This document shows positions 1-64,000 of a DNA stretch of 64,000 nt, piece by piece. Numbering within the stretch: the stretch's first letter is position 1; each line of letters opens with the position of its first letter. Position numbers and translations under genes: made by a program. The stretch covers positions 449,055 through 513,054 of the forward strand of contig JAKMXF010000022.1 of assembly GCA_024704765.1 (NCBI GenBank). Reading direction: 5' to 3'. This DNA comes from Oopsacas minuta (taxonomy: Eukaryota; Animalia; Porifera). The notes under the pieces are model-generated. The model was not told the origin of the DNA, made no database searches, and saw only the letters and a list, made by a program, of their open reading frames with translations.

Positions 1-3000
1 CCAACTGATATTCCCACTTCATTCTCTGCTAATGCCATCTCTCCTAACATCATCAACACAACTTGGGAACCTCCAACAGCTTACCACTTGGGTGGAGTTA
101 TCACTTCCTACACACTGACCTATGCTGGAGAAGAGAGACACTCTCTCTTGAAGACTAAAATCCTGACTGTCCTGAATGGTAGTATTTACATCACTCCTGC
201 TCTGACTGATTTACAAGAAGACACTCATTATTTGATATCTGTTCGAGCTAACACGAGCGTAGGAGCAGGACCTTGGGCTAATCTAACTGCACACACCACT
301 GAAGATGGTTAGTTGATTGTTTTCTGTAATTCGCTTTCTCTATTCTTTTGTAATTGGGTCATGGTCGTAAACTCAATTTCCCTTTTCCATGCTGAATGAC
401 ATTAAGTTCATTTTGTTCTAATTGGAAATTGTTTCCCTGATAGCCACTTCGCATGTTTGTGATTGATTCTTGTATAATCCGAATTTCTATTAGGCGAACT
501 GTAAGTATTTTGAACGCAATAATTATCCTTTTTTGGTGGTGAGAAATATTTTACATTAGCTTGATGATATTTATACATTTTGTGATAACCATGGAAATAC
601 TGTTGGATGTCCAATTTATCAGGTGACATTTATTTCGGCTTATTTAGTTCAAATTGTCCCAGTCCTTAAGTCCGTAGTTCCCAAACTGGGCCATATCTTA
701 TGGACCCCTTGAAGGCCATAGGATCTCAAAACTTTTATTGCAATTTATGGACGGAGGTCAACAGAATGAGAGAAATTTGATATAGGAGGTAGCTGCCATT
801 GGCGATAAGTTTGGAAATTGCTGGCCAAATTGAACCTAATGTGAACCTATTGAGCGGGTTCTACTGCAATTGATCTAAGTTACAGGGTATTTTCAATTAT
901 AAACTTTCAATTAATTACTCTATATATACAAATTTAGTTCCTTCATCATCTGTTCGTAAGCTAACAACATCAACCGAGGGAATGAATGCTACATCCATCT
1001 TTGTTCGTTGGGAAGTACCAATCTTGAATGACCTGAATGGTATTCTAGTCAATTACTCCATCAACTACTCTGGTATAGAGATTGATACAGTTCCCAGAGT
1101 CATCTACTTGTCCAATCCTAATCTAACTAACCAATCTATTACTCTAATCGATCTGGAGGAATACACCACTTACTCTATTAATGTGTCAGCTTACACTAAA
1201 GTGGGTAAAGGTCCTGATGCTATCATCACACAAAGAACCAATCAAAGTGGTGAGTATCTAGTTCATTTTTCGCTATACAAATGTATTTGATCTCAATTTC
1301 TACACTTTCTAGCTCCTTCTGGTGTACCACTTAACCTTACTGCTTATCCTGTCACTGCTACCATAATTAGAGTGGAATGGAATGTTCCTAATATCTATTT
1401 CCAGAATGGAGTTATAACTAACTTTACTATTCGCTATACTAGCCTACTTTTCGATACACATAGGGACTTTGAACGAGTTCTTCCAGTACACGGAAATCAA
1501 ACTGCTTTCAGCTTTATCCTCTCAAACTTGCTGGAGTCTGTTACCTATGAAATCAGTGTTGAAGCTGTAACTATAATGGGAAGTGGTCCTGCTGAAGTTA
1601 TAAAAGCCTCTACCTTCCATACAGGTATTTGAACAACTACACATTACTATAATCTATTTTAGATATTGACCAAATTCAAAAATTTATGAAATTTTCCCCA
1701 ATGATGTCTTTATTGTGATTGAATATAAATTATACTGCACTACGTATCCAGCATTATCAAATTATCATCTAATGTAGCTCCATCAAAGGCACCTCGGAAT
1801 TTGTTGATTCACGAAGTAACCACTACTTCTATCTCTTTAACATGGCAGCCTCCTGAAGACGAATTTCTTAACGGAATTTTGGATAAATATGTATTGACAT
1901 ACCAGGGAGAACTACTAGACAGAATGATGCATGTAGAGGAATTTCCACTTTCTAATGAGGATGATTCGTTCTTACAAGTAGCAGAGCTAACCAATTTGCA
2001 AGAAAACACTACTTATACGATAACTATTGCATTGTTTGCATCTGGTCAGATGAGTCCTCAAATTAAACGTGTTGTCAATACGCTAGACACAAGTAAGTTA
2101 TTGCGGTTTGTACTTTTAGAATATTTTAATATTAATCTATATTTTAGTTCCGAGTGCTACAGTCCAGAACTTAACAGCTGTAAACGCTAGTCAGTTCTCA
2201 GTCCTGATTCATTGGGAAGAAGTTCCATTTCGAGAACAGAACGGAAGAATCGTTTCTTACAACCTTACAACTAACTTTACCCACGCCAATACAACTTCTG
2301 CTCCTGACCTGGCTCCTGATTTCGTTCGACTGAATGGAACTGAGGTTAATTTTTTTCTTCTTAAGAATCTATGGTATGGAGTTAATTTTACAGTGATCGT
2401 AACTCCATATACTCGACATGGAGCAGGTCCTAACATATCTACCACATTTATGCTGGATCAAGGTTAGTCTAATATTCATCTAGAACGATTTTTTTGCTTT
2501 CTCTTAATTTCGCATTTATGTAAATGTTCAATTGTTCCCTTTTCCTATAGAAACAATACCTAGAATAACTTTGCCAGTTAAAGATGAATTCATTACTCAA
2601 TCAGTAAAAGATAATATTAATTATACGAGAGAATGTGTGGCTGAAGCATCGCCTATTCCACTGATCTACTGGTATAAGAATGATGAAGCTGTCCCATTCG
2701 CAAATTCATCTTTTCAAATAACTATCACAAAGAGCGATCTTGAAGAAGGACTTAATGCCTTCGTCTGCAGAGCAATAAACAGACAGGGAACTGTTAATCG
2801 TACTGTAAATATTCTTTTGCTATCTGAATCAGTTGATAATGTTGTAATTGAGGATACGAATGATCAGATTGATAATCAGGAGACTCTAGATGGAGAGCAA
2901 GTGACTAATCTTGCTAACTTGGTAGATTCTGTGATTGCAGAGACTATTAATGATACAATTGATATGAATACTGAAAATAAAACAAATGGAACAGTAAAAA

Positions 3001-6000
3001 TCAATCTTGCTTCTAAGTTGTTCCTAAATGTAATTGACAGATGGGATCAGAATGCTCGTAAGAATGATTCAAATGAGAAGGAAGATGAAGTATTGTTTAC
3101 TACCAATACTGGTTTACTCTTTTCAACAAGATCTTTTCAGGGCGGAGCTACAAACTTAACTGAGTACATAGTGAGTCTTTATTCACCCATGATTTGTGTT
3201 CATAATTGCTTACTTATGCTATAATTTGCATTTATTTTCGAATAGGATTATACAAAGTGTCCTCCTGAAATAGTGCGTATTTATCTAACAGACGAGACAA
3301 TAGCAACAGCAATTCGTGCTATAGATATACTAATACCAAAGATAGTAGCACTAAACGAAAATCAAACTAACTTCACGCTAGCGACAAATGGCAGTATGCT
3401 AGAATCTGTTGTTGTGGATATGACAAACTCCACTGAGGAGAGTATGACATTCCCTAAAAACACCAATGGAGTGAATGATACGATGAGAGAAAGGGTTATT
3501 ATCCCCAACAAACAATTCTTTAATGAATCTGCTCTTCGTGTGAGTTACTTGTAATTTCATTTCGAAATGTTTGCATGTGTACTAATTAATACCCAAATTA
3601 ATATTCTTAACCTTTTGAAGTTAGTTAACTGTTCGTACTTGTTACAGGTAACCACCACTATAATACCCGGAGATGGTAGAAACAATACTGGAATCATTTC
3701 AGTATTGCTAACACACAAATCAGAACCAAACTCCTCCAACACAAGCGTTGAATACTCTCCTGACGCTATAGTAAATGGGACCAAAACAATGAATGTACTT
3801 TTACAAGAAAATGTAAGTAGAATAAATATTACCAAGCTCCCTTTCAAATATTAATTATTATAGCTATATTAATATTTCTAGATTACCCTCGTCTTTCCGA
3901 CCCTACCTCCAGATGATGATAAAGAATATGTTTGCTTAGCTCTTAATGATGCTACAGGAAATTGGTCATCAGTAGGAGTTATGACGCTAGGGTTCGATAT
4001 GAAGACTAATACTACTAGTTGTACTACTAGCCATTTGACTAGTTTTGCTGTTCTAATTCAAACTAAACAGTTAGAAGTGAGTTTTACTGAGAAGATAATA
4101 GGATCTACCTTCAGTTACATCTTGTTGTGTGTCTCCTTTGTTTCTCTCATTATCACACTCATACTATTCTTTGTTGCTGGAAGAAAGTTCATCAAAGGAG
4201 ATGTCCATATACTCTATTTGAATTACACATTAGCTATGTTGATGGCTATTGGATGCTTTATCATTGGGGTAGAGTCAGTTCATTCGGTTGATGTATTGTG
4301 TACAATGATTGGATTGTTTCTGCACTATTCATGGCTGTCAGTGTTTTCCTGGAGTATGTGTAATGGAATACTCATATTCTACTTATTATTCATTGGTGAG
4401 TTGTCGAATTGACAATTGATTATTTTTTTTACAATATATATAAATTAATAATTTTTCTCTCTTTCTCTAGGAATTATGACTCCGAAACGAATATGGCCAT
4501 ATCTATTAATAATAGGTTGGGGCTTGCCAATGCCTATAGTTATTATATCATCAGCTGTTACTCAATCCGCCTACACAGGCAATAACACTGGGCATTGCTG
4601 GATTTCCACTGAATCAGGTCTTATCTGGTCATTCCTGGGACCTGTCTACTTCATTCTATTCGTCAATTGTATCATACTAGTTTGCAGTGCTATTCGTATT
4701 GCTACAGCTCGAAAGAAGCAAAAACATTTACTACGACTTAAATCCGCTCTTTACAGTGCCGTAATTCTCACTCCAGTTCTCGGTTTGCCTTGGGTAGTCT
4801 CCCTCGCTAAAGTGGCAACTGTAGGAATTGAACATGAAACAGTCCAAGCCATTTTAGATAGATTTGTTGATTGGACTTTCATTTGTTTGAATGCACCCTG
4901 TGGAATAATATTTATGATAATCATAGCCATTCGAGTGAAAGAGTTTAGGAAATCAAATAAGAAGAGCATTTCAACACGTCAGACCAGTGTACAACATACT
5001 TTCAATACACTTACCATACCTAAGTCAAATCAGGCTGCTGCTCCTTTAGCAAATAAATTCAAGAAAACCATAAAACCTCCTCCAATCAGAATTCATGTTG
5101 AAAAGCCCGAAGCTACAATATTCGCATCTAACTTGATTGTTCCCACCAAAGACATTGACAAGGATAAATTGGATATTCCAGTTGGTTGTCCTCCAAGACC
5201 ATTTCCTCCCAAACCTGCTAAACCTATGCCCCCTCAATCTTCTACTCTTGATTATAGTACAATTAAATGCGAGGACTTTAGCAATATTCATCAAAATCCT
5301 ACCTGTGTTTCAATCGAAGATATAACTAAAATATTTTCTTCTCATCACAAAACTGAAGCTCTTGACTTAGACCTAGAAACATATCCCATGGAAGAAAACA
5401 TATACCAGAATATTGCTACAATTGAACAAGGACCTGAAAAACCGGAAAAATATTCTACTATATTACACGACCTAGCGATTCCCAATCCACTTTTCGTACC
5501 TCTTGATCAAATTGAAATAGATTTACCAGTGACTAAATCTGCTCCAAAAGCTAAAACATCAATCACTTCAACAAAATCTTTTGAACTTAAAACTAAAAAC
5601 AGTACTACTTTTGCGAATTACCACTCCGAGCTCAATCTTCAAGATAATATTTCACAAGCTGATTCAGCTCGATCTTCTCCAGTATTTGAAAGAGATCAAG
5701 GGATCCTGAGACGTAGCCTTAAGAAGATGTCAGCTATATTCAAGTTAAGTACATCTCAACTTCCGCAAGATACTTCTAACGTTGCTCCTGCTCGGCCCCC
5801 TCCTCCACCTCACTTCATTTCTAAAGGGAAAGTTAATGAGAGCTCATACCATAACACATATCTTGAACATCTCCACAAGATATTCAATGATAAGCAGCAA
5901 GATTCCAATCCAAAGAAGTCTGATGATAAGAGCCAACTAACTTCAACTCTACATCATGTTTCTCAGTTGCCATCTGCTCCTAAGCAACCAGCTCCCTATC

Positions 6001-7751
6001 AAGGTAGAGTAAAGGCGATCAGAGAGAGGTTTGATAGCTTAGACAGAGCTGAAGTGAAACGACCCATTGGGCCGAAATCAATTAGGAAACCAATTGAGAC
6101 AGAATTGCCTATCTCTTTGCCATCTTATGAAGAATCAACATACCAGAATACTTATGCAGATTATAAGTCAAGTACCAAAATTGATTCTATCGTTATTGAA
6201 GAACAACCTCCATCTAAGGGTGTTCTCACCGTTGAGAAGTACAATCCATTCATGACAACTAGCTTCACTCAACCTTCACAAAACTATTTAGCAACTGAGA
6301 CAATATCTCCGGTAGAAGTGATTGGTAAAAAAACAGAAAATATTGGATGCTTTCAATCGGATAAAAACACGATTTCCTACATGGAACCTGAACCTGCTAT
6401 TACCAGCATTACACCATCCAGATCCGCAATAACTATTTCAGATTCGCCAACCAAGTTGAAACGAACTCTATTTTCAATGGACAATACTAGTACTTCATAT
6501 GATCAAGAAGAAACTCCTCTTCCGAGTACTACATCCATTTCACCAACTAAATCCTTCGATTTTAGTTTTCTAACTGCCTCAACTATCGAGTCAACTCCTC
6601 CATTTAATCCCATACAACAAACCTCATTACCTGAGCCGAGTTTAGATTCTAAACTGCAAGAATCAGTCACTGTTATTCCAGAAATTGTAACTGATACTGA
6701 CTCACATGCTAAAATACCAGCAATTGTTCCTCCATCCTCAAAAACTGAAGTAATTAAAATACACGAAACCAAGTCAGAAGTTACAAAAAATCCAGTTCTA
6801 ACTGAGAAGATAGAAAGAAAGAATATACAATCTGAAGATATGCCTTCTCGCGATAGGGTTGTTACTAGCCCCAAAATTACTTGCGATCCCAAACCTAGAA
6901 AAGTAATCATTAGGCCACGTTCACAATTAAATCAAGATAATACAAATTTTGTTACTGGATTGAGATCAACATCAACATCGCCAGTCAAAAGATCAACAAA
7001 AGTTTATTCAATCAATTCGATTTCCTCTGATCAATATCACTCTTCCAACTCTACATCAGCTACAAATTCTACCTCAGCTTCACCAACACAACCTTTGTCA
7101 TTTACATATAAACCTCCTACAGATCTTACTAAAGTCATTGCTTCGAAGAATGATGTTCCGATTTCTAAAGAAAATAATCTCTCACTCAAGAATCCAGCCC
7201 CAGTTATTGCAAGAAAACCAGAAATACAATTCAAAACTAGAGTAACACGAGATCCTGCTGATTCCCTACCACTGCACTTATCAGAGCAGATTATTTATGA
7301 TAGTGAAAAACCTGGTGCATTTTCTAAGCCTCAAACTCAAAAACCTCAGCACGTAATACATAGCAGATCTTCTTCTTCCTCCTCTTATTCAGGAAGACTA
7401 TCTGATTCCTCTGAGATTCAATTACGGAGTAGGAAAGGAAGCAGCAGTAAAATATCTGACAAAATCGCGTTTTTTGATACCGCTTCCCAAGGTGATGCTA
7501 AATCACTTCCTCGCCCTGTTAGAAGGTCCTCTAACTCAAGTAGAGTTGAAATTACAACTAGCATAAGCCCAGTTAAAGGAATAAGTGCATCATCAAATAT
7601 GCAAATGAAAGGTTCTAAATCTTTCAATGATTTTAGTGTAGTGTTATCTCCTGAGAAGAGTAATAAGCAGAAGTCTGGAGACGGGCTTAATAGTCATTCT
7701 ACTATCAAATCTCCTCCTGTCATTGAAATCCCAGAAATAACAGATTTATAA
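1..7751 (+). CDS. Adhesion GPCR paralogue A, 5' partial: at least 5 FN3, Ig, GAIN/GPS, 7TM, ~930-aa Ser/Thr/Pro-rich tail
   Basis: Inferred exons 1-307, 938-1249, 1313-1624, 1778-2092, 2148-2462 (FN3), 2551-3170 (Ig and GAIN start), 3246-3539, 3648-3812, 3882-4395 (GPS CTTSHLTSFAVL plus TM1-3), 4471-7751. All introns GT-AG; joined length 6435 nt stays in frame. ECL2 HCWIS and TM6 LTPVLGLPW motifs; ends ITDL. Confidence 0.9.
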
Positions 7752-8608
7752 TTATTTTCTGAACTATTTTATGTATTTTTGATATTTTAAGCTTTGATAT
7801 ATTTTAGAATTTCCTGGTTAAGTCCTGCATGTAATTGTATATTTGCAATTTTCTGTATTTATAAGCTCTCATTAAATTTAATCTAACAAATTACAATTCG
7901 TAATTAAGGGAAATTCTCTACGTTATTCGTCGGCCAAATCAAATAAACTGTGGAAACTGCATAAACCGTCACCCTCATAATACAAATTCACCTACATAAT
8001 CAAACAATTGCTAAACCGACACAATTTGCATGTCCCAACGAGTGTTGGTTAATGCAGGTTCCGCTGTGTTGTATTTTGGGAAGAGATAGATTCTAGTCGC
8101 TAATAATACTTTGGGATCTCGAATAGATGAGCCAGACTGTCGAAGCCTTTCCCGAATCTTGGTGCTTATTCCAACTTTATTCAGTAGCACTTGAGATCTT
8201 AAAATCTGATATTTTACAAATTTCATTCTTTTGATTACAATAATAATATTCTGAGTGATAAGTATTGCAACATAACATTAATCTATTACATTGTAAGGAA
8301 GTCTTGATTACATATAATCAGTGTAATATAATTTGTATTGTATCATCTAAACTGTGTAAAGCTAAAATACCATAGAATGTTAATCAGTTACAACTGAGAG
8401 AAATAAATCAAAGAACACTATTTTAGTTATTTTATCCTTTCTCTTGTACATCCCTCTTTTCAGGTTATTATTATTATCACAAGTAATTGTATCTATTACA
8501 TGTTGAGTTCTATAAATTAGGCTAATTGTAGATATCAGTTAATAAGTGCTTTGTTTTTGAGTGTTACTTACATTCTATTGAAAATTGTCAGAATTATATA
8601 TCTCTAAA

Positions 8609-11600
8609 ATGAGAATTTATAGAATTCTGTTTTTTGTCGTTTTAGCAAATTTTGCTCAAGGTATGTGTGTGTCTCTTAGAATTAAGTAGGATACTTTGCA
8701 TATATTTTGTAGTTCTGAATATTAAACTTCTTAGAATAATTACTGTGCTGACTATTCATTGTTTGCTTTATTGTATTCCTAAATCTAATTATTATTCATA
8801 ATATTGTAGTATTAACATCAGCTGACTCATCCATCCTAAGCTGTGACTTAATTCTAAACGGCTATTGCTATGAACATTTCACTCAAAAGAGTAATTGGAC
8901 AGATGCAAACTCCAGCTGTGTAGATTGGGGAGGTGAATTAGTCAGTCTGTATACACAAACTCTAACTGATTTTCTACCATATCTGATTTCTATCAACACT
9001 GTATGGACTTCTGCAAACAATCTACAAACAAACAACTTCACTCTAGTTTGGAGTAATGGTAGTGAAGTAGATCTGTTACCTGCAGACACTATTATAACAG
9101 AATTTGCTTGTGGTTATGTGTCTGTCTCTGGTGGATTTAATATTTCCATCTGTAACACAACTAGAAGTTACATCTGTACCAAAGAAGGTTAGTTTATCAT
9201 TTTACTCATTTCATTACCTACTATTTCTTTTGATTCTGATCATTTATCCTATTTCTATTCTTGTAGTTCCTTCTGCTGCCCCTAACAACGTTGCAACTAG
9301 TGTAGTTAACTCTACAGCCATTCTCTTAACATGGGATGCTCCAGACCTCTCTGATAGAAATGGAATCCTCCTCTACTACACACTGACTTACTTCGGTGTA
9401 GAATTGGATCAAGTAGTACGAGTAGTTAATTACACCATTGAAGGTTCTGATCACTCCAATCAGACATATGAGTTCTCAGGACTACAGGAATACACTGTGT
9501 ATGAGTTTAGAGTAGCTGCTCATACTAGTTTAGGAGAGGGTGTAACTGCAAGTGTTTCAACTAGGACATATGAATCAGGTGAGTTCACCATTGATGCAGA
9601 AATATTTTAGGGTCAAAGGCGAGCCAGAGTGCGGGACATTGAGTCCTAAAATTGCTTGTGCCCACCAATTCTTTGAATAAAAATGTACTACAGGTCTACA
9701 GCTTTGTGGCACTTATTTTTGCACCTATACCACACCATCGTTCAGTCCGAGCTTCGCCTCTGTTCAAGGTTAACTTACTTGTCTGTAGTTTCATAAACGT
9801 GTATATTTATAGTTCCCACTGCTCAACCATCCAATCTGAATGTACAGATCCTATCGTCTTCAATCTTAATAGCAACTTGGCATGAACCTCCCTTCTCTGA
9901 ACAGAACGGTATACTAACAAAGTACAGAGTAACATGGCGTGGTTTAGAGAGAGATACAGAAGTGAGACTAGAAGACATTCCAGTGAACAGTACCTCCAAT
10001 ACAGCTTACGCATTGACTGATCTAGATGCATACACAAACTATGAAGTGAATGTGAGTAGTTTCACTTCAGTAGGAGCTGGTCCAATCTCTAGTTATACAG
10101 TGACTACTCTACAAGATAGTGAGTTTAATTTTTTGATATATTTGTATTCTAAAATCTAATCTCATTAATTCTTTCTTAGTTCCTTCTTCATCTGTTCGTA
10201 ACCTAACAACATCAACAACAAGCCAGAATGCTACATCTATCTTTGTCAGTTGGATCGTTCCTATACCGAATGATCTGAACGGTATTCTAGTTAACTACTT
10301 CATTAGTTATTTTGGTATAGAAATTGATACAACACTCAGGGTTATATATTTGTCTGATCCGAATGATAATGAATCTATTACTCTAATCGATCTGCAAGAA
10401 TACACAACATATTCTATAAGTGTAGCTGCTTACACAATAGTGGGTAAAGGTCCTGATGCTATCATCACACAAAGAACCAATCAAGATGGTGAGTATTGAA
10501 TAGTCATGATTATATGTATTCTCGTTTCTACCTTGTAATACACGTATAGTAATAGTAGTACTAGTAGTAGATGTCGCATGTACGACTTCTCCTTTCCAGT
10601 GCTAGTGTACTTGGAAATTGGCACATTGTTTGCTTGAGTGTGACTGCCATTAACGTAGAGGTGTTAATTTCCTTTCTTTTTCACCTTTGTGGAAATAGAA
10701 CCATGTTGCACTAACTGCTTGATTCTCCATTTTCTAATTTCTTTTTTGTATTGATTCTATCATTGTATTCATGTTTCCAGCTCCTGTTGATGTTCCTACT
10801 GACTTCAAACTTTATGCTCTTTCTTCCACCATTGTCAACGTTTCATGGGATCCTCCTCCTATTTACTTTCAGAACGGTATAATTACTAACTACACCCTCA
10901 CTTACATGGGTGTTATGAGAGACCGCGAATTGGAGACAATAATTGTTCCTGTTACAAACGGAAGGTACGTAATACCTATACTCACGAGTTTAGAGGAGGA
11001 CACTACTTATGATGTTAATTTGCATGCTAATACTGTTATGGGTGCTGGTCCTGTAGCTAGTAAATCTGTTCGCACACCTGAAGCAAGTAAGTTTTAACTT
11101 TTATTTTAATCCTGCAATTTATTTTGAATTTATTTTGTCTTTTATTCTTTACCAATTCATCAATGTCCGGTTTTATTTGTATTCCATTACAAATGCATTT
11201 AATAGATTATTTCATCATTTTCTCTCAGAAATGATTCGAGATTTCTCTTTTAAAATTCCTCAATTTTAACCATTTACATTCTCTTGTCAAATCTAAAGCT
11301 CGTAACTCTTACCAATCTCTCAGTCAACATTGCAAAAATAATCAAACACAAATTATAATAATATAATTCTAATTTCTCTCTTAGATCCTAAAGGTGCTCC
11401 TAGATATCTTATAGCAACACCGCTCAACAGCACATCTATAATGCTTAACTGGAGTGTACCTAACCCTCAAGATCTTGATGGACAGCTGACTGGTTACCAG
11501 ATTGAATATTTTGGGTTTATAATTGACACTCATAAGAGAACAATTATCATCAATACTAGAAGTCATGATGATCAATCTCAAATATTATCTCCCTTAGAAG

Positions 11601-14600
11601 ATTTTACTGTATATTCTATTTCTGTTAAGTCTAGGACAATTGGTCTGGGTCCCGCATCGACGATCCAAAGAAGAACAAGTGAAACAAGTAAATTTGAGCT
11701 CTCAATTAAATTGTATTCAGTTTAGTTCATTTATTTTAATCATTTATTTTATCATTTTAGCTCCATCTGGCACACCGACTAATTTCACTGCCACTTCATA
11801 TGACTCCAGGGCTATATATATTACCTGGAAGCCTCCTATCTACAGTGAACAGAATGGAGAATTGACATCTTATACACTTACTTATAATGGCGAGGAACGA
11901 GATAAAGAACTGCGAACTGAAATATTTACCAGAAATAGTCGCTCTAACCATTCTCTATACGTGACTAACCTCGAAGAGGATACTACCTTCAATATTTCAA
12001 TTATGGCTAATACTAGCAAGGGTGCAGGTCCAATAGCCTGGATTTCTGTCCTCACGCCAGAAGATGGTAAGTTACTGAAATCTGATTACGTGTTATGTAA
12101 CTTAAGTTCGAAGAAAAAATCATCAATATTTATATATAGTACCTTCATCTTCTGTTCGTAACCTAACAACCTCAACTGAGGGAATGAATGCTACATCGAT
12201 CTTTGTTAGTTGGGAAGTACCAATCTTGAATGATCTGAATGGTATTCTAGTCAATTACTCCATCAACTACTCTGGTATAGAGATTGATACAGTTCCTAGA
12301 GTCATCTACTTGTCCTATCCTAATCTGACCAATCAATCTATTACTCTAATCGACCTGGAGGAATACACCACTTACTCTATTAATGTGTCAGCTTACACGA
12401 AAGTGGGTAAAGGTCCTGATGCTATGATCACACAAATAACCAATCAAGATGGTGAGTATCTATTTCATAATTTCCTGGATATCCTATTGTGTAAATTTAT
12501 ATCTTGTTATTGTGTATATAGTTCCATCTGCTTTTCCTACGGATTTCCTCTTAAAGGCTATTTCACCAACTATCGTTAAAGTATCATGGGATCCTCCTCC
12601 CATAAACGATCAAAACGGTGTAATTACAACTTATACACTCACATACATGGGTTTAGAAAGAGACAATAAATCAAAAACTATTAATATAACTGTCTTGGAT
12701 GGTACATATGTTCTTCCAATACTAATCGGTTTAGAAGAAAATACAAACTATTTCGTTACTCTGAATGCTAATACAAGCGAAGGAGCTGGTCCTATCACTA
12801 ATTTATCTGTTCTAACTCCACAAACCAGTAAGTTGCGAATTATGCAAATTCCATTTCTTCTAGCTAACCAATTCTTCTCATATTTTCTATTTTAGTACCA
12901 AAGGGAGCTCCACGGAACTTGATTCTAACCTCAACTGATACAAGTATCCAGATAAACTGGTCAGTTCCTATAATTGACGATCTGGATGGAAATTTGACAG
13001 GTTATCTAGTCACATACCATGGCTTTAAGATTGATACTCACGAAAGAATGATACAATTCAATACTTCAAGTGATGATAACCAAACACTAACATTGAGTCC
13101 TCTTGAGGAATACACTGACTATTTTATCTCTGTACATGCGATTACTGTGGGGGTGGGTCCTTCTTTGTCTACTACATTCCGCACTTTACAAGCAAGTAAG
13201 TTATCTATCACTGCAAATCCAGAGTATACTATTGTAGCAATTGTAATAATGTAAATATGTCTTATTCAGGGCCTAGTGCTGTTCCCACTGACCTCACCGC
13301 ATCCCCAATATCTGCTCGTGCAATTTTCATAACCTGGTCTCCTCCGCCGTTTATACATCAGAATGGAATAATAACTGAATACACTCTCACCAACCAAGGA
13401 GTAGAGAGAGATATAATGAAAAGAAATATATCAATACCAACTGCTACAAGTCGTTCTACTACTTCTCTCACTGTGACAGATATTGAAGAAGATACTGACT
13501 TTACCATAGCCATTAGAGCTCACACAATTAAAGGACCGGGTCCTATCACTACAGTATCAGTGCGTACTCTTGAGAGTGGTGAGTAATTATAGAGTAAATA
13601 ATTTGAGAGACTGTATTTATATTTTAACTTAACAGAGCCTTCATCTCCTGTACGAGACTTAACAACATCAACAACAAGACAGAATGCTACATCCATCTTT
13701 GTTAATTGGGAAGTACCAATCTTGAATGACCTGAATGGTATTCTAGTCAACTACTCCATCAACTACTCTGGTATAGAGATTGATACAGCACCCAGAGTCA
13801 TCTACTTGTCCTATCCTAATCTCACCAACCAATCTATTACTCTAATCGATCTGCAAGAATACACTACTTACTCCATTAATGTGTCAGCTTACACGAAAGT
13901 GGGTAAAGGTCCTGATGCAATCATCACACAAAGAACCAATCAAGATGGTGAGTTAATCTAATACTTCTTCTTATGCATCATAGGCTGTGTATATCGATGG
14001 CTATTGTATAATCGTTATATTTTCATTTCTAGTTCCATACTTATTTACTTTTATTTCAGCTCCCGATGGAACAGTTCAGTACTTAAACACTACCGAAGCA
14101 AGTCCTTTCGCTACTCTCATCACCTGGGAACCTCCTCCGTTCCCTTTCCAAAATGGACCTATTATAAGTTATGAAATTCTGACAGTATTCTCAGATCCGT
14201 ATACAAACGTGACAGGTTTATCAAGGAACTTTACATGGCTCAATTATACAGACAGAACAGAGATATTGCTTAAGGAACTGAGACCTGGAGTAAACTTCAG
14301 TTCAACTGTTATACCAATTAACCAGGAAGGATCTGGTCCACCAATCTCAACAATATTTAGTATGATCGCAGGTAAGTAGTATTAGTGCAACTCCTATAGG
14401 GAGATATCATATAGATATATAGATATATATAGCATGGAGATAGGGCGACGCACTTATGTTCACGCAATCCGATTGTTATGAGAATTGGTATGTGAGTAGG
14501 ACATCCTTAATACGAAATCATAATAGGTATATTGATATATTGTGAAAATTATTTATTTTCCACAGAAACTATCCCAGAAATCTTAATTCCTGAATCTGAT

Positions 14601-17600
14601 GTATTCATTACTGTACAAGAGGCAGTTGTAGATGAATTCAGTGAATACTATAATTGTACAGCAAGTGGTAATCCTATACCACTCATTCACTGGATCAGGA
14701 ATGATGAAACGAGATTGGATGCTTTTAACATTACGATAAATGGGACTTCATTAGTAAGAGGGAGTAATATATTCAGATGCGTTGCTTCGAGTAGAAATGG
14801 TGAAGACTCTCTTGTCGTTTCAGTCATTCTAGTTTCTGAGGAAGTTGATGTAAGTGCGATCAGTGACGCTCTAGACCTTATCAGCAATCAGACCATTCTT
14901 AATGAACAGGAAACAGATGACCTATCCTCTCTCATCCGGACTAGCGTACAATCTGTTGATTCTAATAGAATGAATAACAGTGTCAACTCTACAGACAGTA
15001 ATTCTACCCAAATTGTCGAAATAGTTTCTGATCTATTCTCCGACCTGATTAGATTAGCAGAGAGTGGAATCTCACGGAACGCCTCAGTCAGACTTTTTGA
15101 TACTGGAGGTGAACTTGTCAGAACTTCTCAAATTAACCAAGGTGTGGCAATGAATGAAGAAATTCCATCTCTATTAGAGGTAGCTAACGCTATAATATGA
15201 GGGAAATAAATTCATATTGATAATCAAATATTATTTTAGAACATATGTCTGAATTTGTTACAAAACGTAACCAACACTTACAGACCTCTAGCTATCTCTG
15301 TTAATGGAATAGAAGATTTGGGAATTAAATTTATCGAAAATCTCAACACAACAGAGCCAAGTGTTATTGATGATCCTGAAAGCAGTATATTCTTCGAAGC
15401 ACAAGAATTGAATGAAACCGTTTATGATAATTCAACTATGACCTTTCCAATGACAAATCGAACTACAAATTCCTCTGAACAAGTTTCTGTACCTGGCAGT
15501 TTACTCCAAGCATTGATGAATTCGAGTAACAACAGTGGTATTGCTCCTAGGATTACAGTAAGTTGGGTTTTTAGTGAGCCCATTGCCTGTAGATCTAGAA
15601 TATTTCTATTGAATATATTTAATTTTCTGATATCTTCTTGTAGATTTCCACAACAGTGATTGGAGAACAACGAGAAAATATTAGCAGAATAGTTGCGTTT
15701 ACTCTTATGGATAGAAGTTCAAAACCTGTAAATCTCTTTGGAAATAGTGTAAGTAATTGAAATGTAACAAATTTGCAACCGAATTTCAGTATTCGGTTAA
15801 TCCACTATTCATGAATACTGATATTCGGTTCGATCGGTTTCAACCTTGAAATGTAATAGAATGTACTATGTATAATGTTTTGTTCACTCATATGCATACA
15901 CTGAGATTATAGAGCCCGCCTCTGGCTGAGAACATTCGATATATATACATATAATATAAGATGTCTTTGTTGTTCTTTGTTGAGTACATATAATAGCAGA
16001 TACTTTTGGCCTTTTAAAAGTAGCATTGGGAATAAAATACCCACACAATTCGTTTATACGGGACTGTTTCCTTTAGATCAATATAACACTTGAAACCACT
16101 CCAGCTCCAAAAGGGTTTGAACATGTGTGTGTTGCACTAAATAGAACTACAAATACCTGGTCAACAGTTGGTGTTAAGATGGTTAAAGAAGATGATGAGA
16201 TGAACACTACAACTTGTGAAACAAACCATTTGACTAGCTTTGCTGTATTGATACAAGTTAAACCAGTTGAAGTGTCCTTTGTTGAGAAAATAATCGCTTC
16301 AGTTTTCTCCTACTTCTTGCTGAGCATATCCTTTTTATTCCTACTGGCTACACTTATACTCTTCTGTATAGGTGGTAGGACATTCCTAAAGGTTGAAATG
16401 AACATATTATACCTTAACTATGGTATTGCCCTCACTTGTGCTAACGGTCTCTTCCTTTTCGGAGTGGAACTTGGAAAATTCCATCCCGTCTCCTGCACCA
16501 TCGTAGCACTATTCCTTCACTACTTTTGGAGTACTGTCTTTTCTTGGAGTCTCTGCAACGCAATACTCATATTTTATAGATTATTCATTGGTGAGTTATA
16601 TCTTTGGGGATGCATATTTGATATTTCTAACATTCCCCATTCCCCACTTATAATTTCAAGGAGTAGAGGTTCGTTTCTATCGAAATGAACCCAAATCGAC
16701 CAAAATCGACCAAAATTCCCCCACTTATAAAGGTTGTACTACTGTACACATCAAATTTCTCATTTTACAATTTGTCCATATTTAGGTATTTTGAGCAACA
16801 GAAAGATTTGGCCATATCTAGTCTTCTTCGGGTGGTTATCTCCCTTACCTCTGGTAATAATATCAGTTAGCATAAAACAATCTGCTTACAGTAACCATCT
16901 AGCTGGCTATTGCTGGCTTTCAAATGAAGATGGACTCATATGGGCCTTCCTGGGTCCAGTATTCCTCGTATTAATCCTGAATGCAATCATACTCACTACA
17001 AGTGCAATTCGTATTGGCACAGCCAGGAAGAATCTTGACAAAGTAAAACAATTGCGTGTTGCACTATTGAGTGCATTCATTCTAACTCCAGTACTGGGCA
17101 TGCCTTGGATCGTATCATTTGCTAAAATAATAACAGTGGGTATAGAAGATGAGCTAGCATTGGCTATACTAGACAAGTTCATAGATTGGGTATTCATTTG
17201 TTTGAATGCTCCAGCAGGAGTGGTATTCTTTATAATCATTTTCAAGAGATTCAGGGAACATCGAAAATTGCTGAGACAAAAGGAAACAGCAGGAAATAGA
17301 ACTGGTATCCCTTCTGATTTTAGCAAATTCAAGAAGAATAATCTATCTGCTCGTGGATCTATAACATCTATCACAGGGCTCACAATTGTCAACCCGAATC
17401 GGGGGCATAACAATCCTTCATGTTCATCAGAAGTATCAAACGCAGTTTATGATCCCTCTACTATGTCATCGAGCAATCAAGATGGGATCGAATTCGAGAC
17501 TATTCATGAAACAAAAGCTCCATATGATTATCCATGCGAGCAAGAGGGTGACGATGTTAAATTAACAGCTGATGATGATGATGAAACAGCAGATACTTCA

Positions 17601-18512
17601 TTCATTTCCAGAGGGATTGTCTTTTTCAAGAATTCATTTAAGTTATCTAACAAAGAGAGTAATGGTGGTGTAGGAGCAGACCAATCGTCAGCACCAAGTC
17701 CTAAGAGGAGCAAATACCATGACCTTTATTTGCAACATATACATCAAATAACTGACAAATCTAATTATGGAATAAACGTAGAATATGGTACAGAAATTGT
17801 AACTGAAGATGGTGTGAAAATTCGTAAAAAATCTATACCCAGTTCGAGCTCAAGCAGGCTTAGTTGTGAACATGCCATTAAGGTTGTAGAGCTGAAACAG
17901 TATTTTGATGATTCGCCAAATTCACCAACTGTACAAGAATTTTTTTCTGAGTCTGATAAAGATTCTATCCCTGTGATACAAGAAAATGATAAACCTGAAG
18001 TAGGACATCCTCTCATGGAACAATACTCCTCTCCACAACGAAAACTAACCCCGCTGCTTGAACCTGATAATGGTGAAATTGAACTATCAAAGGATACTAA
18101 GCACTGGACTAAATTCGAAGAAGATAATGATTTCAATCTTCCGTCTCCTAAAACTATAACCGAGTTTGAACAAACATCCAGTCAACCTCGTGAAAAGAAG
18201 TCAGCTGAAGCCTCAACTTTGGGAAAGGCCAGTTCTCTCGAATACATAGGTACAGAAGATATAAAGCCAAAACAGCGCAGAAGTGCTGATTCACAAGGGG
18301 AACGAATACCAAATACCAGTGTTAGTCATAATATTAAACAATACTCACCCAAAAAAGCTCATAGCACTGGGGCTACTAACGAAAATGATGCTCCAGCTTC
18401 ATTTCCAAACATTGATCCAGAAACTCCAAATAGTTTGAACCCTTTTGATCATTTGGAATCTGAGCAAAACCAAAGTGCAGGAAATACTGTTAATCTGAAA
18501 TTTAACCCATAA
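8609..18512 (+). CDS. Adhesion GPCR paralogue B: signal peptide, CTLD, 12 FN3, Ig, GAIN/GPS, 7TM, ~415-aa tail (~2466 aa)
   Basis: Exons 8609-8660 (MRIYRILFFVVLANFAQ), 8810-9187 (CTLD), FN3 exons 9267-9578, 9813-10118, 10180-10488, 10781-11086, 11385-11687, 11761-12066, 12140-12451, 12522-12827, 12896-13195, 13270-13578, 13636-13947, 14060-14371, then 14566-15179, 15240-15557, 15644-15748, 16077-16590 (GPS CETNHLTSFAVL), 16786-18512. Joined length 7401 nt = 2467 codons, frame consistent. Confidence 0.88.
9207..10495 (+). repeat. Near-identical segment shared with ~27215-28500 (N, Q and S' FN3 exons plus introns)
   Basis: Visual alignment; paired near-identical ORFs 9652/27657, 9807/27812, 9962/27967. 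Confidence 0.9.
9614..9762. mobile_element. hAT-like MITE (~150 bp) in the N-Q intron of gene B
   Basis: Imperfect TIRs CAAAGGCGAGCC / GCTTCGCCTCTG; flanks TTTAGGGT and TTCAAGGT (6/8 match); near-identical copy at 27618. Confidence 0.55.
12140..14032 (+). repeat. Near-identical segment shared with 29179-31071 (five FN3 exons plus introns)
   Basis: Paired ORFs 12919/29958, 13257/30296, 13520/30559, 13722/30761 at a constant offset of 17039. Confidence 0.92.
16065..17260 (+). repeat. 1196-nt near-identical tract shared with 36663-37858 (GPS, 7TM and the intervening intron)
   Basis: Constant offset 20598; identical ORF translations except DKF versus DRF. Confidence 0.95.
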
Positions 18513-19020
18513 TTTGTATTTTAAATATTTTTGTTTCCCCTTTATGTAGATTTTGATAGAACTCTCTGATCTTTGAATTGTAATATGTAATAATATATTA
18601 AAAGTTTGTTTATGTTTCTATTAAATATACATCAAATACCCTACGTATGTAATTTGCCAATTCCAGTAATCGGCAAAGAGCAGCTTGCAATTGATCAACT
18701 GAAATTATTTGCAATCGATCATTAGGGAAGGTTTGCAATTATTCAGAAAATTTGCATAATTCAAACACTCAAATATGGATATAGTCAATTACATTAGATG
18801 ATTAAGAAAATTCTAGTAACTTGAGAAGTGGAAAAGATACATTATGTATATATCCTTCTAGAATTATTACAAAGAGCAATTTTATCAGGCAAACATCATT
18901 GTTCTCTATACAAGTTTGGATAATATAAATTGAGTAATAATCTTATTTCACATAATTATTAAGTGCAGTTACCTACATATTAATTGGTTGGAAACTGTCA
19001 AATTTGTATAAATATTTTAA

Positions 19021-22000
19021 ATGAGAATTTATAGAATTCTTTTATTTGCCCTTCTGGTACATTTTGCTGAAGGTATGTTGTCCTTTAGAATTAATTTTTG
19101 AGTCTTCCTTGCATACTTTTGTTAATCTAGGATTATTGCTTAGAAATACCAAGGTTTTTATCTAATTTGATAATTAGAACGAATATTCGAATATTCTGTG
19201 TATTTATTCCTATTCTTAATATTGTAGTATTAACATCAGCTGACTCATCCATCCTAAGCTGTGACTTAATTCTAAACGGCTATTGCTATGAACATTTCAC
19301 TCAAAAGAGTAATTGGACAGATGCAAACTCCAGCTGTGTAGATTGGGGAGGTGAATTAGTCAGTCTGTATACACAAACTCTAACTGATTTTCTACCATAT
19401 CTGATTTCTATCAACACTGTATGGACTTCTGCAAACAATCTACAAACAAACAACTTCACTCTAGTTTGGAGTAATGGTAGTGAAGTAGATCTGTTACCTG
19501 CAGACACTAATATAACAGAATTTGCTTGTGGTTATGTGTCTGTCTCTGGTGGATTTAATATTTCCATCTGTAACACAACTAGAAGTTACATCTGTACCAA
19601 AGAAGGTTAGTTTATTATTTTATTCATTTAGAATTGTTCATATATATTTTCTATACAAACATATATAGTAATTCTAATTCCATCGTCTGCTCCTGGGAAT
19701 CTAAATGTGACTGCTACGAACTCAACTAGTATACTTATCTCATGGATACCTCCTCAATATCCTTCTTACACTCAGCAGCAACAACAACAACGAGACGAAC
19801 AACTCACAAGTTATATACTAGTAATAATCTCAGGGTTAGAACCAGATAGAAATGAAATGGAATATGAATTACCAACAGATACTCAGTCTTTTAGAGTAAC
19901 AGGTTTAGAAGAAGGAACTCATTACACAATCCAGATAAGTGCAGCTACTAGAGCTGGAATTGGACCTGTCAACTCATCAAGTGTATTTACGCCAGAATCA
20001 GGTAAATTAGTGATTTACTGTACAGGTGTATTCATCAGTGTTGTATACATGTATTATTATCATATTTTAGTACCCACTGGAGAAGTATTAAATTTGACAG
20101 TTATAGAAGTAGATAGCAGAGGAATGTTTGTATCCTGGAGTCCCCCAGCTGTGAGTCTTCAGAACGGTGAAATAAACGGTTACAGGATAGTGATGAGAAG
20201 AGATTCTACAGTAGTGTTGAACATCACTACAACATCTGTATGCTACTCCATATCAGATCTATATCCTCATATAAACTACAGTGTGAGTGTATCTCCTATA
20301 AATTCTGAAGGAGAAGGACCTTCTCTTTCAATCTACCAATACACTGAATCTGAAGGTAAATATTATTTGATTATACAACTAAGTTATTTTAACATTTTGA
20401 TTACTAACCTGTTCACTTAGCTTTTACAAATTAAAATAAGTAAGTCAGCATAATTATGTGTATTACGTAATGAAAAAAACAAAATATAATTACAGGTCCA
20501 AATACTTTACACTTTTCTTAGAAAATGCATTAATACTTTATAAAGTAAACACTGACTATAAAGGTAGTTCCATATGTAATTATATACCCTTCTTCTAGCT
20601 AGCTTGGGCGATTTATGTTTTTTATAGTATTACCTAATAAGGAGTCATTAAGTTATAGATATTAAATATCTGTTAACTCCGAAGGTACTTTACTCTACGT
20701 AGATTCTTCCATGTGACTAGAATACGTAGTTAGCGATTGTAATTTATTTGTAATACAAGTACTGACTTTATATATTATTTCTGAATAGTTCCTTCTTCAT
20801 CTGTTCGTAACCTAACAACATCAACAACAAGCCAGAATGCTACATCCATCTTTGTTAGTTGGATCGTTCCTATACCGAATGATCTGAACGGTATTCTAGT
20901 TAACTACTCCATTAGTTATTTTGGTATAGAAATTGATACAACACTCAGGGTTATATATTTGTCTGATCCTGATGATAATGAATCTATTACTCTAATCGAT
21001 CTGCAAGAATACACAACATATTCTATAAGTGTAGCTGCTTACACAATAGTGGGTAAAGGTCCTGATGCTATCATCACACAAAGAACGAATCAAGATGGTG
21101 AGTGTTGGTTAGATAGATGTTTATTGTTTTGTTGATTGTATTTTAACCATTCTTATTGTTTTCAAGCTCCATCTAGCATTCCTACATCCCTTCAAGCTAC
21201 ACCTCTCTCTCCTACCATCCTCAGCATCACCTGGGAAGATCCTGTCTATATCAATCAAAATGGTATCATCACTACCTACATACTGACTTATGAAGGGATA
21301 GAGAGAGACACACAGCTACGTACACTGACACTCCCTCAGACTAACCTTTCTCTCACCTGTCATAACTTGGATTCTCTTGAGGAGTATACCACTTACAAGA
21401 TTTCGGTCTCAGCCTCTACCACTGTTGGAGCTGGACCTGTTTCAAGAGTTACTGTGAGAACTCTTGAAAATGGTAAGACTTTAGTGATAGTATCCTCTAT
21501 TATTATTTGCGGAAATACTTACCCCCGAGAATACATTTTGGTGCGTTTTACTGAAGAACATCTTATCCGAAATTTCTTCCTAACAATTATTAGAGTTTTG
21601 GAGAGAAATTCCGTATTACCGAAAGTAGGACTTTACTCGATTACATATTACCTGAGTTATACTGTAGTTAATTCCATTTAATTATAACTCAGCTTAGCTT
21701 GACTGTTCAGAGCAGACGCGTCTTAGTCGAGTTGAGTCAACCTACAGATTATTGGCTAATCTCTTGTATTGTGTATCAACTGAAATTGAGCGAAACATAT
21801 TGTATAGATCAGTTTTCGTTAAGACAATTATTCTCCTATTCTAACAATCCCTATTTTGTAGTTCCATCATCTACAGTCCGTAATCTAACTGCTGAACCTA
21901 GTTCCAGTTCCATTACAGTAGGCTGGTATGAACCAATCATGAATGATTTGAATGGCGTACCCACTTACTACACACTGAGATACTCTGGAGTTGAGTTTCA

Positions 22001-25000
22001 GACTGAAGAGAAGACAGTTGTAGTCAACTACACTTCTTCTGGAAATGAGACTGTCACTCTAACTGGTTTAGAGGCTTACACAGTATACGAGATATCTGTT
22101 ACTTTGTCTACGAGTATTGGAGAGGGAGATCCTGCAAATATTGATATTCGAACACTGGAGACAGTTCCCACTGGTACACCCACCGATCTCAACACTAATG
22201 TCCTCTCTGCTAACATCATCAGTGTGACATGGGGTCATCCTATCTCCATTGAACAGAACGGAGTGATCACTGAATACACTCTAACCTACAGAGGCGTGGA
22301 ACGAGACACAACATCTCGTGAAGTAACTCTCTATTCAAATGATACATTCTTTACTAACTACATTCTATCACAACTTGATGAACATACAAACTACAACATT
22401 TCTGTATCAGCCAGTACATCAGTTGGAACAGGTCCAGCTTCTTCTCTTCAAACATTAACAGATCAGAATGGTAAGTCTGATATTAACATTGCTATTTGTT
22501 TGATCAAGTATTTGCATTGCATTGAATCGTTGGACTGCATTGCCATTTCTTGCCTCACTGTTGTATTTCATTCTTATTGTCTAATTTTATTCCTTTAACC
22601 TATAACATTTAAGAATATAACAAATATGTAACCTATCAATATCCTTGTCTTATAATATTTCCTTTTACGTATCCTCATCCCTTCCATTCTTCCTGGATGA
22701 AAGTATTATGTATACTTATATTTATTGCATGGAATATCTTTTCAGTTATTTAAATATTCTAAATTAATGAAATCTCTTCAAACATATTAGGTAAACTGAA
22801 TCAATATTGAAATACTGGTCTGTCCTTAGATATTGTTTATTTATTTTATAATGTTTGGGTTAACTCGAGATACATAATCAGTCGAATCGTCAATATCTAA
22901 CAAAATATTATGATGATAATGTTTGCTAAGCAGCAAGTAAGATTGCATTTTTTTTGGTAGTTGAAAAGTGTCAAAACATATGAACTTTCTTAGCACAGCT
23001 TTTCGAATACATGTTTCATTTCTATATTTTGCTTCTCAACGAGATTCATCACTTCCTTATTTTCTAGTTCCATCATCTACAGTCCGTAGCCTAACTGCTG
23101 TACCTAGTGCCAGTTCCATTACAGTAAGCTGGAATGAACCAATCATGGATGACTTTAATGGTGTACCCACTTACTACACACTGAGATACTCTGGAGTTGA
23201 GTTTCAGACTGAAGAGAAGACAGTTGTAGTCAACTACACTTCTTCTGGAAATGAGATGGTCTCTCTAACTGGTTTAGAGGCTTACACAGTATATGAGATA
23301 TCCGTTACTTTGTCTACGAGTATTGGAGAGGGAGATCCTGCAAATATCGATATTCGAACACTGGAGACAGTTCCCACTGGTACACCCACCGATCTCAACA
23401 CTAATGTCCTCTCTGCTAACATCATCAGTGTGACATGGGGTCATCCTATCTCCATTGAACAGAACGGAGTGATCACTGAATACACTCTAACCTACAGAGG
23501 CGTGGAACGAGACACAGCATCTAGAGAAATAATTCTTCTCTCAAATGAACCATATTTCACTAGTTATGTTATTACTCAATTGGATGAACATACAACTTAT
23601 GATATTGATGTTGCAGCTAGCACAATGATAGGAATTGGTCCAATTGCTAGTATTAGGACTATTACAGATCAAGATGGTGGGTTCAGTCACTACATTTCAT
23701 TATCTACTATTTCTTTCGATTCTGATCATTTATCCTATTTCTATTCTTGTAGTTCCTTCTGCTGCCCCTAACAACGTTGCAACTAGTGTAGTTAACTCTA
23801 CAGCCATTCTCTTAACATGGGATGCTCCAGACCTCTCTGATAGAAATGGAATCCTCCTCTACTACACACTGACTTACTTCGGTGTAGAATTGGATCAAAT
23901 AGTACGAGTAGTTAATTACACCATTGAAGGTTCTAATCACTCCAATCAGACATATGAATTCTCAGGACTACAGGAATACACTGTGTATGAGTTTAGAGTA
24001 GCTGCTCATACTAGTTTAGGAGAGGGTGTAACTGCAAGTGCTTCAGCTAGAACAGATGAATCAGGTGAGTTTATTCTGCAATATTTTAGGATTAACGAAC
24101 CCATTGGCGGATCCACGGGCCCAGGGACGTAACTAATGTTTACACTGCATACTGGTACGCCAAAACTGTATAAAGGTAGGCCCTACAGCCTATAAGTCCG
24201 GATGTTCTTAGTTGATATTCTTCAAATTTCTAGTGGCCTGTGGGCACAATGTGTTCACAGTACCTAAATGAATGTACTCTAGGGCCTGAATACATGGGCC
24301 CCACTGACTCCTGCTTATTATTTTACATTTTTTGCACCCCCCCTTATGAGGATTCCTGGATCTGCTAGTGTTACCCGTCCAATATTTGATATAGTGTGTA
24401 TATATTTCCAGTACCTACTACTCAGCCATCTGAATTGAATGTACAGATCCTATCGTCTTCAATATTGATAGCAACTTGGTATGAACCTCCCTTCTCTGAA
24501 CAGAACGGTATACTAACAAAGTACAGAGTAACATGGCGTGGTTTAGAGAGAGACACAGAAGTGAGACTAGAAGACATTCCAGTGAGCAGTACCTCCAATA
24601 CATCTTACGCATTGACTGATCTAGATGCATACACAAGCTATGAAGTGAATGTGAGTAGTTTCACTTCAGTAGGAGCTGGTCCAATCTCTAGTTATACAGT
24701 GACTACTCTACAAGATAGTGAGTTTAATTTTTTGATATATTTGTATTCTAAAATCTAATCTCATTAATTCTTTCTTAGTTCCTTCTTCATCTGTTCGTAA
24801 CCTAACAACATCAACAACAAGCCAGAATGCTACATCCATCTTTGTTAGTTGGATCATTCCTATACCGAATGATCTGAACGGTATTCTAGTTAACTACTCC
24901 ATTAGTTATTTTGGTATAGAAATTGATACAACACTCAGGGTTATATATTTGTCTGATCCTAATGATAATGAATCTATTACTCTAATCGATCTGCAAGAAT

Positions 25001-28000
25001 ACACAACATATTCTATAAGTGTAGCTGCTTACACAATAGTGGGTAAAGGTCCTGATGCTATCATCACACAAAGAACCAATCAAGATGGTGAGTGTTGGTT
25101 AGATAGATGTTTATTGTTTTGTTGATTGTATTTTAACCATTCTTATTGTTTTCAAGCTCCATCTAGCATTCCTACATCCCTTCAAGCTACACCTCTCTCC
25201 CCTACCATCCTCAGCATCACCTGGGAAGATCCTGTCTATATCAATCAAAATGGTATCATCACTACCTACACACTGACTTATGAAGGGATAGAGAGAGACA
25301 CACAGCTACGTACACTGACACTCCCTCAGACTAACCTTTCTCTCACCTGTCATAACTTGGATTCTCTTGAGGAGTATACCACTTACAAGATTTCGGTCTC
25401 AGCCTCTACCACCGTTGGAGCTGGACCTGTTTCAAGAGTTACTGTGAGAACTCTTGAAAATGGTAAGACTTTAGTGATAATGTTGTTTGATCTATCACTA
25501 CTATCAATAATTCATCTTGGGTTTGTCCAATATAATTCAACTATATTCTCCATATGCTTGGTGAAATCCTGATTCGCATACGTATTGAGTTTAGCTAGCT
25601 TATTCACATTATAAAATAATTAATGAAACTCACAGGAATAATTAATAAGTGTGAAAATCGAATTCAGTTCATGCGATATATCTTTCCACGTTTAATTAAT
25701 TTATAATACTTCCTTGATAAACAGGTTAAATACAAATTTTGTAAAATTGCGAAATTCGAGTTCCAAATACCATGCAATAAATACTTTCCTTGCCAACAGA
25801 CAAACCGACAGTTAGACAAATGCACCAATTGAGATCTATTAATAGTGTAAATATTCAAAAATAGGGAATAACTAATTCAGATACTTTTGCAAGTAGTTAC
25901 ATGTCTGAAAATTATGAAATATTGCAATTATAATAACCAGAGTGTAGTTCAAGAGATATCTGCGAGGGAAGTTGAAGTACAGAGCTATGTAATGTATCTA
26001 CCTAAAAATACTGGCCATATATAGTCTGGTTACAATATTATTCCCCGATATCTCATAAACTCTAAATTTTGATATTTGAAATTGTAGAATAGTTAACCAC
26101 ATATGAAACACTTGTGCAGCATAAGGCTGCGGTAGGTACAACCAGCGCCATGCCACATCTCATATCAATCATTTCTATAATTGAAATAGCATTGAGTTAC
26201 TGCTCATTGGAAAACATTTATGTTTATGGCATGAGTAGTCCAACTACCATATCACCACAACTTTATGTACGTATAGATGGTACGGCCTCACCGTACAAAT
26301 TTTGATAGGATAAGCCACTTGAAACCGTATTCATAATATTAGAGCTAGTTTTCAATATAGTCCATTTAATGACTTGAATGGATTTCACTGAGAGGAAACA
26401 CATTTTCTATGGACAATCCATAAATATCAACAAATATCCATAAATATCCATAAATATCTAGACATATCTAGATGATGTACATTGCGCGACTCCTTAATTA
26501 CACCTGAAATGCTTGAATAATTCATTTGTAGTAAAAATACCGATTCTTCCAAAATATATAAACCTATATCATCCTACATTTCTAGTTCCATCATCTACAG
26601 TCCGTAGCCTAACTGCTGTACCTAGTGCCAGTTCCATTACAGTAAGCTGGAATGAACCAATCATGGATGACTTTAATGGTGTACCCACTTACTACACACT
26701 GAGATACTCTGGAGTTAGGTTTCAGACTGAAGAGAAGATAGTTGTAGTCAACTACACTTCTTCTGGAAATGAGATGGTCTCTCTAACTGGTTTAGAGGCT
26801 TACACAGTATATGAGATATCCGTTACTTTGTCTACAAGTATTGGAGAGGGAGATCCTGCAAATATCGATATTCGAACACTGGAGACAGTTCCCACTGGTA
26901 CACCCACCGATCTCAACACTAATGTCCTCTCTGCTAACATCATCAGTGTGACATGGGGTCATCCTATCTCCATTGAACAGAACGGAGTGATCACTGAATA
27001 CACTCTAACCTACAGAGGCGTGGAACGAGACACAGAATCTAGAGAAATAATTCTTCTCTCAAATGAACCATATTTCACTAGTTATGTTATTACTCAATTG
27101 GATGAACATACAACTTATGATATTGATGTTGCAGCTAGCACAATGATAGGAATTGGTCCAATTGCTAGTATTAGGACTATTACAGATCAAGATGGTGGGT
27201 TCAGTCACTACATTTCATTATCTACTATTTCTTTCGATTCTGATCATTTATCCTATTTCTATTCTTGTAGTTCCTTCTGCTGCCCCTAACAACGTTGCAA
27301 CTAGTGTAGTTAACTCTACAGCCATTCTCTTAACATGGGATGCTCCAGACCTCTCTGATAGAAATGGAATCCTCCTCTACTACACACTGACTTACTTCGG
27401 TGTAGAATTGGATCAAATAGTACGAGTAGTTAATTACACCATTGAAGGTTCTAATCACTCCAATCAGACATATGAGTTCTCAGGACTACAGGAATACACT
27501 GTGTATGAGTTTAGAGTAGCTGCTCATACTAGTTTAGGAGAGGGTGTAACTGCAAGTGTTTCAACTAGGACATATGAATCAGGTGAGTTCACCATTGATG
27601 CAGAAATACTTTAGGGTCAAAGGTGTAGCCAGAGTGCGGGACATTGAGTCCTAAAATTGCTTGTGCCCACCAATTCTTTGAATAAAAATGTACTACAGGT
27701 CTACAGCTTTGTGGCACTTATTTTTGCACCTATGCCACACCATCGTTCAGTCCGAGCTTCGCCTCTGTTTAAGGTTAACTTACTTGTCTGTAGTTTCATA
27801 AACGTGTATATTTATAGTTCCCACTGCTCAACCATCCAATCTGAATGTACAGATCCTATCGTCTTCAATCTTAATAGCAACTTGGTATGAACCTCCCTTC
27901 TCTGAACAGAACGGTATACTAACAAAGTACAGAGTAACATGGCGTGGTTTAGAGAGAGATACAGAAGTGAGACTAGAAGACATTCCAGTGAACAGTACCT

Positions 28001-31000
28001 CCAATACATCTTACGCATTGACTGATCTAGATGCATACACAAGCTATGAAGTGAATGTGAGTAGTTTCACTTCAGTAGGAGCTGGTCCAATCTCCAGTTA
28101 TACAGTGACTACTCTACAAGATAGTGAGTTTAATTTATTGATATATTTGTATTCTAAAATCTAATCTCATTAATTCTTTCTTAGTTCCTTCTTCATCTGT
28201 TCGTAACCTAACAACATCAACAACAAGCCAGAATGCTACATCCATCTTTGTCAGTTGGATCGTTCCTATACAGAATGATCTGAACGGTATTCTAGTTAAC
28301 TACTCAATTAGTTATTTTGGTATAGAAATTGATACAACACTCAGGGTTATATATTTGTCTGATCCTAATGATAATGAATCTATTACTCTAATCGATCTGC
28401 AAGAATACACAACATATTCTATAAGTGTAGCTGCTTACACAATAGTGGGTAAAGGTCCTGATGCTATCATCACACAAAGAACCAATCAGGATGGTGAGTA
28501 TCCTTTGCTTTCTTTTCATGATTTGTTGTGATAACATTGATTTATGAGTGACTTATTGTTTAGTTCCAACTGATATTCCCACTTCATTCTCTGCTAATGC
28601 CATCTCTCCTAACATCATCAACACAACTTGGGAACCTCCAACAGCTTACCACTTGGGTGGAGTTATCACATCCTACACACTGACCTATGCTGGAAGAGAG
28701 AGACACTCTCTCTTGAAGACTATAATCCTTACTGTCCTGAATGGTAGTATTTACATCACTCCTGCTCTGACTGATTTACAAGAAGACACTCATTATTTGA
28801 TATCTGTCCGAGCTAACACAAGTGTAGGAGCAGGACCTTGGACTAGCCTAACTGTACACACCCCTGAAGATGGTTAGTTGGTCTAGGATTTTTCTGTTTT
28901 CCTATTTTGTTAAAAGTTGTGAGCTAGTTGTACCCAGATGATGAACTACGTTTATCAATTTTTCATTTGCTAAATTCACATTCTTCAAATGTTCTTTTCC
29001 TATTATCCGTCAAGGACGATATTGAGTTGACACTAGTTAGGGCAGTCGGTAGCGGATGGTCCACAACACTATTTAATGTGCCCGCCCCCATTGGCTCATT
29101 TTATCCTCGATTTGGTACCCTAATGTATTTACAAGCTAGCTTAAAAGATAATTTCTTTATATATTTGCTGTTATTTAGTACCTTCTTCTTCTGTTCGTAA
29201 CCTAACAACATCAACAGAAGATCAGAATGCTACATCGATCTTTGTCAGTTGGGAAGTACCAATCTTGAATGACCTGAACGGTATTCTAGTCAATTACTCC
29301 ATCAACTACTCTGGTATAGAGATTGATACAGTACCCAGAGTCATCTACTTGTCTTATCCTAATCTGACTAACCAATCTATTACTCTAATCGATCTGGAGG
29401 AATACACCACTTATTCCATCAATGTGTCAGCTTACACAATAGTGGGTAAAGGTCCCGATGCTATCATCACACAGAGAACCAATCAAGATGGTGAGTATCT
29501 ATTTCATAATTTGCCAGATCGCCTATTGTGTAAATTTATATCTTGTTATTGTGTATATAGTTCCATCTGCTTTTCCTACGAATTTCCTCTTAAAGGCTAT
29601 TTCACCAACTATCGTTAAAGTATCATGGGATCCTCCTCCCATAAACGATCAAAACGGTGTAATTACAACTTATACACTCACATACATGGGTTTAGAAAGA
29701 GACCAAGAATTAGAAACAATGATTATAACTGTCTTGAATGGTACATATGTTCTTCCAATACTAATCGGTTTAGAAGAAAATACAAACTATTTCGTTACTC
29801 TGAATGCTAATACAAGCGAAGGAGCTGGTCCTATCACTAATTTATCTGTTCTAACTCTACAAAACAGTAAGTTGCGAATTATGCAAATTCCATTTCTTCT
29901 AGCTAACCAATTCTTCTCATATTTTCTATTTTAGTACCAAAGGGAGCTCCACGGAACTTGATTCTAACCTCAACTGATACAAGTATCCAGATAAACTGGT
30001 CAGTTCCTATAATTGACGATCTAGATGGAAATTTGACAGGTTATCTAGTCACATACCATGGCTTTGAGATTGATACTCACGAAAGAATGATACAATTCAA
30101 TACTTCAAGTGATGATAACCAAACACTAACATTGAGTCCTCTTGAGGAATACACTGACTATTTTATCTCTGTACATGCGATTACTGTGGGGGTGGGTCCT
30201 TCTTTGTCTACTACATTCCGCACTTTACAAGCAAGTAAGTTATCTATCACTGCAAATCCAGAGTATACTATTGTAGCAATTGTAATAATGTAAATATGTC
30301 TTATTCAGGGCCTAGTGCTGTTCCCACTGACCTCACCGCATCCCCAATATCTGCTCGTGCAATTTACATAACCTGGTCTCCTCCGCCGTTTATACATCAG
30401 AATGGAATAATAACTGAATACACTCTCACCTACCAAGGAGTAGAGAGAGATATAATGAAAAGAAATATATCAATACCAACTGCTACAAGTCGTTCTACTA
30501 CTTCTCTCACTGTGACAGATATTGAAGAAGATACTGACTTTACCATAGCCATTAGAGCTCACACAATTAAAGGACCGGGTCCTATCACTACAGTATCAGT
30601 GCGTACTCTTGAGAGTGGTGAGTAATTATAGAGTAAATAATTTGAGAGACTGTATTTATATTTTAACTTAACAGAGCCTTCATCTCCTGTACGAGACTTA
30701 ACAACATCAACAACAAGACAGAATGCTACATCCATCTTTGTTAATTGGGAAGTACCAATCTTGAATGACCTGAATGGTATTCTAGTCAACTACTCCATCA
30801 ACTACTCTGGTATAGAGATTGATACAGCACCCAGAGTCATCTACTTGTCCTATCCTAATCTCACCAACCAATCTATTACTCTAATCGATCTGCAAGAATA
30901 CACTACTTACTCCATTAATGTGTCAGCTTACACGAAAGTGGGTAAAGGTCCTGATGCAATCATCACACAAAGAACCAATCAAGATGGTGAGTTAATCTAA

Positions 31001-34000
31001 TACTTCTTCTTATGCATCATAGGCTGTGTATATCGATGGCTATTGTATAATCGTTATATTTTCATTTCTAGTACCATCTGGACCTCCACTCAATCTTACC
31101 GCCTTTCCCATCTCTCCAACTGATATTCTTGCTGAGTGGAAGGTACCTGATACTTATGAACAAAACGGTATAATTGTCCTGTTTACAATCATCTTCTCAA
31201 GTCTAAATTCTGACGCACATGACGACATCAAGCGGACCCTTCCTGTTTCAGACAACAGCACAAAATTCTGTTTTCTGTTATCAGGATTAGAAGAAGGTAC
31301 TACTTATAGTATTCGTGTATCAGCTAGCACATCAGTTGGTGAGGGTCCATTCAGCAATACTCAAGCAAGTACCTTCAATACAGGTATGTTTGTTAGTACG
31401 TGTATTGTTATTTCCAGAATTAGTCACTCTTTATTATTCGATAATTTAACAGAGTGTATCTTATGATTTGTATGTATTTAGGTCCGACAAGAGCACCACG
31501 TAATTTCTTTGCATACGAAATTACAGCTATTTCAATTTCTGTTTCTTGGGATGCACCAGAAGATGAAGACATTAATGGAATATTAGATAGATATGAACTA
31601 ACATATTCTGGGAAAGATCTCGATACACATCTTCATGTTGAGTATTTCGAAGACAATCTCTATCATTTGCAAACAGCTGAATTAACTAATTTACAGGAAA
31701 ATACCATCTACACTATACAAGTATATTTGTTTTCTTCCGGTATCAGGAGTCCACCGGCCACGATGATTGTTAACACTCTACAATCAGGTAGATAACCTAT
31801 ATTAGTATATTTCTCATTGTTCTGTTATTTATTTACTTTTATTTCAGCTCCCAATGAAACAGTTCAGTACTTAAACACTACCGAAGCAAGTCCTTTCGCT
31901 ACTCTCATCACCTGGGAACCTCCTCCGTTCCCTTTCCAAAATGGACCTATTATAAGTTATGAAATTCTGACAGTATTCTCAGATCCGTATACAAACGTGA
32001 CAGGTTTATCAAGGAACTTTACATGGCTCAATTATACAGACAGCACAGAGATATTGCTTAAGGAACTGAGACCTGGAGTAAACTTCAGTTCAACTGTTAT
32101 ACCAATTAACCAGGAAGGATCTGGTCCACCAATCTCAACAATATTTAGTATGATCGCAGGTAAGTAGTATTAGTGCAACTCCTATAGGGAGATGTCATAT
32201 AGATATATAGATATATATAGCATGGAGATAGGGCGACGCACTTATGTTCACGTAATCCGATTGTTATGAGAATTGGTATGTGGTAGGACATCCTTAATAC
32301 GAAATCATAATAGGTATATTGATATATTGTGAAAATTATTTATTTTCCACAGAAACTATCCCAGAAATCTTAATTCCTGAATCTGATGTATTCATTACTG
32401 TACAAGAGGCAGTTGTAGATGAATTCAGTAGATACTATGAGTGTGTAGCAAGTGGTAATCCTATACCACTCATTCACTGGATCAGGAATGATGAAACGAG
32501 ATTGGATGCTTTTAACATTACGATAAATGGGACTTCATTAGTAAGAGGGAGTAATATATTCAGATGCGTTGCTTCGAGTAGAAATGGTGAAGACTCTCTT
32601 GTCGTTTCAGTCATTCTAGTTTCTGAGGAAATTGATGTAAGCGCGATCAGTGATACTCAAGAGCTAGTTAGCAATCAGACTAGCCTTAACGAAGAGGAAA
32701 CAGATGACCTCTCCTCTCTCATCCGGACTAGCGTACAATCTGTTGATTCTAATAGAATGAATAACAGTGCCAACTCTACAAACAGTAATTCTACTGCTAA
32801 TTCTACCGAAATTGTAGATGCGGTTTCTGGTCTATACTCTGACGTGATTAGATTAACAGAGATGGGAATCTCGCGGAACACATCAGTTAACCTGTTCAGT
32901 ACTGGAGGTGAGCTTGTCAGAGCTTCTCAAAATGACCAAGGTATAGCAGAAAATCAAGAAATCCCATCTTTATCAGGGGTGAGTATTCCTTTTGAGGGAA
33001 ATAAATTCCTTTTGATTAACAAATAATATTCTAGAATATATGCTTGTTTCCATTACAAAATGTAACCAACACTTACAGAGCTCTAGCTATCTCTGTTAAT
33101 GGAATAGAAGATTTGGGAATTAAATTTATCGAAAATCTCAACACAACAGAGCCAAGTGTTATTGATGATCCTGAAAGCAGTATATTCTTCGAAGCACAAG
33201 AATTGAATGAAACCGTTTATGATAATTCAACTATGACCTTTCCAATGACAAATCGAACTACAAATTCCTCTGAACAAGTTTCTGTACCTGGCAGTTTACT
33301 CCAAGCATTGATGAATTCGAGTAACAACAGTGGTATTGCTCCTAGGATTACAGTAAGTTAAGAGTTGAATTTATCTGTTCAAGGAAATTATGACAATGAG
33401 AAATTGGTCTGGTGTAATTTGTCGGTGTAAGCACTGTAAGGTGACCTAAGGTATTACATTTATTATGGAGAGAAGGGATTATCCATGTGTTCATCTGAGA
33501 CTATTTCCGCCTCGGACCGTTGCATTTATGTCAAGAATTGCAGTAAATTTATCGATGTCGTATGATGGGCTAATTAGGTAGGATTTCCATATACAATAAT
33601 TCAGTTTATACGTATATGATTACTTTTAGATTTCTACAACTTTTATTGGAGAAAAACAAGAAAATATTAGCAGGATACTTGTGTTCAGTATTCAAGAAAG
33701 AAACTCAACAAAACTGATAGAGTTCTTTGGAAATAGTGTAAGTTATTTGGGAAATTACTCAATTTAATACTAACTGTATAATCACGAAGATAATAATATT
33801 CTCAGTAGAAATCTAAATATTAACAGAATTTATTACAGGTAGACTTGAGATTCGCTCAGTTCTACATTATCCCCTCCTACTCTAGCGTCATTAGATCTTA
33901 TAGATTCCATAGTATGCTCATCACTGCGTTTGAGTCCGTATGAATTTGAGTTGTTTTCATTGTTATTGTAGAACTTTGTTTCATCTTTCTGCATTTTTGA

Positions 34001-37000
34001 AGTGAAACAACAGATCAACACAATAGCTAATATTACGATTATAATTAGTAGGATTATTACTATGAAGGATAGAACGCCTGTTGTAATCACGAATATATTA
34101 CCAAAACTCCCTGGAGTATCATCAGTTGCATTACTGGCTGCAGGTTTGGGTGTGGGAGTTTGTGTATTAGTGCTAGTAGTGGTGGTTACTGTAGTAGTAG
34201 TATTGGCCATTGTAACTGTAGTAGTATTGGCCATTGTAACTATAGTGGTATTGGCCATTGTAACTGTAATAGTATTTGTATTGTTTGAGATTTGTACTAG
34301 CAATTGCGTTAGATTTGATCCTGTTACAAGATCTAATTTGTTTTCAGTAACAATACGAACTTCGCTCAATAGCAATAACATAGAGTCTGTCGGATAACTG
34401 AACTCAATTTTTAGAAAGCTAACATTAAATACATTTTCTCCATCAAATTCCAGCAACGTATCATTCTGGTCATATACCTTAAACGCATTATCCATTGCTC
34501 CAATATCTTCGATGTCTCCCCGCCAAATTCTAGTGATTAAGTTAACGATTAAGTATTTATTATTGAATAGAAGTATTATGTAAGGATTAGGTGTTCCACA
34601 GACTGACCAACCAAAATACTCCTCTGGAGAGAGTAACGGAGTATCACCTAGACAAAATATAATTGTATAAATCGGGGTTGACACTAGGTAGTAGCTTTGT
34701 TGGGTAATTTCTTGTTCGTTATAGTAGCTTAACTGAGTTTTTACTGTACTGACTATACTATAACTATAGTACCAGGGTTCTAAAATGGTTAACTGACTTT
34801 CTTAGTCAGTAGGTGGGTACATACACGTATAAATGTGTTTGTTCTCCTGTACACACCTTTGGAAATTAAGACTCGTAATTTGGCATCTATACTCGTAGTG
34901 ATATTTAGTTGCATATCTGACATTTGAAAATTTCTAATGTGTATATTTTCACACCTTTTAGGTGATTAATCATATTCCCATACATTTCTATGTAAATTCA
35001 AAAGAATGCTAGAAATTAGGTTTCAACATGTTATTATGGGCTCAACAGAGACATATAAGGGTAACAAGTACGCTGAATCCGAATTTGGCATTTTCAAAAT
35101 TTTTTTTTTTACTATAAAGTAAACAGATAATTGAATATCAAATATACGTAGAGACTTGCTCTTAACGGCTATATATGGTATTTGAGTACGCTGAATACGA
35201 ATTTCGCATTTTCAAGTTTCTCATATGTAAGTTTATTGTTAATTATGAATATAAAGTAAACAAATTATCCAAATTTCTAAAAATTGGTAGAGACATTCTC
35301 TCAACAGACATGTGGGGTACCAAATTACCTCGGCAGAGGCGGTGAATTGAGATTTTTTCCTTATCAAAATATACTATGCTAGTATGATATAACTTAATCA
35401 GAATTACCTAATGTTCCATCTGCCAGTACACCAACTCCACCACTCAATAACCCCATAGACTCTACGCCTGTGTAATTAGAATCCTCATGTTGATATCCGT
35501 CTATTAGAGCATCTGTAGATGGCATTATGTATTGCAGTAGCACCCCGTTATTGATATCAGGCTCGTCAGGATTAGCAAGATCTCTTCTACAGCCATAGAA
35601 CTCTACTCTTAAACATACATAATTTGTAACATTAGGATCTGAGGGCTGAGAAGTCTCAATAATCTAGGAACAATTATTATCTTACGTATATCATTATTCT
35701 TTATATCTATCCTTGAGTAAATTACTTACTTGTAACTTAATTTCGTCCACCGCTACTGGAGGAAAGTTTATTTTTATTAATCTCCCTCTGTTATTGAGTC
35801 CCAGCTGTTTGAGGTTTAGAATGGGATCTCCCTCTGGGTCTATATCATCCGTATACGGAGCTTGTATAGACACATACTCTGTCATGTTCATTTTACTGCC
35901 TGTTGTAACTTTAAGCTTTGTAATGTAACTGTTATCACTAAGTAAGGGAGATCCACATGAGCTACCAGGTTGGAATCCATTTTGTATTCCTATCCCTGTT
36001 AACCAGAAATGAGGTGTGCCAGGAGCTTCTTCGTGCAAGACAAACAGGGGAGAAATGTATTCTAATTCATTTCCTCCATATCTCAACGTCCAAGCATTGG
36101 TACTACCGATTAATGGGAGTTCAGATGCTAGGTTTGCTTCGGGAGCTCCGTTATTGTTAAGAACAAAACCTCTCAAAAGATTATTGTCTTTTATAACTTT
36201 CTCTAAAAGTGCTTCGTTACATTCTGGCGCTCCGAATGGCGTAATAAGGAAGCAACCAATTATTATCAAAAGCTGATAATACAAACAAAACACAGTCATT
36301 GATATTTTATTAATTAGGCGGCAATATGAAGGAGGTGATAGTTATTTTCGAATAAATTGAATTTATACAATCTTTGGGGAATCATGAGGAATGCAACGAG
36401 TTGACATGTAGAACAGAAGGGAATCTATATCTGCCTCTGTTGAACTGATTCTAGTTTAGAACCAGAAAATTAGAAATCAAATATTATACTGTCTGTCAGG
36501 TGAAACCAGGAATTCACAGATTTATGAAACATTTTGAAATGTTGGATATAGACTATTATAGATTGTACTTTTAAGTGTTTATTTAGGAAATTTGTATAAA
36601 TTACGGATTATGCCCGTTTGGATGTAATAGAATTCATAAATATACGAGTAAGCGAGTGTATGTGTTTCCTTTAGATCAATATAACACTTGAAACCACTCC
36701 AGCTCCAAAAGGGTTTGAACATGTGTGTGTTGCACTAAATAGAACTACAAATACCTGGTCAACAGTTGGTGTTAAGATGGTTAAAGAAGATGATGAGATG
36801 AACACTACAACTTGTGAAACAAACCATTTGACTAGCTTTGCTGTATTGATACAAGTTAAACCAGTTGAAGTGTCCTTTGTTGAGAAAATAATCGCTTCAG
36901 TTTTCTCCTACTTCTTGCTGAGCATATCCTTTTTATTCCTACTGGCTACACTTATACTCTTCTGTATAGGTGGTAGGACATTCCTAAAGGTTGAAATGAA

Positions 37001-39386
37001 CATATTATACCTTAACTATGGTATTGCCCTCACTTGTGCTAACGGTCTCTTCCTTTTCGGAGTGGAACTTGGAAAATTCCATCCCGTCTCCTGCACCATC
37101 GTAGCACTATTCCTTCACTACTTTTGGAGTACTGTCTTTTCTTGGAGTCTCTGCAACGCAATACTCATATTTTATAGATTATTCATTGGTGAGTTATATC
37201 TTTGGGGATGCATATTTGATATTTCTAACATTCCCCATTCCCCACTTATAATTTCAAGGAGTAGAGGTTCGTTTCTATCGAAATGAACCCAAATCGACCA
37301 AAATCGACCAAAATTCCCCCACTTATAAAGGTTGTACTACTGTACACATCAAATTTCTCATTTTACAATTTGTCCATATTTAGGTATTTTGAGCAACAGA
37401 AAGATTTGGCCATATCTAGTCTTCTTCGGGTGGTTATCTCCCTTACCTCTGGTAATAATATCAGTTAGCATAAAACAATCTGCTTACAGTAACCATCTAG
37501 CTGGCTATTGCTGGCTTTCAAATGAAGATGGACTCATATGGGCCTTCCTGGGTCCAGTATTCCTCGTATTAATCCTGAATGCAATCATACTCACTACAAG
37601 TGCAATTCGTATTGGCACAGCCAGGAAGAATCTTGACAAAGTAAAACAATTGCGTGTTGCACTATTGAGTGCATTCATTCTAACTCCAGTACTGGGCATG
37701 CCTTGGATCGTATCATTTGCTAAAATAATAACAGTGGGTATAGAAGATGAGCTAGCATTGGCTATACTAGACAGGTTCATAGATTGGGTATTCATTTGTT
37801 TGAATGCTCCAGCAGGAGTGGTATTCTTTATAATCATTTTCAAGAGATTCAGGGAACACCGACAATCACTGAGACAAAAGGGAACAGCCGGAACCATCAG
37901 CGTTACCTCTCCCTCTGCATCAGACTTCAGCAAATTCAGGAAAATACACCAATCCACTTCCGCTGCTGATGCTTCGTTTACTGAAACTACCTCAATAACT
38001 GGTTACAAGATTCGTCATACTAATAGCAATGCATCTATGATTTCCCAGAATTCTAACTCTTGCACCAATCTGATGAAAGGAACTAGTACTAGTACTACGA
38101 GAAATAAATCTCTTTTCGATGACAAAGATAACATTGGTATATACAGCACATTAGATTCAGAATATATGCATGGTTTAAGGCAAAAAAGGACTTTTAGCAC
38201 TCCTAATCGTTCATCACTACATCCAGATCGAGCTTACGAGGTCTCTTCCCTGCGAGATCTCTCCAGGGTGAATAGCAGGGACGGAATCGAAATGGAGACT
38301 ATTCGGGAGAGGAAAGTGAGTAATTCTTGCGATCTTACTTATGATAACCCATACGAGCAGGAGAGTGACAATGTTAAATTAACAGCTGATAATGATGATG
38401 ATGGAACGAAAAATTTCTTTTCCAGAGGGATTGAATTCCTCAATAATTCGTTTAAGACTTTCAGAGATAAGAGTCTAGACACAGAAGCGAACAAATCTTC
38501 AACACCAACCCCCTATACTGAATCAGATAGTAAGTATCACAATATTTACTTGGAACACTTGCACAAGGTAACTGAAAGAACACAATCTAATCCAGAAATG
38601 TCCGTAGAAGATGCTCCTGAACCTACAACTTTGGGTGGTGAAAAAATCCGTAGAAAATCTACCCCCAGCTCATACCGGCTTAGTTGTGAACACACCATTA
38701 AGGTTAATGAGCTGAAACAGTATTTTGATGATACAGCACCTAAATTACCTATTGCAAACCAACAGTTAAGCATTAGTGAGTCTGATAAGGATACTATCCC
38801 TGTGATACAAGAAAATGATAAACCTGAAGTAGGACATCCTCTCATGAAACAATACTCCTCCCCGAAACGAGAACTAAACCCGCTACCGGAACCTGAGAAG
38901 AATGAAATTGAACTATCAATAGATACGAAGCACTCGATTAACTCCCAGGAAGATAATGTCTTCAATCTTCCATCTCCTAAAGCTATATCCACGTTTGAAC
39001 CAATATCCAGTGAACCTCGCCAAAAGATGTCATCTGAAACTGTTTTGAGGAAAACTAATTCTCTCGGCTACATAGGCACAGATGATATAAAGCAGCGCAG
39101 AAGTACTGATGCACTAGGAGAACAAAATATCTCAAAGGTTGGTCACCATGTGAAATGTTTTGAGGATATTATCAGGACTAATAGTGCTGCTACTCAGCCC
39201 GCCCCTCCTCCTAAGAGAGCACATAGCACTGCAAGTATAAACCGAAATAAGATAGATGTTCCATCTTCAATGGCAAGTTTTGATCCAAACATACCGGAAA
39301 TCGCTAGTTTAAACTCTATTGATAATTCGCAATCCGAGCAACACCAAAAGCGATGTAGTGTTGATGACCAGATAACTAACCTTTGA
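19021..39386 (+). CDS. Adhesion GPCR paralogue C: signal peptide, CTLD, 26 FN3, Ig, GAIN/GPS, 7TM, ~510-aa tail (~3998 aa)
   Basis: Exons 19021-19072, 19228-19605, FN3 exons 19669-20001, 20071-20355, 20789-21097, 21167-21472, 21862-22470, 23068-23676, 23753-24064, 24412-24717, 24779-25087, 25157-25462, 26586-27194, 27271-27582, 27818-28123, 28185-28493, 28564-28872, 29179-29490, 29561-29866, 29935-30234, 30309-30617, 30675-30986, 31072-31383, 31482-31787, 31848-32159, then 32353-32978, 33035-33352, 33630-33737, 36675-37188, 37384-39386. Joined length 11997 nt = 3999 codons; ends ITNL. Confidence 0.85.
19773..19790 (+). repeat. Coding CAG/CAA microsatellite (Q6) in the first FN3 domain of gene C
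   Basis: cagcagcaacaacaacaa within WIPPQYPSYTQQQQQQRDEQLTSY. Confidence 0.85.
24102..24370. mobile_element. Different MITE-like element (~269 bp) in the other N-Q intron of gene C
   Basis: Imperfect TIRs CATTGGCGGATCCA / TGGATCTGCTAGTG (11/14 match); GC-richer than the host intron; no clear TSD. Confidence 0.5.
27618..27767. mobile_element. hAT-like MITE (~150 bp) in an N-Q intron of gene C
   Basis: TIRs CAAAGGTGTAGC / GCTTCGCCTCTG; 8-bp flanks TTTAGGGT and TTTAAGGT (7/8 match), consistent with an 8-bp TSD. Confidence 0.62.
33833..36299 (-). CDS. Nested antisense gene: DDR-like single-pass membrane protein (discoidin DS, DS-like, Thr-rich stalk, TM, short tail, no kinase), ~546 aa
   Basis: Exons 36299-35730, 35663-35408, 34647-33833 (GT-AG, phases 0 and 1; 1641 nt in frame). 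Hydrophobic N-terminus. Exon 2 is absent from the ORF track and reads IIETSQPSDPNVTNYVCLRVEFYGC...LLQYIMP...EDSNYTG...GVGVLADG. Exon 3 contains EEYFGW, LLLSEVRIV and a long hydrophobic TM. Confidence 0.8.
34194..34265 (-). repeat. 3 x 24-bp coding tandem repeat (VTMANTTT/I) in the stalk of the nested gene
   Basis: Unit gtagtagtattggccattgtaact repeated three times. Confidence 0.9.
34777..34959 (+). repeat. Dispersed repeat, copy 1 (homologous to 39583-39739)
   Basis: Shared GTTCTAAAATGGTT...CACACCTTT...AATTTGGCAT...ACTCGTAGTGA...TTTCTAATG...TATATTTTCACACCTTTT. Confidence 0.75.
35040..35330 (+). repeat. Degenerate ~120-140-bp tandem repeat (2 units plus a partial) in the nested gene's intron
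   Basis: AGTACGCTGAAT(C/A)CGAATTT(G/C)GCATTTTCAA, TATAAAGTAAACA and GTAGAGAC recur in order. Confidence 0.7.
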
Positions 39387-39582
39387 TCGTCCAATTTTCT
39401 ATCTAGTTGTATTCCCCCTTTGTTGAATTATTTAATCTAGTACCTCAAAACTTGTATATACTGTATCCTGTAGAATTAGTTGATTTATAGGAGTCTTAAT
39501 TGCTGTGATGTAATAGTTAATCTTATCTTATATTTTAATTTGTCGATGAGTAATAATACTATTACATAAGTTTAGTGGCTCA

Positions 39583-39739
39583 GTTCTAAAATGGTTGACT
39601 TAGTATCTATATATGTTTTTGCTCTGCTGTTCACACCTTTAGAGATTAAGACACCAAATTTGGCATGTGTACTCGTAGTGACATCTAGTTGTGCACCTGA
39701 TATTTGAAACTTTTCTAATGTTATATTTTCACACCTTTT
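39583..39739 (+). repeat. Dispersed repeat, copy 2, downstream of gene C
   Basis: Same motifs as 34777-34959 in the same orientation. Confidence 0.75.
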
Positions 39740-40228
39740 GACACCTCTGTATTTTAGCCGAATCAGATTGTAGGGTTTTACATTAGGCTTAAATACATAA
39801 AATTAATTCTGGTGAAATTTGAACCTTTCAATGGATTGTGTAAATTGTGAGAGAATCAACTGATCGCTAAGAATCCATATCTCCTCTGTGTAACTCACAG
39901 ATTAACAATAGTTTTGTTTTAACAACACACGAGTTTGGAGTGCTCTTAGTTTACGCAATGTAATTCAGACATGTTTCCAACTAATAATACTATCAGTTTA
40001 CTAATTTAAAACCCTACAAACAATTCAACACCCGCACACAAGTGCATTTAAGTAATCATTCTTATACCCATAGGCCTAATGATAATATATTACGTCCTAC
40101 TAGCATATACTTATTATTTAGGGAATGTATTCAGAAATAATATTATTTCCAACTATAGCAAACTAATTCAACAATAAATACCATATACGGTAATAATATA
40201 TCCCTAATGATTCCATACAATTTATTTT

Positions 40229-41677
40229 CTAAACTAGAAGTACAGTCTTTAGATCTAAAACCTCTTTATAAGTCTCTGTGAGCGGAGCTACTTCCTGTTT
40301 TAAGAACTTAGTTACTTGTTCTGGAGCCCTGCCTATGAAAGTTGAAGGCTCGAATATTTCACCCAATTTTAGTCTCACAGGAGCAAAGTAAGGTTCGTTC
40401 TGTACTCTCGCTAGAAAGTCATTTTCTTTTCCAGATAATTTTATTTGCATACCTGCCTGGTGTGAGAGCTTACGTATGATCTCGTGACATTTTTGTCTAT
40501 CTCCACCCTGTTTAACCATTTCCGCGATTAAGTTCTCAGAGGCTAGGAAGGGCAGTTCTTCATTAACTCTTTTCTCAATCACTTTATCATACACTACAAT
40601 ACCTTGTACAATAGACTGAAATGTAAGTAACATTCCATCTGCCGTTAGAAAGGCCTCGGCTAAAGAGATTCTACGGTTTGCACTGTCATCTAGAGATCTC
40701 TCTAACCACTGGAGGGACGCTGTCTGAAATCCGTTAGATAAGAGAGCCCCTAAGTGCCGGGAGAGACTACAGCATCGTTCAGAACGCATAGGGTTTCTCT
40801 TGTAAGGCATAGCAGTAGATCCAACTTGATCAGATTCAAAAGGTTCCTCCAGTTCTTTATGCCCGGCCAGCAAACGGATATCAGTACAGATCTTGTGAAT
40901 AGAAGTACCAAGCGAGGCTAGGATGGAGAGTATTTCAAAGTCAATCTTCCTACTGTAGGTTTGTCCAGTTACTGAGAAAGGTTTGCTAAAACCTGCTAAT
41001 TCAGTAATCCTCTGATCTAACAGCTCTACTTTATCATGATCACCATTGAATAGCTTTAGAAAGCTAGCTTGAGTCCCTGTAGTACCCTTTGCACCGCGGA
41101 ACTTAATATTAGCACTAGTGCGAGTCAAGTTTTCCAAATCTAGCACCAAGTCTTGAATCCAAATACACGCTCTCTTACCGACTGTAGTTAGCTGAGCAGG
41201 TTGGAAATGTGTGTAGCCTAGTGTGGGTAATGATTTGTAAGTTTCTGCGAATTTCGCCAAATTGTGTATGCATCTGACCAGCTTTGGTTTGATAATAGCT
41301 AGGCCTTCTTTAATGTTTATTAGGTCACCATTATCACCGACAAAACAAGAAGTTGCCCCCAGATGGATAATTGGAGCTGATTTTGGACAAGCCGCCCCAA
41401 ACGTGTGAATATGTGCCATGACGTCATGCTTCGTTACATTCTCGTGTTTCGCTGCGAGATTAAAATTAATATTATCTAAGTTAGACTCCATTTCGTTGAG
41501 CTGATCTTCACTAATCGATATGCCTAGTTCTCTCTGAGCCTTTGCGAGATAGAACCAGAGTCTTCTCCAAGTGGAAAACTTGTGCTGATCAGAAAATATG
41601 AAGCTCATCTCCTCGCTTGCATATCGTGACGTCAGAGGAGATTGATAAGAGACATATTTGTTCGGATCTTCAGACAT
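40229..41677 (-). CDS. ADSL: Adenylosuccinate lyase, intronless
   Basis: [25 protein letters not shown] and fumarate-lyase signature [14 protein letters not shown] at 41677; the ORF track starts at an upstream TTG. Confidence 0.97.
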
Positions 41678-41893
41678 CAAAGGTACAATTTTTAACTAAT
41701 CACAAGATAATGAATTACACATCTATCAGTAAATTTCTTTAAACCCTAACCTGGTACATTTTAGAATATACTCTATCGTTCAGGGATTTACCAATTTAAT
41801 GTAAGTCTTCCATTAAATTCTTTAGAATATTGGATATGTACATAAGAGTTATATATAAATTACTTTATTCTACATAATTATCTCCCAGCTGGA
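41678..41893. promoter_or_regulatory. Probable bidirectional promoter between head-to-head ADSL and PLBD2
   Basis: Only 216 nt between divergent start codons; AT-rich with TATATAA-like elements. Inferred from geometry only. Confidence 0.55.
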
Positions 41894-43459
41894 ATGGGAA
41901 AACTATTAGCTTTTACATTCATCCTACTTACAGTGGCTAAAGTCATCAACTCAGAGAAGTTTGAGAATTCAGTGGTTTTAGGCATTTTTACAGAAAAAAT
42001 TAATGAAACCGGATGGTCTTCCCTCACTATTGACACGAAATTCGGGACTTTTAGTGATGAACAGATAGCAAACAATAGCGGCTATGCGGAAGGCTTCCTG
42101 ACAGCAAAATACATTTATTACAACTGGCAGAATACAATGGCAGACCAGTGTAGGAATGGCAGATGCGATAAAATATGGAGCTGGATACAGAAACAACATG
42201 ACTGGGTAGATGCTAATGAGCCTCACTACGAAGGCAACAAGTACTGGCATCAAGTACATTTGATGCATGTACAGATAGCAGGATTGGCTCAGGGATACAA
42301 AGCTAGTGGACAACCTAAACTACCTGATTACGCTTTCGACCTATTACAATTAGCAGAGGAATTCGTGGCTATTGAGGGTAAGATGGGTTCAAAACCTTAC
42401 GGCGTCACAGGACTAGGATCCTGCTCCGCTCTGATTAAAATCTCTGAAGATTATGATGATATTTGGTTTACCCATGATACCTGGGGCAGTTATTTTGAGA
42501 TGTTGAAAATGATGAAACGTTACTACCTCCCATACAGTCTGAACATGCGGAGTGGGGATAAGGTTCCTGGGTCTAACATCACGTTCTCTTCTTATCCAGG
42601 TGTGATACATAGTATTGATGATTTCTACGTCATCAATTCAGGACTAGCAGTGATGGAAACGACTAATACAATTTACAACGGAGAATTGTGGAAGTTTGTA
42701 GAACAGGAATCTATAATGGAGTTTTCTCGAGTTATGATAGCAAACAGATTAGCAGAGTCAGCTGAGGACTGGGTTGAGATTTACAGTCGTTACAATAGCG
42801 GTACATATAACAACCAGTGGATGGTACTCGACTACAATAAATTCTCTCCAGGAAATGTCCGAGACGGGACCTTGTATGTACTTGAACAACTTCCTGGATA
42901 TATTGAGAGACAGGATATGACTTATGTCCTGAGAGAGAAGGGATATTGGGCTAGCTATAACATACCTTTCTTTGCTGAAGTGTACAACCGTAGCGGTACT
43001 CCTAAAATGGCGGATAAGCACGGAGATTGGTTCACACACGAGGGACACCCTCGTGCGAAAATATTTAAGAGGGATCAGGGGAGTGTCAAGGATGTCACGA
43101 GTCTTCTCAAATTGATGCGTTATAACGACTTTATGAATGATCCATTTTCAAAGTGTGAATGCACTCCTAACCATGCTTCGGCTGAAAACGTAATTGCCTC
43201 TCGTAGCGACCTGAACCCAGCTAACGGGACCTATCCAATTCCTCAAGAAGGTCACAGATTACACGGAGCTACTGACACAAAGATAACGAGCTATAAACTG
43301 TTCGCTAAGCATCAAGTAGTAGGAGTGGCAGGTCCTACATGGGATCAACAACCTGTGTTCAAGTGGAGCACCTCTGGATATAAAAGAACACGACCTCTGG
43401 GACACCCTGATGCATTCAAGTTCAATAGCGTAGTGTTCAAAGGCGGTGCTTTCCCTTAA
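41894..43459 (+). CDS. PLBD2: Phospholipase B-like lysosomal Ntn-hydrolase (PLBD2-like), intronless
   Basis: Signal peptide; GSCSALIK autoprocessing Cys; HDTW, FSSYPG, NSGTYNNQWM, YWASYNIPFF and GATDTK motifs. Confidence 0.9.
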   Translation: MGKLLAFTFILLTVAKVINSEKFENSVVLGIFTEKINETGWSSLTIDTKFGTFSDEQIANNSGYAEGFLTAKYIYYNWQNTMADQCRNGRCDKIWSWIQKQHDWVDANEPHYEGNKYWHQVHLMHVQIAGLAQGYKASGQPKLPDYAFDLLQLAEEFVAIEGKMGSKPYGVTGLGSCSALIKISEDYDDIWFTHDTWGSYFEMLKMMKRYYLPYSLNMRSGDKVPGSNITFSSYPGVIHSIDDFYVINSGLAVMETTNTIYNGELWKFVEQESIMEFSRVMIANRLAESAEDWVEIYSRYNSGTYNNQWMVLDYNKFSPGNVRDGTLYVLEQLPGYIERQDMTYVLREKGYWASYNIPFFAEVYNRSGTPKMADKHGDWFTHEGHPRAKIFKRDQGSVKDVTSLLKLMRYNDFMNDPFSKCECTPNHASAENVIASRSDLNPANGTYPIPQEGHRLHGATDTKITSYKLFAKHQVVGVAGPTWDQQPVFKWSTSGYKRTRPLGHPDAFKFNSVVFKGGAFP

Positions 43460-43794
43460 CCCTTGAGATTATTAAGATTAATATACGTGTGTAATTAAGA
43501 ATCTAATTTCGATATTATATATAGAAATAATTTGTAGAGCATACACATTAGGTTTGGTATGTAGTATATACTTTCAGTTCTATAATTTGTTATGGGTAAA
43601 GTTCGAGAGACTATTCTAGAAGCATACAATATTCCTACCTATTGTGAAATTAGGCGTAACTAGAATTGAGGCAGAGAGACTGTTTTCTTTTTCGCTCGCT
43701 ATTTGTGATTATATTGATACAACTATACATCCCTCCCTCCTCGATCTAAGATTTCTAGTCACTCCCCAGTGGATTCACATATTTCCTTACCCGC

Positions 43795-44805
43795 ATGGAA
43801 GGTAACTCAAGCCAAGGTATTTTCTCAATCTTCTTTAACAAATACGCCATACATACCACCTGCATACTGGGTATTGGCATTATTCTGTGTGTACGGAGGT
43901 ATTTCCAGGGAGCTCGTTGTTTGTCTAAAGTTACTCTAAACGGAAAGACAGTAGTAATAACAGGAGCTAATTCTGGTGTTGGGAAGGCTACTGCCGTTGA
44001 GCTAGCTAAAAGAGGAGCTACTCTGGTATTGGGGTGTAGAGAGGTTGAGAAGAGTCAAGAAGCGTTAAAAGAGATTAAGATACAGAGTGGAAGTAATAGG
44101 ATCTATATGAAGAAGTTAGATCTCTCAATTCTCACTTCAGTATACGAATTCTCTAAGGAAATATTGAATGAATTCCCAGAGATTCACATACTAGTCAACA
44201 ATGCAGCTGTCATGTGTCCAAAAGAGATTACAGTTGACAGGTTTGACAAACAATGGAGTGTTAATTACTTGGGACATTTTCTATTAACAAATCTCTTACT
44301 TGAGAGGTTGAAAGCAAGCAGTCCAGCCAGGATAATAAATCTGGGATCAATGATTTACGCTGACAGATTAGATTTCGATGATTTGATGCAAGATACAGAT
44401 TATGATTCTATGCGAGCTTATCAACACACGAAACTAGCTAATTGTTTGTTCACAACACACTTATCAAGTCTCCTCAGAGATTCTGACGTCACTGTTAATA
44501 CAGTCTCGCCTGGTATAGTATGGACACAACTAGGCAGACATAGAGTTAAAGAATATTCCATATTAATGAAAGCATTATTCTGGTGCGTATGTAATATGGT
44601 TCTCAAGAGTCCCTGGTATGGAGCACAAACAGTAGTGTATTGTTGTGTAGCGTCTGAAATTGAGGGAGTGAGTGGACAAATGTTTCGTGAGTGTAAACTC
44701 ATGTCTCTCAAACCTCATGCACAGGATGCAATAGCTGCAGATAAGTTATGGAAAATATCATCTGAACAAGCTAATTTACAGACAATTCTTAACGAAATTC
44801 AATAA
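43795..44805 (+). CDS. Retinol dehydrogenase 11-14-type short-chain dehydrogenase/reductase
   Basis: N-terminal membrane anchor, TGANSGVG Rossmann motif, LVNNA, VNYLGHFLLT, catalytic YQHTK, YGAQT. Confidence 0.92.
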   Translation: MEGNSSQGIFSIFFNKYAIHTTCILGIGIILCVRRYFQGARCLSKVTLNGKTVVITGANSGVGKATAVELAKRGATLVLGCREVEKSQEALKEIKIQSGSNRIYMKKLDLSILTSVYEFSKEILNEFPEIHILVNNAAVMCPKEITVDRFDKQWSVNYLGHFLLTNLLLERLKASSPARIINLGSMIYADRLDFDDLMQDTDYDSMRAYQHTKLANCLFTTHLSSLLRDSDVTVNTVSPGIVWTQLGRHRVKEYSILMKALFWCVCNMVLKSPWYGAQTVVYCCVASEIEGVSGQMFRECKLMSLKPHAQDAIAADKLWKISSEQANLQTILNEIQ

Positions 44806-45045
44806 TAATTAGAAATATTCAAAATTATTGGTAGACCTCTATTATAGTATCTATGTGCGTCTTAACCTCTACAGGGGCATGTGTGTATTTGCCAATATTG
44901 GTTAACTTTGGTCCAATTCATTATTATATACGAGTTTGTCTAACGGCTATGAACACTTTTTTAATAATAATTATATAGATTAGGAATTACAAATTTCATT
45001 CCAAACAAATCTAGTATTTACTATTCTATTGTCCAATTGTGACCT

Positions 45046-45819
45046 ATGGACACATGCACTCAAGAGTTAATACATAACGCGTTCGTTATCAATCAGATAG
45101 ATTGTGGTAAGAGTTATGCGGCAGGACTCGCCATTGACCCTGAAACCTCAAAGATATACATCTCCGATTGGAAAGGTAACTGTGTACATGTGTATGATAA
45201 AGATTTGAAAGAGAACAGTAAATTCAATAATAAAACACCGATAAGGTCTCCTCGTGGTTTGAGGTTTAAAGACGGCATGTTATACGTAGCTGAGAGTAAT
45301 GGGAACATTGATCATTCATGCGTTAAGGTATTCTTAAGAGATGGTACTTTTATCCAAGAAATTGGACATTGGGGTTCACATGAGCAGCAATTCCGACTCT
45401 CTTTAGCTTTGGATGTAGATGAGTATAAAAATATTTATATTTGCGATAGAGGCCATTCTATTATAAAAGTAATGACAAGTGAAGGAAAGTTGCTTAGCAA
45501 ATTTGGAAGAGAGAATTTGAAATGGCCAATTGATATACGCATATATAAAACTTTTATATATGTTCTAGACCATAAGTATACGCATATGTTTGTATTTGAT
45601 CTTGAACACAACTTTGTTACAGAATTCTGTCTACCATCAAGATATACATCAAGCTATTTCGTGATCAATTCAGAAGGTGAAATTATATTCAGTGATAATA
45701 AGAATGGTCGTTTAGTTAAGATCAATGGTTTCCACACTTTAATATATCACACACAACTGCCGCACAATCGAATAGATATTAGTAATAAAGGAATAGAAAT
45801 GGATAGAGAAGAAGAATAG
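45046..45819 (+). CDS. Stand-alone NHL-repeat beta-propeller protein
   Basis: Repeated units GLAID...IYISDW, PRGL...LYVAE, LDVDE..NIYICD..HSIIKV, WPIDI...IYVLD. Confidence 0.75.
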   Translation: MDTCTQELIHNAFVINQIDCGKSYAAGLAIDPETSKIYISDWKGNCVHVYDKDLKENSKFNNKTPIRSPRGLRFKDGMLYVAESNGNIDHSCVKVFLRDGTFIQEIGHWGSHEQQFRLSLALDVDEYKNIYICDRGHSIIKVMTSEGKLLSKFGRENLKWPIDIRIYKTFIYVLDHKYTHMFVFDLEHNFVTEFCLPSRYTSSYFVINSEGEIIFSDNKNGRLVKINGFHTLIYHTQLPHNRIDISNKGIEMDREEE

Positions 45820-45969
45820 TTCATACATATCAAAAAAACATTGTAAGTTATCTCCAAATAATAGAAGATTCTAACTGATTAAAGATACAATATAACGATT
45901 AAGGAATATTTTGTATAATATATAATATTATGTTTGCAAAAATTGTAAATTATAAATTATAAGCACTCT

Positions 45970-46068
45970 TGTAGACTGCGCTTAATCGGAACACCGATTA
46001 ATCGGGAACTCAGCTAAATGGGAAACCTTTGTTTGGAACAAAGTGTCCCAGTTAAACTGAGTTTATTG
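45970..46068. mobile_element. Probable Tc1/mariner-pogo-type MITE remnant
   Basis: Degenerate inverted ends TGTAGACTGCGCTTAA / TTAAACTGAGTTTATTG with internal AATCGG...CCGATT repeats. Confidence 0.4.
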
Positions 46069-46343
46069 CAAATTATAATTTTTAAGTTGTAAACTTTTAT
46101 TTCCCGCAAAAATACTTAATAAACACAAAGCCATCATCTCACGTACTGTCAGGTTTTCTGTACTATGATTCTACAATAATTTATTAGTGAAAACGAATAA
46201 ATTGTTTAAGATTTGATTGCTTTCAACGAATAGCGCAACCAATTAGTACTACGTGAAATTATGTAAATTAACAAGGAAATAGCTATACTCCGACTCTAAA
46301 TGCCACTATAGTTTGATCTTATCAAACATACAAATAAAGTACG

Positions 46344-46425
46344 TACAGTAGAACTCGGATAAGATGTACCAACTCGGGAAACAATACTAGTACGTCTTAA
46401 CCGAAGTATGTCTTATCCGAATATT
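46344..46425. mobile_element. Pogo/Tigger-like terminal fragment
   Basis: TACAGTAGAACTCGGATAAG start; inverted repeat TCGGATAAGATGTAC / GTACGTCTTAACCGA. Similar TACAGTGAACCCCG end near 51757. Confidence 0.45.
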
Positions 46426-46773
46426 TTTCCTATACAACTAGTATAATAATAGAAATCCGTTTTGGAAAAAAGTACATATTAACCGAATTCTGTATGTAAT
46501 ATTTAGTGAAATAAATACGTATAGCACTTTAAAACATGCTCTAAAACTGTAGAAACGCTTCACACACTTGACCATTCTCATGTCAGAGTACGTACTAGCT
46601 AAATTACCTATACCGGTTATACGTATCTCCATCGTTAATAGAGTTACTATTCGTATTACCAATTTATTAATTATTTGTTAAGACAATATAAATTGGAATG
46701 ATAGTTCATTTGATCTCAGCTCTATAAACTAAAGTTAAATAACTACTAATATATTTAGTATGAAAATATTGAA

Positions 46774-49700
46774 CTAATCAGAATCGATAAAAGAATATTC
46801 TGTATTTCCTACTTCTTTTAGTTTATTATTCAAATCTCTTCGTAAAACGTTCAAATTTTGAGTGAATTTGTCTTTATTCTTAACATTGACTGATTGCTCA
46901 ATGTTTTCCATCAGCTGTTCGAAGCATTTATCCATTCTAGTACGCAGTTCTGTTGGCTGTAATTCGATTACACGTTTCTGGTATCTCTGGAAATATTCAG
47001 GATCTATGAGAATTAGTGATAGAAGGGGGCGTGACATGGACCACTGGTTCCTACATTCTTCAAACATAACAGTGTTTAGAATCGAGGATAAAATCTCTTG
47101 GAGAAGTCCTTTACACTGCTGGATATTACGTACAAGATGAGCACCTGTCGTAGAAGGAACTTTCTTATTGGCTTGTTTAAATGTGTGGCTTAGAATATTA
47201 TCAAGAGATTGACAACAGCCGGTACACATGAGTGTATCACTCGACTTGATTCCACCAGCTAGAGAACTGAGTATATAGAATATAACTTGATTGTCAAGGG
47301 GACTAATGAACTCTATATGATCTGAACATAGTACTTCCAATGTATTGAAATAAGCAACAGTTAATTTAGGATATTGCAAGAGCTGATCTAGTGAAATACT
47401 GATAATCATTTTGATGAATGTTTGTAAGGCATTCTCAAGTGATGGATCATTATACAATTGGAAAACACCAAAATTGCAATTACCACCATTCAATCCAACT
47501 TTGAGAACATTGAAGCAAGATGTAAAGCCCTTGAGCTTGTATTCGTATATCTTGTCAGGTGGAAAATCATTGAAGTTCAATATTTGAGAACCGTAACAGA
47601 AGATTGCTCTGCTCAGCTCTTTAAATAATAGAAAACCATTTGGTGACGTAATCTCAGGAGTAAGACGTTGACATCGACTAGTTCCTATCTCTATCAACAG
47701 CTTAAGGATTGGGATAGATACCTCAGGCTCTCGGTACCATCTGTTAAGACAGTCAATTAAGATACTAATAAAGTCTGGAAAGAACCAGGTGAAGAATAGC
47801 TGGTAACACATGCGAGTAGAAATTACATAAACTATTCCTCTCAAATCGTAACAGAGCCCGGATATCAAGTTCTTAATTTCAGTTTCGTCTTGTTGAGCAG
47901 CAACGGACGGGAGAGCATGTAGAAGAGTGGATAACCTTTTGAAGTTGACAGTTAGTGGAGCAATATACATGTCAAACACATCACTCTCTTCCTCTTTCAA
48001 TTCTCCTAATACTAATCTGCTAATGGATTTGTAGAAAGAGAGACGGAGTTTGAGATGAATCTTACAACCATTATTATAACTCAAGAAAGGAAACTCTACA
48101 CCAGTATGATGGTTAATCAGTAACTGAGAAGATTCTAGCTTTATAAGTCTCTTAGGCGTTACACTGCCAGTTGAGAGTTCATTGAATAATGAGAGAGTAC
48201 GTTGTAATATGACGTCATTATCTTTGAATATCTTTAGATTTGAGATGATTCTTTGCAGGTAGAATTCTAGTAGAAAAGATTCCTCTGTTATGCCAAGCTG
48301 TCTAGATAGAACATCATAAACTTGTGTAGTATTCTTCTGCATGTGTTCGTTTACATAAGTCTTACGTAGCTGATCAAGGAACACCAGAAGAGCTTCATCA
48401 AGTCTGATGCACGTTACTTGTGATCTGTGTTGATCCATGAACCCGCTTAACTGCAGCACACGACTAGTCATCTCTCCGTCTAACATATCGTGTTCATCAT
48501 TAGCTGAATAAGATACACGCCCTCCTAGCATGTACCCAGCTATAAACACGAGCCAAGCTAGCTGCATTTCTACTACGTTAGAAGATGATACACCTTCTGC
48601 TGTGGGGGTGCTGGGCGAAGCTAGTGCGGTCTGGTAGCTCAGTGCACAGTGATCGAAGTAATTCAAGATGCAACGGGAAGTATGGTCGTAATCACATCTG
48701 GCTATAGTCGCGATCTGTTCCAGCTGGTGCATTATAGTCCCAGAATCCTGGAAAGTTTCCTCACACAATTCAAGATGAGTAGCACACATTTGCAGTCTGT
48801 TCATGATGTATGCTTCCATTATTAGAGGGGTGTGTGCCTTGATCACCTGTGTATCTTGAGTACGGACGTAAGCCATAGAGGAAACCTGTCTTGCCCAGAA
48901 ACTAAGTACGTAATATACAGACTGTGGAGAGAACTCAGCAAGAGCTGTGAAAATCTTAATTGTAAACTCACTCAGCTGATTGAGTAACTGCTCAAAATGA
49001 GGTTGTTGTTTGACCAGCTCAGACATTTGGTAGTTTGCTTTCAGACGTAAAATCAATCGACAGAATTGATGGAAACAATTTGGATTTGCCAAATGCATTT
49101 CCGTAGTAAGAATAGCTGACACCCCTAACATGAATTCCTTCAAACACTCCTGTCTTTCTTGTGAATCCAACAGACCTCTCCTAACAGCTGCTATTGAGTT
49201 CAGACATGACATAGCCAGATGTGCTATCTCTTCAGGAAGACTTGAATACAACTTGAAGAGAATGGTGTGTGTGGTTTGAGGAAGAAAGAAAGCACGCCAG
49301 GAATGAGGAGCTTGTAAGCTTGTCATTTCATCTCCTTGTTCATCAGAAGCGAGACCAGAGAAATCGTATTGCAGACACTGATTTATCAGCTGTAAGCACT
49401 GCCCTACGTTAATATAGACAGGATTAGTTTTTGTAAGATTCTGTGTCTGATTCGTATTGAATTTATCTTTCAAAAACTCAACTGCTGATGTGAAAATATT
49501 AAAGAGAGCTTCATCTCTAAAACTAACTAATAATTTCCTGTGTCTAGCCAAAGACCTGAGACTGCCTGATTGACAGAAGTAAGTCACTGCATCAGTCAAT
49601 ATAATTAGCCCTACGAAATTTATATCAGCAGTTTGTGAGTCAGTAAGAGAAGTGGGTATAAGTGCAATTGCTTCATTTACAATTTCTCTGAAAGGGTACT

Positions 49701-50091
49701 CGCCGTCAACAGAGTCTGACCATCCGAATTTGCAGAGTTTTGCGAGAACACCCGAAACCTGTAGAACTGCGTAATGTGGCATACGAGCTGCAATCCCACT
49801 AACGAGATAGCGGAACAGATCATTCTTGAGTTGGATACGTTCAGCAATCGCTAGAGGTTGTCTCTGAGAGGAAACTTGCTTCTCTAACATACCAGCAGCT
49901 ATAACTATACAAGATGGAGATGTAGATCTCTCTAGAAGCATTTTTGCTACAGCGAAGGCACTAGGAGAATCGGTGAGTGCATGGAGAGCATCTTGTGCTC
50001 TCTGTCGTGTGTCAGCATCTACAGACTCGTACATCTCAGTGCAGAATTGCTCCACTTGTTTCAGATCAGAAGGACTTATTGGGCCAGACAT
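46774..50091 (-). CDS. XPO7: Exportin-7 / RanBP16-17 family karyopherin, intronless, 1105 aa
   Basis: N-terminal importin-beta-like helices; RKLLVSFRD, CFHQFCRLILRLKANYQMSELV, QWSMSRPLL and DKFTQNL motifs. Confidence 0.93.
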   Translation of the reverse strand: MSGPISPSDLKQVEQFCTEMYESVDADTRQRAQDALHALTDSPSAFAVAKMLLERSTSPSCIVIAAGMLEKQVSSQRQPLAIAERIQLKNDLFRYLVSGIAARMPHYAVLQVSGVLAKLCKFGWSDSVDGEYPFREIVNEAIALIPTSLTDSQTADINFVGLIILTDAVTYFCQSGSLRSLARHRKLLVSFRDEALFNIFTSAVEFLKDKFNTNQTQNLTKTNPVYINVGQCLQLINQCLQYDFSGLASDEQGDEMTSLQAPHSWRAFFLPQTTHTILFKLYSSLPEEIAHLAMSCLNSIAAVRRGLLDSQERQECLKEFMLGVSAILTTEMHLANPNCFHQFCRLILRLKANYQMSELVKQQPHFEQLLNQLSEFTIKIFTALAEFSPQSVYYVLSFWARQVSSMAYVRTQDTQVIKAHTPLIMEAYIMNRLQMCATHLELCEETFQDSGTIMHQLEQIATIARCDYDHTSRCILNYFDHCALSYQTALASPSTPTAEGVSSSNVVEMQLAWLVFIAGYMLGGRVSYSANDEHDMLDGEMTSRVLQLSGFMDQHRSQVTCIRLDEALLVFLDQLRKTYVNEHMQKNTTQVYDVLSRQLGITEESFLLEFYLQRIISNLKIFKDNDVILQRTLSLFNELSTGSVTPKRLIKLESSQLLINHHTGVEFPFLSYNNGCKIHLKLRLSFYKSISRLVLGELKEEESDVFDMYIAPLTVNFKRLSTLLHALPSVAAQQDETEIKNLISGLCYDLRGIVYVISTRMCYQLFFTWFFPDFISILIDCLNRWYREPEVSIPILKLLIEIGTSRCQRLTPEITSPNGFLLFKELSRAIFCYGSQILNFNDFPPDKIYEYKLKGFTSCFNVLKVGLNGGNCNFGVFQLYNDPSLENALQTFIKMIISISLDQLLQYPKLTVAYFNTLEVLCSDHIEFISPLDNQVIFYILSSLAGGIKSSDTLMCTGCCQSLDNILSHTFKQANKKVPSTTGAHLVRNIQQCKGLLQEILSSILNTVMFEECRNQWSMSRPLLSLILIDPEYFQRYQKRVIELQPTELRTRMDKCFEQLMENIEQSVNVKNKDKFTQNLNVLRRDLNNKLKEVGNTEYSFIDSD

Positions 50092-50403
50092 ATTAACCTG
50101 ATTTATTAAATAATAATATACGAACTACCTATACAGTTATCATTGGCTTATATTAAATCCTATCCAACATCTACCGATATCGCTAGATTTCTCCATGAAA
50201 AATCGGTGATAGCGATGATTGCTGGATACGTATTTTCTTTATAATATTTATCAGCAGATTCAGATTGCATGTTTTAACTTCTAAGCTTTTATGAGATTTA
50301 AAATATCTATAAACCATAGCTTATGAATAAACATACTTTATTTCATCTTTTAATGGAAATTAATTCATTAAAATTAATAAAAAATTATTAAACGTAAAAA
50401 TAT

Positions 50404-51654
50404 TTATTTCATTTTCGAGAGCTGAGCAATTTTCTTGTTCTTCTTTAATAGGATTTCTAAGAAAAGATCGTACAGTTGATCAGAGCGGTCTTGTGTTTTG
50501 TCTAACCTTAATATCTCCAGTGTATTATTTGCATTGAGTGCTTGTAACATTACCCACATAGCGTTTTCATTAACTGGACAGCCTAGCAAACTTAACAATT
50601 TTAGAGATTTATTGTGTGTGAGAGTTTCAGCAATTTCATGTAAGGCACCAAGCATAATTTGATTGTAATCCAAATAGAGTTTATTTAGTCTTGAATTTGA
50701 TTTGAGAGCTAATGTGATTCGAGCAACAGCATCTTCAGATAAGTTACAATATGAAACATCCAATGCTTGCAATACAGAATTATTTTCAAGTCCTCTACTC
50801 AACATTCGGGCCCCCTCTTCTGATAGCCCGCTATTCCCAGCCAAGTTCAACACTCGTAAAGTAGAATTCTCAGTTAATAATTTGCCCAAGTATGACAAAG
50901 AGGTAGGATGGATCTGACAAGATTTCACACTCAATTGTTTCAAAGTATTATTGTTAATGAATGAATGGAATAGAGCTGACATGCCTAAATGATCTGTTTG
51001 CACATTTGAATCTAGAATCAAGATTGATAAATTGGAAATATTAGTCAAATGATCGCCAAGCAGAATTAAGGATTTTGATCCAATTCTATTTCTTGACAGA
51101 TTGACATATGACAAGTGACATGACTTAGAAAAGCCTCGTACAATCTCTTTAAAGTGTTCATCATCTATATCACACTGTAACAAACTCAATACTTTCACAC
51201 TATTGTAAGCTAAAGAATTAGTTATATGAACAGCTCCTTCACCTCCAATGATATAGTCTATCAAATCGCATTGGATACATTCAATACCAAATTCTACGAG
51301 ATTCTTGTTAGATCTCAGAGCTTTTCCTAAATGTTCAGCTCCTATTTTGCTAACTGCGTTAAATCGAAGAAACAAAGAAGTGACTTTGATAGAGTTTGCG
51401 ATGAAATTTGAGAAATTCTCAATTCCCCTGTCAGTAATTCTACGTATAGTTAAGTCTAGTGTAGTTAAACGCTGCAGCCGTATCAAGCTGTGAGTTAGTG
51501 CATCAACTCCTTCATCTCCTATCAAACATTCTACGTGGAGAATAACTGTATTTTGAGTGAGAAGAGACAAATCATTCTTTCCATTTATCATCCTGGATTG
51601 CATGGAACATTCGGGTAATGATTTCGTAGGATGAATGCTCTGCTTACCTGCCAT
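50404..51654 (-). CDS. Ribonuclease-inhibitor-type LRR protein (NLRC3/TCTE1-like LRRs, no NACHT domain)
   Basis: ~28-aa repeats LxxLxLxxN/Cx(I/L)xxxG, e.g. LRVLNLAGNSGLSEEGA and LQALDVSYCNLSEDA. Possible in-frame intron 51647-51546 after ATGGCAG. Confidence 0.8.
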   Translation of the reverse strand: MAGKQSIHPTKSLPECSMQSRMINGKNDLSLLTQNTVILHVECLIGDEGVDALTHSLIRLQRLTTLDLTIRRITDRGIENFSNFIANSIKVTSLFLRFNAVSKIGAEHLGKALRSNKNLVEFGIECIQCDLIDYIIGGEGAVHITNSLAYNSVKVLSLLQCDIDDEHFKEIVRGFSKSCHLSYVNLSRNRIGSKSLILLGDHLTNISNLSILILDSNVQTDHLGMSALFHSFINNNTLKQLSVKSCQIHPTSLSYLGKLLTENSTLRVLNLAGNSGLSEEGARMLSRGLENNSVLQALDVSYCNLSEDAVARITLALKSNSRLNKLYLDYNQIMLGALHEIAETLTHNKSLKLLSLLGCPVNENAMWVMLQALNANNTLEILRLDKTQDRSDQLYDLFLEILLKKNKKIAQLSKMK

Positions 51655-52126
51655 CCGTATTTAGGTAAACTGTAGCAATGCAATATAGCAAAATAAAGAT
51701 ATCTTAGATGTATTCACCATTATTATTTGTGAATAGAACAAATACAATCTCGAAATACAGTGAACCCCGTTATTACAAAATCGGATATAGCTTGAAAAGT
51801 AATTGATTGTATTCAGCTTACAAGGAAATAAAACAGGGGCAGTTTAGGGCTACTCTGAAACTCCGCTTAATTGAGACACCTTACCACGAATGACCCATTA
51901 ATTACCTATGTCACTTACACTTAGAGGTTGTACTTTACGTATTAACATGAGTCGTACCTTGTTATGGCATCGATTCAATTATGTTCCCTCATTAAATTAC
52001 TAAGCATATTAGAGTAAAATTTATTAGTTAATAATCGTTGTTACACTAAAGTAATTGTGCTCACCAATATGCACTTAACACAAGTACTAAATTCTATATC
52101 CTGCTAATCCACTCAAAAATGATAGT

Positions 52127-55100
52127 TCAGGTTTTTCTCTTTCTGTTAGAGATGCTCGGCTGAGACTTAGAGACAGAGTGAAATAGCTTAGTCTTGTTAC
52201 TCCGTAATACACGAGATGGTGAAAATGTTTGTTTAGAATTATTCTTACAGCTAGCACCATCAGAACTTCCGAGATCAATTTCAAACGCAAGAGCTTTCCT
52301 CTTTGCAGGATTTTTTTGCGATATTATGTAAGGTACTTGGGATAGCTTTGGGGCCTGGTACTTAGGCTCCACATTAGGGCTCTCTGATTGCAAATAACGC
52401 TCTGACAGAGAATTCATTTGGAACTCGATAGGGTACGAGGATTTGAGATGAGGCAGGTTCTGTGCATTTCTACATTTTAATTCTTGTGTACGGTTGACTG
52501 AGTCTTTATTCGATTCACAAGCTTCTCCTACAGACTGTATTGATGAAGATGATTCCTGAGACTCTATCGAAGCAGAATTCATAGGCGCATGATACCTTGA
52601 ATGACTAGGTATCTTTGATGATATACTGTCTACAGACTTCCCCCATTTAGATCTTTGTGAAGTAGTAGGAGCGTAGTATTCTGGTTCAATAGGAGCTTGT
52701 ATATCTGTTATAGAAGTGGATTGTTGAATTGGACGGTTAATTATGTCTGTATTAGTTCTATTGCTATGATGTTGGTTTCTTTTAGGCTCAGTGCTAGACT
52801 TCTTTGATTCTGTCAACTGAGTATTAGCAAACTGTAGCTGTACATTGAGTGATCTGACCTGTGAATGAAGAGTGTTACGTTCACTTTCTATGTCATCCAG
52901 TCTCTCTTCTAGAATTATAACTGTGTTAGTTTTCTCATCCAATTCTTCTCTAACTCTGCAGCTGTTATCCACCTGCATAAATTCATATTCTTTAACCATA
53001 GAAGATAACTTCTGTTTCTCTTGCTCTAGTTTTTGGTTACAGCGAGCTAAATCCATTGCATCACCTCGTAATGAAGTAATCGTAGATTGCATATCAACAA
53101 CTCGCGCTTTTGATTGCATTAAAACCTGTTCAAGTCTTGATTCAAGGTCTTTTTTGCGTTTCTCGTAATCTAAACATTCTTGTGACAACTCTTCAGCTTT
53201 CCTCTCAAATCGCTTGTTTGATATCTCTAATTGGCCTTGTGCTGAAGCGAACTCTAATTTGATTTCATGTATTTCTTTCTGTAACTCGCTATTTCGATTT
53301 GTAATAGTTTGCAGAGCTTCCTTGAGTTCTTGTTCTCGCTTGTTTGTTGTCACATTCAGAGAAGAGATTGTTTCTTCTTTCGAAATTCGTTCAGACACAG
53401 CTGCAGACAGTTTAAGCTCCAAAGACTTGCTCTCGCTCTGCAAATCACAATTCTTCTCTTGTAAAGATGCTAATTTAGAGTTGAGTCGAGTTACCTCCTC
53501 AGTTCTTTGAGAAATAACTGAATTGAGTTCAGTTGATGCTCTCATCTCTCTCTCTTGAAGCAAGTTGGTATTAGCTCGTAACTCAACCAGTTCTTTATCC
53601 ATACTGTCATTATCCACCAGTAGTTTCTCTTTGAGACAGAATAGCTCATTATAAGTTCCCTGAATAGAGAGTACAGTAGTGTCTAGTTCTGTGACCCGAC
53701 GTCTCAACATTTCCATCTCACGTCCTGTCTGGTCTAGTTGTAGCTCTAAGCGTTGGTTCTCTGTTGATAAGGTTGTATGAGTAGATATTTCAGAATGTAG
53801 CTCAAGTTTTAGAGAGGAGATTTCTTTCTTAAGAGACGCAACTATGTCTTTGGATTCTTCTAATTGAATTCTGTATTTGTCTAACTCGTTAACTTTACCT
53901 TCAAGTCTTAAAGAATCTGCTTTCATATCAGAATATCGCTTACAAAGATCTTCTCTGTTATCTCGCATCTTCTCAAACTCTGACGTCATCATCTTTAACT
54001 CAATTTCTAATTGATCTCTCTCACTGGCTTTAGGAAGAACCTTTCTCAATTCAAATACCTCTTCTTCAAGTAATTTGATTTTGAAGAGTAGTGCAATTTC
54101 GTCATTACGTTCTGAAATTTTCTCTCTCTCTTCTTTCTCAACTTCTTCCACCTTTGATTTCTTTAGAGCAGAGATATCTCCCTCAAGCTGAACTAATCTC
54201 TCTCTGACTAATTCCAATTCTTCCTGTAAAACCTGTTTTTCTTGTCCAAGTAATTGTATAGAAGCTTGGTATTCCATGTTAGTTCTTTCTAGAATAGTTT
54301 TCTCTGATTCAAGCTGGAAGATTTTATCTTTCTCAGAAGTTAATTCGAGTTGTAACTTTTCAACATTCATTATTAATGTTTGGTTTCCCTTAGCAGTGCT
54401 AGCTAGCTCATCGGCCATGTCTTGGAGAATCTCGCATTTATCTTTGTAACCAATGAGGGCGGTAACATCCTTCTTGAGTGATTGATTTTCCTTTCTAAAG
54501 ATTGAACCTGATCGCATAATGAAACTCTCTCATTGAGTAGGTCATCACATTGATCATATTTCTCACTCATTTCTTTACAAGTTAATTCAGACTCAGTTAA
54601 CTGTTCGATTTTTTCAATCAATTCGGTCTCTTTCTCTTGACAGAAATTTCTGAGTATGTGTAACTCTTCTTGTTGCTGATTGATTTTGTGTTGTAACTGA
54701 TGCAGTTGATTGATTTTAGCGGGTGTTGGACGAGTGAAGTCAGGACGCTTTAGAGAGTGTTTTATCTCCGGTCGGTTTATCCATTTCAAGGCTGCTGGAG
54801 AGTCAAATCCATAATATCTGCTCGTTACACCGAATAAACTTTCCTGTTTCTGATAATCTTCGTTTGCAGGGGATTCGTATAGAGGGGAAACTTTTTGTAA
54901 GACAGGAGTTTCCAGTGTGAGTAGGTTAGGAGATGCTTGAAGTGGTGGGGTTACCGTGTTTGTGATATCAGGTGATTCTGTTATCATAAATTTATCTATT
55001 TCTTCAACCTTTTGGTCTGTTTCAGGTGTCTCTTCAGTCTCTAGGTCTAGATTTGTGACTAAGTCATGAATAGCTTCTATCTGTTTTCTGCCAAGTGTTT

Positions 55101-55569
55101 GGAACATGTCTTCAATTAAATTTCCAAGACAAACCTGGACCTCAATATCTAAATTCAGGATTCCCTGAATTATAAGTTCATTCGGTTTCTGCTGTACAGC
55201 GTATGCCAAGAAAATGAGTAACAATTTGATTAATTCATGCTCATTCCCAGATATCAGGTCTGGGAGAGAAATAGCTTGTTCTAGTGGGATTTGGAAAAAT
55301 TCAGAAAACATAGCAAGTATTTTGCTGAAAGTATACTCATGAGATTTCACATTTTGAATATCTGAATCTTCCTGAAATAGAGTACAAGGTAGAGCAGTCT
55401 TATCAGGCGTAGCAAATATTATGCAATCAATTAGTAGTGTGGAATCTGAGAGATCAGTGATAGAAGAGAGCTCAGATTTTATGCTTTCAAAGGAATTGAT
55501 CCAACTCAAAATGCTTCTGTACCATTTCAGGGATTGGAGAGGATTGGGGTCTGCAATAGAATCTGACAT
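52127..55569 (-). CDS. NUMA1: NuMA-like protein (Hook-type CH domain, coiled coil, NuMA C-terminal motif), split by a 1-nt frameshift near 54493
   Basis: ILSWINSF and GNEHELIKLLLIFL resemble the NuMA/Hook CH domain. C-terminal RTQELKCRNAQNLPHLKSSYPIE resembles NuMA RIAELQQRN..PPHLKTCYPLE (recalled). Basic NLS-like end RKRKT. Two overlapping ORFs, 54403-55569 and 52127-54517. Confidence 0.75.
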
Positions 55570-56130
55570 TACACAATTACTACAAAATCAATGAATTAGA
55601 AATTGTAAGGGAGGTCGAAATTTTAAAGTTAACACTTCAAAGAATTTGTGAATTGTGGTACAATAATATAGTTTCATTCAAAAAATTATTGGATAAGGAA
55701 TTAGCAATATTACATCTAAACTCAGTGGGTCACATGATCACAGTTCTCAAAGCAACCCAAACTACTACCGCTAGGATAGAACTCTGGACAAATCCAAGAA
55801 AAATCCGGATAATTTACGGATATGATACATAGGTGGGTACAGTGGGAGGGCAAATGGTTAGGCTAGTCAGGTGTAAGCCATGGCTCAGCCTGACGCTAAT
55901 TAAAACTTTCTGCCGTCGGGATCACCGCGCAGCAGCCCGCATGACAGTATGTATAGAACTGAAAAGAAATATACTTCATTCAACTTAGGAAATAACCAAT
56001 TTTACGTAAATTAGTTGATATAATAGAATTCAAGTTTAAATAATACTAAGAAATATAAAAATAAATAGTGATTGTTTGTTTCGTGCAAATACTCGTAACT
56101 AAAATAAGAAAAGGTCAGAATAGAGTTCGT

Positions 56131-59100
56131 CTAATCAAGAGCATCTAATTCTTGCTTGGTAGCTAACTTAGTAGCTAGTAGCAGTAGTATTTGCTCCATT
56201 TTTTGGGTACGCTCCTGGAGATCATCACATTGGTCCTTGACACCATTCAGTTGTTCCTTTATCTGATAGGTCTCCTCAGCTAATTCGTCCAGCTGTGATG
56301 GTTCTTGAATCAGAGCAGAGCGAATCTTCTCACAAGTCAATTTATTCTCGAATAGGAATGGAAAAACCTTAAATTTTATGAGATCCACATAATCAAGATT
56401 GTTCGGTTTCAAATACTGTGTAGTTATCATGAATAGTTTCCTAATGCCGTAAGGTAATTTAGCCTCCGTGTTTAACACCAATACTACCTGCATTTCAAAT
56501 CGTTTCAGTTCTGCGTTTTCTTGCACCCCCTTGATATCATCTACCGCCAAACCAACAAGTAGATTCATTAACAGGATCGGCATCATAACGATGAATATTA
56601 CCCACATTATGATAGCAGAAACGTAATAGAATAGAGGTTGACTGGGATCCTCGAATATACTGTCATACTCAAACTCACCAGTCGTCATTGTTAACGTTTT
56701 AAGCAGTGCCTTGAGTGGATTACTAAACGCATAGCAACCTCTGTTTTCCTGAAGCAAGGACATGTAAAATGCCATTCCGAAAGCTACGAGAAAGAACAAG
56801 GCCATCACTACGATCTTCAGGAAAGTGAATAGAATATCTACATACATGAGAATGTAGATTCCGATCAGAGGAAATCTCTTCATTGAAACGAAGAAATTTA
56901 TCCAAGTCAGGAATACAGCAAATATCCCACACTGCCATGGCCAGTCATAAGGTAGTGATGCGCAATAGAAAGCGTATATCGGATCTACCATGAAGAGGAG
57001 GATCAAAATATGACCAGCCATTTCAAGAACATTCTCAAAGGAAGTTATATAAGAAATCGGGTTGAGTATAAATTGGATTACTTCTATAATAATTCGCATA
57101 ATAGCTAGAATTGATATTATCGTGACGATAGCAATCGTTTGACCAGCATGGATGGTAATTCCAGTGAACCAGCTACCAGTAAATCCATACATATTGCAAG
57201 TAGTACTGTCATTAGACACGCTACACGGAAATGGAGAAATGAACCTTCTATCCCTGGGATTAGGATAGAACCATACAAACATAGTAAGACCTATCACCAA
57301 CAGAAGATACAGGAATAAATTAGGATAGTATAGGAAGCGGCCTACTCTATTCCATTTAGAGTTTAGTATGCTAGTCACGATAGGATGGTTAATCAGCTTC
57401 GTATGTCCAGATTGGGCGACAAGATAAAGAGGGTGATTGTCAATGTTTAGGAGAGAAGGACGGAAGTTAAGATGCCATGGCATTTCTACGTCTTTCACTA
57501 CCTCAATGTGTCGCTTAGTCTCTCCTCCGTGTTCCTGTCTGTGTATAACATTCTTTTGATAAGCCTCCATATCATCTAGGAATCTGAGATCGAATTTAAC
57601 TTCATACTGAGAATCTCTGTAGTCAACATTCTCTCTAGTACTGTTATCGGTGGTCCATCTGTTGAATAAGGTTAGAGTTAAATCAGGCATCTTCTTGATC
57701 ATCTTACGGAGTGGAGAATTACCATCTTCTCCGTAATTCATGAGACAGGATTCAAACTTAGGATGATTTAAGAACAATTCCACACAATCCTTTTCATCTG
57801 CTTCTATTGCCATATCCAGCGGAGTCTCCCCTTTATGATTAGTAACAGTGATGCTAGCATCGTTTTCCAATAAAATCTTAACACATTCATATCTGCCTTT
57901 CTCACAAGCTAGATGTAGAGGAGCTGCTCCGTGCGTTTTCGTGTCTAAACAGTCAATAGAAGCATCTTCTTCAACTAACAACCTCACAATAACATCGTGT
58001 CCGTTATTAGCAGCTAGATGAAGTGGAGTTAATTTGAGTCCATTTATAGCTGAGACATTAGCTCCGTTGCTAAGCAAAAGTTGTGCGGAATGCAAGTGTC
58101 CTCCCTCAGCAGCTAGATGTAACGGTTGGTTAGAATTCTCATCTTCATCAGCTACCAGATCAGAAATTAATCCGGGTCTTGACTTAGCAATAACTTCTAT
58201 TACTTTAGCTTTTCCTGATTTAGCTGCTTCATGTAATGGAGTTGCTTCGTCTTCATTTCGTTCTACTACATGTGCTCCATTTTTCAACAATATCTATCAC
58301 AATAAATAATACAGATAAAATTCAATAATGAAGGATATACGTATTTTGGTGTAACATATACAAACGGGATGCCAAGAGGCCAAAAATATCCCAATTTCTG
58401 CCAAATTCCCCGTTTGTGGAAGTTCATTTGTATGGGACTAGGAATTCGCTCTATTTATTTTCACTCCCTTTACCAGAAGTTCCCCGTTTGTGGAGTTTCA
58501 CTTTAGTATGTTATTTACCTGTACAATCTTGTGGAAGCCTTTCTCTGCAGCTACGTGTAAAACTGTATTGTCTCTATTTCCGTGTTCATTGATACTCTTC
58601 TGTATCCTTTTATCCTGTAGCAGAGCCTCGAGTAGCTCCAGATGTCCTTCTTCCACTGAATAGAACAGAGCAGATTTACCGTTACGGTCTAACAAGAGAG
58701 GATTACAAATCCTGTCTTTCAGTAGCCTAACACATACCTTAGTATACCCCCAGATAGCTCCTATAATGAATGGAGTGTTACTAGCATTGTTGGTACGATT
58801 AACAGAGGCCCCTCGTTTGATGAGGAATGATATCATATCAACTCTGTTATTTCTAGCTGCGTAATGCAACGGAGTAGCACTCTCATTGTCTATACAGTTG
58901 ACCTTAACATTTACATTCTCTAGTAGCATAGTAGCTATTTCTATGTGTCCCAGCTGTGCAGCTAAGTGGAGAGGAGAGGCTCCACTCGTGTTCCTCTCCA
59001 TGCCAGTAAATTTCTGAGTTATACACATCCTAACTGCTTCCTGAGATCCAGACATTACAGCACAATGCAACACACTGTTATCATCAACATCTCGTTTGCT

Positions 59101-59577
59101 TAATATGTTCAATCCTTCTTTACGGAAGTTTATATGTAGGAATAATTGCCCGAGAACATTTACATGACCTTCTGTAGCGCACAGATGGAAGGCAGTTTCA
59201 TCCTCAAAGTCACTGGCAAATACATTTCCTGGTATCTTAAGAATAAGTTCTATTATCTCCTTAAACCCGTAATAAGCTGCAATGTGTAGACAGTTCTGAC
59301 TCTGCTCGTCTTCTTTCCATGGGTCAGCTCCAAACTCTAACAGAGTCCTAACTCCCTCCACATTTCCTCTCAAGCAAGCGTAGTGCATTGGTGTCATGCC
59401 ATACTTATCTTTTTTGTCCTTCATCGCGTCATTAATAAGCAGGAGCCTTAGACAAGAGAGGACACTACTTTCTCCTCCAGCTTCACCTTGCTCGTAGTCT
59501 TCATCCGGTTTTATCACGTTCTTAGCAGCAAAATGTAGAGGTGTCTGATCCTCATCCGTCTGAGGGTCCAAATTCAG
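56131..59577 (-). CDS. TRPA1: TRPA-family ankyrin-repeat cation channel, 5' end unresolved
   Basis: Exons 59577-58519 and 58293-56131 (intron 58518-58294, phase 0). Multiple TPLHxAA ankyrin repeats, six TM segments, pore TLTMTTGEFEY, S6/TRP-like PILLMNLLVGLAVDDIKGVQENAELKRFEMQV, C-terminal coiled coil. Confidence 0.9.
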
Positions 59578-60178
59578 CTAAAGAATAGACAAACATAAAT
59601 AATTGTAACTCACTGGTATATTGTCTAATTATTTTCAATATATCTAGTCTATACGCAAGGAAATTACAGTATTTATGCATACATTCGTATGTTATATTTA
59701 AGAGGGACAAATATTAATATACAGTTATACACGTAGAAATGAGCTATACACTAATAGAGCCCAGTTCATATATATTTTTATGGAATTACTCTAGGGGTCC
59801 GGTCCGAATAAACCGGGGGGTTGGTCCTTAGAGTAGAGTCTATCTATCCAAGATCCTGTAACCCGGATCAGGGACTATTTGTCTACGAACAGCAAAGTTG
59901 GATACTTTTTTAGTAGCAAGAATATAGCTCAAAAGTGTTATTAATAGTACGTATTATTGAAAATATACTACATAAATACAATAATGTAATTAATATATAA
60001 ACATTAAGAACTCAGTAAATTACAATTACATAATAAAGTTGACATAATCATACAAAATACATTATTTTATATTAAACTTTGCTATGTAAATAATATCATA
60101 TTTATAATTGTTAACTAAGTGAATTGTAGAAAACTCGAAGCGATATAGACAAAAACTCTGTAGAGATAGTATACAAGT

Positions 60179-62938
60179 TTAAATCGGAGATACTTGTGGA
60201 TTATCGTCATCAAAAGGATCGCTAGCATCTATCTCTATATCTGGAAGAGAAGTTGACTCTGTAGAGCTGACACGCCATGAACTGAGACGTTGAAGAATTG
60301 ACTCAAAATTTATCCTCTTACCAGGATCCATATCCCAACATTCTAGCATGAGAGAGTAAATTAATTGAGGACAATTATCTGGCTTTGAGAGGATCTCTCC
60401 TCCTTTCACCTTTTCGATAACTTGCTCATTTGTGAATCCGTACCAGGGTTGCATCGCGAAAGAGAACACCTCCCACATTAGTACACCGAACGACCAAATG
60501 TCTGTTTGAATGGTAGCCTTACCGTACATGATTGCTTCAGGTGCCATCCATTTTATCGGGAGAAGTGCTTCTTTCCCAATTCTATAATAATCCGATTTAT
60601 AAACATCTTTACTCATTCCAAAGTCTCCAATCTTGACAACCAGATTCTTCCCAACTAAACAATTCCTCGTAGCTAGGTCACGGTGTACAAAACTTCTCAT
60701 AGCCAAATAGTGCATTCCTGAAGCTATCTGATTTGAAATGTTAACCAAGTCACTAGCGGATAGGACAGGGGGGTCATCAGAAAGTTCACTCTCCGTCCGT
60801 GATCTAGCTGGACAGGGAATGTTATTGAAACGCTTGATATAGCTACTAGCACATCCCCTTAGATAATTGTTGAGATCTCCTTTCTCCATGTATTCGAACA
60901 AGAGACAGAGAGGAGCTGATTTGTCTTTGAAAGAAACTCCTAAAAGTTGTAAAATATTTGGATGATCAAATCGGAGCATGATATCTGCTTCGCGTTCAAA
61001 GTCCATTCTATTCTTCATTGTAGCTCCATCATGTAGAGTCTTAACCGCGATTAATGTAACTTTCTCTCCAGGAATTATAGATTTAGCTTCTGCAAGGTCA
61101 ACAGAGCCAAATTGTCCTTGTCCTAGTTTCCGTAGAAATCGAACAGCTGATCGAGGAAACTCTTTCCTATCAGTCATAGTAGTTTTGGTATTGAAAGGAA
61201 GATAGAATTGATTTTCAGCTACTTTGCTCTCTGTGAACTTTGAACTGCAGAATTGTGGTTTGTTGACCTGTCTATAGTACATAACACATAGTACTATTAT
61301 ACCAATGACGATTACCACAATCACAACGAATATGATTATAATCCCAATTATCAGAGGAAGTGTACTTGATTCTGTAGGCTGAGGCCCTTCAGTCACGCCC
61401 TCAGATGTTGTTATAAGGTCAAGAGACAAGATTGCTTTGATTCCCAGGGGCACACAGGTTTCAGGAGATGATGTGATATCATTGCACTCATGGACCCAAG
61501 GGAATCCTCTGTAGAGATCACTTACACTGAACATATTCCAGGCCTCCTTACAGTTACTGTACCAAAAATCTAGACAGTCTGCTTTACAGTAGTCATCGAA
61601 GGGAGAAACTATTCTTATCGGGTCATCAGTCGGAGTACATCGACGGAACAAGTTATTGCACAGATACGTCATGCCTGCTCTGTAGCAAGGATCAAATTCG
61701 TTTGATGAAGTGAGGGAAAGGAGCAGGTTTTTGAGGGCGTAGGCCTGATCATCTAATTCAGCGCTTTGTGAGTAGTAGCTAGGAGTGTTGTTGAGAAATG
61801 GTGAGCACTCATTCATGGTAACGATAGCACAGCTAGAAACGGGTTCCACGGTTATAACTGGATTGACATTTAGTTTAATTCCCTTCCTATCAGATGTTAT
61901 TGTGCCATTAGGACGGTTATAAGATCTACAGAAGTACAGACCCTCATCACTAGTAGATACAGTATCAAATATTAGAGTATTGCCATCATGTATATTAACA
62001 GCATCTTCAAAGTTTCCTGATATAGTCAATGCCTTAAACCATTCAAACTCTGGATCTGGATAACCATATGCATTGCAATTGAGAACGATACTCTCTCCCT
62101 CAGTAACATTTCTAGATTCTGGAAAACTGTATATAGTTGCAGCTACGTGTTCTTCAACTAGAATCTCATTTGATACTTTGAACTTAGATTCACCATTAAT
62201 ACTACAGAAAGAAAGAATACGGAATTGAATATTATCGCCAAGAGACAATCCACTTAGTGTATATGAATAAGATCCAGCTTTTTCATCTATAATGTTGAGA
62301 ACCCGCTGTTCGAGATAAAGCCATTCGAGAGAGTTAGGTCCCTCTGATGAACTGCTCCAAAATCTGTAGGATATGTTGAAAAAGGTAAGGCAGTGTGGAC
62401 CGTTGTGTGGGAACACTTCCCAGTTCAATATAACATCCCCTTGAGTTGGAGAAGACAGATCAAATGCAGACGGTTTAGGAGGCGATTTCTTTATATTCGC
62501 ATCGTCAATAGGGGTTTGTGTTGAAGGATCAGTAGTATATACGTAAGTAGTGGATGCAGTATCAACAACAGTCACCAATGTAAAAGAGTTTCCTAAGGTA
62601 CCTGGTAGTACGCAAGTAACGAGATAAGCTCCAGTAGCATTAAAAAATCCTGTCAACGTGGAGTTCTTCCATTCAGAATCGCCCTTAGATGGGCCTTGTG
62701 TATTGGTTATATTGAAATTTTCGTTTGTATCGCTAATTATTGAATCTTGACTATAGATTTTGTAGTTCCATATGAAATCCACGTCTACATCTGTAAGAAT
62801 TTTAAAGCTTAGACTGAATGGCTCATTAATCAATACTTCAAGAGTTCTCTCAGGAAAAATTTTTTCAGATCGTACAATGTCAAAAAGTGAAAACAGCTGA
62901 AGCAATACAACCAAGAAGAAAGGTGGGATCAATTTCAT
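60179..62938 (-). CDS. Receptor tyrosine kinase of the MuSK/ROR/Trk group (Ig-like, FN3, Ig, Frizzled CRD, TM, TK), intronless, ~919 aa
   Basis: ATG at 62938 (MKLIPPFFLVVLL signal peptide); LNCNAYGYPDPEFEW...DEGLYFC Ig domain; Cys-rich Fz domain; LGQGQFG, HRDLATRNCLV, DFGMSKDVYKSDYYR, LPIKWMAPE. Confidence 0.92.
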   Translation of the reverse strand: MKLIPPFFLVVLLQLFSLFDIVRSEKIFPERTLEVLINEPFSLSFKILTDVDVDFIWNYKIYSQDSIISDTNENFNITNTQGPSKGDSEWKNSTLTGFFNATGAYLVTCVLPGTLGNSFTLVTVVDTASTTYVYTTDPSTQTPIDDANIKKSPPKPSAFDLSSPTQGDVILNWEVFPHNGPHCLTFFNISYRFWSSSSEGPNSLEWLYLEQRVLNIIDEKAGSYSYTLSGLSLGDNIQFRILSFCSINGESKFKVSNEILVEEHVAATIYSFPESRNVTEGESIVLNCNAYGYPDPEFEWFKALTISGNFEDAVNIHDGNTLIFDTVSTSDEGLYFCRSYNRPNGTITSDRKGIKLNVNPVITVEPVSSCAIVTMNECSPFLNNTPSYYSQSAELDDQAYALKNLLLSLTSSNEFDPCYRAGMTYLCNNLFRRCTPTDDPIRIVSPFDDYCKADCLDFWYSNCKEAWNMFSVSDLYRGFPWVHECNDITSSPETCVPLGIKAILSLDLITTSEGVTEGPQPTESSTLPLIIGIIIIFVVIVVIVIGIIVLCVMYYRQVNKPQFCSSKFTESKVAENQFYLPFNTKTTMTDRKEFPRSAVRFLRKLGQGQFGSVDLAEAKSIIPGEKVTLIAVKTLHDGATMKNRMDFEREADIMLRFDHPNILQLLGVSFKDKSAPLCLLFEYMEKGDLNNYLRGCASSYIKRFNNIPCPARSRTESELSDDPPVLSASDLVNISNQIASGMHYLAMRSFVHRDLATRNCLVGKNLVVKIGDFGMSKDVYKSDYYRIGKEALLPIKWMAPEAIMYGKATIQTDIWSFGVLMWEVFSFAMQPWYGFTNEQVIEKVKGGEILSKPDNCPQLIYSLMLECWDMDPGKRINFESILQRLSSWRVSSTESTSLPDIEIDASDPFDDDNPQVSPI

Positions 62939-63959
62939 TTCAAGTTGGTTGATAAGTTCAGCTAAATTCAATACAACAAAAGATTACTACTGTCTGAATT
63001 AACAGTTTAATGTATTTATCATAATTTGTAGCAATTCTAGTACGCATATGACAGATTGAAGGCTGAATCAGTGTATTACAATTTTACGTCAATTTAATTG
63101 CTACGGGTTGAGAATCCTGATATTACCATAGCTCGCATGTTAATCGACAAACTGCCTCTTCGGCTGCGGGTGTATCAATAAACTGGCTTCATTTGCCAAT
63201 TAAACTCTCTCTATTTATTATGTATTGACACGCAACTAAGGATGCTTATAGAAGAGATGGCAACAAAGTTGAACAGCGAACTTTTCTAATCTATTCAAGA
63301 TAATATAAAGTTAAGTGGTTTCTAACCACAAATACCAATTAATTGTTCCAGTTGCTAGATAAGATAATATTTTACCTTCCCAGATTATTTATCTGTAAAG
63401 AATTATATGTGAACGTTTTCGTTTGTGTATGAATATACTTGGAGTACTCCAATGAGAAAAGATAGTGTATACCGGTTATAACACACCATGTAAAGGAAAC
63501 ATTCAATTCCTGTTATAACGAACTCGGATAAAACGAAATGCCCGATTATATCAAATCATCGAAATAAGTAAATTATTGTTATCCACCCTTTCTCTTGAAC
63601 TCAGGTCATATAAGTCATGTGAGAGTAATTTTGTGGTGAAAATTTCATCATTTATATTCAATTCATATTCAACTGAATTTAAATAATATGTGACAAAATA
63701 CTGATGGTCAAAAAATTGTCAAAACAATATAAAGATGATATGTTAAATTACAACATGAAGCGTATATTATAAGAATTCAGAATTGACCAGAAACCTGTCA
63801 TTACAAACAACTCAACTGCTAGACAATGACAAGGATTGTAGACTCATAGAAGAGTGGATCAATTTATTAATACAGTAGCACTAGTAGCCGCCGGATGCTA
63901 GCCCGGTATTCTCACGAGGAGCTAGTCGGTAGATAAGAAACCATATATAGTATACTAAC

Positions 63960-64000
63960 CTGTAGCTCATCCTTTCGTCTAAGTAACTGGTCCATAACAA
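63960..64000 (-). other. Possible coding exon end of a gene lying outside the window
   Basis: Minus strand reads VMDQLLRRKDELQ followed by CAG|GTTAGT; too short to identify. Confidence 0.25.

Follow-up and report, generated by a model that had tools for sequence, protein, structure and literature searches.

Tandem receptor genes of a glass sponge

The window, i.e., the whole stretch of 64,000 nucleotides that was analysed, belongs to contig JAKMXF010000022.1 of Oopsacas minuta (Hexactinellida). Three co-oriented adhesion GPCR genes, referred to as A, B and C, are arranged in tandem on its plus strand, to which all coordinates refer unless stated otherwise. They have one order of parts in common, namely signal peptide, CTLD, (FN3)n, Ig-like domain, GAIN/GPS and 7tm_2; of gene A, only the 3' part lies in the window. 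The in silico models of B, C and the A part contain no internal stops, their introns are all of the GT-AG type, and in B and C the predicted reading stays open with matching phases from the signal peptide through the 7TM region, giving one polypeptide. All FN3 exon junctions are GT..AG and of phase 1, and the GPS/TM1-3 exon has a length of 514 nt in A, B and C alike. The gene models thereby confirm the initial annotation, which had described three co-oriented paralogues with one exon skeleton and this 514-nt exon; its counts of 26, 12 and at least 5 FN3 domains were reproduced with an FN3 profile built from the window's own sequence, which detected 43 domains on the plus strand, 26 of them in C (19665-32155), 12 in B (9257-14367) and 5 in the part of A in the window (1-2464).

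The 3' part of gene A (1..7751), whose 5' start lies upstream of the window, was modelled on the basis of profile, splice and Pfam evidence. It comprises five FN3 exons (2-307, 938-1249, 1313-1624, 1778-2092 and 2148-2462), an Ig/GAIN-A exon (2551-3170), two GAIN exons (3246-3539 and 3648-3812), the GPS/TM1-3 exon (3882-4395) and a last exon (4471-7751), which encodes TM4-7 and a tail of about 900 amino acids. The stalk of A consists of at least five FN3 domains and probably of more than 30 overall. Gene B (8609..18512) is complete in silico, with 19 exons and 2466 amino acids: a signal-peptide exon (8609-8660) and a CTLD exon (8810-9187) are followed by 12 FN3 exons (9267-14371), an Ig/GAIN-A exon (14566-15179), two GAIN exons (15240-15557 and 15644-15748), the GPS/TM1-3 exon (16077-16590) and the last exon (16786-18512). 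The likewise complete in silico model of gene C (19021..39386) has 30 exons and 3998 amino acids. Its signal-peptide exon (19021-19072) and CTLD exon (19228-19605) precede 23 FN3 exons with 26 FN3 domains (19669-32159), an Ig/GAIN-A exon (32353-32978), two GAIN exons (33035-33352 and 33630-33737), a GAIN-to-GPS intron of 2937 nt between 33737 and 36675, the GPS/TM1-3 exon (36675-37188) and the last exon (37384-39386).

Nested in this long intron of C is an antisense gene (33833..36299, minus strand; 546 aa in the NCBI annotation), which a related species carries in the corresponding intron. In the NCBI annotation, gene C is divided into three models, namely a Lectin_C/fn3 product of 3169 aa, the antisense gene and a 7tm_2 product of 804 aa; this division can be ascribed to the antisense gene sitting in the intron. 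The 3169-aa model ends at about 33767 and corresponds to the first 28 exons of the present model (3160 aa) plus around ten read-through residues, and the 804-aa model begins at 36777. If this annotation of distinct genes were correct, the CTLD-FN3-Ig part would be secreted as a protein of its own, and the 7TM product would be a distinct receptor without an ectodomain. This is improbable, however, as the end of the 3169-aa model consists of about ten codons of intron right behind a GAIN exon, and the corresponding exon of A and B joins the 514-nt GPS exon by a phase-0 splice, across introns of 69 and 328 nt, respectively. Furthermore, a Met inside the GPS exon serves as the start of the 804-aa model, which truncates the GAIN domain and lacks a signal peptide, the related species keeps the long intron and the antisense gene with intact flanking exons, and a paralogue on another contig, P0022, is annotated as a single CTLD-FN3-Ig-7TM protein. 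NCBI models of A or B were not found in searches with the last exons of C and A and the CTLD of P0022, within the length limits of these searches. Since the annotation breaks the longest gene, ectodomain surveys on that proteome will miss this architecture.

Receptor core, ectodomain and known relatives

The 7tm_2 domain (PF00002) is split across two exons in A, B and C (E-values of 1e-6 to 1e-19); the 514-nt exon covers positions 6-107 of the profile and the last exon positions 111-233. Directly before TM1, the GPS (PF01825) was matched above the cut-off in all three genes. The GPS cleavage consensus with the putative tethered agonist (Stachel), HL|TSFAVLIQ, as read from the sequence and the Pfam GPS match, is located at 4032-4061 in A, 16227-16256 in B and 36825-36854 in C, in each case in the context C-x-T/E-x-HL|TSFAVLIQ; C356, C385, H389 and F393 are invariant across 26 homologues. 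Judged by 7tm_2, the GPS before TM1 and the long modular ectodomain, the gene products are classed as adhesion GPCRs (class B2). For the putative GAIN domain, the Pfam GAIN models gave no match on the window exons. An AF2 model of P0022:880-1290, which is 31% identical to and collinear with B, reached a pLDDT of 57.5, and its nine best PDB matches in Foldseek were all GAIN domains of adhesion GPCRs (E 6e-7 to 1.5e-4), accompanied by Ig matches. For the Ig/GAIN-A exon of B itself, the alignment was shallow and the structure model poor overall, at a pLDDT of 56, with the four helices at about 70. The cytoplasmic tails of A, B and C are long, predicted to be disordered and contain one conserved motif, YHNIYLEHLH (38535-38564 in C, with equivalents at 17715-17744 in B and 5847-5876 in A), which, from the sequence comparison, is a signature of this receptor family.

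Pfam matches above the cut-offs in the window genes are Lectin_C, fn3, GPS and 7tm_2. Pfam Ig matches stayed below the cut-off, and the Ig hallmarks C...W...C-x-A are invariant in eight of eight homologues. The CTLDs of B and C matched Lectin_C above the cut-off, with E-values of 7e-8 and 1e-7. None of the sugar/Ca2+ motifs EPN, QPD and WND is present in the B and C CTLD sequence; the domain thus counts as a CTLD in the wider meaning of the term and is probably no classical Ca2+-dependent carbohydrate-binding lectin. Three exons of C encode two FN3 domains each, and nearly every other FN3 domain has its own symmetric phase-1 exon. The stalk contains many potential N-glycosylation sites and is predicted to be heavily N-glycosylatable. 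Read by their motifs, two FN3 classes alternate strictly along the stalk; average-linkage clustering, which was also tried for the two classes, merely separated the divergent C2/k types. The 26 FN3 domains of C include a 99%-identical six-domain unit, the copy number of which is that of the hybrid SPAdes assembly and could be mis-assembled.

Long FN3 arrays are not known from mammalian adhesion GPCRs, in agreement with the initial annotation. FN3, Ig and CTLD as such have been described from other holozoan adhesion GPCRs, and a paralogue of this architecture is already in GenBank. FN3 and Ig-family domains are known from the N-termini of adhesion GPCRs of the demosponge Amphimedon queenslandica (Krishnan et al. 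2014, PMC4302439); these receptors are likewise of class B2 with 7tm_2 and GPS and belong to sponge expansions without a clear bilaterian orthologue. In contrast to the Oopsacas family, the text of that paper makes no mention of a C-type lectin domain. FN3 and Ig domains are also known in adhesion GPCRs of filastereans, choanoflagellates and metazoans (PMC12716839). Amphioxus adhesion GPCRs carry C-type lectin domains (Nordstrom et al. 2008, PMC2246102), and these as well as the Owenia fusiformis protein CAH1784857.1 (P0135) likewise combine a C-type lectin and Ig with GPS and 7tm_2; however, they have no FN3 stalk, are 31% identical in the GPS/TM1-3 region and are not orthologous. The closest counterpart is P0022 of O. 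minuta itself (KAI6660509.1 / UniProt A0AAV7KHC3, 'hypothetical protein LOD99_14093'), which has the same part order and is collinear with gene B over 1384 amino acids. It differs in its two CTLDs, about six FN3 domains, HL|S instead of HL|T and the absence of the tail motif NxYLEHLH.

The nearest relatives of A, B and C are other hexactinellid sequences, followed by a starfish ADGRL3-like protein with 36% identity. NCBI names the 7TM piece of C after ADGRD1/GPR133, which likewise combines a 7tm_2 core with a GAIN/GPS region that holds a tethered agonist. The ectodomain of vertebrate ADGRD1/GPR133 is pentraxin/laminin-G-like. This identity, together with orthology to the vertebrate group V receptors, was rejected, since every ectodomain exon of the present genes is CTLD, FN3 or Ig/GAIN, and since the nearest named non-sponge match is the ADGRL3-like protein, ADGRD1 is a mere best-hit label. 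A long array of one domain is also found in ADGRV1/VLGR1, a single-gene adhesion GPCR with a very long Calx-beta repeat array in its ectodomain, which uses Calx-beta and not FN3. A, B and C represent a known receptor class in a new form and not a new kind of system; their lectin-like tip, borne by a stalk in which 12 to more than 26 FN3 domains follow one another, adds an extreme ectodomain design to the adhesion GPCRs.

Exchange of FN3 modules within and between the genes

At a nucleotide identity of at least 90%, the FN3 modules fall into 13 families. Nine of the 12 modules of B match C at 92-100% (8/12 at 96-100%), and three FN3 exons are found in B only. The homology blocks between B and C are 93-99.4% identical, reaching 100% in single modules, and include the introns; in the shared blocks, exons are identical to 97.36% and introns to 97.26%. 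Within C, a tandem six-domain unit (modules a-l-e-m-c-d, domains C3-C17; 20789..28493) is repeated, whose copies are 93-99.7% identical at the nucleotide level, again including introns. A similar arrangement is known from kringle IV-2 of LPA, where a tandem near-identical multi-exon unit including introns varies in copy number among individuals by unequal recombination; individual variation is known for LPA.

Two sites in B retain traces of such rearrangements. Intron 2 (9188..9266) is chimeric: its first 24 or so nucleotides resemble the post-CTLD intron of C and the rest resembles the intron of C before FN3 C15, the join lying at a TCATTT/CATTT microhomology. Read against C, this intron records the removal of 14 FN3 domains. 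In the intron before FN3-12, two B/C homology blocks overlap (14016..14038), which, by the same comparison, marks the in-frame loss of two exons equivalent to C24-C25 (31078-31805 in C). Overall, the arrays of B and C keep a collinear order in which symmetric phase-1 exons have been duplicated in tandem or deleted. Thus, the initial description of near-identical exon modules common to the paralogues and of arrays remodelled by recombination agrees with the 13 families, the chimeric microhomology intron, the in-frame two-exon deletion and the shared blocks including introns, whereas the term "shuffled" overstates the case for collinear modules of two strictly alternating classes, which differ by duplication and deletion.

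Since each FN3 domain tends to occupy a symmetric phase-1 exon, unequal crossing-over, intron-to-intron deletion and gene conversion alter the arrays in whole in-frame modules. Module copies, both inside B and C and from one gene to the other, are 93-100% identical, compared with about 72-82% (aa) for the same module types in the related species, and in the domain tree, as by identity, module copies group by species within shared module types. This clustering indicates concerted evolution, in which DNA exchange within and between the genes keeps the FN3 repeats near-identical. The locus illustrates clearly, in a natural setting, that domain exons of symmetric phase 1 allow in-frame rebuilding of receptor length and homogenisation by recombination.

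The assembly of the related sponge (ERZ25071281) contains an A-type gene, a short gene at the B position and a long gene at the C position, followed by ADSL, PLB, adh_short, NHL and XPO7; the exons flanking the antisense gene in its C-position gene are all intact. Hence, short and long forms adjoin in at least two glass sponges. This species has its own B/C blocks of 92-97% identity. The long and short classes and a proximal nine-domain stalk are kept between the two species, whereas the module content of B differs. In a tree of the last exons, Oopsacas B and C form a group of their own, whereas the genes of the other species fall into distinct B-type and C-type clades, and tail-only BLAST for Oopsacas B was ambiguous with respect to the B-position genes of other species. 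The grouping would reflect either an independent duplication or an old conversion.

The O. minuta assembly is a hybrid SPAdes assembly of Illumina and corrected PacBio reads from sponge tissue (PMC10280926). Given this origin and an identity of up to 99.4-100% in the blocks common to B and C, introns included, the two could be haplotypes of a single gene misplaced in tandem, or a repeat of it that was collapsed or expanded, and 12 versus 26 domains would then be allelic or spurious. A word depth of about twofold in the shared blocks relative to the unique parts fits two haplotypes as well as two loci. Logan contigs from three runs, however, bridge the B tail (about 80% identical to that of C), the intergenic DNA and exon 1 of C. 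The two genes also differ in upstream sequence, in exon 1, of which each has its own diverged version, in their tails, with about 50% amino acid identity among the cytoplasmic tails, and in the three B-only FN3 exons. Moreover, in the independent long-contig assembly of the related sponge, a short gene followed by a long one likewise lies between the A-type gene and ADSL. A haplotype mis-assembly, which the initial annotation had named as grounds for refutation, is therefore very improbable. The reading of the locus as three intact tandem co-oriented adhesion GPCR genes of a glass sponge, whose FN3 stalks are remodelled and homogenised by exchange, is considered likely. One sequencing run, X5, stems from another organism with 95-96% identity and yielded scraps only.

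Proposed function

The A, B and C proteins may act in the manner of other adhesion GPCRs. The stalk length would determine how far away the CTLD tip binds its partner, a protein or the matrix; ligand binding or force could uncover the tethered agonist in the GAIN/GPS region, whereupon the 7TM core would signal via heterotrimeric G proteins; eight G-alpha genes have been reported for O. minuta (PMC10280926). A tuning of reach by stalk length has indirect support, as the related species also keeps a short and a long gene at the same positions, and a mechanosensory role might be envisaged. The finding alone opens no long-standing question, and reach, mechanosensing and self/non-self recognition are candidate functions.

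The last of these would imply that individuals differ in the length and module content of their arrays, for allorecognition or microbe recognition. Polymorphic FN3 arrays and CTLD receptors of unequal length would then form a recognition system coupled directly to G-protein signalling, which would serve a syncytial animal without most other metazoan signalling receptors. Both the individual variability and the coupled system are improbable. The arrays are prone to recombination, the tip is a CTLD, the module content of B is unlike between the two species, and one demosponge adhesion GPCR is induced by microbial patterns (PMC6208332). The module pair B8-C20 shows 11 non-synonymous differences and one synonymous difference; this excess, calculated by hand, is not significant, and the pooled pN/pS between near-identical modules, a comparison of paralogues, is 0.42, which speaks against diversifying selection as a general pattern and leaves the self/non-self candidate of the initial annotation unsupported. 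Recognition is also at odds with the conservation of the length classes and the nine-domain stalk across species, and the CTLD exon, being 99.7% identical between B and C, is not hypervariable.

Gene models and receptor core

Position 1 of the window corresponds to position 449055 of contig JAKMXF010000022.1 (GCA_024704765.1). Its G+C content of 35-38% and its introns of 55-100 nt are consistent with the compact genome of a glass sponge (Hexactinellida). Three tandem adhesion GPCR (aGPCR) genes lie on the + strand: A (3' part only, 1-7751), B (8609-18512) and C (19021-39386). Lectin_C, fn3, GPS and 7tm_2 were detected above the Pfam cut-off in the expected open reading frames, and Ig families scored below the cut-off only. 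Iteration of an FN3 profile over + strand fragments of the window itself identified 43 FN3 domains (A, five; B, 12; C, 26), which are exactly the numbers of the initial annotation (at least five for A). All FN3-FN3 exon junctions have a GT donor and an AG acceptor and are in phase 1; three exons of C each encode two FN3 domains. Models were assembled from a signal-peptide exon (52 nt per gene, encoding MRIYRILFFVVLANFAQ- in B and MRIYRILLFALLVHFAE- in C), a CTLD exon, FN3 exons, Ig/GAIN exons and two 7TM exons. In silico, B and C yield complete open models of 19 exons (2466 amino acids) and 30 exons (3998 amino acids), respectively, and ten exons of A lie within the window. The GPS/TM1-3 exon is 514 nt long in all three models, as described before; the original observation is thus real and well measured.

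The GPS of A, B and C reads HL|TSFAVLIQ, a cleavage consensus with a Stachel-like sequence, and the C, W and C-x-A of the Ig-like domain are invariant in eight of eight homologues. The region between Ig and GPS has no Pfam GAIN match. P0022 (KAI6660509.1), an Oopsacas paralogue from another contig, is collinear with gene B over 1384 amino acids (31% identity). In an AF2 model of P0022 residues 880-1290, the top nine PDB matches are all aGPCR GAIN domains, from BAI3, latrophilin 1 and 3, CELSR1, GPR110, BAI2, GPR56 and GPR97, with contactin and Robo Ig domains next. The CTLDs of B and C contain neither EPN/QPD nor WND, which makes classical sugar binding unlikely. N-x-S/T sequons number 73 in the ectodomain of B and 106 in that of C. 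The cytoplasmic tails are poorly conserved save for one motif, N-x-Y-[LMI]-[EQ]-H-[LI]-[HNQ], which is present in A (YHNTYLEHLH, 5847-5876), B (YHDLYLQHIH, 17715-17744), C (YHNIYLEHLH, 38535-38564) and 19 of the 20 ENA homologues checked, and was not found in three other Oopsacas aGPCRs checked. This motif may serve as a docking site.

The NCBI Oopsacas minuta protein P0001, "Adhesion G-protein coupled receptor D1-like isoform X2", matches the last exon of gene C with 100% identity. NCBI splits gene C (19021-39386) into a Lectin_C/fn3 protein of 3169 amino acids, an antisense gene and an 804-amino-acid "7tm_2 ADGRD1-like isoform X2", which begins at an internal Met within the GPS exon, so that surveys based on the proteome will not recover the complete architecture. 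The NCBI ectodomain model provides a second gene prediction, which agrees with the first 28 exons of gene C (3160 amino acids) plus about ten read-through residues. The antisense gene (33833-36299, - strand, 546 amino acids in NCBI) is nested in the GAIN3-to-GPS intron and is kept in the corresponding intron in a related species (ENA assembly ERZ25071281), with 61-70% amino acid identity across both large ORFs. Its C-terminal part resembles a membrane protein with one transmembrane pass and a T-rich stalk (weak Pfam matches to TMEM154/ECSCR); its N-terminal ORF has no Pfam match.

Relatives of the receptor family

With the GPS/TM1-3 exon as query, an exhaustive phmmer search (E 0.001 or better) returned 1283 proteins. 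The nearest were ENA sequences and other Oopsacas "ADGRD1-like" proteins, and the first named non-sponge match was a starfish ADGRL3-like protein (36%). P0022 shares the architecture of A, B and C with about six FN3 domains. P0053 (L003/L005 contig, assembly ERZ20067936), an apparently intronless, FN3-rich aGPCR encoded by one uninterrupted ORF of 3255 amino acids, is built as EGF-(fn3)20-EGF-7tm_2 and is 37% identical to gene B in GPS/TM1-3, and a protein of Owenia has the order Ig-(Lectin_C)3-GPS-7tm_2. Amphimedon aGPCRs with fn3 and Ig domains are reported in PMC4302439, FN3 is among the ectodomain parts common to aGPCRs of filastereans, choanoflagellates and metazoans (PMC12716839), and C-type lectin domains occur in amphioxus aGPCRs (PMC2246102). 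The parts of this ectodomain and their pairwise combinations are therefore already known. Of the initial reading, the gene class and the role of recombination stand; shuffling is overstated, and so is novelty against non-mammalian aGPCRs, for which fn3, Ig and C-type lectin domains had been reported. No published description was found of the CTLD-tipped design with 12 to 26 FN3 domains, its tandem family or its homogenisation, and the Oopsacas genome paper does not discuss these receptor genes.

In a related sponge species (ENA assembly ERZ25071281), the gene at the B position reads CTLD-2FN3-CTLD-10FN3 and that at the C position CTLD-2FN3-CTLD-24FN3, so that these ectodomains may carry two lectin-like domains, compared with one in Oopsacas. 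Both genes start with a duplicated CTLD-FN3-FN3 cassette (locus L006, 2350-4066 and 12262-14470), the copies of which are about 95% identical in nucleotides. A short and a long receptor thus stand side by side in both species, although the module content of B differs, and this pair suggests, indirectly, that stalk length may matter.

Module order and the separateness of B and C

Clustering of the FN3 exons at 90% nucleotide identity or above gave the module orders f b... in A, c d a... b g h i j k in B and.. a l e m' e m c d a l e m c d a f b g h i j.. k in C. The layout is collinear, and "shuffled", as the ectodomains had been called, was an overstatement. B corresponds to C without the first 14 domains and without C24-C25, three old diverged domains replacing the f of C; as assembled, a 99%-identical six-domain unit occurs in C about two and a half times. 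Intron 2 of B is a chimera of the post-CTLD intron of C and the intron before C15, with a TCATTT microhomology at the join, and the loss of C24-C25 in B lies between two acceptor regions that overlap by 23 nt. Both junctions, together with near-identical exon modules of common types shared between the genes, bear out a receptor family remodelled by recombination. FN3 domains of the "D-x-N-G" and "Q-N-G" classes alternate without exception in A, B and C (even positions were read by eye where the regular expression was too strict). Recombination between like modules would preserve this alternation automatically, and a structural constraint is then not required.

Self-comparison showed B/C blocks of 93.2-99.4% identity, introns included, which raises the question of whether B and C are haplotypes of one gene, mis-assembled in tandem. 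Word depth is about doubled in the 99% blocks (about 200 vs 90-105), which is consistent with two loci but, on depth alone, also with two haplotypes. However, exon 1 and the upstream DNA differ between B and C, three FN3 exons are found in B only, and the tails share only about 50% protein identity. Moreover, Logan contigs, whose construction from raw reads does not depend on the published assembly, run from the B-specific tail through intergenic DNA into the C-specific first exon in three genomic runs (17988-19240 in a 1253-nt contig of X3; 18232-19246 in X1 and X2), all three from one sample, possibly the one behind the assembly. The same gene order is found on a 1.53-Mb contig of the independent assembly ERZ25071281, which is assigned to a related species because its ADSL and phospholipase B are 93% and 81% identical to the window proteins: an A-type gene (1080-amino-acid last exon), a short gene and a long one whose antisense ORFs occupy the same intron as in gene C, and then ADSL, phospholipase B, adh_short, NHL and XPO7. 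In the second assembly, ERZ20067936, an A-type gene is followed by a CTLD-(FN3)20-Ig-GPS-7TM gene. Given the junction contigs and the shared order, mis-assembly of haplotypes is highly improbable, and B and C are treated as separate genes.

Downstream of C, ADSL(-), phospholipase B(+), adh_short(+), NHL-like(+) and XPO7(-) occupy 40229-50091 in the window and 12828-21830 in locus L002 of the related assembly, an order that provides a useful anchor for locating the locus in further glass sponges. Contigs of run X5 (record of 2024, another organism) are 95-96% identical to 15194-15565 (GAIN exon region of B) and 19149-19581 (exon 1/CTLD region of C); a close relative carrying this receptor family has thus already been sequenced at low depth. 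An element of about 45 nt in an intron of B (15804-15848) reaches word depths of about 5400-8500, compared with about 100 for unique DNA, in the three genomic runs; it is abundant in X5 too, many contigs stop on it, and it probably represents a dispersed repeat of high copy number or the end of a MITE.

Similarity between genes and among repeats

In the shared B/C blocks, exons are 97.36% and introns 97.26% identical, which indicates that the similarity is recent and not the product of selection. The individual blocks are 99.0, 98.4, 97.4, 93.2 and 99.4% identical, and the tails about 80% in nucleotides over a part only; this spread suggests tracts that differ in age. Across 24 paralogous exon pairs, Nei-Gojobori counting gave a pooled pS of 0.068 and pN of 0.029 (ratio 0.42), and no sign of a hypervariable recognition surface was seen in these pairs. 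The pair B8-C20 (12522-12827 vs 29561-29866) has 11 non-synonymous differences and one synonymous difference, which is not significant by a binomial estimate; it forms a local patch of amino acid change among neighbouring modules that are 99-100% identical.

In the related species, the B- and C-position genes share blocks of 92-97% identity, and the internal repeats of C are 96-98% identical. A tree of 81 FN3 domains drawn from the two species has both represented in every module type, with the copies of each type clustering by species; protein identity in types a, c, e, l and i is 89-99% within and 72-82% between species. Both species have the repeat layout e m c x a l e m ... followed by f a g h i a, two diverged domains and k. 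Thus, the repeats most likely predate the species split and have been homogenised since, as expected for concerted evolution. In the membrane-proximal module k, B and C are 68% identical in the related species, compared with 97% in Oopsacas, and both Oopsacas copies adjoin the C copy of the related species in the tree, which points to a C-to-B conversion of this module in Oopsacas.

Follow-up and report, generated by a model that had tools for sequence, protein, structure and literature searches.

Two alternating classes of FN3 domains in the stalks of tandem adhesion-GPCR genes of the sponge Oopsacas minuta and the possible role of recombination between like exons

Three tandem adhesion-GPCR genes carrying FN3 arrays

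The window, i.e. the whole stretch of 64,000 nucleotides of Oopsacas minuta DNA analysed here, contains three tandem adhesion-GPCR genes (A, B and C), all located on the + strand and each encoding an array of FN3 domains. Their products share the same domain order, namely a C-type lectin, the FN3 array, an Ig-like domain, a GPS and a seven-helix domain (7TM). An HMM scan detected 43 FN3 domains in the window, all on the + strand (5 in gene A, 12 in gene B and 26 in gene C), and scanning the introns of that strand revealed no hidden or degenerate FN3 exon. Examples of the two classes described below, together with head and membrane-proximal domains, scored 29 to 87 bits against PF00041 (cut-off 25), and the marks of a cytokine-receptor homology module (conserved cysteines, WSXWS) are absent from the alignment of the 43 domains.

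Gene A starts ca. 28.9 kb upstream of the window, which includes its last five FN3 exons (A1 to A5; 1..2462; splice sites in phase 1-1). These encode domains at 1-297, 940-1242, 1315-1614, 1780-2082 and 2150-2449, in the class order a, b, a, b, a, and are followed at 2553..7751 by ORFs corresponding to an Ig-like exon, GPS and 7TM exons and a long cytoplasmic tail, with GPS and 7TM assigned by homology to gene C. Gene B begins with a C-type lectin exon (8793..9187) that is 99% identical to that of gene C and that is joined to an internal b exon by a chimeric intron (9188..9266; see below). Its array at 9267..14359 comprises 12 domains arranged as six successive b-a pairs and starting at 9269, 9815, 10182, 10783, 11387, 11763, 12142, 12524, 12898, 13272, 13638 and 14062; an Ig-like exon, GPS and 7TM exons and a tail follow at 14553..18512. 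In gene C, the lectin exon (19167..19605; Pfam Lectin_C, PF00059, 33.7 bits, E 6.7e-08, cut-off 22.6) precedes two head domains (19669..20355), of which C1 carries a poly-Q insert and C2 belongs to class a, and a core array of 24 domains (C3 to C26; 20789..32147) arranged as 12 successive b-a pairs. Both arrays were defined by HMM scan, splice phases and a leave-one-out HMM test. The 3' part of gene C (32340..39386) comprises an Ig-like exon, a GPS exon (36723-37286) and a 7TM/tail exon (37332-39386).

Pfam searches with the gene C exons gave 35.7 bits for GPS (cut-off 22.5) and 28.7 and 62.4 bits for 7tm_2 (cut-off 20.6). The GPS of gene C lies directly before a secretin-type seven-helix domain, the arrangement that defines adhesion GPCRs (class B2), and genes A and B are homologous to gene C. 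In all three genes, the exon following the array matched Ig_3, Ig_2 and I-set at 15 to 20 bits (E about 0.001), below the cut-offs of 24 to 30. Among paralogues, stalks of 12, 26, 36 and more than 50 FN3 domains occur under one lectin tip, and stalk length may have a functional role. A search of a protein atlas retrieved generic FN3 clusters only.

Two classes of FN3 domains alternate along the arrays

A preliminary description of this locus had proposed that two FN3 classes, b and a, alternate strictly, and this was borne out in the window, where the 43 domains alternate by position and the class of C1 alone is ambiguous. The core of the motifs put forward at that time also holds, with D[LFRI][ND]G present in 19 of the 21 positional-b domains and in none of the 22 positional-a domains, and QNG in 20/22 and 0/21 of the positional-a and positional-b domains, respectively; their spacing, however, is loose. 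In relatives, class-a domains with DRNG in place of QNG occur, and class rests on the whole profile and not on a motif. About 10 alignment columns remain class-specific when 9 subfamilies of b and 11 of a are compared.

Phylogenetic analysis of the 43 domains puts classes a and b on opposite sides of one branch, as had been expected (ML; support 71/79; 70% of bootstrap trees), and a single clade, starred in the ML tree, holds 17 of the 21 b domains. Circularity of the HMM assignment was checked by leaving out each subfamily and by scoring loci of other assemblies and five control genes; when the subfamily was left out, the correct class was returned for 42 of the 43 domains. For C1, the HMM scores point to class a (53.2 versus 43.1 for b) whereas the ML tree places it on the b side. 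The earlier proposal that a b-type domain follows the lectin is valid for gene B, and the evidence is divided for gene C; in gene A and in most relatives a divergent head domain comes first after the lectin. The number of FN3 domains is even in both complete genes (12 in B and 26 in C) and a class-a domain is the membrane-proximal one preceding the Ig-like exon, both as previously described.

Alternation in other assemblies and a candidate exception in gene A

The sample was widened to the upstream part of gene A and to six loci from five other assemblies, which brought the total to six assemblies. Among 259 core domains, all 245 adjacencies are alternating, and in both classes the subfamilies span several assemblies. 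Five further ORFs of this genome with multiple FN3 domains lack the period of two. The two-domain period of the array is thus real and old. One RNA-like sequencing run displays GT..AG joints at two predicted introns and loose ends that connect b1 to a4 as well as B6 to B7; each of these junctions joins consecutive a and b domains.

A single candidate exception belongs to gene A and lies 9.7 kb upstream of the window, where the assembly leaves 68 nt between two class-a exons, each of which has intact splice sites. Taken at face value, this would be a real and tolerated loss of a single domain and alternation would not be strict, a reading that we consider highly improbable. Within this 68-nt "intron", a single N at contig position 439324 falls exactly where the intron type switches: it is preceded by the initial 24 nt of an a-to-b intron, matching one located 4 kb upstream, and followed by the final 43 nt of a b-to-a intron. 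None of the contigs listed bridges the N, and one DNA contig continues beyond it in the sequence of the other intron, although it may derive from the upstream copy. The a-a junction looks like a scaffold join.

The b-a pair and its partners

In the preliminary description, the FN3 pair was regarded as the structural unit. As far as the two-domain period is concerned this is supported, but the partners are promiscuous, subfamily b1 being found before six a subfamilies. The underlying idea, that b and a form a co-adapted unit with a specific interface and that selection purges alleles breaking the register, draws on several features. Three single-exon b-a fusions occur in gene C (21862-22470, 23068-23676 and 26586-27194) and the fused pair is present in every assembly sampled; core arrays begin with b and finish with a, with 12, 26 and 36 domains in the complete ones; and the class-specific columns fall, by FN3 topology, at the A strand, the BC loop and the EF loop. 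AlphaFold2 also predicts an extended and confident structure for the fused pair (pLDDT 91, pTM 0.71), the model having TM scores of 0.77-0.81 to the tandem FN3 pairs of LAR, integrin beta4 and neogenin. This model covers the b-a junction alone, however, and a pTM of 0.71 is no proof of a fixed interface. Moreover, the same fused pair also occurs split by introns of 71-820 nt, and a-to-b junctions are mixed in their partners too. Every non-homologous deletion observed is even, as co-adaptation would have it, yet the loss of the C24 and C25 homologues in gene B removed an a-b unit (see below), and homologous recombination can account for the register without selection. Overall, co-adaptation of the pair appears unlikely.

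Reading frame does not enforce pairs either, since all FN3 exons are in phase 1-1. An asymmetry between short b-to-a and long a-to-b introns was considered and dropped, as short (60-90 nt) and long introns are found in either type.

Block duplication and recombination between like exons

Comparison of the arrays revealed blocks of nearly identical domains, both between genes (B1-B3 and C15-C17, 98.4%; B7-B11 and C19-C23, 97.4%) and within gene C (C7-C9 and C13-C15, 99%; C3-C4 and C11-C12, 99.1%). Introns are common to the duplicated blocks, with 97-99% identity, and have diverged by 1.4% compared with 3.5% at synonymous sites. Among recent copies pN/pS is ca. 0.35.

One recombinant junction was dissected at the base level using sliding identity and informative sites. 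It falls in exon C11 (24779..25087; class b, subfamily b1), whose upstream flank is that of C17 and whose downstream flank is that of C3 (98-100% in both cases). Exons C3, C11 and C17 are mutually 94-100% identical and the switch between flanks takes place inside the exon, so that C11 results from a homologous crossover within a near-identical b exon. With introns shared between blocks and a junction inside a like unit, the array bears the marks of homologous unequal recombination. Because a and b share only ca. 33% amino-acid identity, homologous events shift the array by whole periods only. The earlier claim that register-breaking events are selected against is not supported, as the C11 crossover occurred in a like exon and homologous events of this kind cannot change the register.

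These data suggest a scenario in which the FN3 stalk of the three genes would have been built from an old module, class b then class a. Arrays would grow, shrink and become homogenised mainly when like exons and the introns they share undergo gene conversion or unequal homologous recombination, and they change in blocks of 2, 4 or 6 domains. The a and b exons being presumably too unlike to recombine, alternation would perpetuate itself without selection on register. Microhomology deletions occasionally occur too, and the few observed ones preserve parity, in a way compatible with chance. Recombination between like exons thus probably suffices to keep the alternation. Set against this is the evidence that the domains are constrained, the ca. 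10 class-specific columns and a pN/pS of ca. 0.35 suggesting that the classes may not be interchangeable, as well as the fact that the base-level evidence comes from one junction.

Alternation could also be kept by selection against near-identical neighbours, an intervening domain of the other class suppressing long-lived inter-domain misfolding. For titin Ig tandems, the divergence of neighbouring homologous domains has been proposed to limit stable misfolds (PMC4660218). In the sponge arrays, neighbouring domains have a median identity of 33%, the highest value in the loci of relatives being 40.8%, whereas domains two apart have medians of 41-47% and reach 98-100%. In addition, no single-exon tandem duplication was found among the 245 adjacencies despite the phase 1-1 exons. 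History alone would nevertheless give the same numbers, since homologous recombination within an a/b array never brings like beside like. Highly similar neighbouring repeats are also tolerated in bacterial stalk proteins, and we regard maintenance of the alternation by selection against misfolding as quite improbable.

Non-homologous deletions and parity

Two non-homologous deletions are documented and both are even. The first runs from the lectin exon to B1 and left the chimeric intron of gene B, the first part of which corresponds to the C lectin-to-C1 intron and the remainder to the C14-to-C15 intron in a three-way alignment. The second is the B-specific loss of exactly the homologues of C24 and C25, in line with the two-exon deletion recognized in the preliminary description; gene A retains both as A3 and A4. 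At its junction (14016..14060), likewise read from a three-way alignment, the old C24 acceptor is retained and is followed by the last ca. 25 nt of the C25-to-C26 intron. What was lost is an a-b unit and not a b-a one, with a new b1-a10 pair as a result; given this and the promiscuous partners, it is the alternation of classes that is kept and not a fixed co-adapted pair. A third even loss, of two head domains in gene C, is likely.

Non-homologous deletions are the only events informative on register; the chance of three of them all being even is ca. 1 in 8, and they are too few to test for selection on parity. That all of them preserve parity, including the probable head loss in gene C, nonetheless speaks against recombination as the sole factor and, if non-homologous events were common, the absence of odd junctions among 245 would require selection. 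Active maintenance of parity is a possible but less favoured reading. Arrays with like beside like would then be removed, whether through misfolding of near-identical neighbours or through a need for both kinds of junction in a stiff rod. If parity were selected, this fast-evolving sponge receptor family would be naturally suited to testing a neighbour-divergence rule, according to which adjacent homologous domains have to differ in order to fold safely.

Comparison with known systems

Position-specific patterns of Ig and FN3 domains form the super-repeats of the titin A-band. The analogy drawn earlier with titin-like super-repeats is apt in one respect, that domains at equivalent positions (here, two apart) are more similar than neighbours within a fixed repeating order, and the ML tree splits by class. 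The sponge array differs in having a period of two, a single fold, a location in a receptor ectodomain and a repeat number that varies highly between paralogues. Closer features are found in higher-order tandem repeats shaped by unequal crossing-over and gene conversion, in which multi-unit blocks are far more similar than neighbouring units, introns are co-duplicated, crossovers fall inside like units and copies cluster by lineage; the sponge units, in contrast, are coding exons under purifying selection (pN/pS ca. 0.35).

With 259 domains in six assemblies and no verified exception, this is a large and clean period-two domain array, in which domain class is constant while copy number and order change fast. 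It suggests how a higher-order protein pattern could persist by recombination mechanics alone, and calls for caution in inferring selection from a preserved register.

In the adhesion GPCRs of Amphimedon, too, a core of GPS and 7tm_2 is preceded by a long N-terminus in which fn3 and Ig domains may occur; the corresponding repertoire paper lists fn3 among the domains and describes no lectin-tipped FN3 array or two alternating classes (PMC4302439). The terms fibronectin, FN3 and lectin are absent from the paper on the Oopsacas genome. The present data document, in glass sponges, a family of adhesion GPCRs with a lectin tip and a stalk of variable length.

Finally, analogies may be drawn with bacterial surface proteins. 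In SasG/Aap of staphylococci, G5 and E modules alternate and the E modules fold only in context; these proteins resemble the sponge stalks by their two strictly alternating module classes, near-identical modules of the same class and a comparable elongated shape, but are bacterial and have other folds. Periscope proteins likewise would be comparable in bearing a binding domain on a stalk whose length depends on repeat number, the tip being a lectin in the sponge, although they are bacterial as well and their repeats are similar neighbours of one class.

Organisation of the three receptor genes

The window (C22:449055-513054, from a source assembly of 61.46 Mb in 365 contigs) has a G+C content of ca. 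36% and carries three paralogous genes, A, B and C, on its forward strand. In gene C, the Pfam models Lectin_C, fn3, GPS and 7tm_2 all scored above cut-off, and the exon 3' of the array gave Ig-family matches of 15-20 bits, below cut-off, in all three genes. Based on these matches, the predicted order is lectin, FN3 array, Ig-like domain, GPS and 7TM, which corresponds to an adhesion GPCR. The cytoplasmic tails of B and C are only ca. 80% identical (17810-18303 versus 38636-39123).

Two FN3 classes alternate in the window

Motif scan, frame-by-frame reading and HMM scan agree on 43 FN3 domains (A, 5; B, 12; C, 26), and no additional FN3-like segment was found in the introns on the forward strand of the window. 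The counts for B and C are those of the preliminary description, in which two FN3 classes, a and b, were proposed to alternate strictly. Motifs, tree and HMMs all bear this out, the class of C1 excepted. Of the 21 odd-position (b) domains, 19 contain the D[LFRI][ND]G motif, which is absent from all 22 a domains, while QNG is present in 20 a domains and no b domain. A maximum likelihood tree of the 43 domains places the positional classes on opposite sides of one branch (support 71/79, 70% of bootstrap trees), with 17 of the 21 b domains forming a starred clade. Leave-one-subfamily-out class HMMs called 42 of the 43 domains as their positional class, the sole exception being C1, which scores 53.2 as a versus 43.1 as b. 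C1 is the first FN3 of gene C and has a glutamine run in its BC-loop region (19743-19830); its homologue in another assembly contains a similar Q-rich insert (L013:4429-4737 and L014:711-1019). At the subfamily level, ca. 10 of 99 alignment columns separate a from b. The motifs initially put forward hold in the window but some class-a domains of relatives display DRNG instead of QNG, and class is a property of the whole profile rather than of a motif.

Alternation beyond the window

With 40 kb of upstream sequence added, the start of gene A was placed ca. 28.9 kb upstream of the window, where a separate lectin exon is followed by four divergent head domains and then by a core array in which b and a alternate faultlessly within every contiguous stretch. 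Of the head domains, X1 and X2 match neither a nor b, and X3 is only weakly b. When the fused b-a exon was used for a word search, related fragments turned up on long contigs from five additional ENA assemblies, and six loci of ca. 20 kb from these were scored with class HMMs trained on the window alone. Strict alternation was called in all six, one of them with 36 domains in what appears to be a complete array, between a lectin exon and an a domain of membrane-proximal type; the locus itself breaks off ahead of any Ig-like exon. Taking the window, the upstream part of gene A and the six loci together, 245 of 245 adjacencies alternate among 259 core domains, a figure that excludes an a-a junction located at a single N in gene A (see below). 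Since both classes comprise subfamilies with members in several assemblies, the classes and most subfamilies are older than the split of the sampled lineages.

As a control, five other multi-FN3 ORFs of the same genome (C22:545885-552208, minus strand, C22:535448-538321, and others on contigs C188, C255 and C333) displayed no two-domain period, whether judged by class calls or by identity as a function of distance, and the HMM approach therefore does not manufacture alternation. These ORFs are intron-free and encode 1,600-3,300 aa with 12-23 FN3s each; those on C22 sit 33-39 kb past the window. The alternation is thus real, old and specific to this receptor family, and strict wherever the data can be trusted. 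Literature searches yielded no description of the a/b pattern: the Oopsacas genome paper (PMC10280926) makes no mention of FN3, and a survey of Amphimedon GPCRs (PMC4302439) merely lists fn3 among N-terminal domains.

The candidate exception in gene A consists of two class-a exons that lie upstream of the window (10.06-9.39 kb) and are 68 nt apart. These 68 nt include the single N, which is preceded by the initial 24 nt of an a-to-b intron, with an identical copy 4 kb farther upstream, and followed by the terminal 43 nt of the usual b-to-a intron. Because the N falls precisely where the two intron types meet, the a-a junction looks like a scaffold join. Contigs from four public runs of one sample were aligned to this stretch; among those listed none spans the N, and one DNA contig continues beyond it in upstream-intron sequence and may derive from that upstream copy. 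Two unplaced 1-kb contigs, C291 (1028 bp) and C272 (1198 bp), each carry one a and one b exon of the family and probably belong in the three gaps that the assembly has in gene A.

Among the four runs, one is RNA-like, with zero depth over a long intron. Its GT..AG joints match two predicted gene A introns to the base (70 and 304 nt), and loose ends in this run connect the 3' ends of a b1 exon and of B6 to the 5' ends of an a4 exon and a b1 exon, respectively (b1 and a4 being subfamilies). All correspond to consecutive a/b junctions, in contig data that are blind to rare isoforms.

A 327-aa ORF occurs on the minus strand, antisense within the gene A intron that separates the first b exon from the head domains (L005:3056-4039, ca. 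26.9-26.0 kb upstream of the window). In two further assemblies, the ORFs in this position (L009:3358-4344 and L016:5945-6928) match Pfam RNase_HII, so that this nesting appears conserved across assemblies. Gene C has no insert of this kind.

Homologous rearrangements

Self-comparison revealed blocks that match with their introns included, both between genes (B1-B3 with C15-C17, 98.4%; B7-B11 with C19-C23, 97.4%) and within gene C (C7-C9 with C13-C15, 99%; C10-C11 with C16-C17, 97%; C3-C4 with C11-C12, 99.1%). Divergence in matched blocks is 1.4% for introns and 3.5% for synonymous sites of exons. The upstream flank of C11 is 98-100% identical to that of C17 versus 38-60% to that of C3, whereas its downstream flank and next exon are 98-100% identical to the C3 side versus 40-68% to C17. 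The switch point is within the b1 exon, where the C3, C11 and C17 copies are 94-100% identical; exon C11 is a recombinant with a crossover inside a like exon. Because neighbouring domains have a median identity of 33% while domains two apart reach 98-100%, misalignment, given the general behaviour of homologous recombination, would pair like only with like and the array would shift by whole periods. Every FN3 exon has phase 1-1 and therefore the reading frame does not enforce pairs.

Deletions, partner choice and selection

Two deletions in gene B were not driven by homology. In the first case, the lectin-to-B1 intron combines parts of the lectin-to-C1 and C14-to-C15 introns of gene C, joined at a short common motif. 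The second removed exactly two exons, as initially described: homologues of C24 and C25 are missing from B, whereas A keeps them as A3 and A4. This loss spans from just inside the C24 exon to ca. 25 nt before the C26 acceptor and took an a-b unit rather than b-a, creating a new b1-a10 pair. At 14030-14060, B retains the acceptor that belonged to the lost exon, at a distance of 27 nt on the upstream side of that of B12; because the stretch between them is in frame and without stop, alternative use of the two could yield products whose lengths differ by nine residues. Finally, gene C lacks two of the four head domains found in gene A and most relatives, which we infer to be a third non-homologous deletion. 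All three, with that of C included, are even-numbered, for which chance gives ca. 1 in 8. Selection against register breaks, as proposed, is not supported by these data, since the C11 rearrangement was homologous, and thus unable to break register, and informative deletions are too few.

The FN3 pair had also been viewed as a titin-like super-repeat unit. The two-domain period and the position-specific similarity, which is the likeness to titin super-repeats, agree with this, but b1 is followed by any of six a subfamilies. Two b-a partnerships are fixed at the subfamily level, b2 with a1 and b3 with a3, and a-to-b junctions are mixed too. In most copies b2-a1 is a fused exon; elsewhere it is split by an intron of 71-820 nt (ca. 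6.2-5.5 kb upstream of the window in L007; L015:14023-14678; L016:11583-12987), whose presence varies between copies inside one array. The a-b junction is interrupted by an intron in every copy. An AlphaFold2 model of the fused b-a pair (23 aligned sequences; mean pLDDT 91, pTM 0.71) resembles the extended FN3 tandems of LAR, integrin beta4 and neogenin (TM 0.77-0.81), and fits a rod-like stalk while being silent for or against a special interface.

A pN/pS of ca. 0.35, together with the class-specific columns, indicates purifying selection on the FN3 domains themselves. With the domains under such constraint, selection on parity is conceivable but rather unlikely, and would act via folding constraints on neighbour divergence (PMC4660218) or co-adapted junctions. 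Domains B4-B6 (10496-12133) diverged long ago from their relatives B8-B10/C20-C22 and are flanked by blocks with 97-98% identity to gene C, and gene B may for this reason be an old paralogue partly overwritten through conversion from C. Inside an otherwise 97-99% identical block, B7 (12142-12444) and C19 (29181-29483) show ca. 19.5 synonymous and 6.5 non-synonymous differences, which suggests that old and recently converted sequence are interspersed here and that this b1 exon is under strong purifying selection.

Follow-up and report, generated by a model that had tools for sequence, protein, structure and literature searches.

A tyrosine kinase is part of the definition of the DDR family. In neuropilins, which serve as co-receptors for kinase receptors, the tail closes with a PDZ ligand at the C-terminus. 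Among the collagen receptors of animals, DDRs are considered the oldest, and the GVMGFO collagen pocket of DDR2 comprises Trp52, Thr56, Asp69, Arg105, Glu113, Asn175 and the Cys73-Cys177 pair (PMC10785288). Glass sponges have neither a basement membrane nor type IV collagen (PMC10280926).

Here we analysed a 64,000-nt stretch of the genome of the glass sponge Oopsacas minuta (contig JAKMXF010000022.1; hereafter the window), in which a reading of the letters had suggested that an intron of an adhesion GPCR gene encloses a kinase-less DDR-like gene on the opposite strand. The nested gene is a functional, long-conserved glass-sponge protein-coding gene, and its product belongs to the glass-sponge DDR-like family, on its own old orthologous branch.

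Results

A three-exon gene lies antisense in a host intron

The nested open reading frame (1641 nt, 546 codons plus stop) is assembled from three minus-strand exons, and the predicted product is identical to NCBI LOD99_13706 of O. minuta (546 aa). The current annotation of that entry reads 'hypothetical protein' only; the published O. minuta annotation relied on unstranded RNA-seq hints.

Exon 1 (35730-36299, 570 nt, ending in phase 0) contains the start codon, the signal peptide of residues 1-24 and the greater part of the discoidin (DS) domain, with Cys27 and Cys115. Its assignment rests on the identity to the NCBI model, the discoidin fold of residues 25-221 and retention of the exon in six other assemblies. 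Intron 1 (35664-35729, 66 nt, GTAAGT..CCTAG, phase 0) occupies a position common to all orthologues, where it measures 55-68 nt. Exon 2 (35408-35663, 256 nt) encodes the last DS strand, VCLRVEFYGC, with Cys207 and Cys215, followed by the first ~60 residues of a DS-like domain (LLQY..DSNYTG..GLLSGGVGVLADG). The position of intron 2 (34648-35407, 760 nt, GTAATT..TCTAG, phase 1) is likewise kept in the six relatives, but there it is just 55-69 nt long; in O. minuta it is swollen by repeats, including a 133-nt element with a further copy at 39608-39739.

Exon 3 (33833-34647) supplies the remainder of the DS-like domain (YFGW ... LLLLSEVRIV), an NxT- and Thr-rich stalk, the transmembrane helix, the cytoplasmic tail and the stop codon (33833-33835). 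Within the glycosylated stalk, a 24-nt unit repeated 3.5 times (34194-34276) encodes TMANTTTV units and, judged from the orthologue alignment, is specific to O. minuta. The transmembrane segment (34007-34096, residues 460-489, IFVITTGVLSFIVIILLIIIVILAIVLICC) falls within a helix spanning residues 458-497 in the AF2 model; it is followed by CC and then the tail, and one juxtamembrane Cys is conserved in the alignment of all orthologues. With an N-terminal hydrophobic signal and one hydrophobic helix in the model, the topology is single-pass type I. Read from the N-terminus, the 546-aa product comprises a signal peptide, discoidin and DDR-type DS-like domains, a Thr-rich, glycosylated stalk, a single transmembrane segment and a 57-residue tail. 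The motifs that the original prediction had matched to DDR1/2 occur in the order given there (CNEAL, AW, GIQ, PPVA, VCLRVEFYGC, LLQYIMP...DSNYTG...GLLSGGVGVLADG, YFGW, LSEV), and the stalk, transmembrane segment, CC and QVYL ending that it listed are all present, the tail being 57 residues long against the ~58 given there.

The entire nested coding sequence (33833-36299, minus strand) lies within one plus-strand intron of adhesion GPCR gene C (33738-36674, 2937 nt, with ends GTAAGT and ..TTTAG), as had been proposed, leaving 95 nt between the nested stop and the host donor and 375 nt between the nested ATG and the host acceptor. The host exon upstream of the intron (33630-33737, 108 nt) encodes a GAIN-region strand ending ..ISRILVFSIQERNSTKLIEFFGNS. 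In the downstream exon lie the GPS motif (CETNHL/TSFAVL) and the first part of the 7TM region, with matches to Pfam GPS at 35.7 bits and 7tm_2 at 28.7 bits; the 3' limit given for it (36675-37286) marks where the open frame closes rather than a mapped donor site. The same enclosure, with orthologues of both host exons flanking the nested gene, is found at the orthologous loci L001-L007.

The host paralogues A and B had been described as containing nothing similar at this site, and this was borne out: tblastn of the nested protein against the whole window returned only the gene itself and nothing similar in A or B. The equivalent intron of B (15749-16076) is 328 nt long, as claimed, and the matching exon of A begins at 3882. 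B is a recent duplicate or conversion partner of the host gene, and the tract of identity ends at the intron border.

The gene and its position are conserved across glass sponges

The same gene is present in six other sponge assemblies. They share both intron positions and also the antisense site next to ADSL, flanked by the small GAIN exon of the host adhesion GPCR on one side and its GPS/7TM exon on the other. Gene order is common to the six: ADSL is followed by the 7tm_2 and GPS exons of the host, then by the nested gene, and last by the host GAIN/fn3 exons. The wider neighbourhood (ADSL, phospholipase B, SDR) is also syntenic. Each assembly examined has one copy at the nested locus, outside any array.

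For the closer species pairs, dN/dS was 0.10-0.22, both for the whole gene and for its DS, DS-like and tail regions; some estimates for stalk, transmembrane segment and tail reached 0.44-0.52 (L002-L003). Synonymous sites are saturated in several pairs (dS above 2). Protein identity among orthologues was 45-70%, compared to 89-93% for the neighbouring ADSL. The C-terminus is LSESQ(V/I)YL directly followed by the stop in 7/7 orthologues, the sole change being V to I. The lack of a kinase and the repeat-inflated intron 2 of O. minuta are features that might also be seen in an annotation artefact, or in a decaying pseudogene derived by truncation from a kinase-bearing DDR-like gene. Such an origin is hardly tenable in view of the intact reading frames, the conservation of both splice sites, the low dN/dS and the invariant C-terminus in seven assemblies. 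Together, the intact gene, the low dN/dS and the conserved placement indicate an old, selected, kinase-less branch rather than a decayed copy, and the three-exon minus-strand gene first proposed is real.

The persistence of the nesting in seven assemblies, despite saturation of synonymous sites, could also mean, in line with the co-regulation or antagonism first suggested, that host and nested gene form a functional unit, in which the antisense arrangement couples their expression through transcriptional interference or shared chromatin, or in which the two proteins cooperate at the cell surface. That partner B lacks the nested gene, its identity tract stopping at the intron border, fits such a unit as well. 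However, it is hard for a gene enclosed in an intron to move out, and synteny extends over the entire neighbourhood. As intronic genes tend to stay put, conserved position by itself requires no function, and we regard a functional unit as rather unlikely.

The ectodomain is of the DDR type

Residues 25-221 were modelled by AF2 with pLDDT of about 80, and comparison of this part with discoidin domains by VIA gave Z of 12.5-14 with rmsd of about 3 Å over 145-155 residues, including DDR2 (2wuh). The modelled fold of the first domain is that of a discoidin (F5/8 type C) domain. At this level the fold matches neuropilin, CASPR2 (discoidin domain, Z 13.8) and factor VIII as well as it does DDR2, which does not favour the collagen-receptor-like role proposed at first. 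The nested protein sequence alone has no match to Pfam F5_F8_type_C (PF00754), and the exon-1 profile (A3) found no relative in the PDB. When the whole model was compared by Foldseek, the best PDB match was the DS plus DS-like ectodomain of DDR1 (4ag4_A, E 4.5e-8), and neuropilin b1b2 came second.

The second domain is more specific. A profile that included exon 2 sequence (A2) matched DDR1 entries 4ag4 (E 2.2e-8) and 8pe9 (E 7.9e-6), and one restricted to the DS-like domain, from which the VCLRVExYGC strand had been left out (A4), still matched 8pe9 (1.7e-5) and 4ag4 (4.5e-5); searched against the PDB, neither profile returned anything significant besides DDR1. The match, which marks the domain as DDR-specific DS-like, spans its first 60-100 residues and the last strand. 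The nested protein alone reached 19.5 bits on Pfam DDR1-2_DS-like (PF21114), under the threshold of 27, and DDR1 at E 0.03; its paralogues L008 and L010c scored 31.6 and 29.3 bits on the same model.

A generic discoidin adhesion protein without DDR ancestry, akin to CASPR, neuropilin or DCBLD, with motifs that are convergent or common to all discoidin domains, would account for some of these observations: the first-domain Z-scores do not favour DDR, the protein alone has no F5_F8_type_C match and no above-threshold DS-like Pfam match, and the DS-like model, of poor quality (pLDDT 62), taken alone matches just generic CBM32-type sandwiches with Z of about 7. We consider this origin very improbable, as the DS-like profile finds only DDR1 in the PDB even without the VCLRVExYGC strand, and as the paralogues exceed the threshold of the DDR-specific Pfam model and have tyrosine kinases attached in the order seen in DDRs. 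The assignment of a DDR-type ectodomain, made initially from short motifs, is therefore borne out by the Foldseek match, by the second-domain profiles and by the paralogues.

Cys207 was aligned in the profile match as the equivalent of DDR2 Cys177, and the second DS disulfide apparently uses a Cys in another loop (Cys115) than in DDR1/DDR2. In a by-eye alignment to the DDR2 sequence, the position of DDR2 Arg105 is presumably taken by a conserved Gly, which would argue against a canonical collagen pocket.

Paralogues carry kinases that the nested gene lacks

Other DDR-like members of glass sponges form tandem arrays; some of these genes have tyrosine-kinase exons, and some have tails containing tyrosine motifs. 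At L010, PK_Tyr exons come after the DS and DS-like exons, in DDR order; the array also holds kinase-less members, and its paired genes a and b have near-identical ectodomains. L008 and L010c align with the nested protein across its two domains (E 1e-36 to 1e-40). Conserved nesting and a distinct tail set the nested gene apart from the other kinase-less DDR-like genes.

No kinase follows the nested gene, in agreement with the first reading of the locus: tblastn with sponge DDR-like kinase exons gave no minus-strand match below 33833, the minus strand there has no kinase-coding potential, and the cytoplasmic part consists of the 57-residue tail, whose stop and C-terminus are conserved in seven species. 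The tail also lacks the multiple Tyr motifs of the paralogues. Its last residues, LSESQVYL (33836-33859), end in SQ(V/I)YL-stop in 7/7 orthologues, which as a pattern match fits hydrophobic-x-hydrophobic-COOH, the class II PDZ-ligand pattern. With neither a kinase nor multiple Tyr motifs in the tail, output most likely runs through this invariant C-terminus, a putative class II PDZ-type docking site.

DDRs dimerise via the transmembrane helix, and a kinase-less member could pair through this helix, or through its ectodomain, with kinase-bearing paralogues and damp or redirect their signalling as a decoy or dominant-negative, as proposed for DDR1d/e. Kinase-bearing and kinase-less DDR-like genes do occur together in glass sponges, and human DDR1d/e are kinase-deficient truncations (PMC4789497). 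The DS domain of the nested protein, however, is just 25-28% identical to those of kinase-bearing paralogues, unlike the near-identical ectodomains of L010 genes a and b, and the nested lineage forms a separate, old clade (support 95/94). The tail is strongly conserved too, its dN/dS being just as low as the ectodomain's, which argues that the protein has its own output and is no passive decoy. We think a decoy role, one of those first suggested, unlikely.

Discussion

The explanation that we consider probable overall is an old kinase-less DDR-like branch with a ligand-binding ectodomain and a PDZ-type tail, nested by accident. As to function, our best guess is that the protein binds a ligand, in adhesion or as a co-receptor, and is anchored by its PDZ-ligand-like tail. 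The two-domain ectodomain would bind a ligand outside the cell, be it a glycan or a matrix protein (a fibrillar collagen, for example), and the class II PDZ-type C-terminus would fasten the protein to a scaffold beneath the membrane, in the manner of neuropilin, syndecans and neurexin/CASPR. The protein may in addition associate laterally with kinase-bearing receptors. The nesting would most simply be a frozen accident of genome compaction, not a regulatory device.

A bolder possibility is that the adhesion GPCR and the intronic DDR-like gene are a conserved two-gene module, with expression coupled or made mutually exclusive by the antisense nesting and both surface proteins responding to the same matrix cue, the kinase-less DDR-type ectodomain capturing a collagen-like ligand and presenting it to, or competing with, the long fn3/Ig ectodomain of the GPCR. 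Its sole support is the conserved position, and we give it little chance.

Glass sponges carry a diversified DDR-like family, in which an old, single-locus branch has dispensed with the kinase across deeply diverged lineages and kept a short, tightly conserved tail. This branch offers a natural case for asking about the role of a DDR ectodomain in the absence of kinase signalling, and raises the question of whether scaffold-coupled matrix binding existed before, or alongside, kinase signalling. The locus also provides a clean host/nested pair for the regulatory meaning of nesting in a compact, early-branching genome.

Compared to known receptors, the nested protein resembles DDR1/DDR2, with which it shares, in the same order, the signal peptide, a DS domain closed by VCLRVE(L/F)YGC, a DS-like domain with the blocks D.xY.G...GG.G.L.DG, Y.GW and LL.SE(I/V), a juxtamembrane stalk and a single transmembrane segment. 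It differs from them in lacking the cytoplasmic juxtamembrane region and the kinase, in its shorter DS-like domain, and in a DS domain too diverged for Pfam F5_F8_type_C. Human DDR1d and DDR1e also combine a DDR ectodomain and transmembrane segment with no working kinase (PMC4789497), but they are splice or frameshift products of a kinase gene, whereas the nested gene is separate, fixed as kinase-less, and has its own conserved tail. The L010-type tandem arrays belong to the same family; the nested gene, in contrast, is confined to a single locus inside an adhesion GPCR intron, and its tail ends in LSESQVYL. In its way of working, neuropilin-1/2 is an analogue, with tandem discoidin-type domains (b1b2), one transmembrane segment and a short kinase-less tail, although neuropilins contain CUB and MAM domains as well, end in a class I ligand (SEA-COOH), and show no specific sequence kinship to the second domain of the nested protein. 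CASPR2/neurexin IV and syndecans are likewise type I proteins whose short tails end in hydrophobic-x-hydrophobic-COOH, the pattern that makes ...VYL a putative PDZ ligand here, while the architecture of their ectodomains is otherwise unlike that of the nested protein.

Results

Joining the open stretches at 36299–35730, 35663–35408 and 34647–33833 of the minus strand yielded an ORF of 546 codons; the two introns removed, 66 and 760 nt long, both have GT-AG ends. Its product, P0013, is letter-for-letter NCBI 'hypothetical protein LOD99_13706 [Oopsacas minuta]', and the three-exon model originally predicted is thus that of the published annotation, which Braker/Augustus produced with hints from unstranded RNA-seq (PMC10280926). 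P0013 starts with an N-terminal signal peptide, followed by a first domain of ~190 residues that ends with VCLRVEFYGC, a second domain of ~165 residues, an NxT/Thr-rich stalk that includes a 24-nt tandem repeat, a hydrophobic helix (residues 460–489) followed by CC, and a 57-residue tail with the C-terminus LSESQVYL. The O. minuta stop codon overlaps with a poly(A) signal that is not conserved among the orthologues. The second intron (window 34648–35407) measures 760 nt in O. minuta versus 55–69 nt in six relatives; it has internal direct repeats and contains a 133-nt element 83% identical to a copy at 39608–39739, in the 3' region of the host gene. This enlargement is probably a small mobile-element insertion.

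The gene fills a plus-strand intron (33738–36674) of the adhesion GPCR gene C, flanked upstream by a 108-nt GAIN-region exon and downstream by an exon that carries the GPS motif (CETNHL/TSFAVL, 35.7 bits with Pfam GPS) and in which the 7TM region begins. These exon and intron coordinates bear out the antisense nesting of a DDR-type gene in gene C. The equivalent intron is 328 nt long in paralogue B and also short in paralogue A, and a tblastn search of the window with the protein found no second copy, in agreement with the earlier reading that these two introns hold no similar gene. Comparison of B and C over window 12133–17295 and 29172–37893 showed near-identical DNA in three tracts: 29172–31077 with 12133–14038 (97.4%), 31826–33359 with 14038–15564 (93.1%) and 36663–37893 with 16065–17295 (99.4%). 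Between the tracts, the small GAIN exon is just 78% identical, and the C-terminal tails are 73% identical. The 99.4% tract begins 12 nt ahead of the acceptor of the intron bearing the nested gene, and the 328-nt intron of B has nothing in common with that of C. Such a pattern suggests either mosaic gene conversion or a recent partial duplication from which the nested gene was left out.

Orthologue contigs were reached from ORF-level relatives found with exon 3 as the query. As one of the seven contigs (L007) repeats another (L006), they represent six further assemblies, or seven counting O. minuta; the others are termed glass sponges by their similarity to O. minuta. Gene order was the same in all six: ADSL, the host 7tm_2 and GPS exons, three ORFs on the opposite strand, the small GAIN exon and fn3 exons. 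The conserved nested position is the one point in favor of a possible coupling of the nested gene to its host gene, but positional conservation is common to the whole neighborhood. In a single relative, a DDE_3/HTH transposase ORF (L004:4645–5676) lies between ADSL and the host GPCR.

Every orthologue model had intact frames, a phase 0 intron 1 (55–68 nt), a phase 1 intron 2 (55–69 nt) and a stop immediately after LSESQ(V/I)YL. Protein identity to O. minuta was 45–70% for the nested orthologues and 89–93% for the neighboring ADSL, and these final eight tail residues were kept even in the 45%-identical orthologue. Whole-gene dN/dS was 0.10–0.22, with synonymous sites saturated in the deeper pairs. 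In closer pairs, dN/dS was similarly low in the discoidin (DS) domain, the DS-like domain and the tail separately, with some estimates for stalk, TM and tail of 0.44–0.52; the ectodomain and the TM are under selection, and one juxtamembrane Cys is conserved. Because exon structure, frames and C-terminus have been kept and dN/dS is low, the nested gene is, on comparative sequence grounds, a real gene and not a truncated relic. At L006:10254–10310, the 57-nt intron 2 is in frame and stop-free, and ORF-based gene calls there fuse exons 2 and 3 into a 349-aa product (P0002) with a false insert of 19 residues.

In single-sequence searches of Pfam and PDB with the three exons and P0013, DDR matches were sub-threshold only: P0013 scored 19.5 bits with Pfam DDR1-2_DS-like (cut-off 27) and matched DDR1 4ag4 with E 0.03, and the Pfam search gave no match to F5_F8_type_C. 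Matches to TMEM154, DAG1, RIFIN and similar Pfam families were rejected as compositional, lying on the Thr-rich stalk and TM; one orthologue exceeds the TMEM154 cut-off there (32.3 vs 30.3 bits). We then compared profiles built from region-specific alignments with PDB. The profile covering the end of DS plus DS-like, made from orthologues and paralogues, matched two DDR1 entries, 4ag4 (E 2.2e-8) and 8pe9, which is the DS-like domain in isolation (E 7.9e-6); the profile of the DS-like part alone matched 8pe9 (1.7e-5) and 4ag4 (4.5e-5), and neither had a significant PDB match beyond these two entries. The exon-1 profile had no PDB sequence match, and, with exon 1 as the query, 1.84 billion cluster representatives yielded exon-sized sponge ORFs only, with no canonical DDR among them. 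Glass-sponge paralogues aligned to P0013 over both domains (E 1e-36 to 1e-40) and themselves scored 31.6 and 29.3 bits with the Pfam model specific to DDRs, above its threshold. A query with P0013 residues 20–400 retrieved no paralogue of 300–955 aa, the other assemblies being represented only by ORF-level calls.

Structure prediction, proposed earlier as a check against DDR ectodomains, placed P0013 within the discoidin/DDR group. The AF2 model (mean pLDDT 62.6, first domain ~80) had as its best Foldseek match the DDR1 DS plus DS-like ectodomain (4ag4_A, E 4.5e-8), followed by the tandem-discoidin proteins neuropilin (b1b2) and factor V/VIII (C1C2). The first domain has a discoidin fold (Z 12.5–14); its match to DDR2 (Z 12.5) is no closer than its matches to neuropilin, CASPR2 and factor VIII. 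Modeled alone and poorly (pLDDT 62), the DS-like domain resembled only CBM32-type sandwiches, at Z ~7, and had no significant Foldseek match, an outcome that does not count against homology. As predicted, the ectodomain is of DDR type: profiles, paralogues and the structure model all point to the DDR1/DDR family, and these three lines of sequence and modeling evidence settle the assignment.

The prediction that the receptor lacks a kinase held as well, as seven assemblies share the conserved C-terminus and stop and tblastn with sponge DDR-like kinase exons found no kinase downstream on the minus strand. The only hit of that search, an Ig-domain RTK at 60182–62971 (minus strand, 930 aa, PK_Tyr_Ser-Thr 294 bits) with no relation to the nested gene, was rejected as a downstream exon, since it is separate, intron-free and 24 kb away on the 5' side. 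Two minus-strand ORFs (56134–59571) that carry ankyrin repeats and an Ion_trans domain are a TRP-like channel gene. At one paralogue locus (L010), in a related assembly, exons for DS and DS-like lead into a TM, a juxtamembrane stretch and then PK_Tyr exons, as in a true DDR. Near-identity between two adjacent DDR-like genes there (L010:161–5496, ERZ25072730 ctg83205) covers the ectodomain, the TM and the first juxtamembrane residues; beyond these, gene a has a Tyr-motif tail and then stops, while gene b runs on into the PK_Tyr exons, a paired kinase-less and kinase-bearing arrangement in a glass sponge. Among the loci analyzed, L010 alone showed an array of DDR-like genes with kinase-less members.

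In a maximum-likelihood tree of the DS domain, the seven nested orthologues and L011 (SRR2064712), a more distant orthologue on a contig too short to include the host, formed one clade (95/94 support), apart from the tandem-array paralogues both with and without kinase. This separation marks the nested gene as an old lineage of its own rather than the product of a recent truncation.

Discussion

The original interpretation was supported in part: the gene is kinase-less by stop conservation, DDR-type by profiles, paralogues and structure, and nested by its coordinates; roles as a collagen receptor or decoy and coupling to the host gene are hypothetical. We propose that the ectodomain would bind an extracellular ligand and that the tail would probably dock to a scaffold via its C-terminal V-Y-L, because the tail is without a kinase and without the multiple Tyr motifs of the paralogues. 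In DDR2, the collagen pocket includes Trp52, Thr56, Asp69, Arg105, Glu113 and Asn175 (PMC10785288); a collagen ligand for the nested protein would be hypothetical. The V-Y-L end fits the class II PDZ-ligand pattern, which occurs in syndecans, neurexin/CASPR and ephrin-B. A decoy model is less attractive, as ectodomain identity to the kinase-bearing paralogues is just 25–28% and constraint also acts on the tail.

This locus contributes a distinct and old branch of the DDR-like family, single-copy at the locus in each assembly, a differing tail that resembles a PDZ ligand, and an antisense position inside an intron of an adhesion GPCR gene, retained across deeply diverged glass sponges. Our literature search found no published description of the branch, the PDZ-ligand-like tail or the antisense nesting.

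Compared with DDR1/2, the nested protein has the DS domain, the DS-like domain and the TM but lacks the kinase; it should therefore not be classed among the DDR receptor tyrosine kinases, and is instead a variant without a kinase within the DDR ectodomain family. A kinase deficiency is also found in human DDR1d/e, but these, unlike the nested gene, arise by splicing (PMC4789497). In mode of action, neuropilin is the nearest analogue: a co-receptor with tandem discoidin-type domains, a single TM and a short tail that has a PDZ ligand and no kinase.
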